Assembly: GCA_963924565.1 (NCBI GenBank)
Contig: OZ004611.1
Location: 21,452,001-21,516,000 of the forward strand
Length of the DNA stretch: 64,000 bases
From: Ascidiella aspersa
Lineage: Eukaryota
Direction: 5' to 3'
Shown: piece by piece, positions 1-64,000 of the stretch
Position numbering within the stretch: the stretch's first letter is position 1
How the letters are laid out: each line of letters opens with the position of its first letter
Made by a program: the position numbers and the translations under genes
The notes under the pieces: generated by a model
The model's database searches: none
Told to the model about the DNA's origin: nothing
What the model saw: only the letters and a program-made list of their open reading frames with translations

Positions 1-53
1 TGTTCAATCTCGCACCCCCAAGGGGTACGAGTACCCCCGGTTGGGAACCCCTG
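1..53. mobile_element. Right end of a hAT-type MITE (truncated by window edge)
   Basis: Ends in GGTTGGGAACCCCTG, the same TIR family as 24009-24227 and 42073-43295, and shares GGTACGAGTACC with 42091. Confidence 0.6.
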
Positions 54-492
54 TACTATACGATTGTAATACGTAATTGTAATCAGTTAAACGACGGTAA
101 ACATAGCAGAGCAATTTTAGCAAAGATTCGTGTTTCTCAAAGGCTTTCTAAAATATCTACGGTAAGCACTAATAAAATATTTATTTAATTGTTTTTGTAA
201 CGGCCATTTGAAAAACACATAACCTAAGATGGACATAAAATAAAACCAAAGACTATATTGAAAAAAAAAGTCTTTCAAACACTTTTCAATACGCAAACAG
301 CAGTCTAAGAATCAGTGATCAAGATGGTCAAAAAAGAAAACACGGCAATTAAAACATGTCCAATTAGAACCATCGTTGAATATATAAGCACTAAACAATA
401 AATTACTCTCATTGAGTTACGCTATGAAAAGACTCGGCAAGCATAGCATCGATAAGAATGTTAATTTCATGTTTTAGAATTAATTCACTTAC

Positions 493-3400
493 CGACAGCA
501 GTGGGCCAAGACAACGTCACCGAGTTGATTGTTACGTCATCGACAGTTACCGAGGTTGGTGCCCTAGGGACTGCAGACAAAACAAAATATCAAGTAAAAA
601 ATGAAAAAAAAAAAAATCAGAGAAGATAAGTGAGGTATTTTCTTTCCCGATATTTCAACATGTTTTGGTCCAATTTGGTGTGTTTTGTATTCAAATTTGC
701 CCACATAGAGTTGAACGGCTTCTTAAGCGAAATGAATACATGGGAGTCTTAAAGTTAAGTTTTCTTGCATATATACGTTTAGCCAAAACCTTCAGTACAA
801 GTTTATGCAACAGGTGGTAAAAAAATCCACATTTGTTAAAAGTTTGTTTTGATTTCAAATTTGCCCCACAGAACTTTGAATGGTTTCTTAAGCGAAATGA
901 ATACCTGTAGTCTAAAACTTAAGTTTTCTTGCATATATTTATTTAGCCAAAATCTCTGGTCAAATTTTATTCAACAAAGTAAAAAAATTAACATTTGCCA
1001 AAACGCACTGGTTTGAGCTTGATACATTGGTGAAGTGGTGCTGGTGAGACCTCCGTGACCAACTGCCTTCACGGTGAATCCGTACGTGACACCGGCCATG
1101 AGTTCGCTGGCAATTACGTAAGTCTCTGACGACACGAGTTCAGGGTAGACAACATTGTCTTTGAGTCCAATAGTTCGATATTCGATGATGTATTGAACTG
1201 CGCCTACATTTTAAAAATATTGGGAATATATTTTAGATACAAAAGAATAATATGGATAGTATTCAACTTAAGCTCACTGAACTTAATTGTGCCTTGAAAT
1301 AAAACTAAAGATTGCCATACACTCTAGTAAACGGACACTTAAAACTTTATTATCAGTACATGAGACGATAAAAATATTGAAAAAATGCTTTTCTCTAGCC
1401 GAATATCTTAAATTCTACCAAAAAATTTCAACATTCACATTTTAAACTCAATAATCACATCAATGTGTTTCCTAGAACCAATATTTAAAATTCAATGGGA
1501 GGCTATGTAAAAACAAATACTCGAGTTCCAAAGGAGTTCCGCTTTAACTTTGCCGTGAGCTCCAATGGCAACTATTTACGAATTTGTTAAATTCTTTATA
1601 TTATTTTGTAAAAATCATCCTTAGAAATACCTGCTGAGTCAATCCACTCCACAGTAAGAGATTCAGATTTGAAGGCGTGGAATTGGATTTGCCTTGGCAT
1701 ACTTGGAACTGAAATATAGAGAATACCTTAAGAAAGCTTTTAAATTATATTAATCAAAGCAGGGGAAGATCCAACTTGTGTTCAAGTTTAAAGGGCTAGT
1801 TGAAGGATTAAGTGTTGCATAATGAGCGAGTTATAGCTGTGTTTTGGCGAATGAGATCGTTTCGATAGTTTTGTCGCCAAAACGTGCGTATGTCTGTTTT
1901 AAGCCGCTACAAATATGAATCAAGTTAGGGAATTACCCTTGTTCCATAACTCAAAACAATTAACTAACAACCCATTGGTTTCAAAGAATTCAACAAGTCA
2001 TCGCGAAATACTTGATTAAAAAAGTTTAGACAAGAGTTTCACTGAAAACGAGTTTGGTGAATTTCGCGTTCATTCCCCCCCCCCAAAAAAAAAAAAATTT
2101 AAAGGGATTTTTTGCAAATTTTTTTTTAAGTTTATTAATGCCAATTTTCGCTCGGAATCAAAAAGTTTAACAATTTCAGTTGTTTAACATTAATTCAAAA
2201 TTTTCTTGCGGATAAAATATGCTGACTAAATCGAATTGTTTTATTTATAAGGTTTGTGTTTAGTAAAAGGGGCTTTAATCGATTGCGACTCAAGTTGACA
2301 AATTATAAACACACAGTTTGAATAAGTCCTTTTTGCTGTCCGAAAGCCATCGCAGACCACACGAATCTGCCGATCAATGATTTGCTAACCTGTCTTGCTT
2401 GCATCATTGATCGACAGATCAGTTGGTTTGCAATGGCGTCCGACCTACCATGATACGCAAACGGTAATAGTAGGTCACAACGCAGCTTAATCCAGAAGGG
2501 CTAGATCACAGTTGTTGATCCTACATGTGCGTGTATCTTTTGTTTATTTTTACTGATTTCAAATTGGTTCGAGTTTCCAGCTTTCGAGACGCGTACCTGT
2601 TTGTTGACGAACAGTCGCGAATTCAGTGTGGTTTACGCGTTCTTTGTCTCCGATCGAATAGACAAGGAAATTGTAAAACAGTCCGGCCTCCAATCCGCTC
2701 ACCAGAGCTCCGGTCGACGGGGTTTCCAGACTTTGCACTACAACACCCGAATCGCCGAGGGTTGCGTTGATCAAGTAAGACCTTGCGCCTGGTTAAGTAT
2801 GTAGATAGGCTTTAGTTTTGTTATTTGGTACGCGTTATTAGCGTTGCGTTGATGACGTAAGACCTTGCGCCTGGATAAATATGTAGTAATAGGCTCTATA
2901 GCTTTTTTGATACGCGTTAAACGCTCGCAAAAGTGTCAGACATTAGTTGTTTATGGAGGATTTTAAATGCCCAAATTAGATCGCTATTAAGGACAAATAT
3001 TTTGAAGATTTTCAATCAGACGGATTTAATTAAAAACATTATATAAAAAATTCTAATAAAAACACTTTTTCAGTAATGACGGATTTAAGGCCTCCGAAAA
3101 AACAAAGATTTACACTGACGAGATTTTCTTTTAGTGTGGGCTCTAAAAAAATAACTAAATCTAAAACTGGTATATAAGATCTTGCTGTCGACGATATCGT
3201 ATCTTTATTTGACCTAGCGAAATTATTACAAACAAAAAACAACGGTTCAGAATGTTGTATCCATTATATTTTTTGAATGTAATATTAAATATCTCTCTAA
3301 TGTAATATTAAATCCACTTTAGTGTACTATAGCTATTTTTCTTCTAGGTGTCGTTGCCAGATTGTCCTGAGTATTTCGCTCAAAACAACTACTTTTTTTC

Positions 3401-6400
3401 GACCAACCGACGCGACCACCTGTTTTTTAATACGTTATTTTATCCCTACCTACTGCACTTATCCAAGAAATCTCCACAGAAGTAGTGGCAACGTTGTCGA
3501 CCTTAAGTTGGGAAGGTGCGATTGGAACTAAAAAACACAAGAATGTTTCGTTTTGCGAAAGTGAGCACATGGTTTAAGATTATTACATTTTCTGAAAAAC
3601 AAAAAAATATATATATTTGGAAACTTTGTTTTGTTGGAACTTTTGTGTTATTGTCAGTGATTGAAATTATTGGATTACAATAGTTAAAATTATTCTGTTA
3701 AAAAAAAAAAAATGTCCCACACGTTTTGTTATATTTTTCCTATTACAGTTTAATAAATCGTTGGCTTTACATCAGTACAAGCAACAAAATGAGATTAAAA
3801 CTCTTTAATAAACGCTAATTTTATAAGGTTTAACAACAAAATCGCTTTTAGCTAAACTGGTCCAATAATAATAAATATAAAGTGGGAGTATTTCACTTGT
3901 TTGTTCCATCACGATGTGAGTTGTCGCGCTCGTGAGTCCATCACGGCCGATCGCTTTCACGAAAACTCCGTAAACCGTCCCGGGTTTCAACTCTCCCACG
4001 TGGAATGACGTCATCATTATGTCGAAATTATCTGTCGACCTTATGACGTCATCCGTGCCTTCCAGTTCTTGCAAAGTTACGACGTACAATTCCGCGCCTT
4101 GGAAATGTACACTTTGTTTTTAAATTGTTCTGCGGTATAGGTCTTTAATTTTCTGATCATTTTAGGTAGGAACATATTGATCCACGCCTGCCACTTGTAG
4201 CATATAAAAACTTGTTTTTACTATTTATACCGGGCCTAGTATTGGACAAGGAAATCTTTGCCTGTGAAAGAATACAAGTAACCCGTGTAGAAAATATTGA
4301 ATAACAATCCAAGAAAAGTCGTTCCTGTTTACAATGTTGTTAAACCATAAGTTTATCTAAAGCAACGGGAAAAGCCAAACGCAAGTATAACTTTTTAGGT
4401 CCGTATAAGAGAACGGCGTCATTGTGTTACAATAGACACTATACTAACCGGTAACAGAGTTCCAAGAAATAGAAATGGTCGTGGACGTGATGTCATCGAT
4501 TTTAAAGTTTTCTGGCGATGCAGGCACTAAAACGCAATAGTAAGTATAACTATTATTAAAGGCCATTCGTAACGTTTTATTTTAGTGTTTAAGAAACAAC
4601 GTATAACAGCCTATAGAAGATTAAAATAATTATTTTGAATCAATTTGAACGAAACATGTTGAAAAAAATCTAATTAATAAAAAACATTCGGTTAAGGATA
4701 ACAGATTATGTAAAGGCTGTCATACGTATGGTCATACGGATTTGATGGATTTGTAATTTAATTGAACAATCTTTTCTGCGAATGTTTTATTTGTTTCGAG
4801 TAGATTTCATTAGTTACCAGTTTGTTGCGTCACAGTGGCCGAATTCGCGGCGTCGACGCGATTTTTGTCGCCAACAGAGTATACGTGAAACGTGTAGAAA
4901 AGCCCCGCGTCCAGGCGTAAAACGGTCGTAGTTTCGTCGTCGACGTTTATGGTTTGAACGACGCCGTTCACATTGTCGATTGTGACGTTGACAATATAAG
5001 ACCTGGCACCTGTAAAACCGCAAGCGTTAATGGCCTGGATAGAGGAAAGAGCATCATTTTTCTGGTTTGATGATAATATAAAATGAAAGATTTTATCTAA
5101 ATTTAAACTGCGCCTGGTTTAAAATATTTCAAACAAACATGTTCAAAAAATACGTTCAAACAGAGCAAAATGATTCAAAAAGGGTACTATGTTATTAGTT
5201 TTGGAAATGCGAATCCCGGTTTTTAAAAGGGCAAATGGCTGTAAACATTTCATTTAAATGTTCATCAAAAAATATTTACGTGTAGTTTTGCCGGAATAAG
5301 TTCGAGTTTTACCATCGAGTATAACATGACTAATGACTATGCCAGGGTTTACCGGTTGCTGGAGTCCATTTAATGTCAACGCTGTCCGTAGTCACGTCCG
5401 TCACTTCCACAAGAGTCGGGGGCAATGGTACTTAAAACAAATTAGTGAAAATCGTTTTGTGCACAGAATGGCATAAAATGTATGACAAATTTAAAAAAAG
5501 GTTATATATTTCAAACATAAAGATTAAATCAAGTACATAACTTGGTAAACCAAAACTCAGTTTGCTAGATGTTATGAGATAGATATATTTCGTTCCTAAA
5601 AGCTTCATCGGCATTTAAATTCGAATGAATCCTGATGATGCTTTTAGGAGCGAAATATATTTATCATATAACATAAGTTATTTAGTTAGTTTAATCTTTA
5701 TCATTGATGTGCCACCAGAATCGTTTGTTTTCACGATTCGGATTCAGGCAGAGGTATTCAAAAGAAAATCCTGTTTATATTTCAAACATGTGAGAAACTA
5801 TACGGTAAATTATTAGAACACACATGTGTAAACTATTAAGGTAAAATATAGCAGGGGAATTACACTTTTTAACCTATAGTACTGTTTTTTTACAGTTAGC
5901 ATAAATCAACTGAACGCATTTATAAATACTAGACTATAGTTATATTTGTTCAAACGTTTTACCAGTTTGCTCTACTATAGTGTCAGAAGGTCCGCTTGTC
6001 AGATTTCCGCCACCGTTTGCTTTAACGGTGAATCTGTACTCGATCCCCGGCGCCAGCCCGTCAGCAACAAATGACGTCATTGAAGTGACGACTGATTTTG
6101 TGACGTCACCCGCCCGTGACGTTTCCACCAGGTAGCTACTTGCCCCTGAAGATTGCAAGTAAACGCTTTCTATTAAATAGTGTGACCAACAATTGGGTGA
6201 ATATTTGGAATAAATTATATTGTCATTTTTTTTGGAAATAAATTATATTGTTTAGTATGGACAAAAACTTTGATTGCTAACTATTTTTATTCTCCGACGT
6301 CTAAACTTTCTAATTGCAAACTATTTATATTTTCTTACGGTTTAACTTTATTATTGCGAACTATTCTTATTTTCTTATTGAAAGGTAAAACATACAAGCC

Positions 6401-7679
6401 AGCATAACCTAAAAAGCATTGGAAAATTTAATGTTGATAAACAGTTAATGATTAACAAAAACGTTTTGACATTAACGGGCAAGTTTAGTTAATATGGCGT
6501 CAATAACAGTCCAACTAAACCCGTTGCTTTAATACTTTGAACTTGGACTACCAGTAATAACATGTGATTCATGCTGATTAAATAAACGAATTTTATAACG
6601 CATAGGTCGCTCTAGCAAAACTTTCAAATGCCTTTAGAATGTATAGGGTACTATTTTTCGAAATAATCTTTGACTTCAAGAAGTTTAGGTAATCCTAATA
6701 TAATGTAATGACTTTGTTAACAATAGGGAAACAAATCCGATAAATGTAAATCATTTTGGTAATATGTTTTCTTTAGTTTAGTTTAGTTACCATATACTTG
6801 ATTCCATGATAACGCTACGAGACTCGAAGTTACTTCGGTAGTAGCAAAATTCTCTGGTGGCCTAGGCACTGAAACAAAAAAATTAGTTACGAACAAGTTT
6901 GGGTAAAAATATAGATAAAGTGTGATCGTTAATTGGTGCATGTAACTTTATTTAACAAAAATGTTAAATCAAAATACAAGATGATATCTACATCGATAAA
7001 TATAACCAATTTGCAACCTTTTTTGGTTTTAATTGACGCCCTCAAAATGGTACCACTGATTTCAACAAATGTTGTACAACCATTTTACTTTGAAAGTAAA
7101 TTAGTTTTTACCTGCTTTATTTTATTTGAATTAGTTTTACCTGTTTGCTGTGCAACGAAAGCGTTGTCTTTTGCGTTCAGACGATTAAAGGCCCCGACAG
7201 AAAACAGGGTGAAATTGTAAACTTGGCCCGGTGTCAAATTGCCTATCGTTACGTCACTGGATGACGTATTCACTCGGTCGAACACCGTATCGGAATTCTC
7301 AAGTCTTACAACCATGACGTATCCAATGGCACCTGAGGAAAAAAACGAAACTAGATGGGTGAAAATTTGCTCAACAAAAATAATTTGCGATTATTTAGAC
7401 AAGGAAACTTTGCAGGAAAGATAAACTTTTTGTTAAGATCTACTCCTTATTCAAAATAGGCTGAAAATAATAAAGAAATCTCTTTATATCACAGTTTTTT
7501 CTTATTGCATTTTTTTTTAAGTTTTAGAGCTGTGAACAAATCCAAATCCATCTATAACTGCATTGGCAATGGATTCTGTCAACAACAGAATGTCAACAAA
7601 CCTCTGACGTCATCCCACTTCAGTTCAATAGATGACGTAGAAACAGAGACGACCCTTGGTGCTCCAGGAAACGAAGGAA
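493..7679 (-). CDS. FN3 exon block (3'-most in window): 6 domains plus a half-domain, 2-domain alternation
   Basis: Exons 493-570, 1009-1203, 1631-1708, 2597-2788, 3450-3527, 3897-4097, 4449-4526, 4818-5009, 5353-5430, 5963-6145, 6791-6868, 7141-7332, 7602-7679. Confidence 0.88.
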
Positions 7680-10600
7680 CTATGCGATACATTTGGAAAT
7701 CAATTAATGGATGCACTTTAAATGTACCTTCCAATTTAACGTGTTAGTTCAACAGCAAAAAAGTTGTGTTATTAGTTCGAACTCCGTTTTAAGTGTACCT
7801 TTTTAGTTATCTATTTACAGTAAGTTTGAAACCACTATTATCGGTTTGCATTTCAACCTTTATCACAACTGTTATATACTATAATTCACATCCTAAAATT
7901 CGCTTACAAAGTGAAACTCAGTCGTACAGTGATGAACATGCACGCCATGCCAATACAAAATCTACTATAATTAAAATAAATCACTTACCGAACAACCTAC
8001 AAATGAAAACATGCCAAGCATGTAGCATGCAGCTTGATAAAAAAAGCATTAAACCTGTAGGGATATACTTAACAATAAAAAAATGGGTTTATTTAATATA
8101 TAAAGAATTTTTTTTTAAATTGCATAAATAAACACAGTGACTATTCAAATTAGCCAACTGTGTAGATTACCGGTGATTTCTTGTATTTGTTTACTGCTTT
8201 CGCTAACTCTCATTTCCTCGCCAATGCTCCTAACGGCAAACCAATAAGCTGTACCACTCGCGAGTGACGTCACGTCTAGCGACGTCACGTTTGTGGACAC
8301 CGTGTCGGTGACGTCATCGCCGAGTGACGCGTAGTCAATCTCGTACGACGAGGCACCTGGAACATGTAAGGACTGAATCAACTTGAAAAAGCAAAGGCAA
8401 AAGAAATAGGAACAACATTCATTCGTACAAAAACAGAGAAGTACATCGTACAATCACTATAATGTTTTATAAGTTTATGATTAGTCTTGTAAGTATTTAT
8501 AAGTGTAAGTATATTGAATCCGAAAATAGGAGATGAGCTTGCAATTTAACTCGGAACATTTAGCTATCCTGCATCAAACCACGACCTATAGGGTTATCGA
8601 TATCACAGATCGAACGACATCCCCTCCATATACTCGATAGCAGCTGATGTTTTTTTATTACTCGGACGGTAGCGATTTTGCCAAAAAAATCCCGTTCCAA
8701 CAAATTTTCTACTCCACATGACAATAAAACAATTGGCTAAATAAACTATGATTAACAGTTTCTATTTACCCGAGCAGTGTTTTTTAACCGAAACGGGTTA
8801 TTTAAATATAGCCTACTTCTGAAACTACGACAGATCTTTACTGTTAGTGTACTTTTAGGAAATGTTTGCGGTTACTCAAAAACCTATACATTATTGTTCG
8901 AAAAAATTGCTATTTCGGATCAACTTATAGTTGCCTATTGTTCTAGGTGCGACCTCATATAAACAGCAATACTCAAACAAAAATTAAACCACGCTCAAAC
9001 CTGTAACAGGATTCCATCGCAATGACAGGCTGGTAGTGGAAACATTGTAAGCAACAACTCCTGATGGTGGCAAGGTAACTAAATATACAAAAACAATTAA
9101 AAAATGACGTACAAGTATAGTACCGGCAAAGAAGGTTAAACCAGGGGTCTAACACTGGGTTATGTAGACCCCCTTGAGAGTTTGGTGTACGATTAAAATG
9201 TTTAAAGGATTTTTTTAAAGAAAAGAGTAAATAAACTCTTTGGCGCCTTCTTATATTAAGACTTCATTTCAGTTTAACTTTTATTGAAACAAAAACAGCC
9301 AGTTTCTTAAGTCTACTTATTTCATGGCGTCAATTTATGTCGTCATTTCCACAAAATCCCGTGCTGACTCTGATCCACGCCGAACAAAAAATATTTAAGG
9401 TGGACTGCTAAAAAAAAGTTTGAAAACCCCTGGGTTACACAATCATTTTACACAAAGGTTTAATTTTGAGTAATGAACCAGGATATATCCAAAAATTATT
9501 TAAACAAACTATACAATCTTGATTTATTTCTAAGTTAATTAATTAATTGTTTTCATGCAATTTAAAAAAGATTAGCGTACTTTGTGTCTGTAAAAATGTT
9601 ATTTTTATCCAAAAAAAAAAGATTTTAAAATATATATAAAAAGGTTCTTTGCCAGATATATTATATCGATTCTTTCTATCGAACACCTCGTGAGAATTAA
9701 ATTAGAAATAAAAATTTCACCTGTTTGCAATGTCAGTAAATCTGAGCCCTTCTCGTTTCGCCGTCCCTTGATTCCGATTGAGAAAACGACGAATTCATAC
9801 CACGTGCCCGGCTCTAAGCCAATCACAGTCGTCCGCGTGTCATTGCCTTCTAGGGTCGACCAATTAAAATCGCTTCCACGGACGCGGTAAAGCAACTGAT
9901 AGCTCTGCGCACCTAAATGAAATAAATATTATTTTATTTGGAATGTCTTGACGATAATTCATGCGACCCGTCATAAAGCAGTTATACGAAAAGTTGTGCA
10001 TTTTGTCAAAAAAAAATTACCTGTAACCGGTTGCCATTCCAAGGTGCTTGAATTAGTTGTGACGTCAGCTATTTGCAATCCAGACGTAGTTGCGGGACCT
10101 TCGCGAAATAAATAACATTACACTAAATTGAAAACTGCATTGGACTATACGACATTCAGACGTAAAAATGCTGTTGAGTCAATATTCACTTGTTGTATAG
10201 TTATTAGTAATATTATACTTAAAACTTATGAATATCACGAATGGACTCACGAGTTGTTTCACGAGCTACGTGACTCGCCCTGCTAAGACCTCCGCCGGTA
10301 CCGACTGTTTGCAGGGTGAAAATGTAGCTGGTGCCAGATTGAAGCCCGTCGACTGTTAGTGACGTCATGTTCGTGCGCTGTACAGTTTGGACATGGTCCT
10401 GGCCCAGCGGATACAATGAGACAACGTAAGAAGCAGCTCCTGTAAAACAATAAAGTAAAAATGAATAGGATGTTTTGGGGTAAAAGTGTCACTGTGAGCT
10501 ATTGGGATGACCATATGAGATATATTGTCCTTGTTAATTTGCACATATTATTTAACGAACTTACGCAAGAACGACAGCGTACCCTTAAAAAAAGTAAAAA

Positions 10601-13600
10601 AAAACTATACTGGAAAAGGAGTCGCACTGATCAACGAAGACTATCTTATATTAGGAGTATACAACCACACAAACGTTGAACAATGCGCATGTTTAGTGGT
10701 TAAACCAATTTCAATAAACCTATATATGTAGCCTACATTTGGAAAAACATTTTACAATTTTAAAACTTTCTCTTTTCTTACCGGAAACACTACTCCATGC
10801 AAGAGATAACGATTCTTCCGTAACTGCTGTAAAGTTGATTGATACTGGGGGAAGAGGAACTGCAGAGAAATCCAAAAATGTTTACAAGTTGACCAGTTGT
10901 TCGCTTTTACGTTTTGTAACATAAATCACATTATTAAACAATCGTTTTACAATAGTTTTTAATTAGCTTTCAAAAGTATAATGCTTTATCAGCAACCATT
11001 AATCTGATTATGTCGTGCCCGTGCAATAGGTAGAGGCTATAGTTTGAATATGATTGTTTATGAAAAACGTATTATTCAAAGTGGTTTAGTTGTTCATTAA
11101 TATAGCTTTTAAAGAATTTAAAAACTTAAAGCAAACTGGGTCTGACGCACATTTCTCACAGGTTAAAAATGTTTCACAATTTAGTAACTATATTCAATAG
11201 TTAAATGATGAACCAGTCTATACCTGTCTGAAAGTTAACCTCTACAGATAGATTGCGGTTTATGGCTCCCAGTGATCCAATAGAAACGACGGTAATAGTG
11301 TACCAAGAACCTGGCTTTAATCCAATTGCTGTTGCCGTTGGCTTGTCTGCTTCTAGGCTAAGGGAGTCATTGTTGTGCAGTTCAAGCAAAAACATGAAGT
11401 AGCTGCTTGCACCTGTTTAAAAGTTTGATCTATTTTAAGTGTAACAGCCAACCGATTAAACCTAGGTGGCCGGGTGGGGTTAGGTTTTTCTTTGTTTATT
11501 TAGTGTATTTTTGGCGTTTTATTATTGCCTAAACTATTATATACAGTGACGGTTTTTAGGGTAACACAGGGAAATAAAAACAATTAATCATGATACATTG
11601 GATGGGCACTAACATTTCTATATACGATATGTTATACAGTACAAGACGAAAAACGGCGTTTTGCACTCGACTTTGGTTTCGCATTAGATTAAGACGCGTG
11701 ACCCAATTACTTAAAAAACACGCCGCTTCGAACAGTACAAAAACGATAATATCACTTACAAAAGGGGGGTAAGAACTTTTACCGCAACATGACATTTTCT
11801 TTTATTATTAATTTTACCGCCTTCACATTCGTTATTTACACTTATCGTTACTCCTGCATTGAAATAAATGTGGTTAGCTTACCTCGAGCTGGAATCCAAG
11901 AGGCTGTCATGGCGGTTTCGCTGACAGAGACCACGTTAATTACGTTGACAGGCTCAGGCACTGCAAAACAAGGGAGTTTAGCGCCTGATTAAGAAGCATA
12001 CATTTGGCCCTAAGTAATACTCCTAAAAGTTATTTGGTTAATCAATATGTGCGCGCTTATGATTTAACTTTATCTTATTTTACGATATTATACGTTTTAC
12101 CCAAGCCCCAGGGAAACATGTACCTATTTATATTTGCATTAGAACTATTCAGGCGAAGGTTATGTCCGATGAAATAGTCAATCCGCTGTTATTACGTGCA
12201 CAACATAAAAACGAAATTTAGTAAAGCTTTTGAGAAATATCGTCGTCAATGCAGAAAGATGAGTGAAAAATATGTAAGAGTCTACTTGATTTAAACTCGC
12301 AAATTTAAGGATAAAATTTGAGAGTTTTATAAAAAAAGTCGGGCCCCAACTTTTAAGTATTTCGGCTCGAAAAAAAAAAAACACAGTAAAAAAACGCTAA
12401 AATAAGTTGTTTTGAGTGCTTTGTGAAACTCACGTGTAGCGACGATTCTTGCTTCTCCTTTTTCGCTCAGCATGTTTCGCTCTCGTCCCACCGATTGTAC
12501 GCTGATCCCGTAGGCGGTGCCGGGTTGCAATGACATCACTGCTAGTGACGTCGACGGCGTGCTGATATTGCGAAGGGACTGGGTGCCGTTGGTGAATTGC
12601 GCGATGTGAAGAATGTACGAGGCGCCTGTGTGAAAAAAGAGAAAAAATACAACGTAATTCTTATACTTAATTGGTCAAGACATTTTCAAAATCGTTTCGG
12701 ATCAAATATTTTTTTATAAATTTTCGATAATTTAGCAAGGGAGCCGATACCCGATGCCAAGTGGTAGTATCGGCATCCGATACCAACCGATTCGATACTA
12801 AGTTAATGAAGTAATTTCGGCCATAATTTGCGATCCAACGCACAATTTTCTTGCAACGTATATTTTTAAAAGTATGTTAGGTTAACAACTTAAGGTAAGT
12901 AAACTTTTTAACACCAAATTTTTGCGTGATAACCTGGAAAAATTACATTTGAACATTTAAAGTCCATCTATTTCGCTTGTTTGAGTGTATTAGTGACGTC
13001 ATTTGGTATCGAATCGCGATACTTTATGTCTAAAATATCGGTCATCGGTATCGGAATAAAACGTCAAGTGTCGGACATCCCTAAAACATAATTATTAAAA
13101 AACAAGAATGTGATCTCGCCTTCGTAACATATGTACACATAATTACCTGTTGTTTCTTGCCAGGTCGCTTGGACCGATGTTGTCGTTATGTTGTTTAATT
13201 GAAGTTCGGAGGGAACCGCAGGCACTGTAGAAGGAATGCAAAGTTCGCGTTGGACTGGGGCCACTTAAAATGGTAATGACATTAAAATACACTTTTTATC
13301 GAATAAATTTGATATCGATTTTACTCTTTTCCCGACAAAGTAACAAATAGGACAGGCACGGATACTTAATACCGATACTAAACAAATACTTTATGGAATC
13401 GTTTACTTTAGCAATAAATATCCAAGACCTCTAAAAATAAACTTTAGAGGAAACACCTACGTTTAAAGGTAGTATACCATGTAAAAATATTTTTAAATGT
13501 TTGGTCTGGCATTCCTAGTAGAACCATTGTATCAATATCGGGTAAAACTACGCCATTTGTTTAGTAAAGACCTGTTTGTTGAAGAATAACAGGACTGGAA

Positions 13601-16600
13601 TTTTCACTTTTTCTTCCTTTCGAATCGATTGCATAAACTCGTATTTGATAAAACGAGCCGGTTGACAGGTTTTCCACCAAAGTGAAGTTATCTGTCGTCA
13701 TCAGATGTTGTGTGTTGTTGGAATTGAGGTAAAATACTTCAATAGCGTAGTCCGTTGCACCTGAATGAGATAAAAAACCAGAGCATATTATTGGAGCAAG
13801 CAGTTTTGCAACGTGTAGAATACATTTCTACACGTATAAAATAAATTGGGTATGGAGTTAGTTTGAAACTACCCTAGTTCGACTCCGGCAAAATTAATCC
13901 CGGCTTCGACTCTGCAGCCTGAGTAATGCATACAGGTTCAAAATTTTAACATCTTTTTGCCAGTGCCCACAACCGTATCTAAATCTATATATTAATACAA
14001 ACCACTTTCCGTAACGCTTATAGAACACATTTGTTTCTAAATCCAGGCATGATGGCAAAACAGTAATTGTCGAGTTTAGGTTTTTTAATTGTGATTTTAA
14101 TTTACGTTTTGTCAGAAGAAGTATATACAAGCACCACATGTACGTGTTTCCCGTCTCGCTCCTCTCCTAGGTAGCTCAGTTGGTGGGGAACGGTCCCGGT
14201 ATAACTGGAGGTCGTGAGTTCGAACCTAACTGCAGGCTAGTTAGCCTGCCCTGCTTGCATCATTTATCGACACATTGCTAGTCTTCGATGGCTTTCGGTG
14301 TACTATGATCGGTCAAAAAGGGCTAGACACAGTTGTTAAACACGTTTATGTGTTTGTATCTTTCAACTCAAGCAAGGGATAGACATTTTGGCTTTCTATG
14401 CGTTCTGGTTTGTGGTGGTAGGTAGGGCTAATCGTAAATCGAAATTACAGCTGTTGAACAATGGTGATTTACCTTTCACAAGTCGCCACTCTACCAGCAG
14501 TGTGGTGTTGCCCACTTCCTTTATGATAGGCTGATCGGGATTCGCCGGTACTGCAATAAGAAAAATAAAATTCGCAGTGTTTTCATCGCGTTGTGGGACA
14601 GACCGCATCTCGTTCTTTCGATAGAAAATTTTCTTTTCGATAAATTTTTTTTTGGTATATCGTCACATAAGTATAATGCAATACGAAAAAATTACTTAGA
14701 TTTCGCGTTAATTCGGTTAATTAAAAAACTTTTACAAATGTATGTTTATTAAACAAATAAAAGGTGGTAAAACACCTTCTATCTAAAAAAGTAAAAAAAA
14801 AACAGCACTCCAATGTTGTTTTTCGCCGTTACTCATTTTGAGGATAATTTTATAAAAGCATGTTTGTTGTAGAAATAACCACAATCAAATTAGAACAATT
14901 TGGACATACGACCTATTCATGGGCATTCTTACTTATGAGCGACTTTTACAATTGTCGTTTGGGATAATTTTGTAAAAGCATGTTTATTGTAGAAATAGCC
15001 ACAATCCAATTAGAGCATTTTGCGCATACGACCTACTAGCATCCTTACTTCAGTTTTGACTTTTTAACTGTTTGCAAGACTTACGCGTGGATTCCGCTAT
15101 GGCTTCGCTTTCCAGGCTGCGATGCATTTGCTCACCAACCGCCGTGACTGTAAAGGTAAATGGTGACCCCGAAGGCAGCTGCTGGAATAGAGTGGACGTC
15201 TGTGACGTCACGAAAACTTCTTCAGAATCGTCATCGGTCGATTTTATTTTTACCGAATAATTGGCGGCTCCTAAATAAAACATATTGATATTACTGAAGG
15301 TAATTTACAATGAAACGCTGAATTGTTTTAGGTGAATACAAAGATTTAATATATAAACTTGCTACCAGGCATAATACTTATCACAATGGCTAATTTGGAA
15401 ATTATTTTGTAATATAACATTTCGATAAGCTACACAGGTCGCCTTCTTTCAAGGTAAATTACACCGAATGTTCACAAATACAATGCATGACAAAATACAA
15501 GACAACAAAAAGAAAAACAAACACAGATTCAATTATGTAAAGTTATAAACTAATCAATATTTTAATTATAAACAAGCTAGTACATACATAATGTCCCCCG
15601 ATATATCATTAGAGAAAGTTTATTTAAAAAAAAGTATTTTTACTTAAAATTTTTGTTTGCTTTGGGTAGTTAGTTGTTACTAAAACTACTTACCTGAAAA
15701 TGTTAAATAGTATAGAACACTGTACTTCAACGTTAAAAAAGTGATAGAAATGTTGCTTACCTTGAACACTATCCCATTCGATTCCAATGCTTGAGTTACT
15801 GACGTGATACACAAGAATGTTGCTTGGCATAAGAGGAACTGCGAATATATCAAAAATTTAGTTAAATCTCAGATGTTTCGAAGCTTGACACATGGACAAC
15901 AGTCTTCGAACACTATAAACCAGTGGCTAATATTGCCTAAATTCACTGATAACAAACTAGTTACCGGTTTGAAATCTTGCTCTTTCGCTTCGCCCAGGAT
16001 TTGTTTTGTTTTTAACACCAACTGACGTAACCGTGACGTCATACCAAGTGCCTGTTGACAGTCCGACAATGTTAACGTTAGCCTCGCCAGCTTCCAGGAT
16101 TCTCGAATCGTTAGTCGAAGTGATGAACAAGATGTAAGACACAGCTCCTGAAACATAAAATTATAAACTTCAATATTGCTTGTCATACAAATGTTACATG
16201 TGCATTGCAACATGAATTTAAAGCTTGCATGGCTTACTAAATTTGCTATAGTTACGGCCATAGTTTAGTAACTGTTTTACATTTTTTCTATTCAGCTTAC
16301 TATTAAAAAACTACAGCCGTTGGATATAGACTACACCGATTTAATTAAAATTAAAAACCGTAGCCATTTAATGTTCAAATATAATAGTAAAACCTAGTAA
16401 CGACACTATAGTCGATTTGTTTGTAGTATTTACATTTTTTCGCGATTTAAAATAAAAGTGTATGATAACCAGTAAATCTGGATCAGTGAACATTTTTGAC
16501 AAAATAGATTTTAAGAGAATAAATAATTAGAAACTTTTTCAAATCGTGTTGTTCAGTGAAATTCAGATGACAAAAAGCCATAATGTAAACGACTTTAGGC

Positions 16601-19600
16601 TTTTGAATTTTCACCAAGAAAATGATTAACATCATACAATGAACACTTTTTATGTCTTGGCTGAATTCAAATCTCATTTTATGTCGTACCTTTCACTTCC
16701 TTCCAGCTCAAGCTAACGTCTGTGATCCCAACTTCATTGACGTTAGGTTTTTTAGGTAGCGAAGGCACGGTGGTGACCGTTACTTGTTCGCTTGCTTCAC
16801 TCAACCTGTTTTCTTCACCGACACTTTTCAATGCGAACCGGTAAGTCGTCCCACTCTTCAATCCCGATACAGCGCTAATAAGCTTGGTCGTTTCTATTAT
16901 AGCCGTTTCGTTGCTCTCAGCTGCGCCGTATTCGATAAGGTAGGAGGCCGCACCTGTAGCGTATTAGCACAAAAAATGGTTACATTTCAAATAGAAATCA
17001 GTGGACGCTATGTATAACAGAAAATACCGCGTGAACTTTAAGTCCAATGAGTGTGTTTAATTAAACGTAGACTTAACATAAACAGATTAAACCAGGGGTT
17101 CTTAGTTTTTTTTTACCGCGGACCCCTAATTTATTTTTCGCTTCGTGTGGACGGTAGTTGAGGAATATTCAAAGATGACGTCATACATTGACGCCAAAAT
17201 AAAGGTAAATTCCAGAAATCTGCTTATTTAGATCCAAAAAATCTGTTAGTTAAATGGAGTCCAATCAGTGCTGAAACGTTTTATTTTATATTTATTTTTT
17301 TTTCAAACTATTATGTTTGAAAATTGGTTACTCCTTGAAAATTTGGTTACTCCTCCTTAAATATACACTAACATTTCAATTAGGCCTTCATGAACCCACT
17401 AAAACTAGTTCACGGACCCCAAGGGATCCATGGCCCCAGTTTAAGAACCCCTGGATTAAACGAACTCACCAAATACTTCATTCCATTCCAAAATCAGAGA
17501 CGAAGTCGTTATATTTATTACGGTAGTTCCCGATGGAGCAACAGTAACTGAAATAAACACCAGCCATTATTGTTAACGCGTAAGTTCTTTGATCGAGCAT
17601 CTAAGTGCAAAAGTATTTTACCAGTTTGAAGTTGTATCTTGTCGCTTCCTCTCTCGTTTATCCGATCCTTGATTCCGACAGAGAAGACGACCAACTCGTA
17701 CCACGTGCCCGGCTCTAAGCCAATCACGTTCGCTACTGGCGACCTCGATTCCAATATTTGTGCAACGTCATCGGTTCCGCTAACGCGATAAAACACTTGA
17801 TATTTTAAAGCGCCTGAAATAAATAAATTGCAATTCACATAATTACTCTGTGAATGTGTATAGCTATTTTTGTCGGAGGTGAACCTACAACGTTTAACAT
17901 TAGTTTGTTAAGCATAAAAGCGACTAAACCTTGTGAAAATGTAAGTAAAATTGGTTATATGAGAGTTTTCGTGTCACCAAAGCATTTTCTCGTAGCACTC
18001 GGGCAACCTGTTTACCATACGATCTTAATAGTGATAAGTTTGAGTTTTTCTAAACACAGTTTCCGTTTAACTAGATTATGATTTTTATCGTCGGACTTTA
18101 TTATAACGTCGGACTAGATGATAATTTTTTTTCGTCCGGAAGTAGAGACGTTTATAATACTGCATTCGGTTTGAAACCAGTTTCAATTATAAATGTGTTT
18201 TTTTGTTTCTGTGTTACCTCTCACAGATTGCCAACGAAGATGCGTCGACCTTGTTGTGACGTCATCAATTTCAACACTTGACGGAGTTTGTGGAACTGTA
18301 CAACAAAGCTAGGTATTAAAATAGCAATGACGTCATCATCAGTTCATGTATAAAACAACTACTTACGTGTCGATTCTTGTATTTCCCTACTCAGGGCACT
18401 TATTCGACTGGAAGTTCCAACTGTTTCGATTTGGATGACGTAGCTGGTTCCGGGGAGAAGATTTTCCAACAACGATGACGTCATGTTGACGTCAACTTTG
18501 CTGCGTGTCTGATTGTTGTCGACGGAATAATAGAAAACCCTGTAGGATTTCGCACCTGTAATAAAGTCTTAGTTTAACTTCTGGATTTAAAATATTTGGT
18601 TTCGAAACCGATTTTCGGCGGAATTACAAAGACAAAGGCACTAATGTAAACAGCATCAGGCTTTCCAATTCTGAATAACAAGAGTCGAATAAATCATAAA
18701 CAACATTTTATGAAAGAAGATTTTCGTAGCTACAATAATTTTCAATACAGAGGTGATATATTTTACCAAAGTAATATGACATTACGCCATAGTAGGTATA
18801 GACACAAAATAAAACGTTCTTATTGTGTACTAAAAATTCAGCAAAATGTTAAGAATTGGTCAGCAATTTTTATTACCGTAGGATGCATTCCACAAAACTT
18901 CAAGCGACGTCGTTGTTATACGATCGATTCTAACGTTACTTGGCGGCAAAGTTTCTGAAATCAAGTGTACGTTGTTAAAGCGAGTTAAAATTTGGTGGTG
19001 CAGGAAATTATATTTTTACCGGTTTGTACCGACGTCCTTTCGCTTTGCAGTGGATTGGTTTTGTTATCGACGCCGACTGACGTAAGAGTGACGTCATACC
19101 ACTGACCGGGATTTAAATCGGAAACGGTGATTGAGGATTGGTTGGTTTCCAATTCAAAGGACACGTTGTCGTATTTGACAAAAACAATATATCGAATTGC
19201 ACCTAAACATTAAAGTAATGATATTTAAACAAATAAAGATTTTTATGTTGTAATAAACAGGGCTGCGAAGTCGGTTAAAAATAACTCGGGTACTACTCCA
19301 GCCAAACGTGCGATTTTGTCGAGTCCTACTCTACAGCCTTTATTTTACACATTTACGTAACTTAAAGGTGGATATACCGGTACAGCAATCCACTCATGGG
19401 GGTGTCATTTAATTCATCCACCCACAATACATTGTTAAATATATTCAAGCTTATATTCTATTCCACCTTTAAAATATACAGATTGTAGCACTATCAGTTT
19501 CGAAATTTTGTCCTGCACATGCGCACGTCGGGCTCAGGACTCAGTCTTACGTGGGCATACTCGACTCTCGAATATGACTTCAGCAAAGCAAAACGGACTC

Positions 19601-22600
19601 CTTCGAGTCCCGAGCCCTGATAATACAACCAGCTGTGAAACAATACCTTTGACATTGTTCCATTGTAATCCAACGGACGTGGTGGTAATTTCTGTGACAT
19701 CAGCTTTATTTGGCAATGAAGGTACAGTGGTGTCTCTGATCTGAACGCTTGCTTCACTTATTCTCCCTTCGTCACCAATACTTTCAACCTTGAACCAGTG
19801 CTCGGTTCCACTTTCCAATCCAGTGACGTCATTCAGAGTGACGATGGTTTCGATGACGTTGGTGATATTGTCGTCGATCGAACCATATTCGATTAAGTAC
19901 GAAGCAGCACCAAAAACAACATCCCATTCCAACGTTAGCGACGATGTTGTTATGTTGAATATCTTGAGATTGGTTGGAGCAACAGTTACTGAAAATATGT
20001 ACATGTATTAAGTATAATGAATAATGATGATTAATTAATAAGTCATAGTTCAACATTGTTAAACGGGTTACAGATTCGGATAGAAAGCCTAACATTTGTT
20101 TGTTTAAATTGTATCTATGGTTGTTTTATGATTCATATGTCAGCAAAAATGGGGAAATATACTACAAATGGAATAAGTTGGGTATTTTTTAAATTCGATA
20201 GTTTTTTACTTGTTTGAAGTTGTATCTTGTCGCTTCCCCTCTCGTTTCGCCGATCCTTGATTCCGACAGAGAAGACGACAAACTCGTACCACGTGCCCGG
20301 CTCTAAGCCAGTCACATTCGCTTCTGGCGATCTCGATTCGAATATTTGTGCAACGTCATCGGTTCCGTTGACGCGATAAAATACTTGATATTTCAGCGCA
20401 CCTGGAAAGACAGATTTAATGATATCGCACTGCAAATTTATATACTTAAACATTTCAAAGGAGAGCGTGTTTCGCACCTTTTACATGTTGCCAACTTAAA
20501 GACGCCGAGGTAGTAGTGACGTCATCAATATCGACGCTCGAAGTAGTTTTTGGTTCTGAAATGAAAACTCGCATCAATTTCACAATATTTTATTTAAAAG
20601 ATTAGCTAAATAGAAAAAAAAATCTTACTGGTTGCTTCTCTTATCGGACTGCTTCTAACGCTAGACCTCTCCGACGTTCCAATCGTTTCAATTGTGATGA
20701 CGTAATGAGTACCTGATCTAAGCTTTGCCAATATCACTGTAGTAAGTGGAGTTGAGACATTTAGGAATGTTTGGTTATGATCGACGTCACGGTAACGGAT
20801 GACATACGACTTTGCACCTAAACATTTCAAAAAGGTTAATTCATATTCAGTCAAGCAACCACTCCAATTAAAAGACAATTGCGGAAGCGAAAATAAATAT
20901 GTTACTCTCTAAATGTTAAACACAGGTTTTGTACTTTACCGAATGATGCATTCCAAGCAAGTTTAAGTGAGCTCGTCGTGATTTGGACAACGTGTATATT
21001 ACTGGGTGGCAACGGTTCTGAAAATAGTTAAACAGGTTGTAAGGTTGCACGTTCAGAAAAAACTTCTTTATTCCTAACTTACCTGTTTGAACCGAAACCT
21101 TTTCGGTTCGCAGTGGATTTGTTCGGTTCTCAATGCCAACTGACGTAAGTGTGACGTCATACCACTGACCGGAAGTCAAACCAATGGCAGTTAAAGACGT
21201 GCCGTTTGTTTCCAATGTAAACGTGAGGTTGCCAAACTTGATAAAAGCAATGTAACTTAGAGCGCCTACAATACAATATGGCGTTAGGGCAATTCATATA
21301 GTTATAATTGTGGCAAGTAAAAGTGTTTACCCTTCACAGCGTTCCATTGAAACCCGATTGAATCAGTTTCAATGTAATTGATTTCCGGTTTATTTGGCAA
21401 TGAAGGGACTGTTGTGTCTTGGATCAGAACGCTTTCGTCACTAATTCTTCCTTCGTTTCCAATGCTCTTAACCTTAAACCAGAATTCAGTTCCGCTATTC
21501 AGTGCAGTGACGTCATTTGATACCCAGGTCGTTTCGATGACGTAGATGTCGTTATTATCAGTTGAACCGTATTGAATTAAATACGAAGTGGCTCCGAAAA
21601 CAACATCCCATTCCAATATTAGCGACGAAGTTGTTATTTTCGATATCTTGAGATTCGTTGGAGCAACAGTTACTGAAAATATAATGATGCTTACAAAGCT
21701 AGAATATATTATTTAATATATTGAGTGTAAAGACAATTTTAAAATCATTAGATAAGTTGGCTTACCAGTTTGAAGTTGTATCTTGTCGCTTCCTTTCTCG
21801 TTTCTCCGATCCTTGATTCCGACAGAGAAGACGACCAACTCGTACCACGTGCCCGGCTCTAAGCCAATCACGTTCGCTTCTGGCGATCTTGATTCGACTA
21901 TTTGTGCAACGTCATCGGTTCCGTTGACGCGATAAAATACTTGATATTTCAAAGCGCCTAAAAAGAAGATTTAATGTTATGGCACTGATTAACACAAACG
22001 TTTTATCTGCACACTTTGTAGTTACCTTTCATTGGTTGCCATCGCAATAACGCTGACGATGTTGTGACGTCATCAATGTTAACGCTGGATGTTGTTTGCG
22101 GTCCTTAATGACAAAGAACATATTCGTTTCGAAATCAATAAATTGTTTGATAATACAAAAGTTAACTGTTACGCGGAATGTATGAGAACCACAGAATATT
22201 TCAATGAGGGTTGTCTTAATATTGTAAAAGATATAATAAAATATTACAACAGCACAATTATTTTGGGCAAAATAAATACACTCTTTAAATAATTATTTTT
22301 AATGCACTACAAAATATTTACTTGTTGATTCCTTTATTATTTCACTTTGAGCGCTCGACCTTCCAGATGTGCCAATGGTTGTGATTCTGGTGACGTATTC
22401 TGTTCCGGGTGTGAGATTTTCCAATAACGATGACGTCATGTTTGTTGTAACATTAAACATTGTCTGGTTATCATCAGTGGCGTAATACCAAACCACATAT
22501 GACTGGGCACCTTGAAAAAAAAACACAATCAAATATTTTATACGATAAAACGAAGCATGTAATCAAATTTAATACAAAATATTAAAATCTTTTGTCCACT

Positions 22601-25600
22601 CAACTTACCGAATGATGCATTCCAAACAGCACTAAGCGATTTTGTTGTCGTTTCCACTATTTGTATGTTACTTGGTGGCAAAGGTTCTGCATAAAAAATA
22701 TTTATTATAGTATTCCAAGGGCAGTTGTTTGCTTTATTAGGGAAATGTGTATCTCACCTGTTTGAACCGACGCTTTATCGCTGCGCAATGGATTTGTCTT
22801 ATTCTCGACGCCCACGGATGTAAGCGTGACGTCATACCACTGACCAGGTGTTAAATCAATCGCAGTGACCGATGTTTGATTTGTTTCCAATGTAAAGGTT
22901 GTGTTGTCGTACTTGATGAAAGCGATGTAACGTTCAGCGCCTAAATATCAATGTTTTGATTGTACAATAATGTAGGAATATTAGGTATTTGTGAATGTGG
23001 TACCTTTTACATTATTCCATTGCAAACCAACCGACGTTGTTGTAATTGCTGTGATTTCGGGTTTGTTTGGTAATGAAGGAACAGTTGTGTCTCGAATTTC
23101 AACGCTGGCTGCGCTAATTCTTCCTTCGTCTCCAACACTTTTAACCTCGAACAAATATTCAGTTCCGCTTTCCAATGACGTCACTTCATTCAGTGTCAAG
23201 GTCGTTTCGATCACCTTTGTACTGTTGTCATCAACCGAACCATATTCGATTAAATATGAAGCCGCACCAAAAACCACATCCCATTCCAAGATTAGCGACG
23301 ATGTTGTTATGTTGAAGATCTTGAGATTGGTTGGAGCAACAGTTACTGAAAAATACAATTATATTTCGTTATAGACCATTTTCTATAACTAAATTTAAAC
23401 GAAAGATAACTTGAACTTTCTGAATCTCTACAACCTTAAAAGTTTCTATGTATTGAAAACTCAAGAGTAACAAAAATTAAACTTACCAGTTTGAAGTTGT
23501 ATCTTGTCGCTTCCTCTCTCGTTTATCCGATTCTTGATTCCGACAGAGAAGACGACCAACTCGTACCACGTGCCCGGCTTTAAGCCAATCACGTTCGCTT
23601 CTGGCGACCTCGATTCGTATATTTGTGCAACGTCATCGGTTCCGTTGACGCGAAAAAATACTTGATATTTCAAAGCGCCTACAAGAGAAGATTTTATGTT
23701 ATCGCATTGATTTACACGAAAGTTTTATCTTCACACTTCGTAGTTACCTTTCATAGGTTGCCATCGCAATAACGCTGACGATGTTGTGACGGCATCAATG
23801 TTAACGCTGGATGTTGTTTGAGGTCCTGGATGACACAAAACATATTTGTTTTCAAATCAATAAAAGGTTTGATAACAAAAAAGTTAACTGTTACGATGGA
23901 TTTATGAGAACCGAACAAAGTTATGTGGGTTGTCTTAATCATGAAAAGATATAATAAAATAATACAACTTGATAATTATTTTAGGCAAATTAAACACATG
24001 TTGTAAATCAGGGGTTCCCAACCTTTTTTACCCAAAAAAAGTAAACTCAAGATCAAGAAGTAGCTTTTTGCTGTACTATAGTTTTTTGTTTTGTTAAATC
24101 TTAGTTTATTTATTTTGTTAGAGTGGAGTAGACTTAGAGATGACAAATTAAAAAAATTATAATTTTTAAATTTTCTTATGACCCCCTAGGGCCTAGGGGG
24201 ACATAGCCCCCAGGTTGGAAACCCCTGCTTTAAATACTACTAAGTTCTTTAAGTGTACTGCAAAAATATTTACTTGTTGATTCGTTTATTATTTCACTTT
24301 GGACGCTCGATCTTCCAGATGTGCCAATGGTTTTGAGTCTGATGACGTATTCTGTTCCGGGTGTGAGATTTTCCAAAAGCGATGACGTCATGTTCGTTGT
24401 AACATTAAACATTGTCTGGTTATCATCAGTGGCGTAATACCAAACCACATATGACTGGGCACCTTGAAAAAAAAAAAACAATCAAATATTCCATACGATA
24501 AAACGAAACACGTAATCAAATTTAATACAGAATATTAAAATATTTTATCCACTCAAGTTACCGTATGATGCATTCCAAACAGCACTAAGCGATTTTGTTG
24601 TCGTTTCTATTATTTTTATGTTCCTTGGTGGCAAAGGTTCTGCATAAAAAATATTTATTATAGTATTCCAAGGGCAATCGTTTACTTTATTACGGAAAAC
24701 TGTATCTCACCTGTTTGAACCGACGCTTTATCGCTGCGCAATGGATTTGTCTTATTCTCGACGCCCACGGATGTAAGCGTGACGTCATACCACTGGCCAG
24801 GTGATAAGTCAATCGCAGTGACCGATGTTTGATTTGTTTCCAACGTAAAGGTTGTGTTGTCGTACTTAATGAAAGCGATGTAACGTACAGCACCTAAATA
24901 TCAATGTTTCGATTGTACAATAATGTAGGAATATTAGGTATTTGTGAATGTGGTACCTTTCACATTATTCCATTGCAAACCAACCGACGTTGTTGTAATT
25001 GCTGTGATTTCGGGTTTGTTTGGTAATGAAGGAACAGTTGTGTCTCGAATTTCAACGCTGGCTGCGCTAATTCTTCCTTCGTCGCTAACACTTTTAACCT
25101 CGAACAAATATTCAGTTCCACTTTCCAATGACGTCACTTCATTAAGTGTCAAGGTCGTTTCGATCACCTTTGTACTGTTGTCATCAACCGAACCATATTC
25201 GATTAAATATGAAGCAGCACCAAAAACCACATCCCATTCCAACATTAGCGACGATGTTGTTATGTTGAAGATCTTGAGATTGGTTGGAGCAACAGTTACT
25301 GAAAAATACAATTATATTTTGGTACAGCATAACTCACCATTTTTAATACCTAAATTTGAACGAAGGATAACTTGAACTTTCTGAATCTCTACAACCTTAA
25401 AAGTTTCTATGTATTGAAAACTCAAGAGTAACAAAAATTAAACTTACCAGTTTGAAGTTGTATCTTGTCGCTTCCTCTCTCGTTTCTCCGATCCTTGATT
25501 CCGACAGAGAAGACGACCAACTCGTACCACGTGCCCGGCTCTAAGCCAATCACGTTCGCTTCTGGCGACTTCGATTCGAATATTTGTGCAACGTCATCGG

Positions 25601-28600
25601 TCCCGCTGACGCGATAAAGCACTTGATATTTTAGAGCTCCTATATAAAGAATACAATTTTAACATGATATTTTTTTAATTTTGTGTTGTGTATGACAAAA
25701 CAAGTTATATATTAATAAGTTTTTGTACCGATAGTTTAGTGATATATTTCATACATGATTTGTAAGTAGAAAGTAATACCTTTCATTTGCTGCCAGCTGA
25801 TCAAAGCAGACCCAGTCGTGACGTCATCGATTAAAACGACTGGCGTAGTATCGGGAACTAAAAAATAAATACCGTAACCAATGGTCAGTTTTTCTTTTTT
25901 TGAAAATCATTTTGCCAAAATCGCTTTACTAAACTTACGAGTGGTTTCGTTTAGTTGACCGCTAGGAGCGCTCACGCGACCGGAAGTGCCGATTGTCTCC
26001 AAAGTGATGACGTAAGCGCTTCCCGGACTTAGGTTTTGCAAAACCAGTGACGTAACATTCGTTGTTTGGTTCATAAAAGCGCTGTCTCCTACTTGATAAT
26101 ACCGAACGACGTATTTTTCTGCTCCTGCAAGTAATAAACATGACATGTACATTACATTGTACAATGTACTTCCGCGATGACAAGATTTAAAAACACAGAA
26201 AAACCCGAACAGTTGGAATTCACCTGTCTCCTAAATCAAAATTTAAACAAATCAATGCAAAATTGTTCTAGTTACCTTGCGATGCATTCCATTTCAAGTC
26301 AAAACTCGTCGTTTTGATCTCTGTTATCTTCAGAGCACTGGGTGGCAGTGGTACTGGGAGAAAAACATTGCAAATTTTTTTAAATACATTATACCCTTTG
26401 GGTAACGCAAGTATTTTACGGAATGCTTGAGCCAAGTTGACTTAATTTAAGAAATACTGTATATATGACAAAAAAACTTGAAAAAAAAAAAAAAAAAATT
26501 CTGTTCTGACAAAAAATGTATTGAAAAGAAGATATGACAAGATGAGAAGATCGACATGATATAGATTAGGACGTTTCGTTACGAACTTGTATCATTTAGT
26601 TAACGAATTAAGACGTTAATGACATTGACCTTTTTGGCTCTGCAATTTATTATCAAGCTACATTACATCCGTGTATAGTGTACAAAAAAAGATAACATAA
26701 TCCATTATAGTTTTAAAAGTATGCAAAGCCAAGTGTCATGTTCGCCTTATTTTTACCCATTTTAAATTGCCAACTACCTAAACGTTTGAAATCCCTAATT
26801 AGAAGAGGCTTTACCCGTTTGAGTTTGAGTGAAAACCGACGCATTGGAGTTGGTGACATCGAGATCACCAATTGATGTGACAAAGAACTTGTACCACATT
26901 CCTGGAGACAACTTGTCGATAGTAATGTTCGACTGAGTAGTGGTAAGGTTATCAATGGATGCATCTGATAACGATCGAACGTGCACCTTGTATGACTTCG
27001 CTCCTGAAATAGTAGAAGACTTATTACTGAACTAATTCATTTGATATACAAATGAGCATGGCTGTAACCTAGTCCTCAAGTCGGACTGACCAAAGATTTT
27101 TATGGTAGACTGACAAAAAACGCCTACTGAAACATGTAGGCCTGAGGATTTCTCATAACAGTAAGACAAAAAGTAGCCTTCTGTAAAATTTGAAATCACG
27201 ACATCGGTATGGACTAACAATAGGGTGAAAATTAATTACTTTGTCGCACACAAAAGACTAAGAAATTAACATTTGTAAACATTTGTGTATTACGAACATA
27301 TCGAAATATTCTTACCTTTCACTTTTTCCCAGTTGATTGTAACGCTTGTAGTGCTTGCAGACTGAACTGCGATGCTTTTAACATTTCCCGGCACTAAAAC
27401 ACACAACATAGTTAAACCACCAAACCTATACAACTGACTGTCTATGGCAGAATTTAAAGAGCCAAGGACATTTAAATGCAACTTAACTTCTAGCCAGGAG
27501 AGATTTCAGATATGCAAAATGATTCGTGTTGTAACTAAGTATAATCGATATTATCGTATCAAAGCCGAAACCAAAACCCATTTAGCAGTATCAGTACTCG
27601 AACAATGTTAGATAGACTGGTTCAGTGTAGATGCGATACCACATTAATCTAAAAACTTCAGCCATGGTTTGCCATTTTTCACTTGGAAAGTATATTTAAT
27701 CTTGTTGGCGGATCAGGTCCGCTGTTCTTTTGCCTACAATATCGGGTTTGAAATAAGATACCACGAGTCGGACACACTCACACGTTGCTCTTATAGCTTC
27801 GCTGCTACGTTCGCTGACGAGGGAATCGACGAAGCCCACCGCCTTTATCCAGGCCGTGTGAGCGGTTCCCGGCTCCAGTGACGTCATATGATATGACGTC
27901 ACGTTGACCTTTCGCGTCACGATTTCGCTAGATACGCCGTCAAGTGTGTGCGACACGGAGATAAGGTACGACGAGGCCCCTGAAAGAATAATGTTTTATT
28001 AAAAAAATGCTTTTCAAATTGTTTGTGTAAGTAAATTTGGAATATGGAGCGTTGCGAAACTTTAAAAGGGATGGATGATGGGATGATTTTTAGAAAAATT
28101 TCAACTTTTTACCTGTTACATCATTCCAGGAAAGCTCCATTGAGTGAACAGACACCTTGCTGAATTCCACATTCGTCGGGAATTCTGGCACTGGACAGTA
28201 AAGATGAAATAAAACGTTTAAGATCCCGAATTGTCAAAGTATTTGAGCTGAAAGGTCTTTTGTTTTACATGAAAAAATCTTATAAAAGTTTGAACCTTTA
28301 AAAAAAAGTAAGTACGTTTGTCATTAAACTCGTAACCGAGTTAACTGTAAAGTCTAACAGCCTGTTTATAAATTACATCATATTACCGTATGATGCATTT
28401 TTGCAGTAATAAAAAAAAAATTGAACCGGCCAAAGTCGCAAAAAGTACGGCAATTAAACACGAACCAGTCTGCTGTGCCGTATATGGACTCCCATCCTCG
28501 CTCTCACGGCCTTTTTCGTCGACGGCATAGACCCGAAATCGGTAGAACAAACCAGCATTGAGGTACGCCACCACAATGTTGTCGGTCGGCCATTCCAACT

Positions 28601-40600: not shown

Positions 40601-43600
40601 CGAGACAACCACGTGACAAAACGCGTGAGCAAGATCGCCTTGTTAATCTTTACATTAACATCTCAAACAATACTTTCTAACACTTTTGTTGGTTTTAGTC
40701 TTGGTTGCGAACTGAAATTTAAATTGCTACTATACTTTTATTTTATGTAGTCGTAAATTACCTAAATGTATTGCTAGCAATAAATATCATTAAAACAAAG
40801 AACATGTTTGTCAACCATGATAAATACGTTACCAAACACTAAAGAAGCTAGATGTGCAGACATTATAACAAACCTTTTACAATGCTCCATGAAATTTTCA
40901 CAGACCTTGTTTCAATTGAGTCAATAGCAACATTGCTCGGAATTGCTGGTCCTAAATAGTAAATAACAAGTGTTAGAAAATAAAGAGGCAAGAAAATTGA
41001 ACTTACCTACTGAGAAATCCTTTGGGGTATTAGAAACTTATGGTAATCAAAACATTTCATCTATTTCAAAAAAGACTGTTTTTTATCGTTAATAACTTTA
41101 GAATTATTTTGAACTAATAAATAATTCAAATAGTTTAACAAACACGGTAGGTTTAACTCAGGAGTTGCTTGAATTACAACTCTCTTATTTTACCAGTTTT
41201 AAAAATAAGAAATTAGTAGGTTTAATTAATACACAAATTTTCACATGTCTGTGAAAATGAGTGACAGAAGTTTCTAGAACAAAGTTAAACACCATATAAA
41301 CCTTAGTACATTTATTTTATACACTTACTACTTTTGTATTGTCTGAAACCAATACTCACAGGGAAGCGCTTTCAGTTTACTAATCTCATCTGCTATAGTT
41401 AAAAGTGTTATTTGTAAGATGCTAGTGTTACGTATTAGTTTAAACAGCGTGGTCCAACTGCAGTCCATGGTGGCATTTTTTTGAATAGGCAACAAAACGA
41501 CGTGTTACAACAGTTACATGGTAAACACTATTAGCAAGTTTTAGGTGTTATCTTCAACATCTACCCAGTGGTTCTGTGGGGCACGAGCAGTTCCCCACCT
41601 TTTTCAGCCTTCGGCTCAGTAAAAGTTATATAAATATGCCGCGGCACACTTGATTTAAAATGCACCTTTTAAGAAGTATAACTGGCTCATATTAGCCTGC
41701 TCTGTAAGGCAGTGGTTCTCAACCTTTTATGGCTTGCAGCACCCCTTAGAAATAATAAAAAGTAGCCTAAGTAAAATCACTAGAATGTCACAATAAACGG
41801 AACTAAAACAACACATATCAACTCTGCGCAACGTGGGAAGTTTTAAAGTTGGCAAAAATCACTATTCTTAAAAATTCTCAAAACTCTCTCGGCACCCTTG
41901 GGTATTATAAATGGCATCACGGATGAAAATCACTGCTGTAAGGCAAGATAATTATTATAATATATTCATTTAACTAACAGATAGTGCAGATTGAATTATC
42001 GAATGTTTGCCTCTTCTTGCCCAACCTATTGATTCTTTTTTGTAGAATGACCACAAAAAGTAGTCTCTAGAGCAGGGGTTACCAACCTGCGGTACGAGTA
42101 CCACTGGTGTTACGCGAAGTTTTTCAAGTTGGTACGCGAGTAGCTTTTGATTTTTTCACGAAAACCTGGATTTACAACTTTTATGTTTTGTTTTTGTGTT
42201 TTTTTACAAAAAAAAATCCCGAAGCCTATTCATTGTTACGCAACTATTTCTGCTGTTTCGCACAATTACGTTTCGTATGTCAACAAGGGACACATCTGTT
42301 GGTTTAAAAAGTTGCACAACGCTGTGGGACAGTAGGCGTTAATTATGTGAAATGATTGCTTTTGATAGATATCGTCTTCTGTTTTATATCTTAAGCTACA
42401 AATAACATTGAATAGCGAAAAAAATAGTTGTTTTACAATGGTGGGTCTTAACCGGGGGGCTCCAAGCAATTCTTGATTCGGCGCAAGCTCTACTCCAATA
42501 TTTAACTTTTTATAATGATTTTATCAGTTCCATGTTGCGTAAGTTATTAAATCTGCATGCTTATATGTTGTCCTATGCATAACATTAAAATTACACAGGT
42601 TTAGAAAAGTAATTGAAGAAAAATGTTCATAATTTTGCGATTTGCGAACTTTGAGGCTATGTTTTAATGTAATTTCTCGAATTTTGGGACAAAACTTGCT
42701 ATTTATTACGGGCCATTTGGAGTATGTTGTAGTCAGAACAGTAAGATATGGTTGAAGAAAAGTTAAGTTGTGCACCATGCCGCCCTCTCCACAAACTGTG
42801 TTTTGTCAATTTCAACAACGCAAGCTACAAATTACTTTTTGTGTGCATTACTAATTGGGAGGAACTCAGACATTTTGCAATTTATAGTGTCATTTGCGGT
42901 AAATAGCCTTTGCATTGTGTGTCTCACACCTTTTCAAACACGATTTATATTTTCATGCAATGTTTTATTTTTTCATGACTGTCAAAAAGCTCGATGCAAA
43001 CCAATATATCGAGCCCAAGCAACTTTTCTGTCTCTCCCAAATTAAAGTTTAGGCAATACAAACCAAATAAACGTTATTTTTTTCGCGATTCGGGCCACGA
43101 AGATTTAACTTTTCTATTTTCATGCTGTCTGATTGAAAGATATTTGAAAAACACCAAATTTATTTTAGTAATATTGTTTATTATCCAAGGGGGCGCAGGA
43201 AAATTACCAAAGGTGGGGGAAGGGAAGAAGTGGTACGCATGGCAGTACAGACCGTCCAAGTTTGTACGAGATCGTAAAAAGGTTGGGAACCACTGCTCTA
43301 GAGGCACACTATTGTGTCGCCGTACACAGTTTTAATACTATTTTAAAATCTGCATGCTATTTTTTATCTAGGGCGAAAAATTGCCCACGGGTGAATGTCA
43401 GTCAGACCACACTGAGTTAAAATGTATTAACGTTAAACACTTACCGCTGAAATTCCGCCGCGTAGAGTTTTGTTACCACGTCGCGATACGTAAGCTTTCG
43501 TTCAACATTCGTTCAACGCTGCAGTTGGTCGAATGGAATGTCCTTCAGTTGAACTGACTTGCCAAGCATAGTCAAGCCACAATACACACCCGTGCAATCG

Positions 43601-46600
43601 TGCGAGCATTTATTTGCGAGACACAAGTGCAGTTAGCGCGTGCGAAAGGTTATGCATGCAGCAGGTTTTAACGACTCATAGATGTATTTGAATGCGATTG
43701 TCGAAGTTTTTTTGTTATATGATAAAGGGTGATAAAATCTTCTAAACAACAGTAATAATTATTTTAAAACTTTTTGCTGCAATATCAAAAGTTTCCTAAA
43801 TAGTTTATTCAGCAGTTTTAACCAAATATTGCTGAGTTTTATAGTAGCTATGTTTACAGTTTTTATTTTCGGAATCAAGGCACTTATAATTTATACATCA
43901 AAACATATAGGCCTACTGGCATTGTTATTCTTGAAAGGCAGTTATTGCACTTGAACTAAATAAATAAGGTAAAATACTTTGCATTTATTGCACTTGCAAA
44001 TAAAGCATTTTAAATGATTTAAGGTACACTTTAACGTTTATATAGAAGATTATGCTGGTAATTTATATAATTTTTAGTTACTTCAGAAAAAAGTGTGAAG
44101 GGATATGGTTCTATATGTGCGTCAATATACTAACGCTGCGCAAAAGACATGATGTTATTGTCGTTACAGAAAAAAGTGTGTGCGATAGTTTAAGGTCGAT
44201 AATAATGACATTCCGGCACGTTTTATTACATGTGAAGCATATACTAAAAAACACTGTAAACATGGGCAAGAAATGAAGAATTAATATTATTGCACATGAA
44301 CAACACAGTTTAAAACAAAAAGGTGCACAAACGTGAATATTATAATTAACAATCACCGTCGTGCATAAATTATACAATGTACACCCGCCACCACCATTCA
44401 CCGTCATTCATGAACCACGTCACGCCGTGACCTTGTCACGAGACTCACGAGTCGTTTCACGAACGCTGGCCCCGTCAGCATTCATCTGGTCCTGCTCTCC
44501 AACTGAGAAAACTACGATGTCGTACGTTACACCGGGAAGCAGTGACGTCACGGTGTACGCATTGGTATCGGCGACGAATTCGAGGTCGTCGTCAAGGTCA
44601 GGTGAGGTCACAGTCAAGTGGTACGATTTGACCCCTACAAGTTATTTTTGTTTCGACTATTTACTATATGCTATTTAAAGTTAGTTCGGAAAACTACAAC
44701 TAGTAAACAAATTAACTAATAAATACTATTTTAAATGGGCGGTGTGGTGTTTTGTTTAATTTTCAAATTAACTAAATCATAAATTTAATACAAACTTAAT
44801 CAAAGTATTGTTGTCTCAGCTGAACCTGATAAAAACATGCTAATTAAGTGAGATTTTAAACTAACGCCCTTCAGTGGTCAATGTGATATTACATTAATAT
44901 TAAGTACGCAGTCCCTGAGTTACATACAGTGGAAACTGTTTATGTCGCACCTCAACTAAATATTTGTCTAACGCACAAAGTATCTTAAACATTTACCTTT
45001 GACTTCATTCCAGCTAAGCGAAATGCTGGAAACAGTCACTTCGGTTACGGTAAGCGACGCAGGTGTAGCAGGAACTGCAATGCACAGAGCATTATTATAA
45101 GTCCAAATTGTTGTCAGCCTATAGCTCTATAGATTTAGCTTCTGTTCGACTCGCATAATCATAGCGATAAAGTAATAAAAACTTACAATTGCATTGAGTA
45201 ATTAACTTCAGGTAAAGCACTACTTATTTTTGTAGGCACCCATGCGTTTATACGTACCAGTGTGCCGAATATTCCCCATTTCGGTTATCTAAGGAAGTTA
45301 CCAACGCGCATATTAACAGAGGCTCGTTTAATAAAGATCCCTTAAGAAAAACGGCTAAACCAAAATGGTAGGCTCTTCTCTCCGTAGAACCAGAACCATA
45401 AACCCATCCGAGTTTGGCAAAACTAAGCAAGGATTTCCCTTGTTTTTTCCGTGTTATAAACGGAAACAAAGCACATAAATAGGTTTTAAACAGGCTTAAA
45501 TCAAAGTGCTTTGGTAAAGAGACCAAAGCGAAATCGTTGGAAATGTGGTTATTTTAAACCATTAGGCAATTTTTACGACATAGAGAACATATAAGCCGTG
45601 TCCATAAATAACAACTGTTGAAGCCACATTTTACCTGTTTGAGCGGTTACGGTCGTACTGTCGTCTTCGTTTCGACGTCCGCCCACCCCGACCGTGGTAA
45701 CGGCAAAGTTGTACCAAACACCGGGCATCAGATTCTCAATGTTGGTCGAAGTTACACTCACAACTTCGGTTGTAGACGAAATTGTGGAAAGGTCAGTGGT
45801 TAAGACGGAGTAGCTCTCGGCGCCTGAGTAATAATGCAAGTTGCGCATTATTAGGACAGTTTGCATTGTAAGACGTAAAGCTATTACCGAAACGTAGAGA
45901 ACAACATCAATTTATAAAAATCAGTAGTTGAGTAAATATAGTGAAAAATCGACAGCGTTATTGATACGAATAACTATATGTTTCGTTAAAAAATTGTTTG
46001 ATGAACTTACCCTTAACAGCGGACCAACGCAGGGCGACCTCTGTGGTGGATACGCTGTCAATATTAACCTCAGCTGGAGCGCTTGGCACTGAAACAACAA
46101 CAGATGGAAGTTTCTTTACCGGTGTCAAACTGGTTAATTTCATTATCATTTAAATGTTCTGATTTTTTTATTCAAAAAAATAATAATAAGAGTTTAATGC
46201 TTGAACCGCAAAATACGTAGGTGTTGTTGTTTATCAATCCTGTTTATTTTTCACAATAAAAGCTAAACAAAACAGTATTAAAAGCAATACCTACAGCAGT
46301 GAACACCTTCGAGTTTAAAAAATAAAAATAAAATAAAAAATAAATAATAACGAACGAGTTTCACTATAAGAACAACTGAAAAACTCACATTTTTTTACAA
46401 AAAACACACGTTTCAACATAATAAGTTTTGTTTGCGTGTTTCCGTTCACTAACGCCGTAAATTAAGAGACTGTATAAGTGTATAGGCAGTGTTTTGAGGT
46501 ACAAAAAATACTAATGTAACAAACAGAGTCAATAAAACTCTAGTGTAACTTACGAGTGGTTTCGCGTATTTCCTGTGACGTCACGCCTGCGAGATCGTCG

Positions 46601-49600
46601 CCGCCGAACGGCTGCACGACCACCACATACTCCGTTCCAGATTCCAAGTCGGACAGCGTCACCGTGACGTCATCGGTGATGTGAGCCGGTTCGGTGAGCT
46701 TGGACACAAGAACGCCGTCGCCAAAGGTAACCACATAATATGAGGCTCCTTAATTAATATAAAGTTGAAAACAAGTTACAGTATGTCTAATGCGCGTGTG
46801 TTAAATATATCAGTTTACTCCAGAGGTTCTCAACCGGGCTGGAATCCCTCTAAGCAGGAATTTTTTTTGTAGTTTAAAAAGGGAATTAGGCCGAAAAATC
46901 ATATTTAGTTAAGGTTGAAATTTATTATTGATGCATGGTATGAGCAGAGCCCACTACAAAATCTGAACTGTACAGGTCTTTTTTGCATACGAGATTACAT
47001 TTTAACTGAAGTGTACAGTTCCCCATATAGTTACGTCAAAATGTGCTGCTCAGTCTGCTATCTGTATTTACTACATATTTACTCTGACTGCAGATATTGT
47101 TTTTTTTAAGCAGATGACTAATGATTTGGTACTGATATAGCGGCTGAAAAGCTTGAGATTTTAAAGAGGTGATAAACTTTCTTTGTATATTGTTAAAATT
47201 ACAGGTGCTGTTTTTCCCGCGAAATTTAGTTTGAAAAGCGGTTAAATGGGTCCACGGGATGGAAAAAAGTTGAGAACCATTGGTAACTTGGTAACTAGCA
47301 TAGGTAGCATGCTTTTTGAAAAAAAATATGTTGGCTGTTATTTGTTTTATTTGCTATTTGTTGGTTTAGATTTGATGCAAATCAAAACTTACCGACGGAG
47401 CTGGTCCAGATCACATCGAACGACGTGTTGCCCACCGATGAAGCAGAGAGGCTGGTGGGCGCTGCAGGACCTGAAAAATATGTGAAGGGTTAATAGGAAT
47501 GTCCAAAAATTAACCAAATGACATTTACCTTGAAATATTCTGCACGTACGGTATATTTAACGCATACGTTTTAGGGCTGACTTTTCAGATTCATGCTTTA
47601 ACATCGCAGCGAATCACTTTTAATAGTTCAGAGTTCGTCATAAAAACCGAACTCATTTCAAACTGTTACTGTACCAAAGTTGTAGCAGCCTGATAGGAGG
47701 TTGAATTGTATTTTTTTAGCAAAGGACTTACCATTTGTGTTTTAGGTTTTATTTTTTATAAGTAAATATAATGTTTTGTGCAAATTCGTAAAACTCGTTC
47801 TATTTTGGTGCATTATTAAAATATGTCATAAAATGTAAAACGTCACAGGAAAACCAGTACCGATTCTGGGAAGCACCGTGTGCGTACATTTTAAACAAAA
47901 ATTATGTTTAGGCATAAGTTTACCCATATGCTTGAAATTCTTACAGTGATCAACACTGTGGTGCTGTAGCAAACTTCATTTTCAAAATTTAGCATACGAG
48001 TTTAAAACGAATATAAGACAAACGAATGTTGCCCGGTCGGTTTTCAAAGCCCAAACTTACGCGTTTGCTGCGCTACATCGCTGCTTTCGCCGATCTGACC
48101 ACGTGACCCGATCGACGCGACGGCGAAGCGATAGAATACGCCCGAGTCCAAACCCGACACATCGATTGTGTTGGCCTGCGTGGTATCTGACCGCTGTAGG
48201 TCCTCGTCGACGTAGACGTCTATATGGTAACCGGTCGAACCTGTAAACGTCAATGAAATTGAAAATTGGTTCGGTTCGTGGTTGCCAATCAAATTACCCC
48301 TTCTAATAATTAAGGGTACCCAGAGATAATTTTAATTGTTAATAATTGCTTTTTTTCCACTAATAATATTTCGGTAAGTTTCCTGTTACTTTTTTTTGGG
48401 CGAAAAGACTGCAAAATATTTATAAAAAAATTTCCCTTTTCTTTTTTTGCACTTTTGTACGTTATACACTTTAATTTATTGTGACATGGCAATAATCGTC
48501 TTAACGATGCTCGTAAGGCAGTTAATTATATTTTGTAATGCTGCAGTGAACCAAAAAAACAATACTGACAAGCGTAAGTAAAATAAGAAAACCGTAAAAA
48601 ATAATTCGCGCATTTTTGCATTCATTTTCGTATATCTTTAGAAAAACTAAGAAATTGTCGTTAAGTCTGATATGGGTGATTAAAAATTGTACGCAAAAAA
48701 ATTGGGTTATTTTTCCTTTGTGTACAATTTCTTCTATGTATTTCTCAACATGGTTAAAACCAACTTTAGAAATAAGAAGTAAATTTAGAAACAAGGGCAA
48801 GGCAAGGGATGTTGTTTAAACTTGGCTGGTTTTCTTTATAGCCTACAGATGCCTTATAAGTTTACACAAGTTATCTTGTCGTACCTTTGGTTTCTGTCCA
48901 GTCTAAAGAAACCGAAGTCGTGGTGATTTCCGTTACTTTCACATCGGTCGGTGTGATTGGGACTAGAAACAAGTAACAGTTTTACTCATACATGCGAATG
49001 GTTTGCCATTTTAATGTCAAAAGTGAGGAGTTTCGAGAAATGCACTGTTGATATTCGTGTGTCAAGGTTTAAAATTGCATAAATGGAATTCTACAAGTCT
49101 ATGCATTTGATGCACAATGTGACTAAAATAAAATCATTAAGAATACCAAAATTATGTTGACATTAGATATAAACTAATTCTCAGTAATATTCAGCTAAGA
49201 CGCTAAAAAAATGATATTATTTCATACTTAAGGTGTAAAATGTTGTCTTTATTACAAAACCAAAATGTAAAACTTTAGTTTTAATGCAAAGTAATATTGT
49301 CATTCTGGTCATGTTGATTGTTATTATAAAAAAATTAAAAAAGGGGAGTGATACGCTTTAAAGTGTGACGTCATTACTTAACTTCCGTTTAACAATTTCA
49401 CCTTACATCCAAACTGTTTTTTAAGAAATCGACGCCAGTTGGTCACAAGTTTACACTCACGCGTCGTTTCACGAATCTCGGGAGACGTGATGCCCGTGAG
49501 ATTGTCACGGCCGATCGCTGTCACGCTAACACGATACTCCGTCCCGGGTACCAAGTTGTTGATCGTGAACGCCAGGTCACTAGTCGTGAAAGAATACTGG

Positions 49601-52600
49601 TCGGCTGTGACGTCATTGTCGTCGGTGCTCAGATTGATGACGTAAGAAACAGCTCCTAAAATAAAAAAGGTTTAATTATCTTGCAAAGTGAATAATTCCA
49701 TTTATTATAAGCTAAGAACTTTCAACTTGTGATTTAGTAAGTTTCACAAGTCAGATTATGTAGCAGTAAGTAAAATTTACCATTTGATTCCAACCACGAA
49801 ATCTGCAGTGACGTTTTGGTGACGTCATCAACCTTGAGATTTTCCGGCGCCGGCGGGTCTGTAAGAGAAAAAACAGTAAAATGAAAAGTGTTTGTTTACT
49901 GCAATTAAAACTGAAAACCAGAAAAAAATTAGATGGAGAAAATTTATAACGTTAAACAGTTCTTTTTAGTGAATAGCTAGATCTGAAATAAAATGAGGTT
50001 TACTTAAAACATGGGTGGCGTGAGGGGTTAAGGTTCGAAATTAACTCAAACAAACTATCGACACTTTAAGATATCTTACTTGTTTGTTGCGTTGCCAAGA
50101 CGGCTGATACGTCACTCCGGCGTCCCTGTTCGCCAATTGTGACGACACTAAAGTCGTAGAGGTCACCCGGGGTCAAGCCACTGACAAGGACGGAATTGGT
50201 GGAGCTGCGTTCGACTCTTACCATTTCGCCGCCTTTGAGAACGTTGACTTCGTAAGCAGTAAAGCCTGTAATATTATAATTATTTAGAAATTAGTTGAAT
50301 GATTCTAAAAAATAATTGCAAGGAATGCTTTTCTTTGAAACGAATTACATGTTAAAGAAGTTTTTTTGTACGTTTTTCTTAGATTATTGGGGAAACTTTT
50401 GGGAGTCTCGGTGAGAAAACATTAAAACAACAGTACAATATATATTAGGTATTGGAAATAACATCCCCCAAAATTGTAATTTACAAGGAATGACATCACT
50501 TAAAAAATAATATGAATTTGAGTTTCATCACTAAGTAAGCTGCTTCTGAGATTGCTTTAATTTTTTTTTAATTCAACCAATATAGGCATTAAAATTGAAA
50601 CGACAACGGAAGATGCGAAACCTAGCTAACAAAGCATAACCAACCTGTGACTTGGTTCCACTGAAGTCCGACTGACGTGGAAGTAACTGACGTCACGCTC
50701 ATTGAGTTGGGGGCAAGCGGGACTGTCGAATATAAGCCAATGAATTGCTCGTTTTATAAACTAGTGTATATAACTTCTAGCCGTCAACAATAAAAAAATG
50801 AGCATTGAATTGTCAAAAAAACAAGAATAAATAACTATGGTAGCGCTTACGGAAAAGTTCTATATAACAACGAAAAAAAAATACGAAAAAAAATATAATA
50901 ATAGTCCTATTTTTAATAACTTACTCTATTGTCAGATTCCAGTTCGTTATTTGTCAAATATGATGTTTTACGAAATTAGCTTTTTATACATTCCCAGTTA
51001 AGATTGCCGAAATTTTGTACGACTTCAAAGTTGTATAAAGTCAAAAAACAGATATATTGCGAAAAAACAACGTCGACCGTGCCTCAGAATTATGTACGAA
51101 ATCGCTTATACCTGTCTGTACTTCGACCATTTCAGCGGTAGCTCCCGAGCTCGTGAGTGCATCACGGGCCAGCGCCTTCACCGTGAAGCTGTACGTGATG
51201 CCGGGCTCGACGTCATCAATCACGTATGAAGTGTCGGTTGTCTCGATGAGGCTCATTGGTACGACCGAGTTTTTTTCATTTCTAGATCTTTCGATGCGGT
51301 ATCCCGAAGCGCCTGTTTAAAATTAAATCCGTTAGAGAAAAATCATTGGTGACTGTTTGTTATAAATGTCGGATTGTTGAAAAACGCTTTGTCCAAAGTA
51401 GGGATGTTTAAAGTGCAATATCGGATCCTTCTGCTTCGATTGACACTTGTTAAGAATGTTAAACATTTGGGAAAATAGTTTTATTACAATATACACATGT
51501 TAGCAAATTAGTTTGCAATTTATTGCTGTGACTGTGGGCCGGTGGGGTATATTAAGATTAATCCCTCCCCCCCAAACAAAATCGAGGTAAAATAATTTAA
51601 AAAAATATACTAGTTCTACTTTGAATATAGTATTTTGTCCACTGTTAGAATTTGCTGTATAAATGCGTATTGCAGCAAGAAGCTTGTTCAACTTACCGTT
51701 TACTTCGTCCCAGGAAAGTTCAATCGAGTTTGTCGTGACATCACCAACCTGGAAGTTTTGGGGAATTCCGGGAACTGAAAAGTAAAATTCGTCAATAAGG
51801 AAAACAAGCTACAAATTTTGAATTGTTAAGTCGCTATATAACACTAGTAAATCCGTTAAGTAAACAAATTTTACAACTTCAGAAAGTACTCAAATTTGCG
51901 ACTTCGAGTAAGTAATATTGCCTAGTCCGCCGTGAGTCCAAAAATAATTATAAGAACGTTATAGCAGATTTACACCCTTGCCACTAAATTGGTTAAAACA
52001 CTTGCCGAAACATTTAAGTATAGCATTGAAACCGCTATTTAGGTGCCTACCCTGCGTTTCAATTTATATAAACGCATAGAATTATGATTGGCAACATGGC
52101 ATTATAGTCAATAATGTTACAATGAGGTAAGTGGTGGTCATGTGTATCAGAAATTAGTGTCTAACGGTTGTATTTAACATTTATTCTAATATAGGTCTGT
52201 ATAAATTGAAACGCAGCTTACATCTTGTTGTTATTGTTTACGACTATAACCGTTCGTATTACGTCGTAATTTCCCAAAAGTGATATAATGCTTACTGCGT
52301 AAAAGGAAATTACTTTGCATTAAAATTATGAGCTCGAAATACCAAGCTAAATGCGAAAATAATAGTTAACACTTCTGGGTATACAAGCTGAAAAGCGTCC
52401 AACTAAAGATTCCAAAATAGCGGGCACATTATTGTGTTCGTGACAAAGTGTTACCTGTTTGTCGAGTTGCTGTGAAACTTTCGGCCATGTTCACTCTGTC
52501 CCTCGTCCCCACCGAGAAGACCTCGAACCGATAAAACTCTCCCGATTGCAGACCCTGGATCGTGACGTCAGAAACGGGTGACGTCACGTCGCTCATGACG

Positions 52601-55600
52601 ACGCCCGCGTCGCCGTGAGTAACGACCACCTTGTACGCGGTGGCTCCTAAAATCAAGATATATGAGTGAATAAAACCAACTATTTCTTGTTTTGGAAGCA
52701 TTATGATTGGAAGTTGTAATAAGACTTAATAATATCAAAGCCAATAGAGAAGTAGGTAGCATTTCGTTAACGTTTTTGTGAAGGTTTTGAATAAAGAGTT
52801 ATTTTTATTACGTATTTCTTGTTTTGTTGGTTTTCAAAAATATAGCTTAAGTTAGAATCTCTCACCTTTTTGATTTTCCCAGTCGATCTGGGCAGTGTCG
52901 GTAGAAGTTGTGATAGTGGCACTTTCCGGGGCGTTCGGCACTGAAAAGCAACACTCAATAAATATTTGTTTCTAAAAAAAACTTAAAATGTTATTGGATA
53001 CACTGTTTACGCTCCAATGAGAAAATCGCAAAAAATATTCTATCGCACATTTTTGAAAAATAAGCAATATTGTATTTAATTTAGTTTAAACCAGCAACAC
53101 TGCAGGTACACGATTATAATGCGCATTTAAGCGACGATGTTCTGGCAGTAGAACGACATATATGGTTCAATTCCTAAAACGAACTTTTTCAAGGCGTAAA
53201 TTTTTTAACTTACGCGTGGATTCGACGATTTCGTCTGATGGAGCGCTTCGTAGATTCTCGTGACCAAGTGCAACAACGCTCAGGCGATATTCGGTGCCTG
53301 CTTCTAGGTTTTCAATGCCAAGTGACGTGGTTGCTGACGTCAGAACATTGACGTCACTGCCGTCGGTTGCAACGCTGACGTGGTACGACATTGCTCCTAC
53401 AAAGAACATGTTTGCGGTGGTTTTAGAAAGATTTGTAAATTTATAAAGTTGTATGAAGAAAATTTAATTTTTTTTACCGTAGACCTCGTCCCACGACGCA
53501 TTTAGTGACGTAGTTGTGACATCACTTAGTCTGAAGCTGCTTGGCTTTGATGGAACTAAATCAATAATGAATTTATCAATAAAGGTCATCAAACTATATT
53601 TTTTATTTTCTAACCGTTAAAAGCCCCCAAGTATGCTTAGTCACGACTGAAACTTACCAGTTTGCTGAGTAACAATGGCGCTTCCCTGTCTGTTGACACG
53701 ATCCGACGTGCCCACCGAAAACACTATGACGTCATAAAAGACACCGGGGCGTAAGTTGGAGATGAGGATATTGGATGACTGACTCTGCAACTCCTTAACA
53801 ACTTCTCCCTCGTAGTTTGACGTCACTCTGACGTCGTAACGTGTCGTACCTGTGAGTATTTGATCGTTGTAATAAGCTAACACAATGAATATGAACATCA
53901 AATGCTTCCACAACTTAATCGATAAACAGGTTTATTTGAAGTAACCTACCTTTGACGTCATTCCAGTCGAGCGAAATTGAAGTGGTTGTGACTTCAGTGA
54001 CGGTTGGTGTGTCAGGTGCGGAAGGAACTTTAAGATAAAATATCCAAGTTTTTTAAGAGAGCATGCCTTTACCTATGTTTAGTCATTTTTAAATCTCTCA
54101 ACATCATAAACTTAAAAAAGCCGATACCGGCATTTACTTAAAGTAAGGAAGCTACTTAATTGGGCTTTTTTACAAACACCCTACTTTTCTGAGTTCTTTC
54201 AGAAGTGGTCGCGAAAACTGCAGCACAACTTTACTTTGGCGTTAACATAACATCTAGTTATAGCAGAAATTCTCAACCTTTTATGGCTAACGGCATCCCT
54301 TAAAAATAATAAATAGATTTTCGGCACCCCGACTAGAATTTTCATTCAGTATTTTAGTGCAATGCTACTATAATGTCATTTGATATAATGGTCTCTAATC
54401 GTACACAAATAGTTGTATCAAGAAGCTTACCGATTAATCAAAAATCAGATTCCCCAAAATCCTCAAATACCTATCGGCACCCTTGAGCATTAGAAAATGC
54501 ACACCAGGGCGCCGCGGCACCCCGGTTGAGAACCACCGAGTTATAGGTACAAGTATTCAAAAATGTACCAATAAGCCTAACGAACCGGTTTGGTCTCGCA
54601 TCTCCAAACTTGCGTCGCTGATCAGTCCTTCCTGGCCGACGCTCTTTACCAGGAACCAGTACTCGGTTCCGCTGGCCAATGACGTCACCTCGACTGTGGT
54701 CGATGACGTATCGATCACCACTGCCACGTCATTTTCGGTAGTCCCGTACTCGACCTTGTAAGAAGCGGCACCTACAACAAAACGAAGGATTAAATTAGTT
54801 CAAACTTCAAACGAATGGCAAGATTTCCCGTTGCCATTGTTTAACCATTTTTCATTGTTTATACAAACGTTTTCTCAATTATACAAAGCAAATTCTTTAT
54901 TAAGAAAGAGACTTAATCTTAGATATATCTATTTCATTTTACAACCTCAAGCATAGAAACAACAATAGATGAATAACCACAAAAATAGAAGATAACCACA
55001 AAAAAGTAAAATACATAAGCCGACAGTAACTGTATAAATAACGAGAAAAATGAAGTATATTTTTTGTGCTGTTTATTTATATGTAATACACCACGCAACT
55101 GCCAACAGTAACACCACGCAACTGCCGACAGTGCACAATGTACAATCTTATTATTTGATTTAGTGCAATGTTCGCAAACAATCATAAAAAGATCTGAGAA
55201 AAAACGATTAAATATATTACAACTACAAAATATCATTCGATGTACCTTAGACATTAAACATGGCACCCCGGTTATGAACCATTGGTTTAAGCCAGGGATG
55301 TCCAACCCGTGGCCCGCGGGCCGCATTCCGGCCCATCTGATGTTTACGTGCGGCCCACTACTTATTCTCAGTTACAGTAGACTTTTTTTAAAACAATTGT
55401 TTCGACTATCATCAAAACGTGTAGAACGCGCAGTATTTGATGTAGGCCTAATCTTATATTTTTTCTGAAACTAGAATTGAGTCTCTTATTTTCAACATCC
55501 ATCAAACGCTTGTGCACACATTATTGTTAAGCAAGATATGTGTTTTTCTAATTGTTTGTTTATGCGACCATTTTAAGGAAATATATCAGCCCAAAGGTGC

Positions 55601-58600
55601 GTACCATGGTATGATACAGCACGTAAACTTAATTTTTCGCGCTTCGCCAAAACAAATGGGGCCGAGATTTAGGCTACTTGCATATAAGGCCGAGATTAAC
55701 TTGCATATTTGCGCGCGAGTGAACTCTCGAAGAGCGGGTGTTCGTAAGTTGATTTGTTTTATGACGTCACGATATGGCGTAAATTATGACGTCACCCCTT
55801 TAATTCGACAGGTTTTGCGGCCCATCGACATTTTTAAAGTGGCAATGCGGCCCATTCTGCTGAAAGGTTGGACATCCCTGGTTTAAGCAATAGTTACATT
55901 TTTACCAAATTTAAAAAACAAATTTTACTTCGGTTGTAGAACGCATGGAAAAATAAACCAACCTTTGACCCCGTTCCAGGTGAACCTCATTGACGAAGTG
56001 GTGACGTCACTTATTACTGTTCCATCCGGAGCGAGAGGAACTGTGACGTACATGACACGGGTTAATATGGATAAATGACGTCAGGTTATAAAATAAAATC
56101 AAATGTAAGGTTTAAAAAATTACACAACATTTAAATTTTTGTTAATTGTACAACAACATCCAAAGTCACCATTACTATTTGCAAAATTTATTATTTTAGT
56201 TATACAACACAGTCAAAGTCACGCTAACTAGTTTCTGAAGTTTTTTTTTTATATTTGTTAGATTCCAATGACGTCGTTTATAATAAGTAAAGTCTAACAA
56301 ACAATCACAGCTTTAAAAATATTTATAGGGTCGAGTTTTTATGTTGTACCAAACTGCCTCATTGAAGTTTCTAAATGCATTTTCGTCCAAACCATTTAAC
56401 CACCAAATAAAAGTGAACAAAAACCGACCTGTTTGAAGTTGTATCTTGTCGCTCCCTCTCTCGTTTCTCCGATCCTTGATTCCGACAGAGAAGACGACAA
56501 ACTCGTACCACGTGCCCGGCTCTAAGCCAATCACGTTTGCTTCTGGCGCTAAGGTGTTAACCACGCGTGGCTCTTCCGTCGTTTCGTTGTTCCGGTAATA
56601 CACCTGGTACTTTTGAGCACCTGCCAATCAAAACAGTTAACGTTATTCACTGTTAAAACTCTAGTCTATGCACTTGTGTGCAACAAGCTGATGCACATTA
56701 TTAGTGGCTTCTATAAGGTAAGTTAACAACATTAAGGCATTTGCTTCTGATAGCTCAAAGACAAAAAAATTATAAAAAAAAGGTTTTCCATGTATATATT
56801 TTTATATAACTACCAAGGGATATTATACGCATTTTATTTGAAATGCTTAAAACTTATTTTTATCTATATTTTACTTCCACGTTATTATCCTACAAGTAGA
56901 ACTTTTACATACATTGTCAGTTCAAAAGTATATGTGACACCAATTTACTCAATAACCCTAATATAATGTGAAATTGTGAATACTTCTAATCTTCTACCTG
57001 TTACTGGCTGCCATGACAACGATGCCGAGTTGATGGTGACGTCAGTTACGTCCACGCCGGATGTTCGAGCGGGTCCTGTCATTTATACGAAATACAAAAT
57101 AAGGCAAACAGAGAACGAAAGTTTGGTTCCACTCGTGAATTTAAGTACCCTTTCAAAAAGTACCTATAAAAGTATTCTATGGTAAAGATCTGAGGTTTTG
57201 CCAACTCCAAACTCAGTATATACAGTAGTTGGCTGAGGGTGGTGTATTTAAATATTTTAATGGCAGTTTCTTTTTAATAATTTTACTTCTATTATAACCC
57301 AAATTTTTGTTTAATAAACAAATGTGCACTTAAAAAGGTTAAATAGGACAATTTAAGTTTTATAACGTTATTTGGATGATGACGAATTTTTTTTTCACTT
57401 CACCAAACGAAAAACACTGGTAACTTAAAATAAATATTAAATAAACCTTTGAGTGCTATCATGTGAACGTATATAATCACGAAAATGTCAGGGAACTCAC
57501 GAGTGGCGTCACGAATCTCACGGCTCACGGCACTCTTTGCATCTCTGCCGACCGTCCTCAAAACAATGACGTAATTGGTTCCCGGCTGGAGACCCGTTAC
57601 TCTGTAGGAGGGCGCCTGTGACGTCGCCGGGACGTTGAAAATACCGATGATGTCACCCGTTGATGACGTAACGTCCACTTCGTAGGACTCGGCACCTGAA
57701 TGAAGAGTAAGCTTAAGGACGGGTAAAAAGTCTAATGACATTTTCGAAATTAATAGATAAAAATTTTACACGGTTAAAAAACGCAAATTTTGCAAAGGTT
57801 TTAAATATTACCACACACTTACGGTTTTTATTAAAATTTTAATATATGTTTTTTTCCCGGATAGCATTTACCACCTTAATAATGTTCTAATTAATTCATC
57901 ATTTTTTAGGGACCTTAGAAGCAAAGCTCCAAACCAGTAAAGTATAATTGCGCTAAACAGCCAACCCAAAACACTTTTTATTTTTTTTTATCGTTTCAGC
58001 GGGAAATTTTCTCGCTATACTGACCGGTAATTCTTCTCCAACTCAGGCGAATCGAGTTGATCGTGACTTCGTTGACGTCGATTTGGCTGGGAGGGTTTGG
58101 AACTGAACAAAAAGAGAAATAATTTGTTACACCAAAAGTTTTAAAATTGAAAAAATGTCGTAAATTTATGAACAACGGTAGTTGTATTGCGCAATGTCGT
58201 GAAGGTGTTGGCACAAACGAAGCCGGAATAAGGGTTCCTTCTAAATCTAAAGCTAGACCAGCGGTTCTCAACCAGTGGGCCATAGCTCACTGGTGGGCCA
58301 TAAGAACATTTGAGGTGGGCCACAGACCAATTTAAAAACGCTAGATTTAGTTTCATATATTTAATTTTACAGGAATAATGGCTTGGGGAGAAATTAAAAA
58401 GGAATGTAAATTTATTGTTCAGCCACAAGTATCTCACTAATGCACGGTTAAATAAATAATCTGTTTTGAAATATTTTCTGCTGTGTTTTGTTTTTTTCCT
58501 TCATAAAACTATTGGGCCGCAGAATTTTTTTTGCAACGTGGGCACTGAGCTAGACGATATGGAAATCAATATACATTTAAACCTAATTAATTATTAAATA

Positions 58601-61600
58601 GACAACCTATGCACTTTTAGCCAACCTACTTAAAATAATGTTGTTTAGCCTTTTTTCGTTCAATATTGAAAAACAGACACAAATAAAAAATAAAAAAAAA
58701 ACAGACACAAAATAAATAAAAAAACCGTAAAACTCATCAAATCTATGCTAATAAATCCTCAACAATAACAGAATAAAGAGTAACTAATATCTAAAAAGCA
58801 TCAGTTTATTTATCTTTTATACTTTGGGAAAAACATTTAACGGCGGATGACAAGTTAAACCTTGGTTTCTTCATATCAATCATTTGAACACTCCTCACCT
58901 GTCTGGATATTGACGACCAACGACTCGTCGGCATTGGTAACGTCAAGGTCACCGATAGAGGTCAACCTAAACTCGTAATAATTTCCTGGTCTCAAACCAG
59001 TCGCAGTCTGCGTGAGCAGGCCTGTTTCGAGACTAGTGGTGGTGGCATCGTTCACGTTCAAAACGGTTAGTCGGTATCTCGAAGCACCTTAAACATGTAA
59101 AAGTATACATCTTGAGCAATAATGGTTACTGGTTAGTAAACTATTCAGTTTTAAGGGCCAATACGTGATTATATTGTCAAATAAATGTAAATATATATTG
59201 TATAGATAGATGATCTTAAGACTATTTATAGAAAACAGGTTTAAAACATAAAATCTTTTAGAAATATATATTTCGCCTTATAAATAGCCATCGTTAGTTT
59301 CTGTCCAAAATGCTAACATTTTGGCATTTTATACATGTCTATTTCAAAGGTGAAATATATATATTTCTGTAAAGTTTTAAGAAATGGTTTTATGTTTTAT
59401 ACCTGTTTTCATAAACAGTCTTAAGATCATCTGATACGAAATCAAGAATCTTTCTTTTACATTTTATTGTCTGCGGGAGATTCCTTACTTCCTTAAGTGA
59501 CTCAGCTTATATTTTGTATAGCGTATAAAATAACCGCCATTGATTTGTGAAGGGGGATTACCTGTAGCTTGTGGCCAGCTGATTGTAACTTCTGTTGTCG
59601 TAACCGAATCGACGTCCCAACTTGTGACCGCATTAGGCACTGTAAGACGAAATAAAAGTTTGCAGACAAGGCTATGGTGCCGTGGCTAAAAAAAGTAAGC
59701 GGGAAATCGTATTTTTACAAGTTTACAATTTAGGTAAAACATGTATAGAATTTAGGTAAAAACACCTTAAAGAATCGTAAACACCTGACAAGAGGCACGA
59801 AACGATGTAATTAGAATTTAAATATGCAAAATATAGTTAAAAATCATTTACATAAGGAGAGCTACCATTGTTTATGAAAAAATTACGTTTATATTCTTTA
59901 ACTGGTTTGTGATTGGTAACAGAAATAATTTCAATATAGTTTCTAAAGCTAGATAACACTATACTGGTTGATAAGAATCAACTTACATGTTGCCCTGATA
60001 ACTTGGGCGCTTTCCCCGCTACTGAACACACCCTCCTCTCCGAACGAGCGAACCGTGAAGCGGTACTCCGTTCCCGGTTGCAGTGACGTAACTTGGTGTG
60101 ACGTGCCCTCCACCGTGACGTCATCGACCTCCACCTCGGCGCCGGAGTCGACGCGCAGAACGCGCACTTTGTAGAAACTGGAACCTGGCGAGCAACAAGC
60201 AACGGAGATTAGCAATTGAACAGGTTGACTAACAAACATAAAATTAAGAACTACAATAGGATATAATGATGATAAAAAAGGTTATGTTCATAAAAACAAA
60301 TAAAACAACATAAAATTATTTTCTAAATTTTCATAGAAATATATGTTTCGTCTATAAGGCATCGTCAGTTTTTGTACAAAAAGCAAATATGTAAAAATGC
60401 CAATAATAGTAGACTACTATGGTAGACATGTTTGCTTTTTGTACAGAAACTGACGATGCCTTATAGGGGAAATATATGTTTCTGTAAAATTTTAAGAAAT
60501 GATTTTATGTTTTACCTGTTTTTGTAAACAGTTTAAGACTATCTGATACGAAAACAAGAATCTTTCTTTTACATTTTAGTGTCTGCGGGAGATTCCTTAC
60601 TACCTAAAGTGTTTCAGCTTACAATAGAATATAAAAATTCGATGAAATCCATACGACTCTCTGTTTTTCCGACAACCACTCATCAAGCGGGTATAATTGT
60701 TTATAAAAAATAAAAACCCGTTTTGGGACGTCATTTCGGACCCATAAAGTATTTATTTTGTCCAGTTTTTCTCTATAGCATACTGTTATACATCACATTT
60801 ACCGGTGCCCATTGTAGTGTGCCTCTATAATAAAAAAATTAAAATTTTAAGTCTTTAATCTACCCTTTTTTTGTTTACTTTGATACGATATTCGGTTGAC
60901 GTACTTTGACGCTTAGTTTTGTGAACCATTAGCTTTTCACAAACAAACATTTGGGTAGTTGGGGTTTTCCCTTAATAATGTCTGTAACGGGGAAAATTTA
61001 AAACACGAAGACCATGCTAATGACCATTTTGAGTTTAGAAACACAATAACATTTACAGGGTAGCCTTTATCGTACCGTAAACGGCATCCCACGAAATTCT
61101 CGCGCTGGTGGTTGTGACGTCATCGGCATTGACGTTTTCCGGTGTAGAAGTAACTGAAAAGTAATTCAGCAAAGTTTGTTATAAAAGCTTCGGTTGTCAT
61201 ATCTAAAAAAGGCTTGGATATTAAATAAACCATAAGTGTAAAGGTTTACATCACAAAGTTACGTTTTATAAAAAAGAAAACATTTAGGATAGTAACGACA
61301 AAGGATAAAATTGTGAAATAATGTACGTACAATACCTATAGGATTCATTCATAATAAAAAATTGAATAATTCACTATTAGCAAGGCAAATATATTCTTTG
61401 TTTTATATCTCTAAAAAAAACGCTTTTACATCGCCCAAAGTGACAAACTTAAAGTGACTAAAGTAACTATACTATGCCATAAGATGTTGCACTGAATATC
61501 TCGACCTCAATTCCTAATCAGTAACAGCGGAAAAGTCTAGCCAAGCTTCCAATTCAGATCAGAAACTATTAAAAGTATAATCACATAGATTTTAAGATCT

Positions 61601-63966
61601 TTTAGCAGTGTCTGACCTCATTTCCTAGCTTTACTAAACTATTATGTTGCTATACCAGAACAGTCTAAAGAAAATTTCGATTAAAAGGACATACTGGTTT
61701 GAACTTGTAGCGGAAGACTCCCGAGATTGTTACGCGCGTCTTTCACACCGATTGAGTACACGACGAAAGTGTAAACACCCCCCGGTCGCAGATCGGTGGC
61801 CCCCACTTGGCTGACGTCACTGGAGAGGGTCAGCTGATTCTCGAGCTCGGGACTCTCCATTGTGATGTCATAGCGGACAGCACCTGGGTTTTACATATTT
61901 AATTGTCAAACTCTTTAATTGCAAATATTTATAAGAAAAAAATATAAAAAAAAGTTCTTCAAGCAAAACAGCTGTTCATTTTGTTTAAATATTCAAACTA
62001 ATTAAAAATAAATAAAAAAGCAACATCTGTAAAATTTCAACGTAAAACACCCAATTCGAAATGAACATTCGTTTTCATTTAAAGTTTACTTTATCTAAAT
62101 TGTTCGAAAAGAATGTGCGTGTCTAGTTCAAGCATTTATATTTTGTACGTCATTGCATCAACATGAAATTCGACACACTAAGTTTTTTCTCACCATGAAC
62201 CACCTTCCATCCGATTCTCACGCTGGTCGTCGTAGTTTCCAAAACAGAAGGTTGCGGTGGACTATCCGGCACTATTGAAGATATACACAGATGTGATGTT
62301 ATAACTCAAATCTTAACTCATGGCATTAAGAGTGGTTAGAATGGCAACTACTAAACGCTAAAATGTGGTCTTGAATAAAATCGTGTACACATTTTTTGCG
62401 TAAATGGGAAAAGATAGAAAAAACGTCTCGTTGTCTAACGTGAAAATGCACCTAGACATAACAAAATACTACAACTGCAGTATCAATGAAACCTGAACAC
62501 ACATATGTGTGTTTACAACTGAAATCTAGCCCTTCTGAAGCTACTTTTTGACCAACGATTACGGCTTACATATCATTAGTATACCGAAAGCCATTGCAGA
62601 CTCTTCACCGAATCTGTCGATCAATGATGCAAGCAGGGCAGACTAGAAAAACAACTAGCTGCAGTGAGGTTCGAACTCACGACCTCCGGTCAAGCCGGGA
62701 CCGTCGCTATACCAACTAAACTATGTAGGCTCAGAAGGGAACGAGTCGAGAAACAACCATACGCCAATGCTTGCTCAATCTGTTAGTACAAGCAACTTCA
62801 AAAGTAGTTGCACATTCGGTAAAGAGTCTGCAATGGCTTTCGGTATACTGCAGTATCACCTTTTTATTTCTCGAATTGAAATCGTTGGTTCCACGGTGAC
62901 TTGAATGAATTTCGATATTGAAAACGAAACATGTTCTTACATGCCTTAATCTAAAGTAAAACCATACTTTCTCCAAATTACAACCCCCTTAAACTTTGAT
63001 GTCTATCAATCTCATATATATAAAAAATGCCGCATAAGTTTAATATTCGACTTACGCGTTGACTCCGTGATGACGACATTTTCGTCGCTTTCCCGGCCCT
63101 CCTGAATTCCCACCGATTTCATTCGGATGACGTAAGAGGTCCCGGGTCGCAGTGACGTCACAATCAGGGACTTGCCGGTCGTGGTAAGCTGCAATTCGTC
63201 ACTCGTGGAACCGTCTTCATTTTGGAAAGTGACGTCGCTCTCGGGTGAGGTGACGCGGAACGCGTAGTGTGACGTACCTAACAAGATGCAGTTGGGATTA
63301 AAACAAAAAATACAATAATTTTATTAAAATTCAAAATAAGTTGTTTACTACAAACATTAGACCCGTTTATAAGTAAAGAAAATGGCAAATATACCCGAAT
63401 CCGGAAAGAATAAACCCTTTTTAATCACACACAGTTCAACTGTCTGTGCCTTGATTTTTTGGGACGCACAAACAATTTTTTTCGGAGAAGACGTTACAAA
63501 AATGTGACATAACCTGACGTCATAAAACAAGTAATTGAAACCCTCTGTGCCCGGTGTAACTTGCGCGCACATATTTAACTGAAATTAATAATGAAATAGA
63601 GTCTATTGATTCGCTAAACTCGAAAATATGTTGCGTTATCCGGTTTAAGTTGGCATCTTTTCACCCTTGGTAAAGGGGTTACTTGTATAACGCCGGGTTT
63701 AAGATAAAAAAAACTTTAATCACCCCTGAAAATTGGTGGCGATCTTATTCACATAATAACCACTGGTCTGCCTGTTTTGACACTGAAAGCACAACAATGC
63801 TAATACCGTGCGACAAATTTTATACAATTTTTTTGGTCATTTTTTTAGTGTAGGAATAACTGACATGTTGCTGAGAAGTTCAACATACCGTAAGAACGCT
63901 TCCACTGAAATCCAATAGCGCTTGTCGTAATGTTGTCCACTTTGATCTGTGTTGCTTCTTTGGGAA
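493..63966 (-). CDS. Internal part of a giant multi-exon gene encoding ~63 tandem fibronectin type III domains (extracellular; receptor-PTP-ectodomain/fibronectin/tenascin-like architecture); both ends outside window
   Basis: About 118 exons with GT..AG boundaries, all phase 1-1 and all multiples of 3. A exons (78 bp) read like VPxxPxNLxVxxVTTxSxxLxWxxVxG. B exons read like GAxxYxV...GLxPGTxYxFxVxSVG...SxxxxxxT. These carry the FN3 hallmarks (B-strand Trp, C-strand Tyr, tyrosine corner LxPGTxY). The minus-strand ORF-track hits (e.g. 19534-20004, 22981-23358, 56313-56627) are these exons extended into introns. No other domain type seen. Confidence 0.93.
690..1000. repeat. Intronic tandem duplication, ~165-bp unit x2
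   Basis: TTCAAATTTGCCC...CTTAAGCGAAATGAATAC...TTAAGTTTTCTTGCATATAT...TTTAGCCAAAA occurs at ~690 and ~855. Confidence 0.8.
2338..2540 (+). mobile_element. 5'-truncated/inverted copy of the SINE-like family
   Basis: Shares CTTGCATCATTGATCGACAGAT and AGAAGGGCTAGATCACAGTTGTT, preceded by an inverted segment CCGAAAGCCATCGCAGAC. Confidence 0.6.
2761..2920. repeat. 82-bp tandem duplication spanning a splice acceptor
   Basis: GTTGCGTTGAT...GTAAGACCTTGCGCCTGG.TAA.TATGTAG occurs at 2761 and 2843. Confidence 0.8.
5571..5672. mobile_element. Foldback element with two inverted hammerhead-like motifs (Penelope-like pLTR remnant)
   Basis: Arms GTTATGAGATAGATATATTTCGTTCCTAAAAGCTTCATCGG and CTGATGATGCTTTTAGGAGCGAAATATATTTATCATATAAC are imperfect reverse complements. 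The plus arm has CTGATGA (5632)...GAAA (5652). Stem I is weak. Confidence 0.6.
8171..16767 (-). CDS. FN3 8-domain super-repeat copy (a-h), 3' copy
   Basis: Exons 8171-8356, 9001-9078, 9721-9912, 10021-10098, 10251-10439, 10782-10859, 11224-11412, 11883-11960, 12434-12625, 13147-13224, 13572-13760, 14473-14550, 15085-15270, 15761-15838, 15965-16147, plus the A part of fused exon 16690-16953. Confidence 0.88.
9142..9432. mobile_element. hAT-type MITE
   Basis: Termini CAGGGGT...ACCCCTG; 8-bp TSD GGTTAAAC/GGTTACAC. Confidence 0.7.
12740..13083. mobile_element. Degenerate DNA-transposon remnant with CGATAC/GTATCG subterminal repeats
   Basis: Clusters of CCGATAC/GTATCGG at both ends; right end TCGGACATCCCTA. 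Confidence 0.45.
14128..14362 (+). mobile_element. tRNA-derived SINE-like element
   Basis: Pol III box A TAGCTCAGTTGG (14172) and box B GTTCGAACC (14218). Body CTGCTTGCATCATT..ATCGAC..GATGGCTTTCGG..AAGGGCTAGA.. is shared with other copies. Confidence 0.75.
14842..15050. repeat. Intronic tandem duplication, ~120-bp unit x2
   Basis: GGATAATTTT.TAAAAGCATGTTT.TTGTAGAAATA.CCACAATC.AATTAGA...CATACGACCTA occurs at 14842 and 14962. Confidence 0.8.
16690..25298 (-). CDS. Four tandem copies of a 4-domain FN3 unit (a,f,g,h) with fused exons
   Basis: Exons 16690-16953 (B+A fused), 17470-17547, 17622-17813, 18218-18295, 18367-18555, 18877-18954, 19020-19202, 19647-19988 (A+B+A), 20210-20401, 20478-20555, 20629-20817, 20940-21017, 21083-21265, 21331-21672 (ABA), 21766-21957, 22026-22103, 22322-22510, 22609-22686, 22758-22940, 23004-23345 (ABA), 23487-23678, 23748-23825, 24274-24462, 24562-24639, 24711-24893, 24957-25298 (ABA). 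Confidence 0.9.
17093..17453. mobile_element. hAT-type MITE
   Basis: TIR CAGGGGTTCTTA...TAAGAACCCCTG; perfect 8-bp TSD GATTAAAC. Confidence 0.85.
19366..19468. mobile_element. Small TTAA-flanked MITE (Kolobok-like termini)
   Basis: TTAA-AGGTGGA...TCCACCT-TTAA. Related single ends at ~13463 and ~37424. Confidence 0.55.
21766..25639. repeat. Recent tandem segmental duplication (~1.7-1.95 kb unit) including introns
   Basis: Introns 22941-23003 vs 24894-24956 and 23346-23486 vs 25299-25447 are nearly identical, and exons 23004-23345 vs 24957-25298 differ at few sites. Confidence 0.9.
24009..24227. mobile_element. hAT-type MITE
   Basis: TIR CAGGGGTTCCCAACC...GGTTGGAAACCCCTG; TSD TTGTAAAT/CTTTAAAT; absent from the paralogous intron near 22285. 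Confidence 0.8.
25448..31874 (-). CDS. FN3 8-domain super-repeat copy, middle (its h domain lies in exon 24957-25298)
   Basis: Exons 25448-25639, 25780-25857, 25939-26124, 26276-26353, 26815-27003, 27316-27393, 27782-27979, 28113-28190, 28466-28654, 29264-29341, 30435-30623, 31016-31093, 31531-31713, 31797-31874. Confidence 0.88.
29510..29700. mobile_element. Foldback element with inverted hammerhead pair, interrupted on the right by a hAT MITE
   Basis: TTTCGCCTACTGGCATCGTCAGTTCC (29549-29574) is inverted relative to GGAACTGAAGATGCCAGTGTAGGCAAAA (29666-29693). Same family as the 59.2 and 60.3 kb copies. Confidence 0.6.
29538..29575 (-). ncRNA. Minimal hammerhead ribozyme motif, intronic, sense to host pre-mRNA
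   Basis: Minus strand reads GGGAA-CTGACGA-T-GCC-AGTA-GGC-GAAA-TAT-ATA-TTTCT. Intact core, stem II GCC/GGC, palindromic ATATAT, AUA triplet, stem I with GU wobbles. Confidence 0.65.
29710..30208. mobile_element. hAT-type MITE with internal GGAGCC/GGAGCT hexamer arrays
   Basis: Perfect 15-bp TIR CAGGGCTGGGGAGCC...GGCTCCCCAGCCCTG; perfect TSD CTTAAAAC; internal ~39-bp tandem units. Confidence 0.88.
32469..40951 (-). CDS. FN3 8-domain super-repeat copy, 5' copy
   Basis: Exons 32469-32657, 32805-32882, 33349-33540, 33610-33687, 34436-34624, 35156-35233, 35763-35951, 36537-36614, 36977-37165, 37777-37854, 38010-38198, 39066-39143, 39370-39561, 39663-39740, 40205-40390, 40874-40951. Confidence 0.88.
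33821..34463. repeat. Local duplication of exon 3' end, donor site and intron
   Basis: 33821-34126 is similar to 34226-34463, including AACTCACTCGTCGTTTCAAA. Confidence 0.8.
34858..34957 (-). mobile_element. tRNA-derived SINE-like fragment
   Basis: Minus strand GTAGCTCAGTCAGTAAAGCGACAGTCCC...GAGGTCATGCGTTCGAAC. Confidence 0.65.
35547..35590 (+). ncRNA. Minimal type I hammerhead ribozyme motif (Penelope/retrozyme type), intronic, antisense to host gene
   Basis: AACC-CTGATGA-AG(tcagctggtatctgctg)CT-GAAA-C-GTC-GGTT. Intact CUGANGA and GAAA cores, stem I AACC/GGTT, stem II AG..CT and CAGC/GCTG, palindromic ACGT in place of stem III, GUC cleavage triplet ending at 35586. Confidence 0.75.
37200..37395 (-). 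mobile_element. tRNA-derived SINE-like copy (extra tail fragment at ~37476-37525)
   Basis: AGGTTCGAACTCATGACCTCCGGTCA box-B region; GAAAGCCATCGCA body. Confidence 0.7.
39901..40054. mobile_element. MITE with 25-bp TIRs and ~9-bp TSD (Mutator-like)
   Basis: GGCGCTGGGCTAGAATCCTACCACA...TGTGGTAGGATTCTAGACCAGCGCC; flanks TAACAAAAA/CAACAAAAA. Confidence 0.7.
41710..41935. mobile_element. hAT-type MITE
   Basis: CAGTGGTTCTCAACC...GGATGAAAATCACTG; perfect TSD CTGTAAGG. Same family as 54264-54538. Confidence 0.82.
42073..43295. mobile_element. Non-autonomous hAT (Charlie-like) element, ~1.2 kb
   Basis: TIR CAGGGGTTACCAACC...GGTTGGGAACCACTG; perfect TSD CTCTAGAG (NTCTAGAN target typical of Charlie hATs). 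No intact transposase. Confidence 0.82.
44449..54027 (-). CDS. FN3 exon block, 10 more divergent domains
   Basis: Exons 44449-44634, 44997-45074, 45635-45823, 46011-46088, 46554-46748, 47393-47470, 48061-48240, 48885-48962, 49461-49655, 49781-49858, 50080-50265, 50645-50722, 51112-51312, 51697-51774, 52455-52646, 52866-52940 (75 bp), 53214-53396, 53478-53555, 53658-53849, 53950-54027. Confidence 0.88.
46821..47282. mobile_element. Degenerate hAT-type MITE
   Basis: CAGAGGTTCTCAACC...AGTTGAGAACCATTG; TSD eroded. Confidence 0.55.
52052..52217. mobile_element. Small MITE with ~20-bp TIRs
   Basis: CTGCGTTTCAATTTATATA...TGTATAAATTGAAACGCAG. Confidence 0.6.
54264..54538. mobile_element. hAT-type MITE
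   Basis: CAGAAATTCTCAACC...GGTTGAGAACCACCG; perfect TSD AGTTATAG. Confidence 0.8.
54586..63966 (-). CDS. FN3 exon block (5'-most in window), 7 domains including d,e,f,g,h-type domains
   Basis: Exons 54586-54771, 55963-56040, 56429-56620, 56998-57075, 57501-57695, 58025-58102, 58899-59087, 59562-59639, 59987-60184, 61076-61153, 61695-61883, 62194-62271, 63056-63277 (222 bp), 63889-63966. Confidence 0.88.
55293..55880. mobile_element. hAT-type MITE (young)
   Basis: Perfect 15-bp TIR CAGGGATGTCCAACC...GGTTGGACATCCCTG; perfect TSD GTTTAAGC; subterminal GCGGCCC repeats. Confidence 0.9.
58259..58575. mobile_element. Degenerate hAT-type MITE
   Basis: Left TIR CAGCGGTTCTCAACC and GTGGGCC subterminal repeats; right end eroded. 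Confidence 0.5.
59208..59510. mobile_element. Foldback element, degenerate inverted hammerhead pair plus shared 3' tail
   Basis: Long inverted arms AGATGATCTTAAGACTATTTATAGAAAACAGGT...ACCTGTTTTCATAAACAGTCTTAAGATCATCT. The tail TGATACGAAA..AAGAATCTTTCTTTTACATTTTA.TGTCTGCGGGAGATTCCTTACT is shared with 60544-60620. Confidence 0.65.
60300..60621. mobile_element. Foldback element with inverted hammerhead pair plus shared tail
   Basis: Arms TTTCGTCTATAAGGCATCGTCAGTTTTTGTACAAAAAGCAAATATGT and ACATGTTTGCTTTTTGTACAGAAACTGACGATGCCTTATAGGGGAAATATATGTTTCTG. CTGACGA at 60450, stem I CAGAAA/TTTCTG. Confidence 0.7.
62490..62848 (-). mobile_element. tRNA-derived SINE-like copy with inverted duplication at its 5' side
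   Basis: GGTTCGAACTCACGACCTCCGGTCAAGCCGGGACCGTCGC; ~34-bp inverted repeat at 62579-62612 / 62815-62848. Confidence 0.75.
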
Positions 63967-64000
63967 CTGTAAGACGGTTGGCATTAAATTGGAAGCACGA

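What the first reader, a model, noticed from the sequence alone, without database searches (positions are those of the whole stretch)
493..63966. Giant extracellular protein made of at least 63 uninterrupted FN3 domains
Seen: ~118 exons encoding only FN3 half-domains across 64 kb with no start or stop, essentially Cys-free, with dense NxS/T sequons (e.g. NQTMFNVTTNMTS, NITTS, NGTD). Known: vertebrate fibronectin has ~15-17 FN3, PTPRB/PTPRQ ~17-18 and tenascin-X ~32, so 63+ exceeds these familiar extracellular arrays. Inference: a lineage-specific rod-like secreted or receptor protein over 200 nm long (e.g. tunic/ECM filament, hair-cell-link-like tether, or R3-PTP with hugely expanded ectodomain).
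Basis: partly seen in the sequence, partly recalled or inferred. Interest (0 to 1): 0.75.

Follow-up and report, generated by a model that had tools for sequence, protein, structure and literature searches.

The report
Giant secreted fibronectin-repeat gene, sea squirt
This window is the middle of one very large sea-squirt gene that encodes a secreted, sugar-coated rod of about 95 fibronectin type III beads, roughly twice as many as in its unstudied counterparts in other sea squirts.

Summary
On the minus strand the window holds exactly 118 exons. All have AG/GT borders, all have lengths divisible by three, all introns are phase 1, and there is no stop codon. They encode 63 complete FN3 domains plus half of another, 5,649 codons in all, with no cysteine and 102 N-x-S/T sequons.

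With the flanks it is one gene of about 131.5 kb (G000:C5:21,420,850-21,552,330). Its order is signal peptide, RRRR site, VWA domain, at least 94 FN3 domains, an RKKR site with a helical spacer, then the last FN3 domains and a stop. No transmembrane segment or phosphatase domain was found, so the receptor-phosphatase reading fails and the secreted-rod reading stands.

It is not an orphan. Uncharacterised proteins of Clavelina, Phallusia and Ciona share both ends collinearly, with 59, 51 and 38 FN3 domains. This genome added about 46 domains by amplifying blocks of 8 and 4 domains. dN/dS of 0.1-0.5 between copies argues for a working gene.

One RNA-seq run gave no exonic reads, so transcript continuity and function remain inferred.

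The scan had already noted the 5' part of this gene in the neighbouring window (s1-787271).

The parts
493..63966 (-). Central part of one giant gene: 118 exons encoding 63 complete FN3 domains plus the N-half of a 64th. All introns are phase 1.
63889..63966 (-). First (most 5') exon in the window: an A-type (N-half) exon of 78 nt. 58 of the 59 free-standing A exons are 78 nt and one is 75 nt.
52455..63966 (-). FN3 domains 15-24 of the gene, which map one to one onto Phallusia domains 17-26. This part is not expanded.
56429..56620 (-). C-half exon of the 'original' alpha-type FN3 domain (= Phallusia domain 22), carrying the conserved motif GIKDRRNE.
40952..44448 (-). Longest intron (3,497 nt). 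No FN3 exon was found in it and its open frames have no Pfam match.
32469..40951 (-). 8-domain super-repeat, copy 1 (domains 32-39; order gamma, epsilon, zeta, eta, theta, delta, alpha, beta).
25027..31874 (-). 8-domain super-repeat, copy 2 (domains 40-47). Borders are approximate.
16760..25026 (-). Four tandem 4-domain units (gamma, delta, alpha, beta; domains 48-63). The two youngest units are 92-98% identical in protein over the C-half exons. Borders are approximate.
8171..16759 (-). 8-domain super-repeat, copy 3, more diverged (domains 64-71).
24957..25298 (-). Fused exon (N-half + C-half of a beta domain + N-half of the next domain; two introns absent). The same form occurs at 23004-23345, 21331-21672 and 19647-19988. 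At 16690-16953 only one intron is absent.
33349..33540 (-). Alpha-type C-half exon. It and the copies at 25448-25639, 23487-23678, 21766-21957, 20210-20401 and 17622-17813 are 92-96% identical in DNA, although their flanking introns do not align.
9721..9912 (-). Diverged alpha-type C-half exon (GIKGRRNE).
493..570 (-). Last (most 3') exon in the window: an A-type exon. Its C-half partner lies in the downstream flank (locus L007).

Best explanation
The window is the middle of a single intact gene on the minus strand (G000:C5:21,420,850-21,552,330, about 131.5 kb). The genome is an ascidian's, to judge from the best-matching proteins.

Its order is:
- signal peptide;
- a short propeptide ending in RRRR;
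- one VWA domain that lacks the full DxSxS metal-site motif;
- an unbroken, linker-free, cysteine-free string of about 90 FN3 domains;
- an RKKR site followed by a helical spacer of about 100 residues;
- the last FN3 domains, then the stop.

Shown here: the gene structure, the domain content, the orthology with uncharacterised ascidian proteins, purifying selection on duplicated exons, and how the array grew. A block of eight FN3 domains was duplicated in tandem. A four-domain sub-block was then amplified four more times. This multiplied a strongly conserved domain ('alpha', motif GIKDRRNE) from one copy in the other ascidians to nine here.

Inferred: the protein works outside the cell as a long, flexible, N-glycan-coated rod or tether of more than 300 nm. 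The VWA domain would act as the anchoring or assembly end. The FN3 string would act as an extensible spacer that displays repeated alpha/beta modules. Proprotein convertases would trim it at the conserved basic sites near both ends.
For: Exon structure: 118 of 118 window exons have AG/GT borders and lengths divisible by 3, with no stop. In the flanks, 31 of 37 HMM hits have splice sites at the predicted place.

Gene ends: the ATG lies at C5:21552330, followed by a hydrophobic signal sequence and RRRR. The phase-1 donor of exon 1 fits the phase-1 acceptor of the VWA exon. The TAA stop lies at C5:21420850-52, with AATAAA/ATTAAA signals downstream. Pfam VWA matches two exons at E = 1e-5 and 1e-3.

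Domain count: 94 hits cover the C-half of an FN3 profile at E <= 0.01. All 152 profile hits are on the minus strand.

Orthology: the profile search of 1.84 billion proteins put Clavelina XP_076820779.1 (5,778 aa), Phallusia CAB3265300.1 (5,021 aa) and Ciona XP_078481437.1 (3,607 aa) at ranks 1, 2 and 4. tblastn of the Phallusia N-terminal 900 aa and C-terminal 1,500 aa is collinear with the locus. Of the 150 listed hits, VWA similarity is seen in two of these (Clavelina, Phallusia) and spacer similarity in all three, and in no other. The spacer exon occurs once in this genome. 73 of 75 B-type exon matches in the genome lie in this locus.

Secreted, not membrane-bound: the orthologues have no hydrophobic segment beyond the signal peptide. 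The Ciona orthologue has only FN3-type Pfam families. No PF00102 match was listed on C5.

Selection: dN/dS is 0.1-0.5 in nearly all paralogous exon comparisons. For gamma and delta copies dS is near or beyond saturation in all but the youngest pair. Of 9 exonic polymorphisms seen in other DNA runs, 5 are synonymous and 4 are not.

Growth of the array: domain similarity peaks at lags 4, 8, 12 and 16, and the order of domain classes shows the blocks. Our domains 1-9, 11-24 and 83-90 map in order onto Phallusia domains 3-11, 13-26 and 39-48; only domain 86 (to 39) breaks the order. The 58 domains in between face only 12 in Phallusia. The alpha motif is conserved in Phallusia and Clavelina, where KDRR occurs once in each protein.
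Against: No transcript evidence. In the one RNA-seq run available for this species, with about 6% of its reads sampled, only 7 reads were laid on window:48001-54000. All 7 fitted only partly. They lay where the DNA contigs pile up, which marks intronic repeats, and none lay on an exon. The tissue and stage of that run are unknown to me.

Because every exon is symmetric (phase 1-1), any subset could be skipped in frame. Real products may therefore be shorter. Clavelina has listed isoforms of 5,603 to 6,305 aa.

The spacer model is weak (mean pLDDT 57).

The flank exons were not all modelled, so the total length and the count of about 97 FN3 domains are estimates.

Function is pure inference. 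No paper on any orthologue was found.
Confidence: 0.72

Rival explanations
1. The array is real DNA but is not expressed as one 28-kb message. Many exons would be cassette exons or silent relics, and the proteins actually made would be much shorter, or the gene would be on its way to decay.
For: No exonic RNA reads in the one run laid. All 118 exons are phase 1-1, so skipping keeps the frame. Clavelina has isoforms that differ by up to about 700 residues.
Against: There is no stop, frameshift or lost splice site in 118 of 118 exons. dN/dS is well below 1 even for old duplicates whose dS is near or beyond saturation. Skipping a single half-domain exon would break an FN3 fold. The polymorphisms sampled lean synonymous (5 of 9).
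Confidence: 0.2
2. Receptor-type tyrosine phosphatase of the R3 group (PTPRB/PTPRJ/PTPRQ-like) with a hugely expanded ectodomain, as the automatic name of the Phallusia protein suggests.
For: Databases call the Phallusia orthologue 'receptor-type tyrosine-protein phosphatase eta-like'. There are weak Pfam matches to Dep-1 FN3 models. Many vertebrate hits of the profile search are named RPTP beta-like.
Against: The coding sequence ends in a stop directly after the last FN3 domain, collinear with the ends of three orthologues. The orthologues have no transmembrane-like segment. The Pfam lists of the orthologues do not include PF00102. No PF00102 match was listed on C5.
Confidence: 0.02
3. The copy number is inflated by an assembly artefact in the repeated part of the gene.
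For: Two neighbouring 4-domain units (about 25.0-23.1 kb and 23.1-21.4 kb) are 92-98% identical in protein and 93-99% in flanking intron DNA.
Against: Only that one pair is near-identical. All other units differ strongly: gamma and delta copies have pS 0.53-0.85, near or beyond saturation, and their introns do not align. Assemblers do not invent such copies. Contigs from two other DNA runs lie on 48-54 kb at 95% or more identity, with some depth in 29 and 30 of 30 bins.
Confidence: 0.05
4. A member of a named vertebrate-type matrix family: a tenascin, or a VWA+FN3 collagen (types XII, XIV, VII) or WARP.
For: VWA followed by FN3 domains is the N-terminal logic of FACIT collagens and WARP (recalled). 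Databases name many hits of the profile search 'tenascin-X-like'.
Against: There is no cysteine at all in the window's coding sequence, so no EGF repeats. No EGF, fibrinogen or collagen family appears in the Pfam results for the orthologues (which accession belongs to which family is partly recalled). The true tunicate tenascins are other proteins (Ciona XP_018668975, Phallusia CAB3267154; passages of PMC11401434).
Confidence: 0.03

Closest known systems
Uncharacterised ascidian proteins: Clavelina lepadiformis LOC143466065 (XP_076820779.1), Phallusia mammillata CAB3265300.1 ('RPTP eta-like') and Ciona intestinalis LOC100178140 (XP_078481437.1)
   Same: Clavelina and Phallusia share the signal peptide, the basic site, the VWA start, the FN3 string, the basic site with helical spacer, and the terminal FN3 domains and stop. 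The Ciona model starts inside the FN3 string and has the spacer without the basic site. The Phallusia protein is collinear at both ends, and the alpha-domain motif is shared with Phallusia and Clavelina.
   Different: They have 59, 51 and 38 FN3 domains by the same profile, against at least 94 here. They show only a two-domain alternation and no 4- or 8-domain period. KDRR occurs once in the Phallusia and Clavelina proteins, against nine alpha-type domains here, six with KDRR. None of the three has been studied, as far as my searches show.
R3 receptor tyrosine phosphatases (PTPRB, PTPRJ/DEP-1, PTPRQ)
   Same: A similar subtype of FN3 domain and a purely FN3 extracellular part.
   Different: This gene has no transmembrane segment and no phosphatase domain. 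It has an N-terminal VWA domain and about five times as many FN3 domains.
Tenascins, especially tenascin-X, and the 'tenascin-X-like' or 'titin-like' predicted giants of frogs, fishes and lamprey
   Same: Long runs of the same FN3 subtype. Predicted frog proteins show 75-84 matched stretches in about 7,300 aa.
   Different: None of those hits shares the VWA or the spacer. This gene has no EGF repeats or fibrinogen globe. Tunicates have a separate bona fide tenascin.
FACIT collagens XII/XIV, collagen VII and WARP (VWA1)
   Same: Secreted matrix proteins that combine VWA and FN3 domains (recalled).
   Different: No collagen helix or thrombospondin-type domain was seen. There is one VWA domain only, and the FN3 number is 5 to 50 times higher.
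Hemicentin and titin (analogies only)
   Same: Hemicentin has an N-terminal VWA domain followed by a very long unbroken string of one domain type (recalled). Titin has domain super-repeats (recalled). This genome's own titin-like gene lies on C9.
   Different: Hemicentin uses Ig domains and has EGF and fibulin ends. Titin is intracellular and mixes Ig with FN3. There is no homology beyond the FN3 fold.

Membership tests
Pfam fn3 (PF00041) domain array | Match to the fn3 profile above the curated cut-off | tested here: met
   The intron-less copies score 37.9-43.7 bits against a cut-off of 25. Half-domain exons match the expected halves of the profile below the cut-off. The Ciona orthologue scores 633 bits with 27 matched stretches.
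Ascidian VWA-FN3 giant protein orthogroup (Clavelina LOC143466065, Phallusia CAB3265300, Ciona LOC100178140) | N-terminus: signal peptide, basic cleavage-type site, then a VWA domain | tested here: met
   The site reads RRRR here, RRKR in Phallusia and RSKR in Clavelina. VWA exons match at E = 1e-5 and 1e-3.
Ascidian VWA-FN3 giant protein orthogroup | C-terminus: basic site, helical spacer, terminal FN3 domains, stop | tested here: met
   Collinear tblastn matches down to the stop. The spacer alignment is 54%, 44% and 30% identical to Phallusia, Clavelina and Ciona. The Ciona protein lacks the basic site.
Ascidian VWA-FN3 giant protein orthogroup | One-to-one order of FN3 domains, and a single copy in the genome | tested here: met
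   Domains 1-9, 11-24 and 83-90 map in order (one exception, domain 86) onto Phallusia 3-11, 13-26 and 39-48. The spacer exon occurs once in the genome.
R3 receptor tyrosine phosphatase | Single transmembrane helix followed by a PTP catalytic domain (PF00102) | tested here: not met
   Stop after the last FN3 domain. No hydrophobic segment in the orthologues. No PF00102 in the Pfam results or among the listed genome matches on C5 (150 of 491 candidates scored).
Tenascin | Cysteine-containing assembly region, EGF-like repeats and a C-terminal fibrinogen-related domain | tested here: not met
   0 Cys in the window's 5,649 codons and 6-8 Cys in the whole orthologues. Only FN3-type and VWA families appear in the Pfam results. 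The tunicate tenascins are other accessions.
FACIT collagen, collagen VII, WARP | Collagen triple-helix (Gly-X-Y) segment; for WARP, only two FN3 domains | tested here: not met
   No collagen family appears in the Pfam results of the orthologues. The C-terminal exons of this locus are FN3 or have no Pfam match. I did not scan every flank exon.
VWA domain with a metal-ion site (MIDAS) | DxSxS motif at the start of the domain | tested here: not met
   The sequence here reads D-N-S-R-L, and Phallusia has E-T-S-R-L. That the motif is DxSxS is recalled.

The most novel reading that the evidence does not exclude
The protein is a molecular ruler or filament of an ascidian-specific extracellular structure, for example the pharyngeal mucus filter net or the link between tunic and epidermis. 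The number of FN3 beads would set a physical dimension, and the repeated, exon-wise homogenised alpha module (GIKDRRNE) would be a multivalent binding or cleavage site. The lineage-specific doubling from about 51-59 to about 95 domains would then be an adaptive change of mesh or tether length. The mesh size of such nets is comparable to a rod of about 0.3 micrometre as far as I recall. Nothing here tests this idea.
Probability: 0.08. Interest if true: 0.8.

Novelty: new variant of a known kind. Interest (0 to 1): 0.5.

Why it matters
If it is made as one chain, this would be one of the longest secreted proteins and the longest unbroken FN3 string that I could find. The largest predicted rivals in the 1.84-billion-protein search had 75-84 matched stretches.

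The gene belongs to a conserved but wholly unstudied ascidian family whose database names ('RPTP eta-like', 'titin-like') are misleading.

The locus is also a clean natural example of how giant modular genes grow. It shows uniform phase-1 exons, amplification of 8- and 4-domain blocks, stepwise intron loss in the youngest copies, and one exon type kept 92-96% identical in DNA while its introns drift.

For tunicate biology it is a candidate structural protein worth localising. For protein mechanics it is a cysteine-free rod of about 95 beads.

Tried and rejected
Receptor phosphatase: rejected.

Tenascin or collagen membership: rejected.

CUB-like fragment: it lies about 6.5 kb downstream of the stop (L010:2177-2320, Pfam CUB E = 1e-3). 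I considered it as a further exon and rejected it, because the orthologues end where this gene stops and the fragment's motif is split between two reading frames.

Spacer domain: no Pfam match and no usable ESM Atlas hit. The AlphaFold model was too weak (pLDDT 57) to justify a fold search, so none was run.

Word-based homologue searches with the C-terminal regions of the Clavelina and Phallusia proteins found only Clavelina isoforms, or the query itself. They say nothing about other species. Candidates were also limited to 0.55-1.75 times the query length.

Literature: 0 papers for 'LOC100178140' and 0 for ascidian + fibronectin type III + von Willebrand + giant. The searches on Ciona matrisome, FNDC7 and tunicate ECM gave nothing on this gene; for those I saw listings and abstract starts only. 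Of PMC11401434 I saw passages only. Supplementary files were not opened and might hold expression tables that include the Ciona or Phallusia orthologue.

RNA support was sought and not found.

Open frames inside introns (7 tested) have no Pfam match.

All searches were made exon by exon, with alignments of single exons, or with database proteins. The total protein length is therefore an estimate.
Full report
WHAT IS THERE. The window has 34-39% G+C and no N. Six-frame reading shows FN3 half-domain motifs on the minus strand only. There were 37 N-half and 56 C-half regex matches on minus and none on plus.

I built two HMMs from these matches. 'A' is the N-half, of the form xPxxPxxVxVxDVTTTSxxLxWxxVxG. 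'B' is the C-half, of the form GAxSYxVxV...LxPGTxYxFxVxSVG...QT. They gave 57 A and 63 B hits in the window, all on the minus strand.

The DNA around the hits shows a fixed plan. Each FN3 domain is split into a 78-nt A exon and a 180-222-nt B exon. Every intron, between domains and within them, is phase 1. AG and GT lie at or within 6 nt of the predicted place for 110 of the 120 hits. The other 10 hits belong to five fused exons that have lost one or two introns.

Six A exons that the HMM missed were recovered as 78-nt AG..GT exons. A seventh missing A part lies inside the fused exon 21331-21672.

The tally is 118 exons. All 118 have AG/GT borders and lengths divisible by 3, and none has a stop. 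They hold 16,947 coding bases (5,649 codons), no cysteine and 102 N-x-S/T sequons. Composition alone predicts about 65 sequons (my arithmetic from the residue counts).

Pfam fn3 matches the intron-less copies at E = 3e-11 to 2e-9.

THE WHOLE GENE. The window is G000:C5:21452001-21516000 in an assembly of 308.6 Mb. I fetched 60 kb on each side.

B-type exons continue for about 20 kb upstream and about 23 kb downstream, which gives 90 in all. A full-domain FN3 profile, trained on the orthologues, finds 94 hits that cover the C-half at E <= 0.01. All 152 hits of that profile are on the minus strand. About three more diverged domains are visible by collinearity.

Upstream lies an exon that starts with ATG at C5:21552330 and encodes MRSHFFVVVVATALLHAAHAQ...RRRR. 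Its phase-1 donor fits a phase-1 acceptor in front of VWA exons (Pfam VWA E = 1e-5 and 1e-3).

Downstream the FN3 domains become more diverged. Then comes an exon with RKKR and a non-FN3 stretch, then further FN3 exons, and a TAA at C5:21420850-52 with polyadenylation-type signals after it. The next 20 kb downstream hold nothing that belongs to the gene.

The flank exons follow the same splice plan: 31 of 37 hits have sites at the predicted place. The rest are fused or diverged exons.

I built no spliced model. From the window's 5,649 codons for 63.5 domains, I estimate roughly 9,000 residues in total.

RELATIVES. A profile of 58 single B exons (alignment A1) was run against 1.84 billion proteins. 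It gave 17,364 hits at E <= 0.001.
- Rank 1 is Clavelina lepadiformis 'uncharacterized protein LOC143466065' (5,778 aa, 56 matched stretches).
- Rank 2 is Phallusia mammillata 'receptor-type tyrosine-protein phosphatase eta-like' (5,021 aa, 46 stretches).
- Rank 4 is Ciona intestinalis LOC100178140 (3,607 aa, 36 stretches).
- The other high ranks are predicted vertebrate and amphioxus giants named tenascin-X-like, titin-like, RPTP beta-like or fndc7rs1. They have up to 84 stretches in about 7,300 aa.

Arrays of 50-84 FN3 domains of this subtype are therefore common in predicted chordate proteomes. Among the 150 listed hits, VWA similarity is seen only in the Clavelina and Phallusia proteins. 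Spacer similarity is seen only in the three ascidian proteins.

The Clavelina and Phallusia termini match this locus in plain reading. tblastn of the Phallusia N-terminal 900 aa and C-terminal 1,500 aa is collinear with the locus at 42-79% identity.

By the same FN3 profile the orthologues have 59, 51 and 38 domains. They have no hydrophobic segment beyond the signal peptide and only 6-8 cysteines. The Ciona protein has only FN3-type Pfam families. The precomputed Pfam lists of the Clavelina and Phallusia proteins add VWA (PF00092) but no PF00102.

The spacer exon occurs once in this genome. 73 of 75 B-type matches in the genome lie in this locus.

The genome is thus an ascidian's. On the spacer it is closer to Phallusia (54% identity) than to Clavelina (44%) or Ciona (30%).

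HOW THE ARRAY GREW. Mean identity between the C-halves of domains i and i+k peaks at k = 4, 8, 12 and 16, at 0.41, 0.41, 0.38 and 0.36 against about 0.30 for odd lags.

Clustering gives the following order of domain classes:
- [gamma epsilon zeta eta theta delta alpha beta] twice (domains 32-47);
- [gamma delta alpha beta] four times (domains 48-63);
- one more diverged 8-block (domains 64-71).

Against Phallusia, our domains 1-9, 11-24 and 83-90 map in order onto its domains 3-11, 13-26 and 39-48; only domain 86 (to 39) breaks the order. The 58 domains in between face only 12 in Phallusia. Its domains 22 and 23 (our alpha and beta) come up again eight and seven times.

The orthologues show only an even/odd alternation and no 4- or 8-domain period. 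The amplification is therefore specific to this lineage and added about 46 domains.

Apart from the youngest pair of units, gamma and delta copies differ at pS 0.53 or more, at or beyond saturation, with dN/dS of 0.1-0.5. The copies have therefore been kept as coding sequence for a long time. Only one pair of units is young (dS about 0.1).

Of 40 polymorphisms listed from contigs of two other DNA runs, 9 are exonic: 5 synonymous and 4 not.

THE ALPHA DOMAIN. Six alpha-type C-half exons are 92-96% identical in DNA (dS 0.05-0.28). Their flanking introns do not align, and the neighbouring exons of the same units are 64-77% identical.

The motif PGTWYxFxVFxIGIKDRRNE is conserved in Phallusia domain 22 and Clavelina domain 24. 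KDRR occurs once in each of those proteins. Here there are nine alpha-type domains: eight in the clustering class, plus domain 20. Six of them carry KDRR.

This points to exon-limited gene conversion, to constraint on the DNA or RNA itself, or to both. It marks alpha as the likeliest functional module. KDRR fits the minimal basic-x-basic-R pattern of convertase sites (recalled). It lies late in the domain, shortly before its last strand, so cleavage there is only a possibility.

There is no RGD, KGD or RGE in the window's exons, and four LDV.

EXPRESSION. One RNA-seq run of the same species label was available. About 6% of it (1.18 billion letters) was read and laid on window:48001-54000. Only 7 reads were laid, and all fitted only partly. 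They lay where the DNA contigs pile up 5- to 100-fold, which marks intronic repeats. None lay on the 14 exons of that stretch.

I do not know the tissue or stage of that run. This shows no more than silence or very low expression in that sample. Contigs of the two DNA runs lie on the stretch at 95% or more identity, with some depth in 29 and 30 of 30 bins.

MECHANISM. Shown: the product is a secreted, cysteine-free, sequon-rich string of FN3 domains. It has one VWA domain at the front and conserved basic sites after the signal peptide and before a C-terminal spacer. The AlphaFold model of that spacer shows three long helices but has low confidence (mean pLDDT 57).

Inferred: the product is an extracellular rod or tether of more than 300 nm, with three parts to its action. 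The VWA domain would act as an anchoring or assembly end; it lacks the full DxSxS metal-site motif (the motif is recalled). The FN3 string would act as an extensible, glycan-shielded spacer that displays repeated alpha/beta modules. Convertases would process it at both ends. Which structure it belongs to is unknown.

KNOWN OR NEW. It is not a receptor phosphatase, a tenascin or a collagen (see the membership tests). Tunicates have a separate tenascin (passages of PMC11401434). It is an orthologue of predicted, unstudied ascidian proteins.

No paper was found on them (where I saw listings only).

I rate it as a new variant of a known kind, namely modular FN3 matrix proteins. What is unusual is its architecture, its size and the clarity of its growth history.

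The neighbouring window's note s1-787271 had already described the VWA end of the same gene, and I confirmed that here independently. Note s1-794507, on stepwise intron loss at 16690-25298, agrees with the fused exons that I found.

Noticed in passing
window 33349-33540, 25448-25639, 23487-23678, 21766-21957, 20210-20401, 17622-17813 (minus): One exon type (the alpha C-half) is 92-96% identical in DNA among six copies, with dS of 0.05-0.28. Its flanking introns do not align, and neighbouring exons of the same repeat units have pS near or beyond saturation. This suggests exon-limited gene conversion or constraint at the nucleotide level.
   Followed up: partly
window 16690-25298 (minus): Precise intron loss graded by copy age. 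Older beta-type domains (at 54.6, 32.5 and 8.2 kb) keep both introns. The copy at 16690-16953 lacks one. The four copies at 19647-19988, 21331-21672, 23004-23345 and 24957-25298 lack both. This agrees with the scan's note s1-794507.
   Followed up: partly
window 62656-62730 (minus): A tRNA-Ala(GGC)-like sequence inside an intron, on the same strand as the gene (Rfam tRNA 35.7 bits; ARAGORN). It could be a tRNA gene or a tRNA-derived repeat.
   Followed up: no
window, whole: At Rfam gathering thresholds no hammerhead ribozyme family matched anywhere in the window. Other first-stage notes (s1-794431, s1-794432, s1-794508) report minimal hammerheads in introns of this gene. I ran no permissive scan, so this neither confirms nor refutes them.
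   Followed up: no
window 51400-51600 and 52400-52600: Short intronic stretches where contig depth in two DNA runs jumps from about 50-100 to 560-9,200, and where the few RNA reads partly fit. These are high-copy repeats that are transcribed somewhere in the genome.
   Followed up: no
G000:C9:7590003-7613776 (loci L013-L015, plus strand): Open frames of 4,921 and 2,540 residues made of alternating FN3 and Ig-like domains, ending in a protein-kinase domain. This is the genome's titin-like gene with giant exons. It is ordinary and unrelated to this finding beyond the FN3 fold.
   Followed up: partly
G000:C6:29.0-32.6 Mb, C6:7.2-7.3 Mb, C8:8.2-8.5 Mb and C8:24.2-24.5 Mb: Dozens of tyrosine-phosphatase (PF00102) exon matches in dense clusters, which suggests large tandem arrays of PTP-domain genes.
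   Followed up: no
L010:2158-2370 (C5:21414158-21414370, minus): A CUB-domain-like fragment about 6.5 kb downstream of the gene's stop. Its motif is split between two reading frames, so it is a probable relic or part of another gene.
   Followed up: partly
G000:C6:3935877-3938610 (plus): The only two B-type FN3 exon matches outside the locus at E <= 1e-8, so a second, much smaller gene carries the same FN3 subtype.
   Followed up: no

What the first reader, a model, noticed from the sequence alone, without database searches (positions are those of the whole stretch)
4006..63522. Extreme exon-focused enrichment of the palindrome TGACGTCA (CRE/ATF-type site) in two reading frames
Seen: about 65 exact TGACGTCA by manual count (e.g. 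6072, 6101, 8265, 8309, 18476, 18487, 27879, 27894, 52563, 52578, 53335, 53349). About 58 lie in ~17 kb of exon and only ~8 in ~47 kb of intron, whereas roughly one is expected in the window by chance. Many one-mismatch variants also occur. The motif sits at non-homologous positions of the domain and is read both as (V/M)-T-S and as D-V (DDVT, YDVT), often in pairs 11-15 bp apart, so neither protein constraint nor duplication alone explains it. Inference: a DNA-level code overlaid on the CDS, such as a bZIP-binding, gene-body methylation/chromatin or exon-definition signal, that biases the amino-acid sequence.
Basis: partly seen in the sequence, partly recalled or inferred. Interest (0 to 1): 0.75.

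Follow-up and report, generated by a model that had tools for sequence, protein, structure and literature searches.

The report
CRE palindrome written into FN3 exons
An eight-letter DNA palindrome (TGACGTCA) is packed into the coding exons of a giant sea-squirt adhesion-type gene by codon and even amino-acid choice, but it is over-represented by a similar factor outside exons too, so it looks like a genome-wide word rather than an exon code.

Summary
There are 66 exact TGACGTCA (1.06 expected): 58 in 17.0 kb of exon and 8 in 47.0 kb of intron.

The window lies inside one expressed minus-strand gene of about 63 fibronectin-III domains. Its closest relatives are giant ascidian VWA+FN3 proteins.

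Protein constraint, codon usage and duplication do not explain the count:
- Synonymous nulls give 5.0±2.2 and 8.0±2.6.
- The hits fall in 20 column/frame classes.
- 58 of 104 motif-capable peptide sites carry the exact word.
- Neighbours one letter away are not enriched, except TTACGTCA.

The exon focus is mostly a matter of substrate. Fold excess is similar in exons (7-11x), introns (8 against 0.3-0.5, at least 4 of them repeat-borne), an unrelated titin-like gene (5 against 1.1) and random DNA (22 against 1.5-2.1). Genome-wide there are 45,059 copies against 5,750 of the reversed word.

My best reading, unproven, is a genome-wide iterated palindrome read as double-stranded DNA by a dimeric CREB/ATF-type factor. 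The FN3 strands D-V-T and V/M-T-S are ideal substrate for it.

The scan has noted the same word in exons of other genes of this genome. I found no published description.

The parts
491..63952 (-). Part of one gene: about 63 tandem fibronectin type III domains. Each domain is split into a ~78-nt exon A (P..P...dVTttS..l.W...G) and a ~190-nt exon B (GA.sY...L.PGT.Y.v.v.svG...QTG). A few A+B exons are fused. The gene runs off both ends of the window.
   Evidence: Exon map. Pfam fn3 matched 4 of 5 ORFs tested. A spliced contig of run X3 joins six B exons with A-sized gaps.
4006..4013 (.). motif, exon B col 38, read M-T-S
4044..4051 (.). motif, exon B col 23, read D-D-V-I
6072..6079 (.). motif, exon B col 38, M-T-S
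6101..6108 (.). motif, exon B col 18, G-D-V-T
7605..7612 (.). motif, exon A col 22, D-D-V-R
8265..8272 (.). motif, exon B col 43, V-T-S
8309..8316 (.). motif, exon B col 19, D-D-V-T
10060..10067 (.). motif, exon A col 10, A-D-V-T
10360..10367 (.). motif, exon B col 38, M-T-S
12994..13001 (.). motif in intron, inside a dispersed repeat
15203..15210 (.). motif, exon B col 31, V-T-S
16034..16041 (.). motif, exon B col 52, Y-D-V-T
17176..17183 (.). motif in intron, inside a dispersed repeat family that carries the word
18257..18264 (.). motif, exon A col 10, D-D-V-T
18328..18335 (.). motif in a short intron; no repeat match in the local set
18476..18483 (.). motif, exon B col 38, M-T-S; pairs with 18487
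18487..18494 (.). motif, exon B col 30, V-D-V-N
19089..19096 (.). motif, exon B col 52, Y-D-V-T
19824..19831 (.). motif, exon B col 41, N-D-V-T
20517..20524 (.). motif, exon A col 10, D-D-V-T
21152..21159 (.). motif, exon B col 52, Y-D-V-T
21508..21515 (.). motif, exon B col 41, N-D-V-T
22065..22072 (.). motif, exon A col 10, D-D-V-T
22431..22438 (.). motif, exon B col 38, M-T-S
22827..22834 (.). motif, exon B col 52, Y-D-V-T
23176..23183 (.). motif, exon B col 43, V-T-S
24383..24390 (.). motif, exon B col 38, M-T-S (recent duplicate of 22431)
24780..24787 (.). motif, exon B col 52, Y-D-V-T (recent duplicate of 22827)
25129..25136 (.). motif, exon B col 43, V-T-S (recent duplicate of 23176)
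25819..25826 (.). motif, exon A col 10, D-D-V-T
27879..27886 (.). motif, exon B col 43, M-T-S; pairs with 27894
27894..27901 (.). motif, exon B col 38, V-T-S
31589..31596 (.). motif, exon B col 56, L-T-S; pairs with 31600
31600..31607 (.). motif, exon B col 52, Y-D-V-T
32563..32570 (.). motif, exon B col 43, V-T-S; pairs with 32578
32578..32585 (.). motif, exon B col 38, V-T-S
33649..33656 (.). motif, exon A col 10, D-D-V-T
37035..37042 (.). motif, exon B col 56, V-T-S
37074..37081 (.). motif, exon B col 43, M-T-S
40263..40270 (.). motif, exon B col 56, M-T-S; pairs with 40274
40274..40281 (.). motif, exon B col 52, Y-D-V-T
44543..44550 (.). motif, exon B col 43, V-T-S
46576..46583 (.). motif, exon B col 68, V-T-S
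46665..46672 (.). motif, exon B col 37, D-D-V-T
49366..49373 (.). motif in intron, single-copy flank in the genome
49608..49615 (.). motif, exon B col 19, N-D-V-T
49820..49827 (.). motif, exon A col 10, D-D-V-T
50688..50695 (.). motif, exon A col 9, V-T-S
52563..52570 (.). motif, exon B col 39, S-D-V-T; pairs with 52579
52579..52586 (.). motif, exon B col 30, V-T-S
53335..53342 (.). motif, exon B col 30, L-T-S; pairs with 53349
53349..53356 (.). motif, exon B col 19, S-D-V-N. A contig of run X1 reads A for G at 53350, so the site is polymorphic.
53727..53734 (.). motif, exon B col 52, Y-D-V-I
53818..53825 (.). motif, exon B col 14, V-T-S
53953..53960 (.). motif, exon A col 22, N-D-V-K
54680..54687 (.). 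motif, exon B col 43, V-T-S
55762..55769 (.). motif in intron, first of two copies 25 bp apart inside a high-copy dispersed repeat
55787..55794 (.). motif in intron, second copy in the same repeat
56002..56009 (.). motif, exon A col 10, S-D-V-T
56076..56083 (.). motif in intron, 38 nt from an A exon; no repeat match in the local set
57037..57044 (.). motif, exon A col 10, T-D-V-T
60116..60123 (.). motif, exon B col 28, D-D-V-T
61115..61122 (.). motif, exon A col 10, D-D-V-T
61812..61819 (.). motif, exon B col 36, S-D-V-S
63153..63160 (.). motif, exon B col 43, V-T-S
63515..63522 (.). motif in intron; three short weak matches elsewhere in the genome

Best explanation
What is shown. TGACGTCA is a genome-wide over-represented ('iterated') palindrome of this ascidian genome. 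The FN3 gene is an exceptionally good substrate for it. FN3 strands repeatedly read x-D-V-(T/I/N..) and (V/M/L)-T-S. At those places the free codon positions, and some amino-acid choices, are set so that the exact octamer appears. The excess is of similar size in introns, in another giant gene and in random DNA. So the exon focus is a consequence of where near-motif sequence is available: exons are 49% GC and T/S/V/D-rich, introns are 32% GC.

What is inferred. The word is read as double-stranded DNA by a dimeric bZIP factor of the CREB/ATF class. Sites are kept either by weak selection for extra binding sites across certain loci or by a binding-linked bias in mutation or repair. Which of these two holds, and what the bound sites do, is not known.
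For: Exact word beyond protein and codon usage:
- 58 observed against 5.0±2.2 and 7.96±2.63.
- It is by far the commonest exonic 8-mer; the next unrelated word occurs 14 times.
- 58 of 104 capable peptide sites are exact. The distance spectrum is 58/19/14/7/4/2 against a null of 5.0/24.5/37.7/20.7/9.0/7.0.

Context dependence:
- D-V is GACGTC in 32 of 40 cases when flanked T..A, against 9 of 33 otherwise.
- T-S is ACGTCA in 26 of 31 cases after TG, 7 of 11 after TT and 12 of 95 otherwise. After CG it is 2 of 14; among T-T-S sites whose first Thr codon is ACG it is 0 of 11.

Not inheritance:
- Conserved G/L/A/P columns carry mixed codons.
- 39 events remain after collapsing exons at >=60% identity.
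- Third positions inside motifs are more conserved between paralogues than other synonymous sites: 0.78 against 0.49, and 0.89 against 0.60.

Specificity typical of a dimeric DNA reader:
- Only the exact dyad is enriched. Other 8-mer palindromes total 64 against 53.8, and the 24 neighbours 45 against 36.9.
- The one tolerated change is G to T at position 2, giving a TTAC half-site. All three free positions match in 32 of 52 z-D-V-A sites and 5 of 11 z-Y-V-A sites, but only 2 of 27 z-N-V-A sites.
- G·U-wobble neighbours are not enriched.

Not exon-specific:
- Introns hold 8 against 0.30-0.46, and the word is the top over-represented intronic 8-mer.
- Random loci hold 22 against 1.5-2.1.
- The titin-like gene has 5 of 35 capable sites against 1.1, P=0.004; with dinucleotides kept the null is 1.35, P=0.011.
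- The genome holds 45,059 copies against 5,750 of the reversed word.

Leads only:
- Scan notes report the same word in exons of other genes.
- In Ciona, TRTGACGTCA was reported 10 times in a 1.8-kb enhancer region (PMC11001920, passage read).
Against: - No binding data exist for this genome.
- Density is 20 times higher in exons than in introns.
- At least 4 of the 8 intronic copies and 12 of the 22 in random DNA are carried by dispersed repeats. Much of the non-coding excess may therefore be transposon amplification and unrelated to the exonic excess. That leaves 3-4 unique intronic copies against about 0.3-0.5 expected, which are small numbers.
- The titin-like control rests on 5 sites.
- A palindrome reads the same on both strands, so an RNA-level reader cannot be excluded by sequence.
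- Homotypic clusters of factor sites inside exons are not an established regulatory architecture.
- One motif is polymorphic (53350), so individual sites are not invariant.
Confidence: 0.4

Rival explanations
1. RNA-level exon signal. U(G/U)ACGUCA in the pre-mRNA or mRNA is bound by an RNA-binding protein that acts as a splicing enhancer, or as a stability or localisation signal. The gene has more than 125 short exons set in AT-rich introns.
For: - Exon density is 3.4 per kb against 0.17 per kb in introns.
- The gene is expressed and spliced as modelled.
- Synonymous sites in metazoan exons are commonly constrained by splicing enhancers (established knowledge).
- Sense-strand TTACGTCA occurs 12 times against 1.4 expected, while TGACGTAA occurs 2 times against 1.3.
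Against: - Only 45 of 128 exon pieces and 41 of 63 domains carry a copy.
- An exact 8-letter dyad is atypical for RNA-binding proteins.
- The strand asymmetry of TTACGTCA is explained by coding limits. TGACGTAA is a stop in one frame, and in the other frame the perfect word can be reached by a synonymous change.
- The same word is over-represented in introns, repeats and random DNA.
- It is also enriched in a gene with exons of thousands of codons.
Confidence: 0.2
2. Neutral sequence-specific bias. A mutation, repair or gene-conversion process favours the octamer everywhere, for example protection of factor-bound DNA or a short-patch repair bias. Individual sites have no function.
For: - Fold excess is similar across exons, introns, another gene and random DNA.
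- Immediate neighbours are at or below expectation, as if drained into the word: 19 against 24.5 at distance 1 and 14 against 37.7 at distance 2.
Against: - No such process is known in animals.
- A shift of 10-fold or more in rates is large.
- The CpG-transition neighbours TGATGTCA and TGACATCA are not depleted: 4 against 2.2 and 3 against 1.8.
- For the bacterial analogue HIP1, conservation tests favoured selection over biased repair (PMC5861425, abstract read).
- Scan notes call the excess regionally restricted (unchecked).
Confidence: 0.15
3. RNA self-pairing. Every copy of UGACGUCA can pair with every other copy. The copies would build hairpins or long-range and intermolecular duplexes that shape mRNA folding, pausing or clustering.
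For: 7 pairs lie 11-16 nt apart. Five of them were folded and form 8-11 bp hairpins of -11.7 to -18.7 kcal/mol. Two of those five beat all 200 shuffles.
Against: - Variants that would keep pairing through G·U (TGGCGTCA 0, TGATGTCA 4 against 2.2, TGACGTTA 1 against 3.2, TGACGTCG 3 against 2.5) are not enriched.
- TTACGTCA breaks the duplex yet is enriched.
- Close pairs follow from adjacent hot columns. 13 of the 63 B exons hold two copies. About 10 are expected under a Poisson spread (my arithmetic).
- Three of the five folded pairs are within the shuffle range.
Confidence: 0.07
4. Ordinary cause: FN3 protein motifs plus codon bias plus tandem duplication of exons.
For: - D-V-T and V-T-S are natural FN3 strand motifs.
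- Four alignment classes hold 35 of the 58 hits.
- Some units are recent duplicates.
- The Phallusia relative is equally rich in these peptides.
Against: - Both synonymous nulls fail by 7- to 11-fold.
- Paralogy-driven words reach only 7-10 copies.
- Codons at conserved columns are saturated.
- Codon choice depends on whether the flanks complete the word.
Confidence: 0.03

Closest known systems
cAMP response element / ATF site (TGACGTCA), bound by CREB/ATF bZIP dimers
   Same: It is the identical octamer. It has dyad symmetry and an ACGT core. It tolerates a TTAC half-site but not TAAC. In Ciona, TRTGACGTCA was related to AP-1, Atf1/CREB and Xbp1 sites (PMC11001920, passage read).
   Different: Classical sites sit singly or in small numbers in promoters and enhancers. 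Here 58 copies lie in coding exons, at about one per 300 nt. No binding was shown.
HIP1 (GCGATCGC), the highly iterated palindrome of cyanobacteria
   Same: Both are exact octamer palindromes, strongly over-represented genome-wide, lying inside reading frames and conserved there. The function of HIP1 was unknown for decades (PMC5861425, abstract read).
   Different: HIP1 is a different word in bacteria, 15- to 300-fold over-represented and tied to cognate DNA methyltransferases. Here the host is an animal, the excess is about 8- to 15-fold genome-wide, and no methyltransferase link was tested.
Dual-use codons ('duons': factor sites in exons that bias codon choice; recalled, not read here)
   Same: A DNA-binding-site word overlaps codons and goes with biased synonymous choice.
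   Different: The effect claimed for human duons is small and disputed. Here a single word fills 56% of the places where it fits.
Exonic splicing enhancers
   Same: Both show synonymous-site constraint concentrated in exons of a many-exon gene.
   Different: Enhancers are short and degenerate and are expected in most exons. Here the word is an exact 8-mer in 45 of 128 exon pieces, and it is also in excess in non-coding DNA.

Membership tests
Fibronectin type III domain (host gene) | Match to Pfam PF00041 and the W / L.PGT.Y / strand pattern | tested here: met
   Four of 5 window ORFs hit fn3; of these only 2 (40.8 and 28.2 bits) exceed the 25-bit gathering cut-off, the others score 22.4 and 20.9. 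128 exon pieces align to window-built half-domain profiles. The relative P0004 has 24 fn3 stretches, and the N-terminus of P0001 is a VWA domain.
CRE / ATF bZIP site | Sequence TGACGTCA, an 8-bp dyad with an ACGT core | tested here: met
   66 exact copies
CRE / ATF bZIP site | Half-site logic of bZIP factors (TGAC or TTAC accepted, others not) | tested here: met
   All free positions match in 32 of 52 D contexts and 5 of 11 Y contexts, against 2 of 27 N contexts. The numbers for Y are small.
CRE / ATF bZIP site | Occupied by a CREB/ATF protein and acting on transcription | not testable with these tools
   No ChIP, footprint or reporter data are available.
HIP1-like iterated palindrome | Exact octamer palindrome, many-fold over-represented genome-wide | tested here: met
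   45,059 copies against 5,750 of the reversed word. 22 against 1.5-2.1 in 180 kb of random DNA. Part of this is repeat-borne.
HIP1-like iterated palindrome | Present and conserved inside reading frames beyond codon usage | tested here: met
   for this gene. The evidence in the titin-like gene is weaker. Conservation between species was not testable.
HIP1-like iterated palindrome | Cognate DNA methyltransferase recognising the word | not tested
Exonic splicing enhancer | Present in most exons that need it, degenerate, absent from non-transcribed DNA | tested here: not met
   45 of 128 exon pieces carry it. Only the exact word is enriched. The excess is also seen in random DNA and repeats.
Exonic splicing enhancer | Loss of the element changes splicing | not testable with these tools
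   This needs minigenes.

The most novel reading that the evidence does not exclude
An animal genome has its own 'highly iterated palindrome'. The exact CRE octamer would be kept by selection across many loci, strongly enough to override codon and amino-acid choice. A bZIP dimer would read it as a locus-wide chromatin, licensing or 3D-organisation signal rather than as a classical enhancer. The giant FN3 gene would be its most saturated known carrier.
Probability: 0.3. Interest if true: 0.9.

Novelty: new variant of a known kind. Interest (0 to 1): 0.72.

Why it matters
If selection for a transcription-factor word can fill more than half of the places where it fits in a coding sequence, it would be the clearest animal case of a second code written over the protein code. 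It changes which amino acids are used, for example Met instead of Ile before Thr-Ser. It would also be a eukaryotic counterpart of bacterial iterated palindromes such as HIP1.

The case is directly testable, because ascidians have large populations, high polymorphism and workable transgenesis. Even under the neutral-bias reading it would reveal an unknown sequence-specific mutation or repair process.

There is a practical consequence too. Motif scans for CRE sites and codon-usage models in this lineage will be misleading unless this word is accounted for.

Tried and rejected
- Protein constraint plus codon bias is rejected by two nulls.
- Paralogy is rejected by the column map, by collapsing duplicates and by codon saturation at conserved columns.
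- A general excess of palindromes is rejected: other 8-mer palindromes total 64 against 53.8.
- Copying of longer tracts is rejected: flanks beyond position ±1 are diverse.
- CpG or methylation decay effects: CpG observed/expected is 1.06-1.26.
- Pairing of close copies: there is no clear excess of exons with two copies, and folds are mixed.
- Regional variation inside the window: occupancy is 38-67% in every 8-kb bin.
- Polymorphism test: read laying listed only 40 of 136 differences, one of them inside a motif. That gives no power.
Whether Phallusia, Clavelina or Ciona carry the word in this gene stayed unchecked. Only peptide densities could be compared.
The only coding control of my own is the titin-like gene, and cadherin loci could not be cut out.
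- Rfam on the repeat around 55.7 kb found nothing.
- Literature: five searches found no description of this word in ascidian exons. Supplementary Fig. 13 of PMC11001920 was not seen and may show where the Ciona copies lie.
Exons were searched and counted piece by piece.
Full report
**Observation.** TGACGTCA occurs 66 times in the 64-kb window. In 100 dinucleotide-preserving shuffles the mean is 1.06 and the maximum 4.

**What the DNA is.**
- The window lies wholly inside one minus-strand gene made of tandem fibronectin type III domains. Pfam fn3 matched 4 of 5 ORFs tested.
- I built half-domain profiles from the window itself and mapped 128 exon pieces: 65 of type A (about 26 aa) and 63 of type B (about 64 aa), 16,986 nt in all.
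- The model and the expression are confirmed by a 1,737-nt contig of run X3. It lies on six successive B exons between 50,080 and 54,773, with 76-81-nt gaps in the record that fit the A exons.
- Runs X1 and X2 are unspliced DNA contigs of the same study. They carry the same letters apart from scattered differences, so the word is not an assembly artefact of one data set.
- The best protein relatives of one single-exon domain are giant FN3 arrays of ascidians. The sources name them as Phallusia mammillata 'receptor-type tyrosine-protein phosphatase eta-like', and Clavelina lepadiformis and Ciona intestinalis 'uncharacterized'.
- The Phallusia protein starts with a VWA domain, and the Ciona one has 24 fn3 stretches.
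- I did not search a joined spliced model. Exons were treated piece by piece.

**Where the motifs lie.**
- 58 are inside exon pieces and 8 are in the other 47,014 nt.
- On the coding strand, 26 read xTG-ACG-TCA, that is (V/M/L)-T-S. The other 32 read xxT-GAC-GTC-A, that is x-D-V-(T/I/N/K/R/S). The third frame is a stop.
- They occupy 20 classes of exon type, column and frame. Four classes (A10, B38, B43, B52) hold 35 of the 58.

**Is it more than protein, codons and duplication?** Yes, on several counts.
- Permuting synonymous codons over the whole exon set gives 5.0±2.2, with a maximum of 13 in 2000.
- A stricter shuffle that also keeps every dinucleotide count gives 7.96±2.63, with a maximum of 18 in 2000.
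- The word is by far the commonest exonic 8-mer. Words driven by paralogy reach 7-10 copies, and the next unrelated word reaches 14.
- Collapsing exons that are at least 90, 80, 70 or 60% identical leaves 55, 55, 49 or 39 events.
- Invariant residues such as the Leu and Gly of L.PG carry well-mixed codons, so synonymous sites are saturated across copies.
- Third positions that lie inside a motif are nevertheless more often identical between paralogues than other synonymous positions. The figures are 0.55 against 0.45, 0.78 against 0.49 and 0.89 against 0.60 in three divergence bins. The pairs are not independent.

**Specificity.**
- Of 104 peptide sites that could encode the word, 58 do: 26 of 50 (L/M/V)-T-S sites and 32 of 54 x-D-V-(A-start) sites.
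- The distance spectrum is 58/19/14/7/4/2, against 5.0/24.5/37.7/20.7/9.0/7.0 under the null.
- Codon choice depends on whether the flanks complete the word.
  - D-V is GACGTC in 32 of 40 cases when flanked T..A and in 9 of 33 otherwise.
  - T-S is ACGTCA in 26 of 31 cases after TG, 7 of 11 after TT and 12 of 95 otherwise.
  - All 9 M-T-S sites are ATG-ACG-TCA, while none of the 11 ACG-T-S sites uses ACGTCA.
- The core GACGTC outside the full word is at expectation: 18 against about 19.
- The 24 one-letter neighbours total 45 against 36.9. Other 8-mer palindromes total 64 against 53.8.
- The single enriched neighbour is TTACGTCA, at 12 against 1.4. Five of these are x-Y-V-I sites where the perfect word cannot be reached.
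- In z-X-V-(A..) contexts all three free positions match in 32 of 52 sites for X=D, 5 of 11 for Y, 2 of 27 for N and 1 of 2 for H. Position 2 therefore accepts G or T but not A.
- Neighbours that would keep an RNA self-duplex through G·U are not enriched.

**Amino acids.**
- Capable peptides are 3.6- to 4-fold commoner than in within-exon shuffles: 50 against 14.0 and 54 against 13.2. The reversed dipeptides are not (VD 27 against 31.5, ST 46 against 76.8).
- Met precedes T-S 9 times against 1.3 expected, and Ile 3 times against 7.7. This is what a constraint on the letters TG would produce.
- The Phallusia relative is as rich in the capable peptides (11.8 and 8.2 per 1000 aa). The Clavelina (4.0, 3.8) and Ciona (2.5, 3.6) relatives are not. 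Phallusia has no M-T-S.

**Is it exon-specific?** In density yes, at 3.4 against 0.17 per kb. In fold excess no.
- Introns hold 8 copies where Markov orders 0-3 expect 0.30-0.46. The word is the most over-represented intronic 8-mer (26.6-fold, the next unrelated word 3.3-fold). Its neighbours are near expectation at 15 against 9.3.
- At least four intronic copies are repeat-borne. 12994 and 17176 match dispersed repeats. The pair at 55762/55787 sits in a family with 554 first-look candidates, of which all 40 scored match at 88-100%.
- 49366 is single-copy. 63515 has three short weak matches. 18328 and 56076 had no match in my small local set.
- In 18 arbitrary 10-kb stretches of the genome there are 22 copies against 1.5-2.1 expected. 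12 of them are in repeat families detectable within that sample.
- Genome-wide there are 45,059 copies against 5,750 of the reversed word. About 3,500 are expected from base composition (my arithmetic from the GC).
- A titin-like gene on another chromosome gives 33.6 kb of uninterrupted reading frames. It has 5 copies at 35 capable sites. The nulls are 1.1 (P=0.004) and 1.35 (P=0.011). It shows no excess of capable peptides.
- Earlier notes of this scan, which I did not check, report the same word in coding exons of several other genes of this genome. One follow-up found no published description.

The exon focus is better explained by substrate. FN3 strands and 49%-GC exons offer many near-motif sequences. 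Introns at 32% GC offer few. A force of roughly tenfold acts in all compartments that I could sample.

The recognition logic has three parts: an exact dyad, G or T at position 2, and no gain for wobble-compatible neighbours. This is what a dimeric bZIP reading double-stranded DNA would give. That is an inference; no binding was tested.

Whether sites are kept by weak selection or by a binding-linked mutation bias cannot be told from one genome.

An RNA-level role (splicing enhancer or other) remains possible. It is weakened because only 45 of 128 exon pieces carry a copy and because of the non-coding and repeat-borne excess.

Self-pairing hairpins exist, but the variant pattern does not support them.

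**Comparison with what is known.**
- The word is the classical CRE/ATF site.
[quoted passage not shown] This fits a word that is simply abundant in ascidian DNA.
- The nearest analogue in behaviour is HIP1 of cyanobacteria. It is an octamer palindrome 15- to 300-fold over-represented and conserved inside reading frames, with no gene-level function found (PMC5861425, abstract and outline read).
- Five literature searches found no description of this phenomenon in an animal. Supplements were not consulted.

**Limits.**
- The coding control outside this gene is one gene with five sites.
- The non-coding excess is confounded by transposons.
- The polymorphism table was truncated to 40 of 136 rows.
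- No DNA from related species was available.

Noticed in passing
window 55690-55870: A high-copy dispersed repeat carries two TGACGTCA 25 bp apart. It has 554 first-look candidates in the genome, and all 40 scored match at 88-100% identity. There was no Rfam match.
   Followed up: partly
L004:8650-8880, L009:7680-7900 and 8650-8870, L016:7190-7400, L017:420-560; window ~17090-17280: A second dispersed repeat family has one or two TGACGTCA 13 bp apart in its conserved core. It accounts for 7 of the 22 copies in the random sample.
   Followed up: partly
window 51300-51700, 52300-52500, 52700-52900, 54100-54700: These intron segments have contig depths of thousands in runs X1 and X2, so they are very abundant repeats. 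None contains the palindrome.
   Followed up: no
G000:C9:7541966-7614685 (loci L019-L048): A titin/twitchin-like gene has uninterrupted reading frames of 5899, 3700, 2540 and 1301 codons. It is 59% GC, far above the FN3 gene's 49%.
   Followed up: partly
G000:C67 (about 10-45 kb): A small contig holds one open frame of 12,849 codons full of cadherin-like repeats. This is unlike the intron-rich animal genes. It may be a non-host (bacterial) contig or a giant adhesin.
   Followed up: no
window 27877-27903: The two motifs here are part of a longer inverted repeat (11-bp arms, 3-nt loop). It folds at -18.7 kcal/mol, and none of 200 shuffles folds as well.
   Followed up: partly
window 16690-25400: A super-repeat of four to five domain types is duplicated in tandem. 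In some units exons A and B, and the next A, are fused into one exon (for example 25290-24955). First-stage notes also list hammerhead ribozymes in several introns of this gene.
   Followed up: no
random loci L001-L018: A GC-rich satellite-like word family (for example CGTGCCGG, 167 copies counted on both strands in 180 kb) dominates the over-represented 8-mers of the random sample.
   Followed up: no

Follow-up and report, generated by a model that had tools for sequence, protein, structure and literature searches.

The VWA-FN3 gene and its ascidian orthologs

The window, a 64,000-nt stretch of Ascidiella aspersa DNA, is the middle of one giant minus-strand VWA-FN3 gene whose ends both lie outside it, at about window position 100,330 and about -31,150 (Table 1). 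Both ends are collinear with Phallusia (tblastn). The gene encodes a signal-peptide-like start, a VWA domain (Pfam) and ~97 two-exon FN3 domains, with the stop after the last FN3 and no membrane anchor. Each FN3 domain is built from an exon A of 75-78 nt and an exon B of 180-222 nt, all in phase 1. The curated exon model holds 86 clean two-exon FN3 domains (D1-D86), with 173 exon units and 7,752 codons free of stops. All 86 modelled domains are FN3, and the array contains no Ig domain. Titin also carries a kinase; no Ig or kinase family is among those listed by Pfam for the orthologs. There are 6-8 cysteines per whole protein. The encoded chain, roughly 9,100 aa, is predicted to be secreted, and at the FN3 pitch of about 3.4 nm per domain it would be about 330 nm long. 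A 40-domain block, D31-D70, is rich in glycan sites and missing from the Phallusia protein; the 3.5-kb intron at its 5′ edge was searched for a hidden FN3 exon and none was found. Reads from ~6% of RNA run X7 covered only intronic repeats and traces close to the tetramers, with no exon joints, which has no bearing on expression or splicing.

Orthologs are found in Phallusia mammillata (CAB3265300.1, 5,021 aa, database name 'RPTP eta-like'), Clavelina lepadiformis (LOC143466065, isoform X1 of 6,315 aa, database name 'titin-like') and Ciona intestinalis (LOC100178140, 3,607 aa), the last of which begins without a VWA domain. The A. aspersa gene belongs with them to a family of ascidian VWA-FN3 giants sharing a signal peptide, VWA, a long alternating FN3 array, a helical block and three terminal FN3 domains, all collinear; the signal-peptide-like start is seen in A. 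aspersa and two orthologs. Collinear domains are 33-62% identical to those of Phallusia. FN3 totals are about 97 in A. aspersa, 65 in Clavelina, 51 in Phallusia and 38 (partial) in Ciona. D31-70 and D76-81 have no counterpart in the Phallusia protein, in which no internal pair is 50% or more alike; Clavelina, with a second d-h block, has amplified an a/b-like pair instead. The helical block matches no Pfam family, gave no Atlas hit at 0.9, and has a low-confidence single-sequence model (pLDDT 46).

The database names of these proteins are not backed by their features. Beyond the signal peptide, the three orthologs contain no hydrophobic stretch, and they lack a PTP motif, which argues against the receptor tyrosine phosphatase R3 of the Phallusia name; a PTP search gave no C5 match among the matches listed (150 of 156). 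Collagens XII/XIV have a collagen triple helix, and tenascin-type proteins have EGF repeats and a fibrinogen globe; membership in these groups was rejected, as the Pfam listings of the Phallusia and Clavelina orthologs include none of these features. What emerges is a misnamed ascidian family of predicted secreted proteins of 5,000-9,000 residues. No publication on the gene or family was found in searches of largely open-access literature.

Table 1. Features of the VWA-FN3 gene in the window
Feature	Position	Strand	Basis
VWA-FN3 gene, middle part (D14 through exon A of D77)	493..63966	-	curated exon model
D16-D20, d-e-f-g-h block, orthologous to Phallusia domains 19-23	54586..61153	-	
gB of D19, chimera: first 70 nt diverged, last 122 nt (56550-56429) homogenised	56429..56620	-	
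Intron, 3.5 kb, at 5′ edge of D31-D70	40952..44448	-	
Octamer 1, D31-D38 (a-h)	32469..40951	-	exon model, identity, tree
gB of D37, homogenised	33349..33540	-	
Octamer 2, D39-D46 (a-h); h structurally part of tetramer array	25035..31874	-	
gB of D45, homogenised; 5′ boundary of youngest duplication	25448..25639	-	
Youngest tandem duplication, 25642-23482 vs 23681-21761	21761..25642	-	exon + intron homology
Four a-f-g-h tetramers, D47-D62; equally readable as five f-g-h-a units, D44-D63	16768..25034	-	
Fused 342-nt exon hA+hB+aA, two introns lost	24957..25298	-	
gB of D49, junction copy	23487..23678	-	
Fused 342-nt exon hA+hB+aA	23004..23345	-	
gB of D53, homogenised; 3′ boundary of youngest duplication	21766..21957	-	
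Fused 342-nt exon hA+hB+aA	21331..21672	-	
gB of D57, homogenised	20210..20401	-	
Fused 342-nt exon hA+hB+aA	19647..19988	-	
gB of D61, homogenised	17622..17813	-	
Fused hB+aA exon of 264 nt, an intermediate with one intron lost	16690..16953	-	
Octamer 3, D63-D70 (a-h)	8171..16767	-	exon model, identity, tree
gB of D69, partly homogenised only	9721..9912	-	

Domain classes, parity and the copying unit

The original prediction described a nested architecture of two, four and eight domains in eight recurring classes (a-h), and the exon model, identity matrix and lag peaks confirm it in order and coordinates. Within D31-70, identity peaks at lags of 4, 8 and 12 domains (49.5, 50.7 and 46.4%), with odd lags at about 26%. 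Mean identity within classes is 55% for a, 39% for b, 48% for c, 32% for d, 39% for e, 45% for f, 74% for g and 56% for h; between classes it is 20-34%. In a quick IQ-TREE search on 89 columns, the expected clustering by class holds for a, e, g, h, b and c, each on one side of a branch (support 95, 98, 96, 99, 83 and 77), and fails for d and f, which are not single groups and need 2 and 3 changes. All a-h labels together require 11 changes on this tree, against a mean of 43.4 for shuffled labels; not one of the 200 shuffles reached so few. At 61-54 kb, the d-h block has solid e, g and h, a weak d, and D18 outside f. Since expansion of FN3 arrays in four-domain blocks is described as a general trend, with two and four as common sizes (Björklund et al., 2006; PMC1553488), the 2/4/8 periodicity alone is ordinary.

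Odd and even domains alternate, as had been claimed. For 79 of 86 domains, the best match is a domain of like parity; a parity profile trained on domains outside D31-70 places 83 of the 86 correctly, the exceptions being D11, D30 and D85. Leave-one-out assignment is correct for 37/39, compared with a mean of 20 and a maximum of 29 in 60 random labelings. Alternation extends to 36/36 Phallusia domains (4-39) and 40/41 Clavelina domains (16-56), and the blocks without a Phallusia counterpart are 40 and 6 domains long (D31-70, D76-81). As judged from these sequences, the alternation is ancient and common to the A. aspersa gene and its orthologs, which supports the ancestral FN3 pair that had been put forward as the ancient unit. 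Clavelina isoforms X3-X6 lack 2, 6, 6 and 8 domains, each junction beginning at the end of a homogenised exon; they were kept out of the parity evidence because mis-mapped reads could yield such junctions.

The tetramers had been attributed to crossover between a and e. The a-to-f junction did arise from a register shift of four domains, but no a/e chimera was found. The tetramer a exons are a-like up to their last 30 nt (63-67% to a63 vs 30-33% to e43) and the f exons resemble f; the junction therefore maps to an intron. It lies outside g. Class a groups with g, not with e, in the quick IQ-TREE search.

Intron-loss markers (the fused exons of Table 1) and the limits of the youngest duplication identify the copying unit as gB-h-a-f-gA (A and B denoting the two exons) instead of a-f-g-h. 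The exons of the youngest duplication are 93-99% alike and 5/6 of its inner introns 86-98% alike. Its 5′ limit is gB45, where the upstream exon falls to 65% and the adjoining intron is unrelated, and its 3′ limit is gB53, where the downstream intron falls to 34%. No other duplication is recent enough for its limits to be mapped, and those that gave rise to the earlier tetramers and octamers cannot be linked to g. In the fused exon at 19647, the first ~110 nt are 89-97% like D46 and the rest 68-81%, a second, smaller, conversion-like tract. A word-index search with the fused exon matched 7 distant FN3 proteins only. Read depth at 21.6-23.7 kb in other runs was too noisy for tetramer copy number, and contigs of run X2 leave a hole at 17.9-19.0 kb; such holes are not proof of absence.

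Near-identity confined to the second exon of g

A stronger signal, missed by the original prediction, lies in exon B of class g (gB). Six full copies (D37, D45, D49, D53, D57 and D61) are 91-95% identical, and D19, 23 kb from D37, shares this near-identity only over its 3′ 122 nt (113-116/122 nt against the other six, compared with 34-37/70 nt in the 5′ part). The D19 breakpoint is sharp (37/70 vs 116/122; Fisher p 5e-12, for a breakpoint picked after seeing the data). D69 matches the homogenised copies at 81-86/122 nt, with an 80-nt core at 84-88%. It is only partly homogenised at 8 kb from D61, and D19 is more so at 23 kb from D37; simple distance does not explain the degree of homogenisation. 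Introns flanking gB are unrelated immediately past the splice sites, except inside the youngest duplication, where the intron downstream of the D49 copy resembles that of D45 and the upstream one that of D53.

Between octamers 1 and 2, gB is 92-96% identical in nucleotides and the remaining 15 exons are 37-60% identical; silent sites between octamers are saturated in every exon except gB. Over 11 pairs, four-fold sites differ at 30/165 in the 3′ part of gB vs 387/599 in gA, f and h. Same-amino-acid codons, identical at a baseline of 1128/2775 (41%), are identical between D19 and D37 at 33/36 in 3′ gB, 4/10 in the 5′ part and 4/14 in exon A. Identity of this kind at silent sites, limited to one tract of paralogs that have diverged elsewhere, is the pattern of concerted evolution by ectopic gene conversion. 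At the protein level only, paralogs are also closer than orthologs in the tract and not in its flanks: D19 shares 37/38 residues with its paralog D37 and 30/38 with its Phallusia ortholog, and the neighbours d, e, f and h of D16-20 pair with Phallusia 19-23 at 99/98. Variants are mosaic among copies, with 18/36 informative site pairs failing the four-gamete test, although these failures (9 sites) could partly reflect recurrent mutation. GC3 of gB is 0.55, not raised. A transposon or dispersed-repeat origin was rejected, as the 8 genome matches all lie within the VWA-FN3 gene. A second-species run (X4) gave only 4 pieces, three at depth 2-6 and one of them identical to the A. aspersa genome, too little for a between-species comparison. 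Nine a-like domains of Clavelina X1 share 79-92% identity over their last 48 residues and 20-56% over exon A; at the protein level, Clavelina appears to repeat second-exon homogenisation in a different domain.

The motif segment of gB ranks first of 40 ortholog pairs against Phallusia (79% vs a mean of 52%). Among the six full copies, 16/31 variant codons are non-synonymous, some within the motif, and per-copy constraint is therefore moderate. The near-identity of gB in seven otherwise diverged copies of this giant, predicted-secreted VWA-FN3 gene is probably due to selection on the motif that lets the copies keep recombining, and the likely mechanism is gene conversion sustained by selection, together with unequal crossover.

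Exchange with cDNA copied from the gene's own mRNA as template, instead of DNA-DNA pairing, is an unlikely alternative source of the pattern. The youngest event carries its introns and so took place at the DNA level, and the intron beside gB itself is lost in 0/8 copies. A cDNA template would account at once for tracts limited to exons and for precise intron loss, but decayed introns give such tracts equally well. All five exons with precise intron loss are found just downstream of g exons; hA, next after gB in the mRNA, has a high-identity tract between D46/50 and D58, with the intervening intron mostly unrelated.

Silent-site conservation across 39 kb could also mean that the gB nucleotide sequence itself is selected, as a splicing element, RNA structure or overlapping enhancer, with no exchange at all. 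This is improbable: non-synonymous variants in gB are as numerous as synonymous ones, residues unlike those of Phallusia, Clavelina and D69 (e.g., V at position 71) are common to all seven copies, and the domain homogenised in Clavelina is a different one. Three gB copies do fold with z -1.2 to -2.3; however, 2 of 4 non-g control exons fold as well (z -2.2 and -1.7) and D69 has z +0.8, leaving no specific signal of RNA structure relative to these controls.

Selection on the periodicity itself, as in the titin-like molecular ruler originally proposed, would require a match to a periodic partner and is very improbable here. Parity is maintained in three other species and copies of the conserved g motif stand 4 or 8 domains apart across D37-D69, but g spacing is irregular within the gene (18, 8, 4, 4, 4, 4, 8) and between species (28 in Clavelina; a single g in Phallusia), and FN3 totals vary as given above. 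A predicted secreted chain lacking Ig and kinase domains lends the ruler no support either, and two- and four-domain units are the usual expansion sizes by the account in PMC1553488. Although near-identical paralogs invite mis-polishing, an assembly or polishing artefact is barely credible, given that an independent study's raw reads stack 6-7-fold on gB with distinct intron loose ends (depth about 33-39 on 3′ gB vs 4-6 on a single-copy neighbour; about 6-7 copies in run X6) and that a 1,797-base contig of run X2 carries the same D19 breakpoint.

Proposed course of events and comparison with known systems

From the gene structure, classes, parity, gB-confined silent-site identity and boundaries of the youngest duplication, we infer the following steps. 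By the time of the split from Phallusia, an odd/even FN3 pair would already have been expanded into an a-h block. Duplication of an f-g-h-a stretch over the octamer boundary may have followed, placing the new junction in the intron that follows a; the loss of two introns, one after the other, would have come later. The F-G hairpin of g (GIKDRRNE motif) is posited to be a conserved surface, likely a ligand-binding site, and would hold the g exons above the identity required for ectopic recombination. Non-crossover outcomes would homogenise the exon, and crossover outcomes would copy or delete whatever sits between two g exons. Crossover between g exons, as proposed here, would produce steps of four and eight domains and preserve parity, so that a ruler is not needed. 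The protein is most likely a long extracellular matrix or mucus filament with predicted basic ends and an acidic shaft, to which the 40-domain block would contribute length, N-glycans and additional g sites.

A bolder version can be offered only tentatively. Protein-level selection on one FN3 hairpin may have made a 192-nt exon into a self-sustaining recombination hub, homogenised and setting the 4/8 step size, and this may have arisen twice, in g and in the a-like domains of Clavelina; the glycan-rich 40-domain block might then be an old alternatively spliced cassette, giving a short or a ~doubled filament.

Arguments about the unit size of super-repeats in giant proteins usually draw on protein similarity and nothing else. 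As Björklund et al. (2006) point out, locating recombination hotspots calls for exact duplication boundaries, which are difficult to obtain (PMC1553488). Here one boundary pair is legible from intron homology and falls in the same exon as the homogenisation, tying surface-motif selection, gene conversion and copy-number steps together in a testable way. A recombining hub would account for parity as well as the 4/8 periodicity, and the analysis points to the g hairpin as the likely functional site of the family. The individual ingredients are all known from other genes, and the nested repeats are of a familiar sort; the surprise is therefore moderate.

One such ingredient is found in the variable exons of clustered protocadherins, in which, as with gB, gene conversion is described as keeping one ectodomain homogeneous amid divergence in the remainder of the repeat (PMC3966226, on Noonan et al., 2004). 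Protocadherin exchange takes place between large alternative exons of a cluster, whereas here it involves small exons within one coding chain, the tract takes in two thirds of a domain, and a copy-number change has its limits in that exon too. The kringle IV copies of human LPA are reported as young, with exons 98-100% alike (PMC4378929); in A. aspersa, the likeness is kept in one exon of repeats that predate a species split and are saturated elsewhere. Titin A-band super-repeats also form a giant chain with higher-order FN3 periodicity, but titin is described as sarcomeric, with mixed Ig and FN3 domains matched to thick-filament spacing (PMC7427331), in contrast to a predicted secreted chain with an FN3-only array and a variable period. 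In the accounts of dumpy and spidroins (PMC5100051, PMC9779670), whole units, often introns included, are homogenised, and multi-domain duplication of FN3 arrays likewise involves whole units (PMC1553488), whereas in this gene homogenisation affects 1/16 exons per octamer.

The gene and its relatives

The window is part of a 33.9-Mb contig in a genome of 308.6 Mb and was analyzed with 100 kb added on either side. Exons were modeled by a splice-site and HMM scan followed by manual curation, which discarded 19 candidates that overlapped others or were incomplete and brought in 16 in-frame pieces, comprising segments of fused exons and two exons missed by the scan. On the minus strand, A exons of 75-78 nt alternate with B exons of 180-222 nt, all in phase 1; joined, they form 86 FN3 domains (D1-D86, in gene order) whose 7,752 codons contain no stop. 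The open frame and the collinearity of the orthologs support this predicted gene model. Upstream are a signal-peptide-like start and exons for a VWA domain (Pfam PF00092; two exon pieces match at E 1e-5 and 1.2e-3), whose metal motif looks degenerate, with Leu or Val at the last serine position. D86 is followed by five further divergent FN3 domains, then by a helical block that has a basic furin-like site, and by three terminal FN3 domains, for an estimated ~97 FN3 domains and ~9,100 residues. D1-D86 contain one RGE and no RGD. A Pfam scan gave no family for the helical block, and an Atlas search gave no hit at 0.9.

A profile was built from 54 of the window's 63 B exons, and its search of 1.84 billion representatives placed the Clavelina lepadiformis (LOC143466065, isoform X1) and Phallusia mammillata (CAB3265300.1) proteins on top (1,650 and 1,529 bits; next, 904), with the Ciona intestinalis protein (LOC100178140) fourth. 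Phallusia is the closest ortholog, at 33-62% identity per orthologous domain. The database names of the orthologs (phosphatase-like, titin-like) have no backing in the sequences, which show no transmembrane segment or PTP motif. We found no paper on a VWA-FN3 ascidian family. The protein most likely acts as a long filament, secreted as part of a matrix or of mucus; in the Phallusia and Clavelina proteins, an acidic shaft is flanked by basic terminal domains. Elsewhere in this genome, tyrosine-phosphatase domain exons form large clusters on contigs C6 and C8 (most of 156 matches), which suggests strong expansion of that family.

Features in and around the gene (window positions; L-numbers are flanking pieces)
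Feature	Position	Observation
C2-domain-like exons, minus strand	L006:2088-3643, L005:9747-9995 (~113,700-117,600)	upstream of gene; presumably synaptotagmin-like
Gene start	near 100,330	
Fused D5B+D6A	76117-75854 (L002)	upstream of window
Fused D11B+D12A	66875-66609 (L001)	upstream of window
D21-27 and D71-77	54027-48061 and 7679-1009	alike at 27-40%, offset 50; each set follows an h domain
b/c intron, octamer 2	29755-30176	two short tandem arrays, units 41-42 nt
Tetramer region	17000-26400	short introns, median 93 nt vs 449-525 elsewhere
D60-61 exons	17938-18983	contig depth 3.5 and 0 in run X2 (another sample) vs at least 59 in every other bin; possibly a deletion allele or filter effect
Intronic high-copy interspersed elements	11643-11777, 12740-12773, 14207-14242, 17126-17433, 19258-19458	very high read depth, loose ends
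D76-81	3527-2597 to about -6380	six domains after D75, none in Phallusia protein
Stop codon	near -31,150	
Helical block	L013:3794-5654	~200 residues, conserved in 4/4 ascidians; R-x-K-R site in three
CUB-like exon-sized piece	L014:2158-2370 (~-37,630 to -37,840)	downstream of stop; presumed CUB, probably of the next gene

Repeat classes, parity and age of the block

The original prediction is confirmed as an observation and partly supported as an interpretation. Its super-repeat architecture of eight domain classes, a-h, is borne out, with octamers at D31-38, D39-46 and D63-70 and a-f-g-h tetramers at D47-62; in phylogeny, six of the eight classes form single groups, and d and f are weak. The alternation of domain types is real, extending beyond the recent repeats and to the orthologs. 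In odd domains an aromatic residue precedes the F-strand tyrosine and the F-G loop has R-x-N; even domains have an acidic residue close to the C-terminus. Contact between these residues across domains is plausible. According to Björklund et al. (PMC1553488), FN3 repeats are mostly gained in fours and repeats in general in twos, so a periodicity of 2, 4 and 8 is expected.

The Phallusia protein aligns domain by domain with D1-30, D71-75 and D82-86, without D76-81 and D31-70, the latter being exactly the interval of the original prediction. A tree built on the concatenation of d, e, f and h puts D16-20 together with Phallusia 19-23 (99/98), the three octamers branching outside this pair; monophyly of the four Ascidiella blocks, a group chosen with the tree already in view, is rejected (AU p 0.011). 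From this placement, the octamers likely predate the split from Phallusia, in which they were likely either lost from the protein or are removed by splicing; its record gives no contig and presumably derives from a transcript. D73, 75, 77 and 79 group together (91), a separate pair-wise expansion, and the likeness of D21-27 to D71-77 is likely an older large duplication, in Phallusia too. N-glycosylation sequons are frequent in the block: D31-70 average 2.23 per domain and the 24 octamer domains 2.08, vs 0.70 in the other 46 (Mann-Whitney p 1.5e-6, domains not being independent) and 0.95 in Phallusia. The Ciona ortholog is sequon-rich along its whole length, which weakens any special reading of the block.

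A homogenized exon and the growth of the array

Between octamers 1 and 2, exon B of g is 92-96% identical in nucleotides vs 37-60% for the other 15 exons, g exon A included. Six copies (D37, 45, 49, 53, 57, 61) are 91-95% identical across 192 nt; in D19 the match is limited to the final 122 nt, and in D69 it is partial. Four-fold sites of the exon differ at 30/165 vs 387/599 in same-pair controls (pairs not independent), and D19 and D37 share codons at 33/36 shared residues vs a 41% baseline. The sequence has eight matches, in this gene only. D19 is nearer its paralogs than its Phallusia ortholog in this segment, and residues common to seven g copies are absent from the ortholog. Such a pattern is the hallmark of concerted evolution. 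The segment also ranks first of 40 for conservation against Phallusia (79% vs 52%) and is recognizable in Clavelina (26/38), so constraint on it at the protein level is old.

In the youngest duplicate pair, likeness runs from the very start of gB45 (exon B of D45) to gB53 and takes in the introns: five of six inner introns are 86-98% alike, and the remaining one is 38% alike with a length difference. The upstream exon and intron and the downstream intron are not alike. D49 has its downstream intron from the D45 type and its upstream intron from the D53 type, as expected for crossover between g exons. This is the one duplication mapped; boundaries of older ones are not mappable. The nearest relatives of the tetramer domains (a63 and a39 for a, f44 for f, h62 and h38 for h) fit an origin by tandem duplication of an f-g-h-a stretch spanning the octamer 2/3 boundary. 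Tetramer a exons are a-like to the end and f exons mostly f-like, which places the new junction in an intron; there is no a/e hybrid, and the predicted unequal crossover between a and e is not upheld. Exons hB and aA are fused in D46, 50, 54, 58 and 62, and hA also in the first four. Intron loss gives the order of events, with markers consistent if units are counted from g rather than a; it is not confined to tetramers, since D5B+D6A and D11B+D12A are fused too.

The process uniting these direct observations (structure, classes, parity, homogenized exon, duplication boundaries) is probably selection on the g hairpin that would keep its copies recombinable, with conversion homogenizing g exons and crossover adding or removing steps equal to the distance between them, always an even number. 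Exchange templated by cDNA is an unlikely alternative beside introns that are shared within the youngest duplicate. Selection on the g exon at the nucleotide level is less probable still. The titin-like ruler of the original prediction has slightly less to recommend it: titin's role depends on a matched filament (PMC7427331), a situation that does not apply here. Assembly artefact is scarcely credible, as another study's raw reads stack 6-7-fold over g exon B with differing intron ends, and the D19 breakpoint recurs in a contig of another sample.

Clavelina X1 offers a parallel: nine a-like domains alternate with diverged partners. At the protein level, identity among these nine is 79-92% over the last 48 residues and 20-56% in the A exons (36 pairs). 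The Phallusia and Ciona proteins have no internal domain pair at 50% or more. Our literature search found no paper on exon-level conversion in FN3 super-repeats. Domain-limited conversion is described in clustered protocadherins (review, PMC3966226), identical exons across kringle types in LPA (PMC4378929), and homogenization of whole units in dumpy and spidroins (PMC5100051, PMC9779670).
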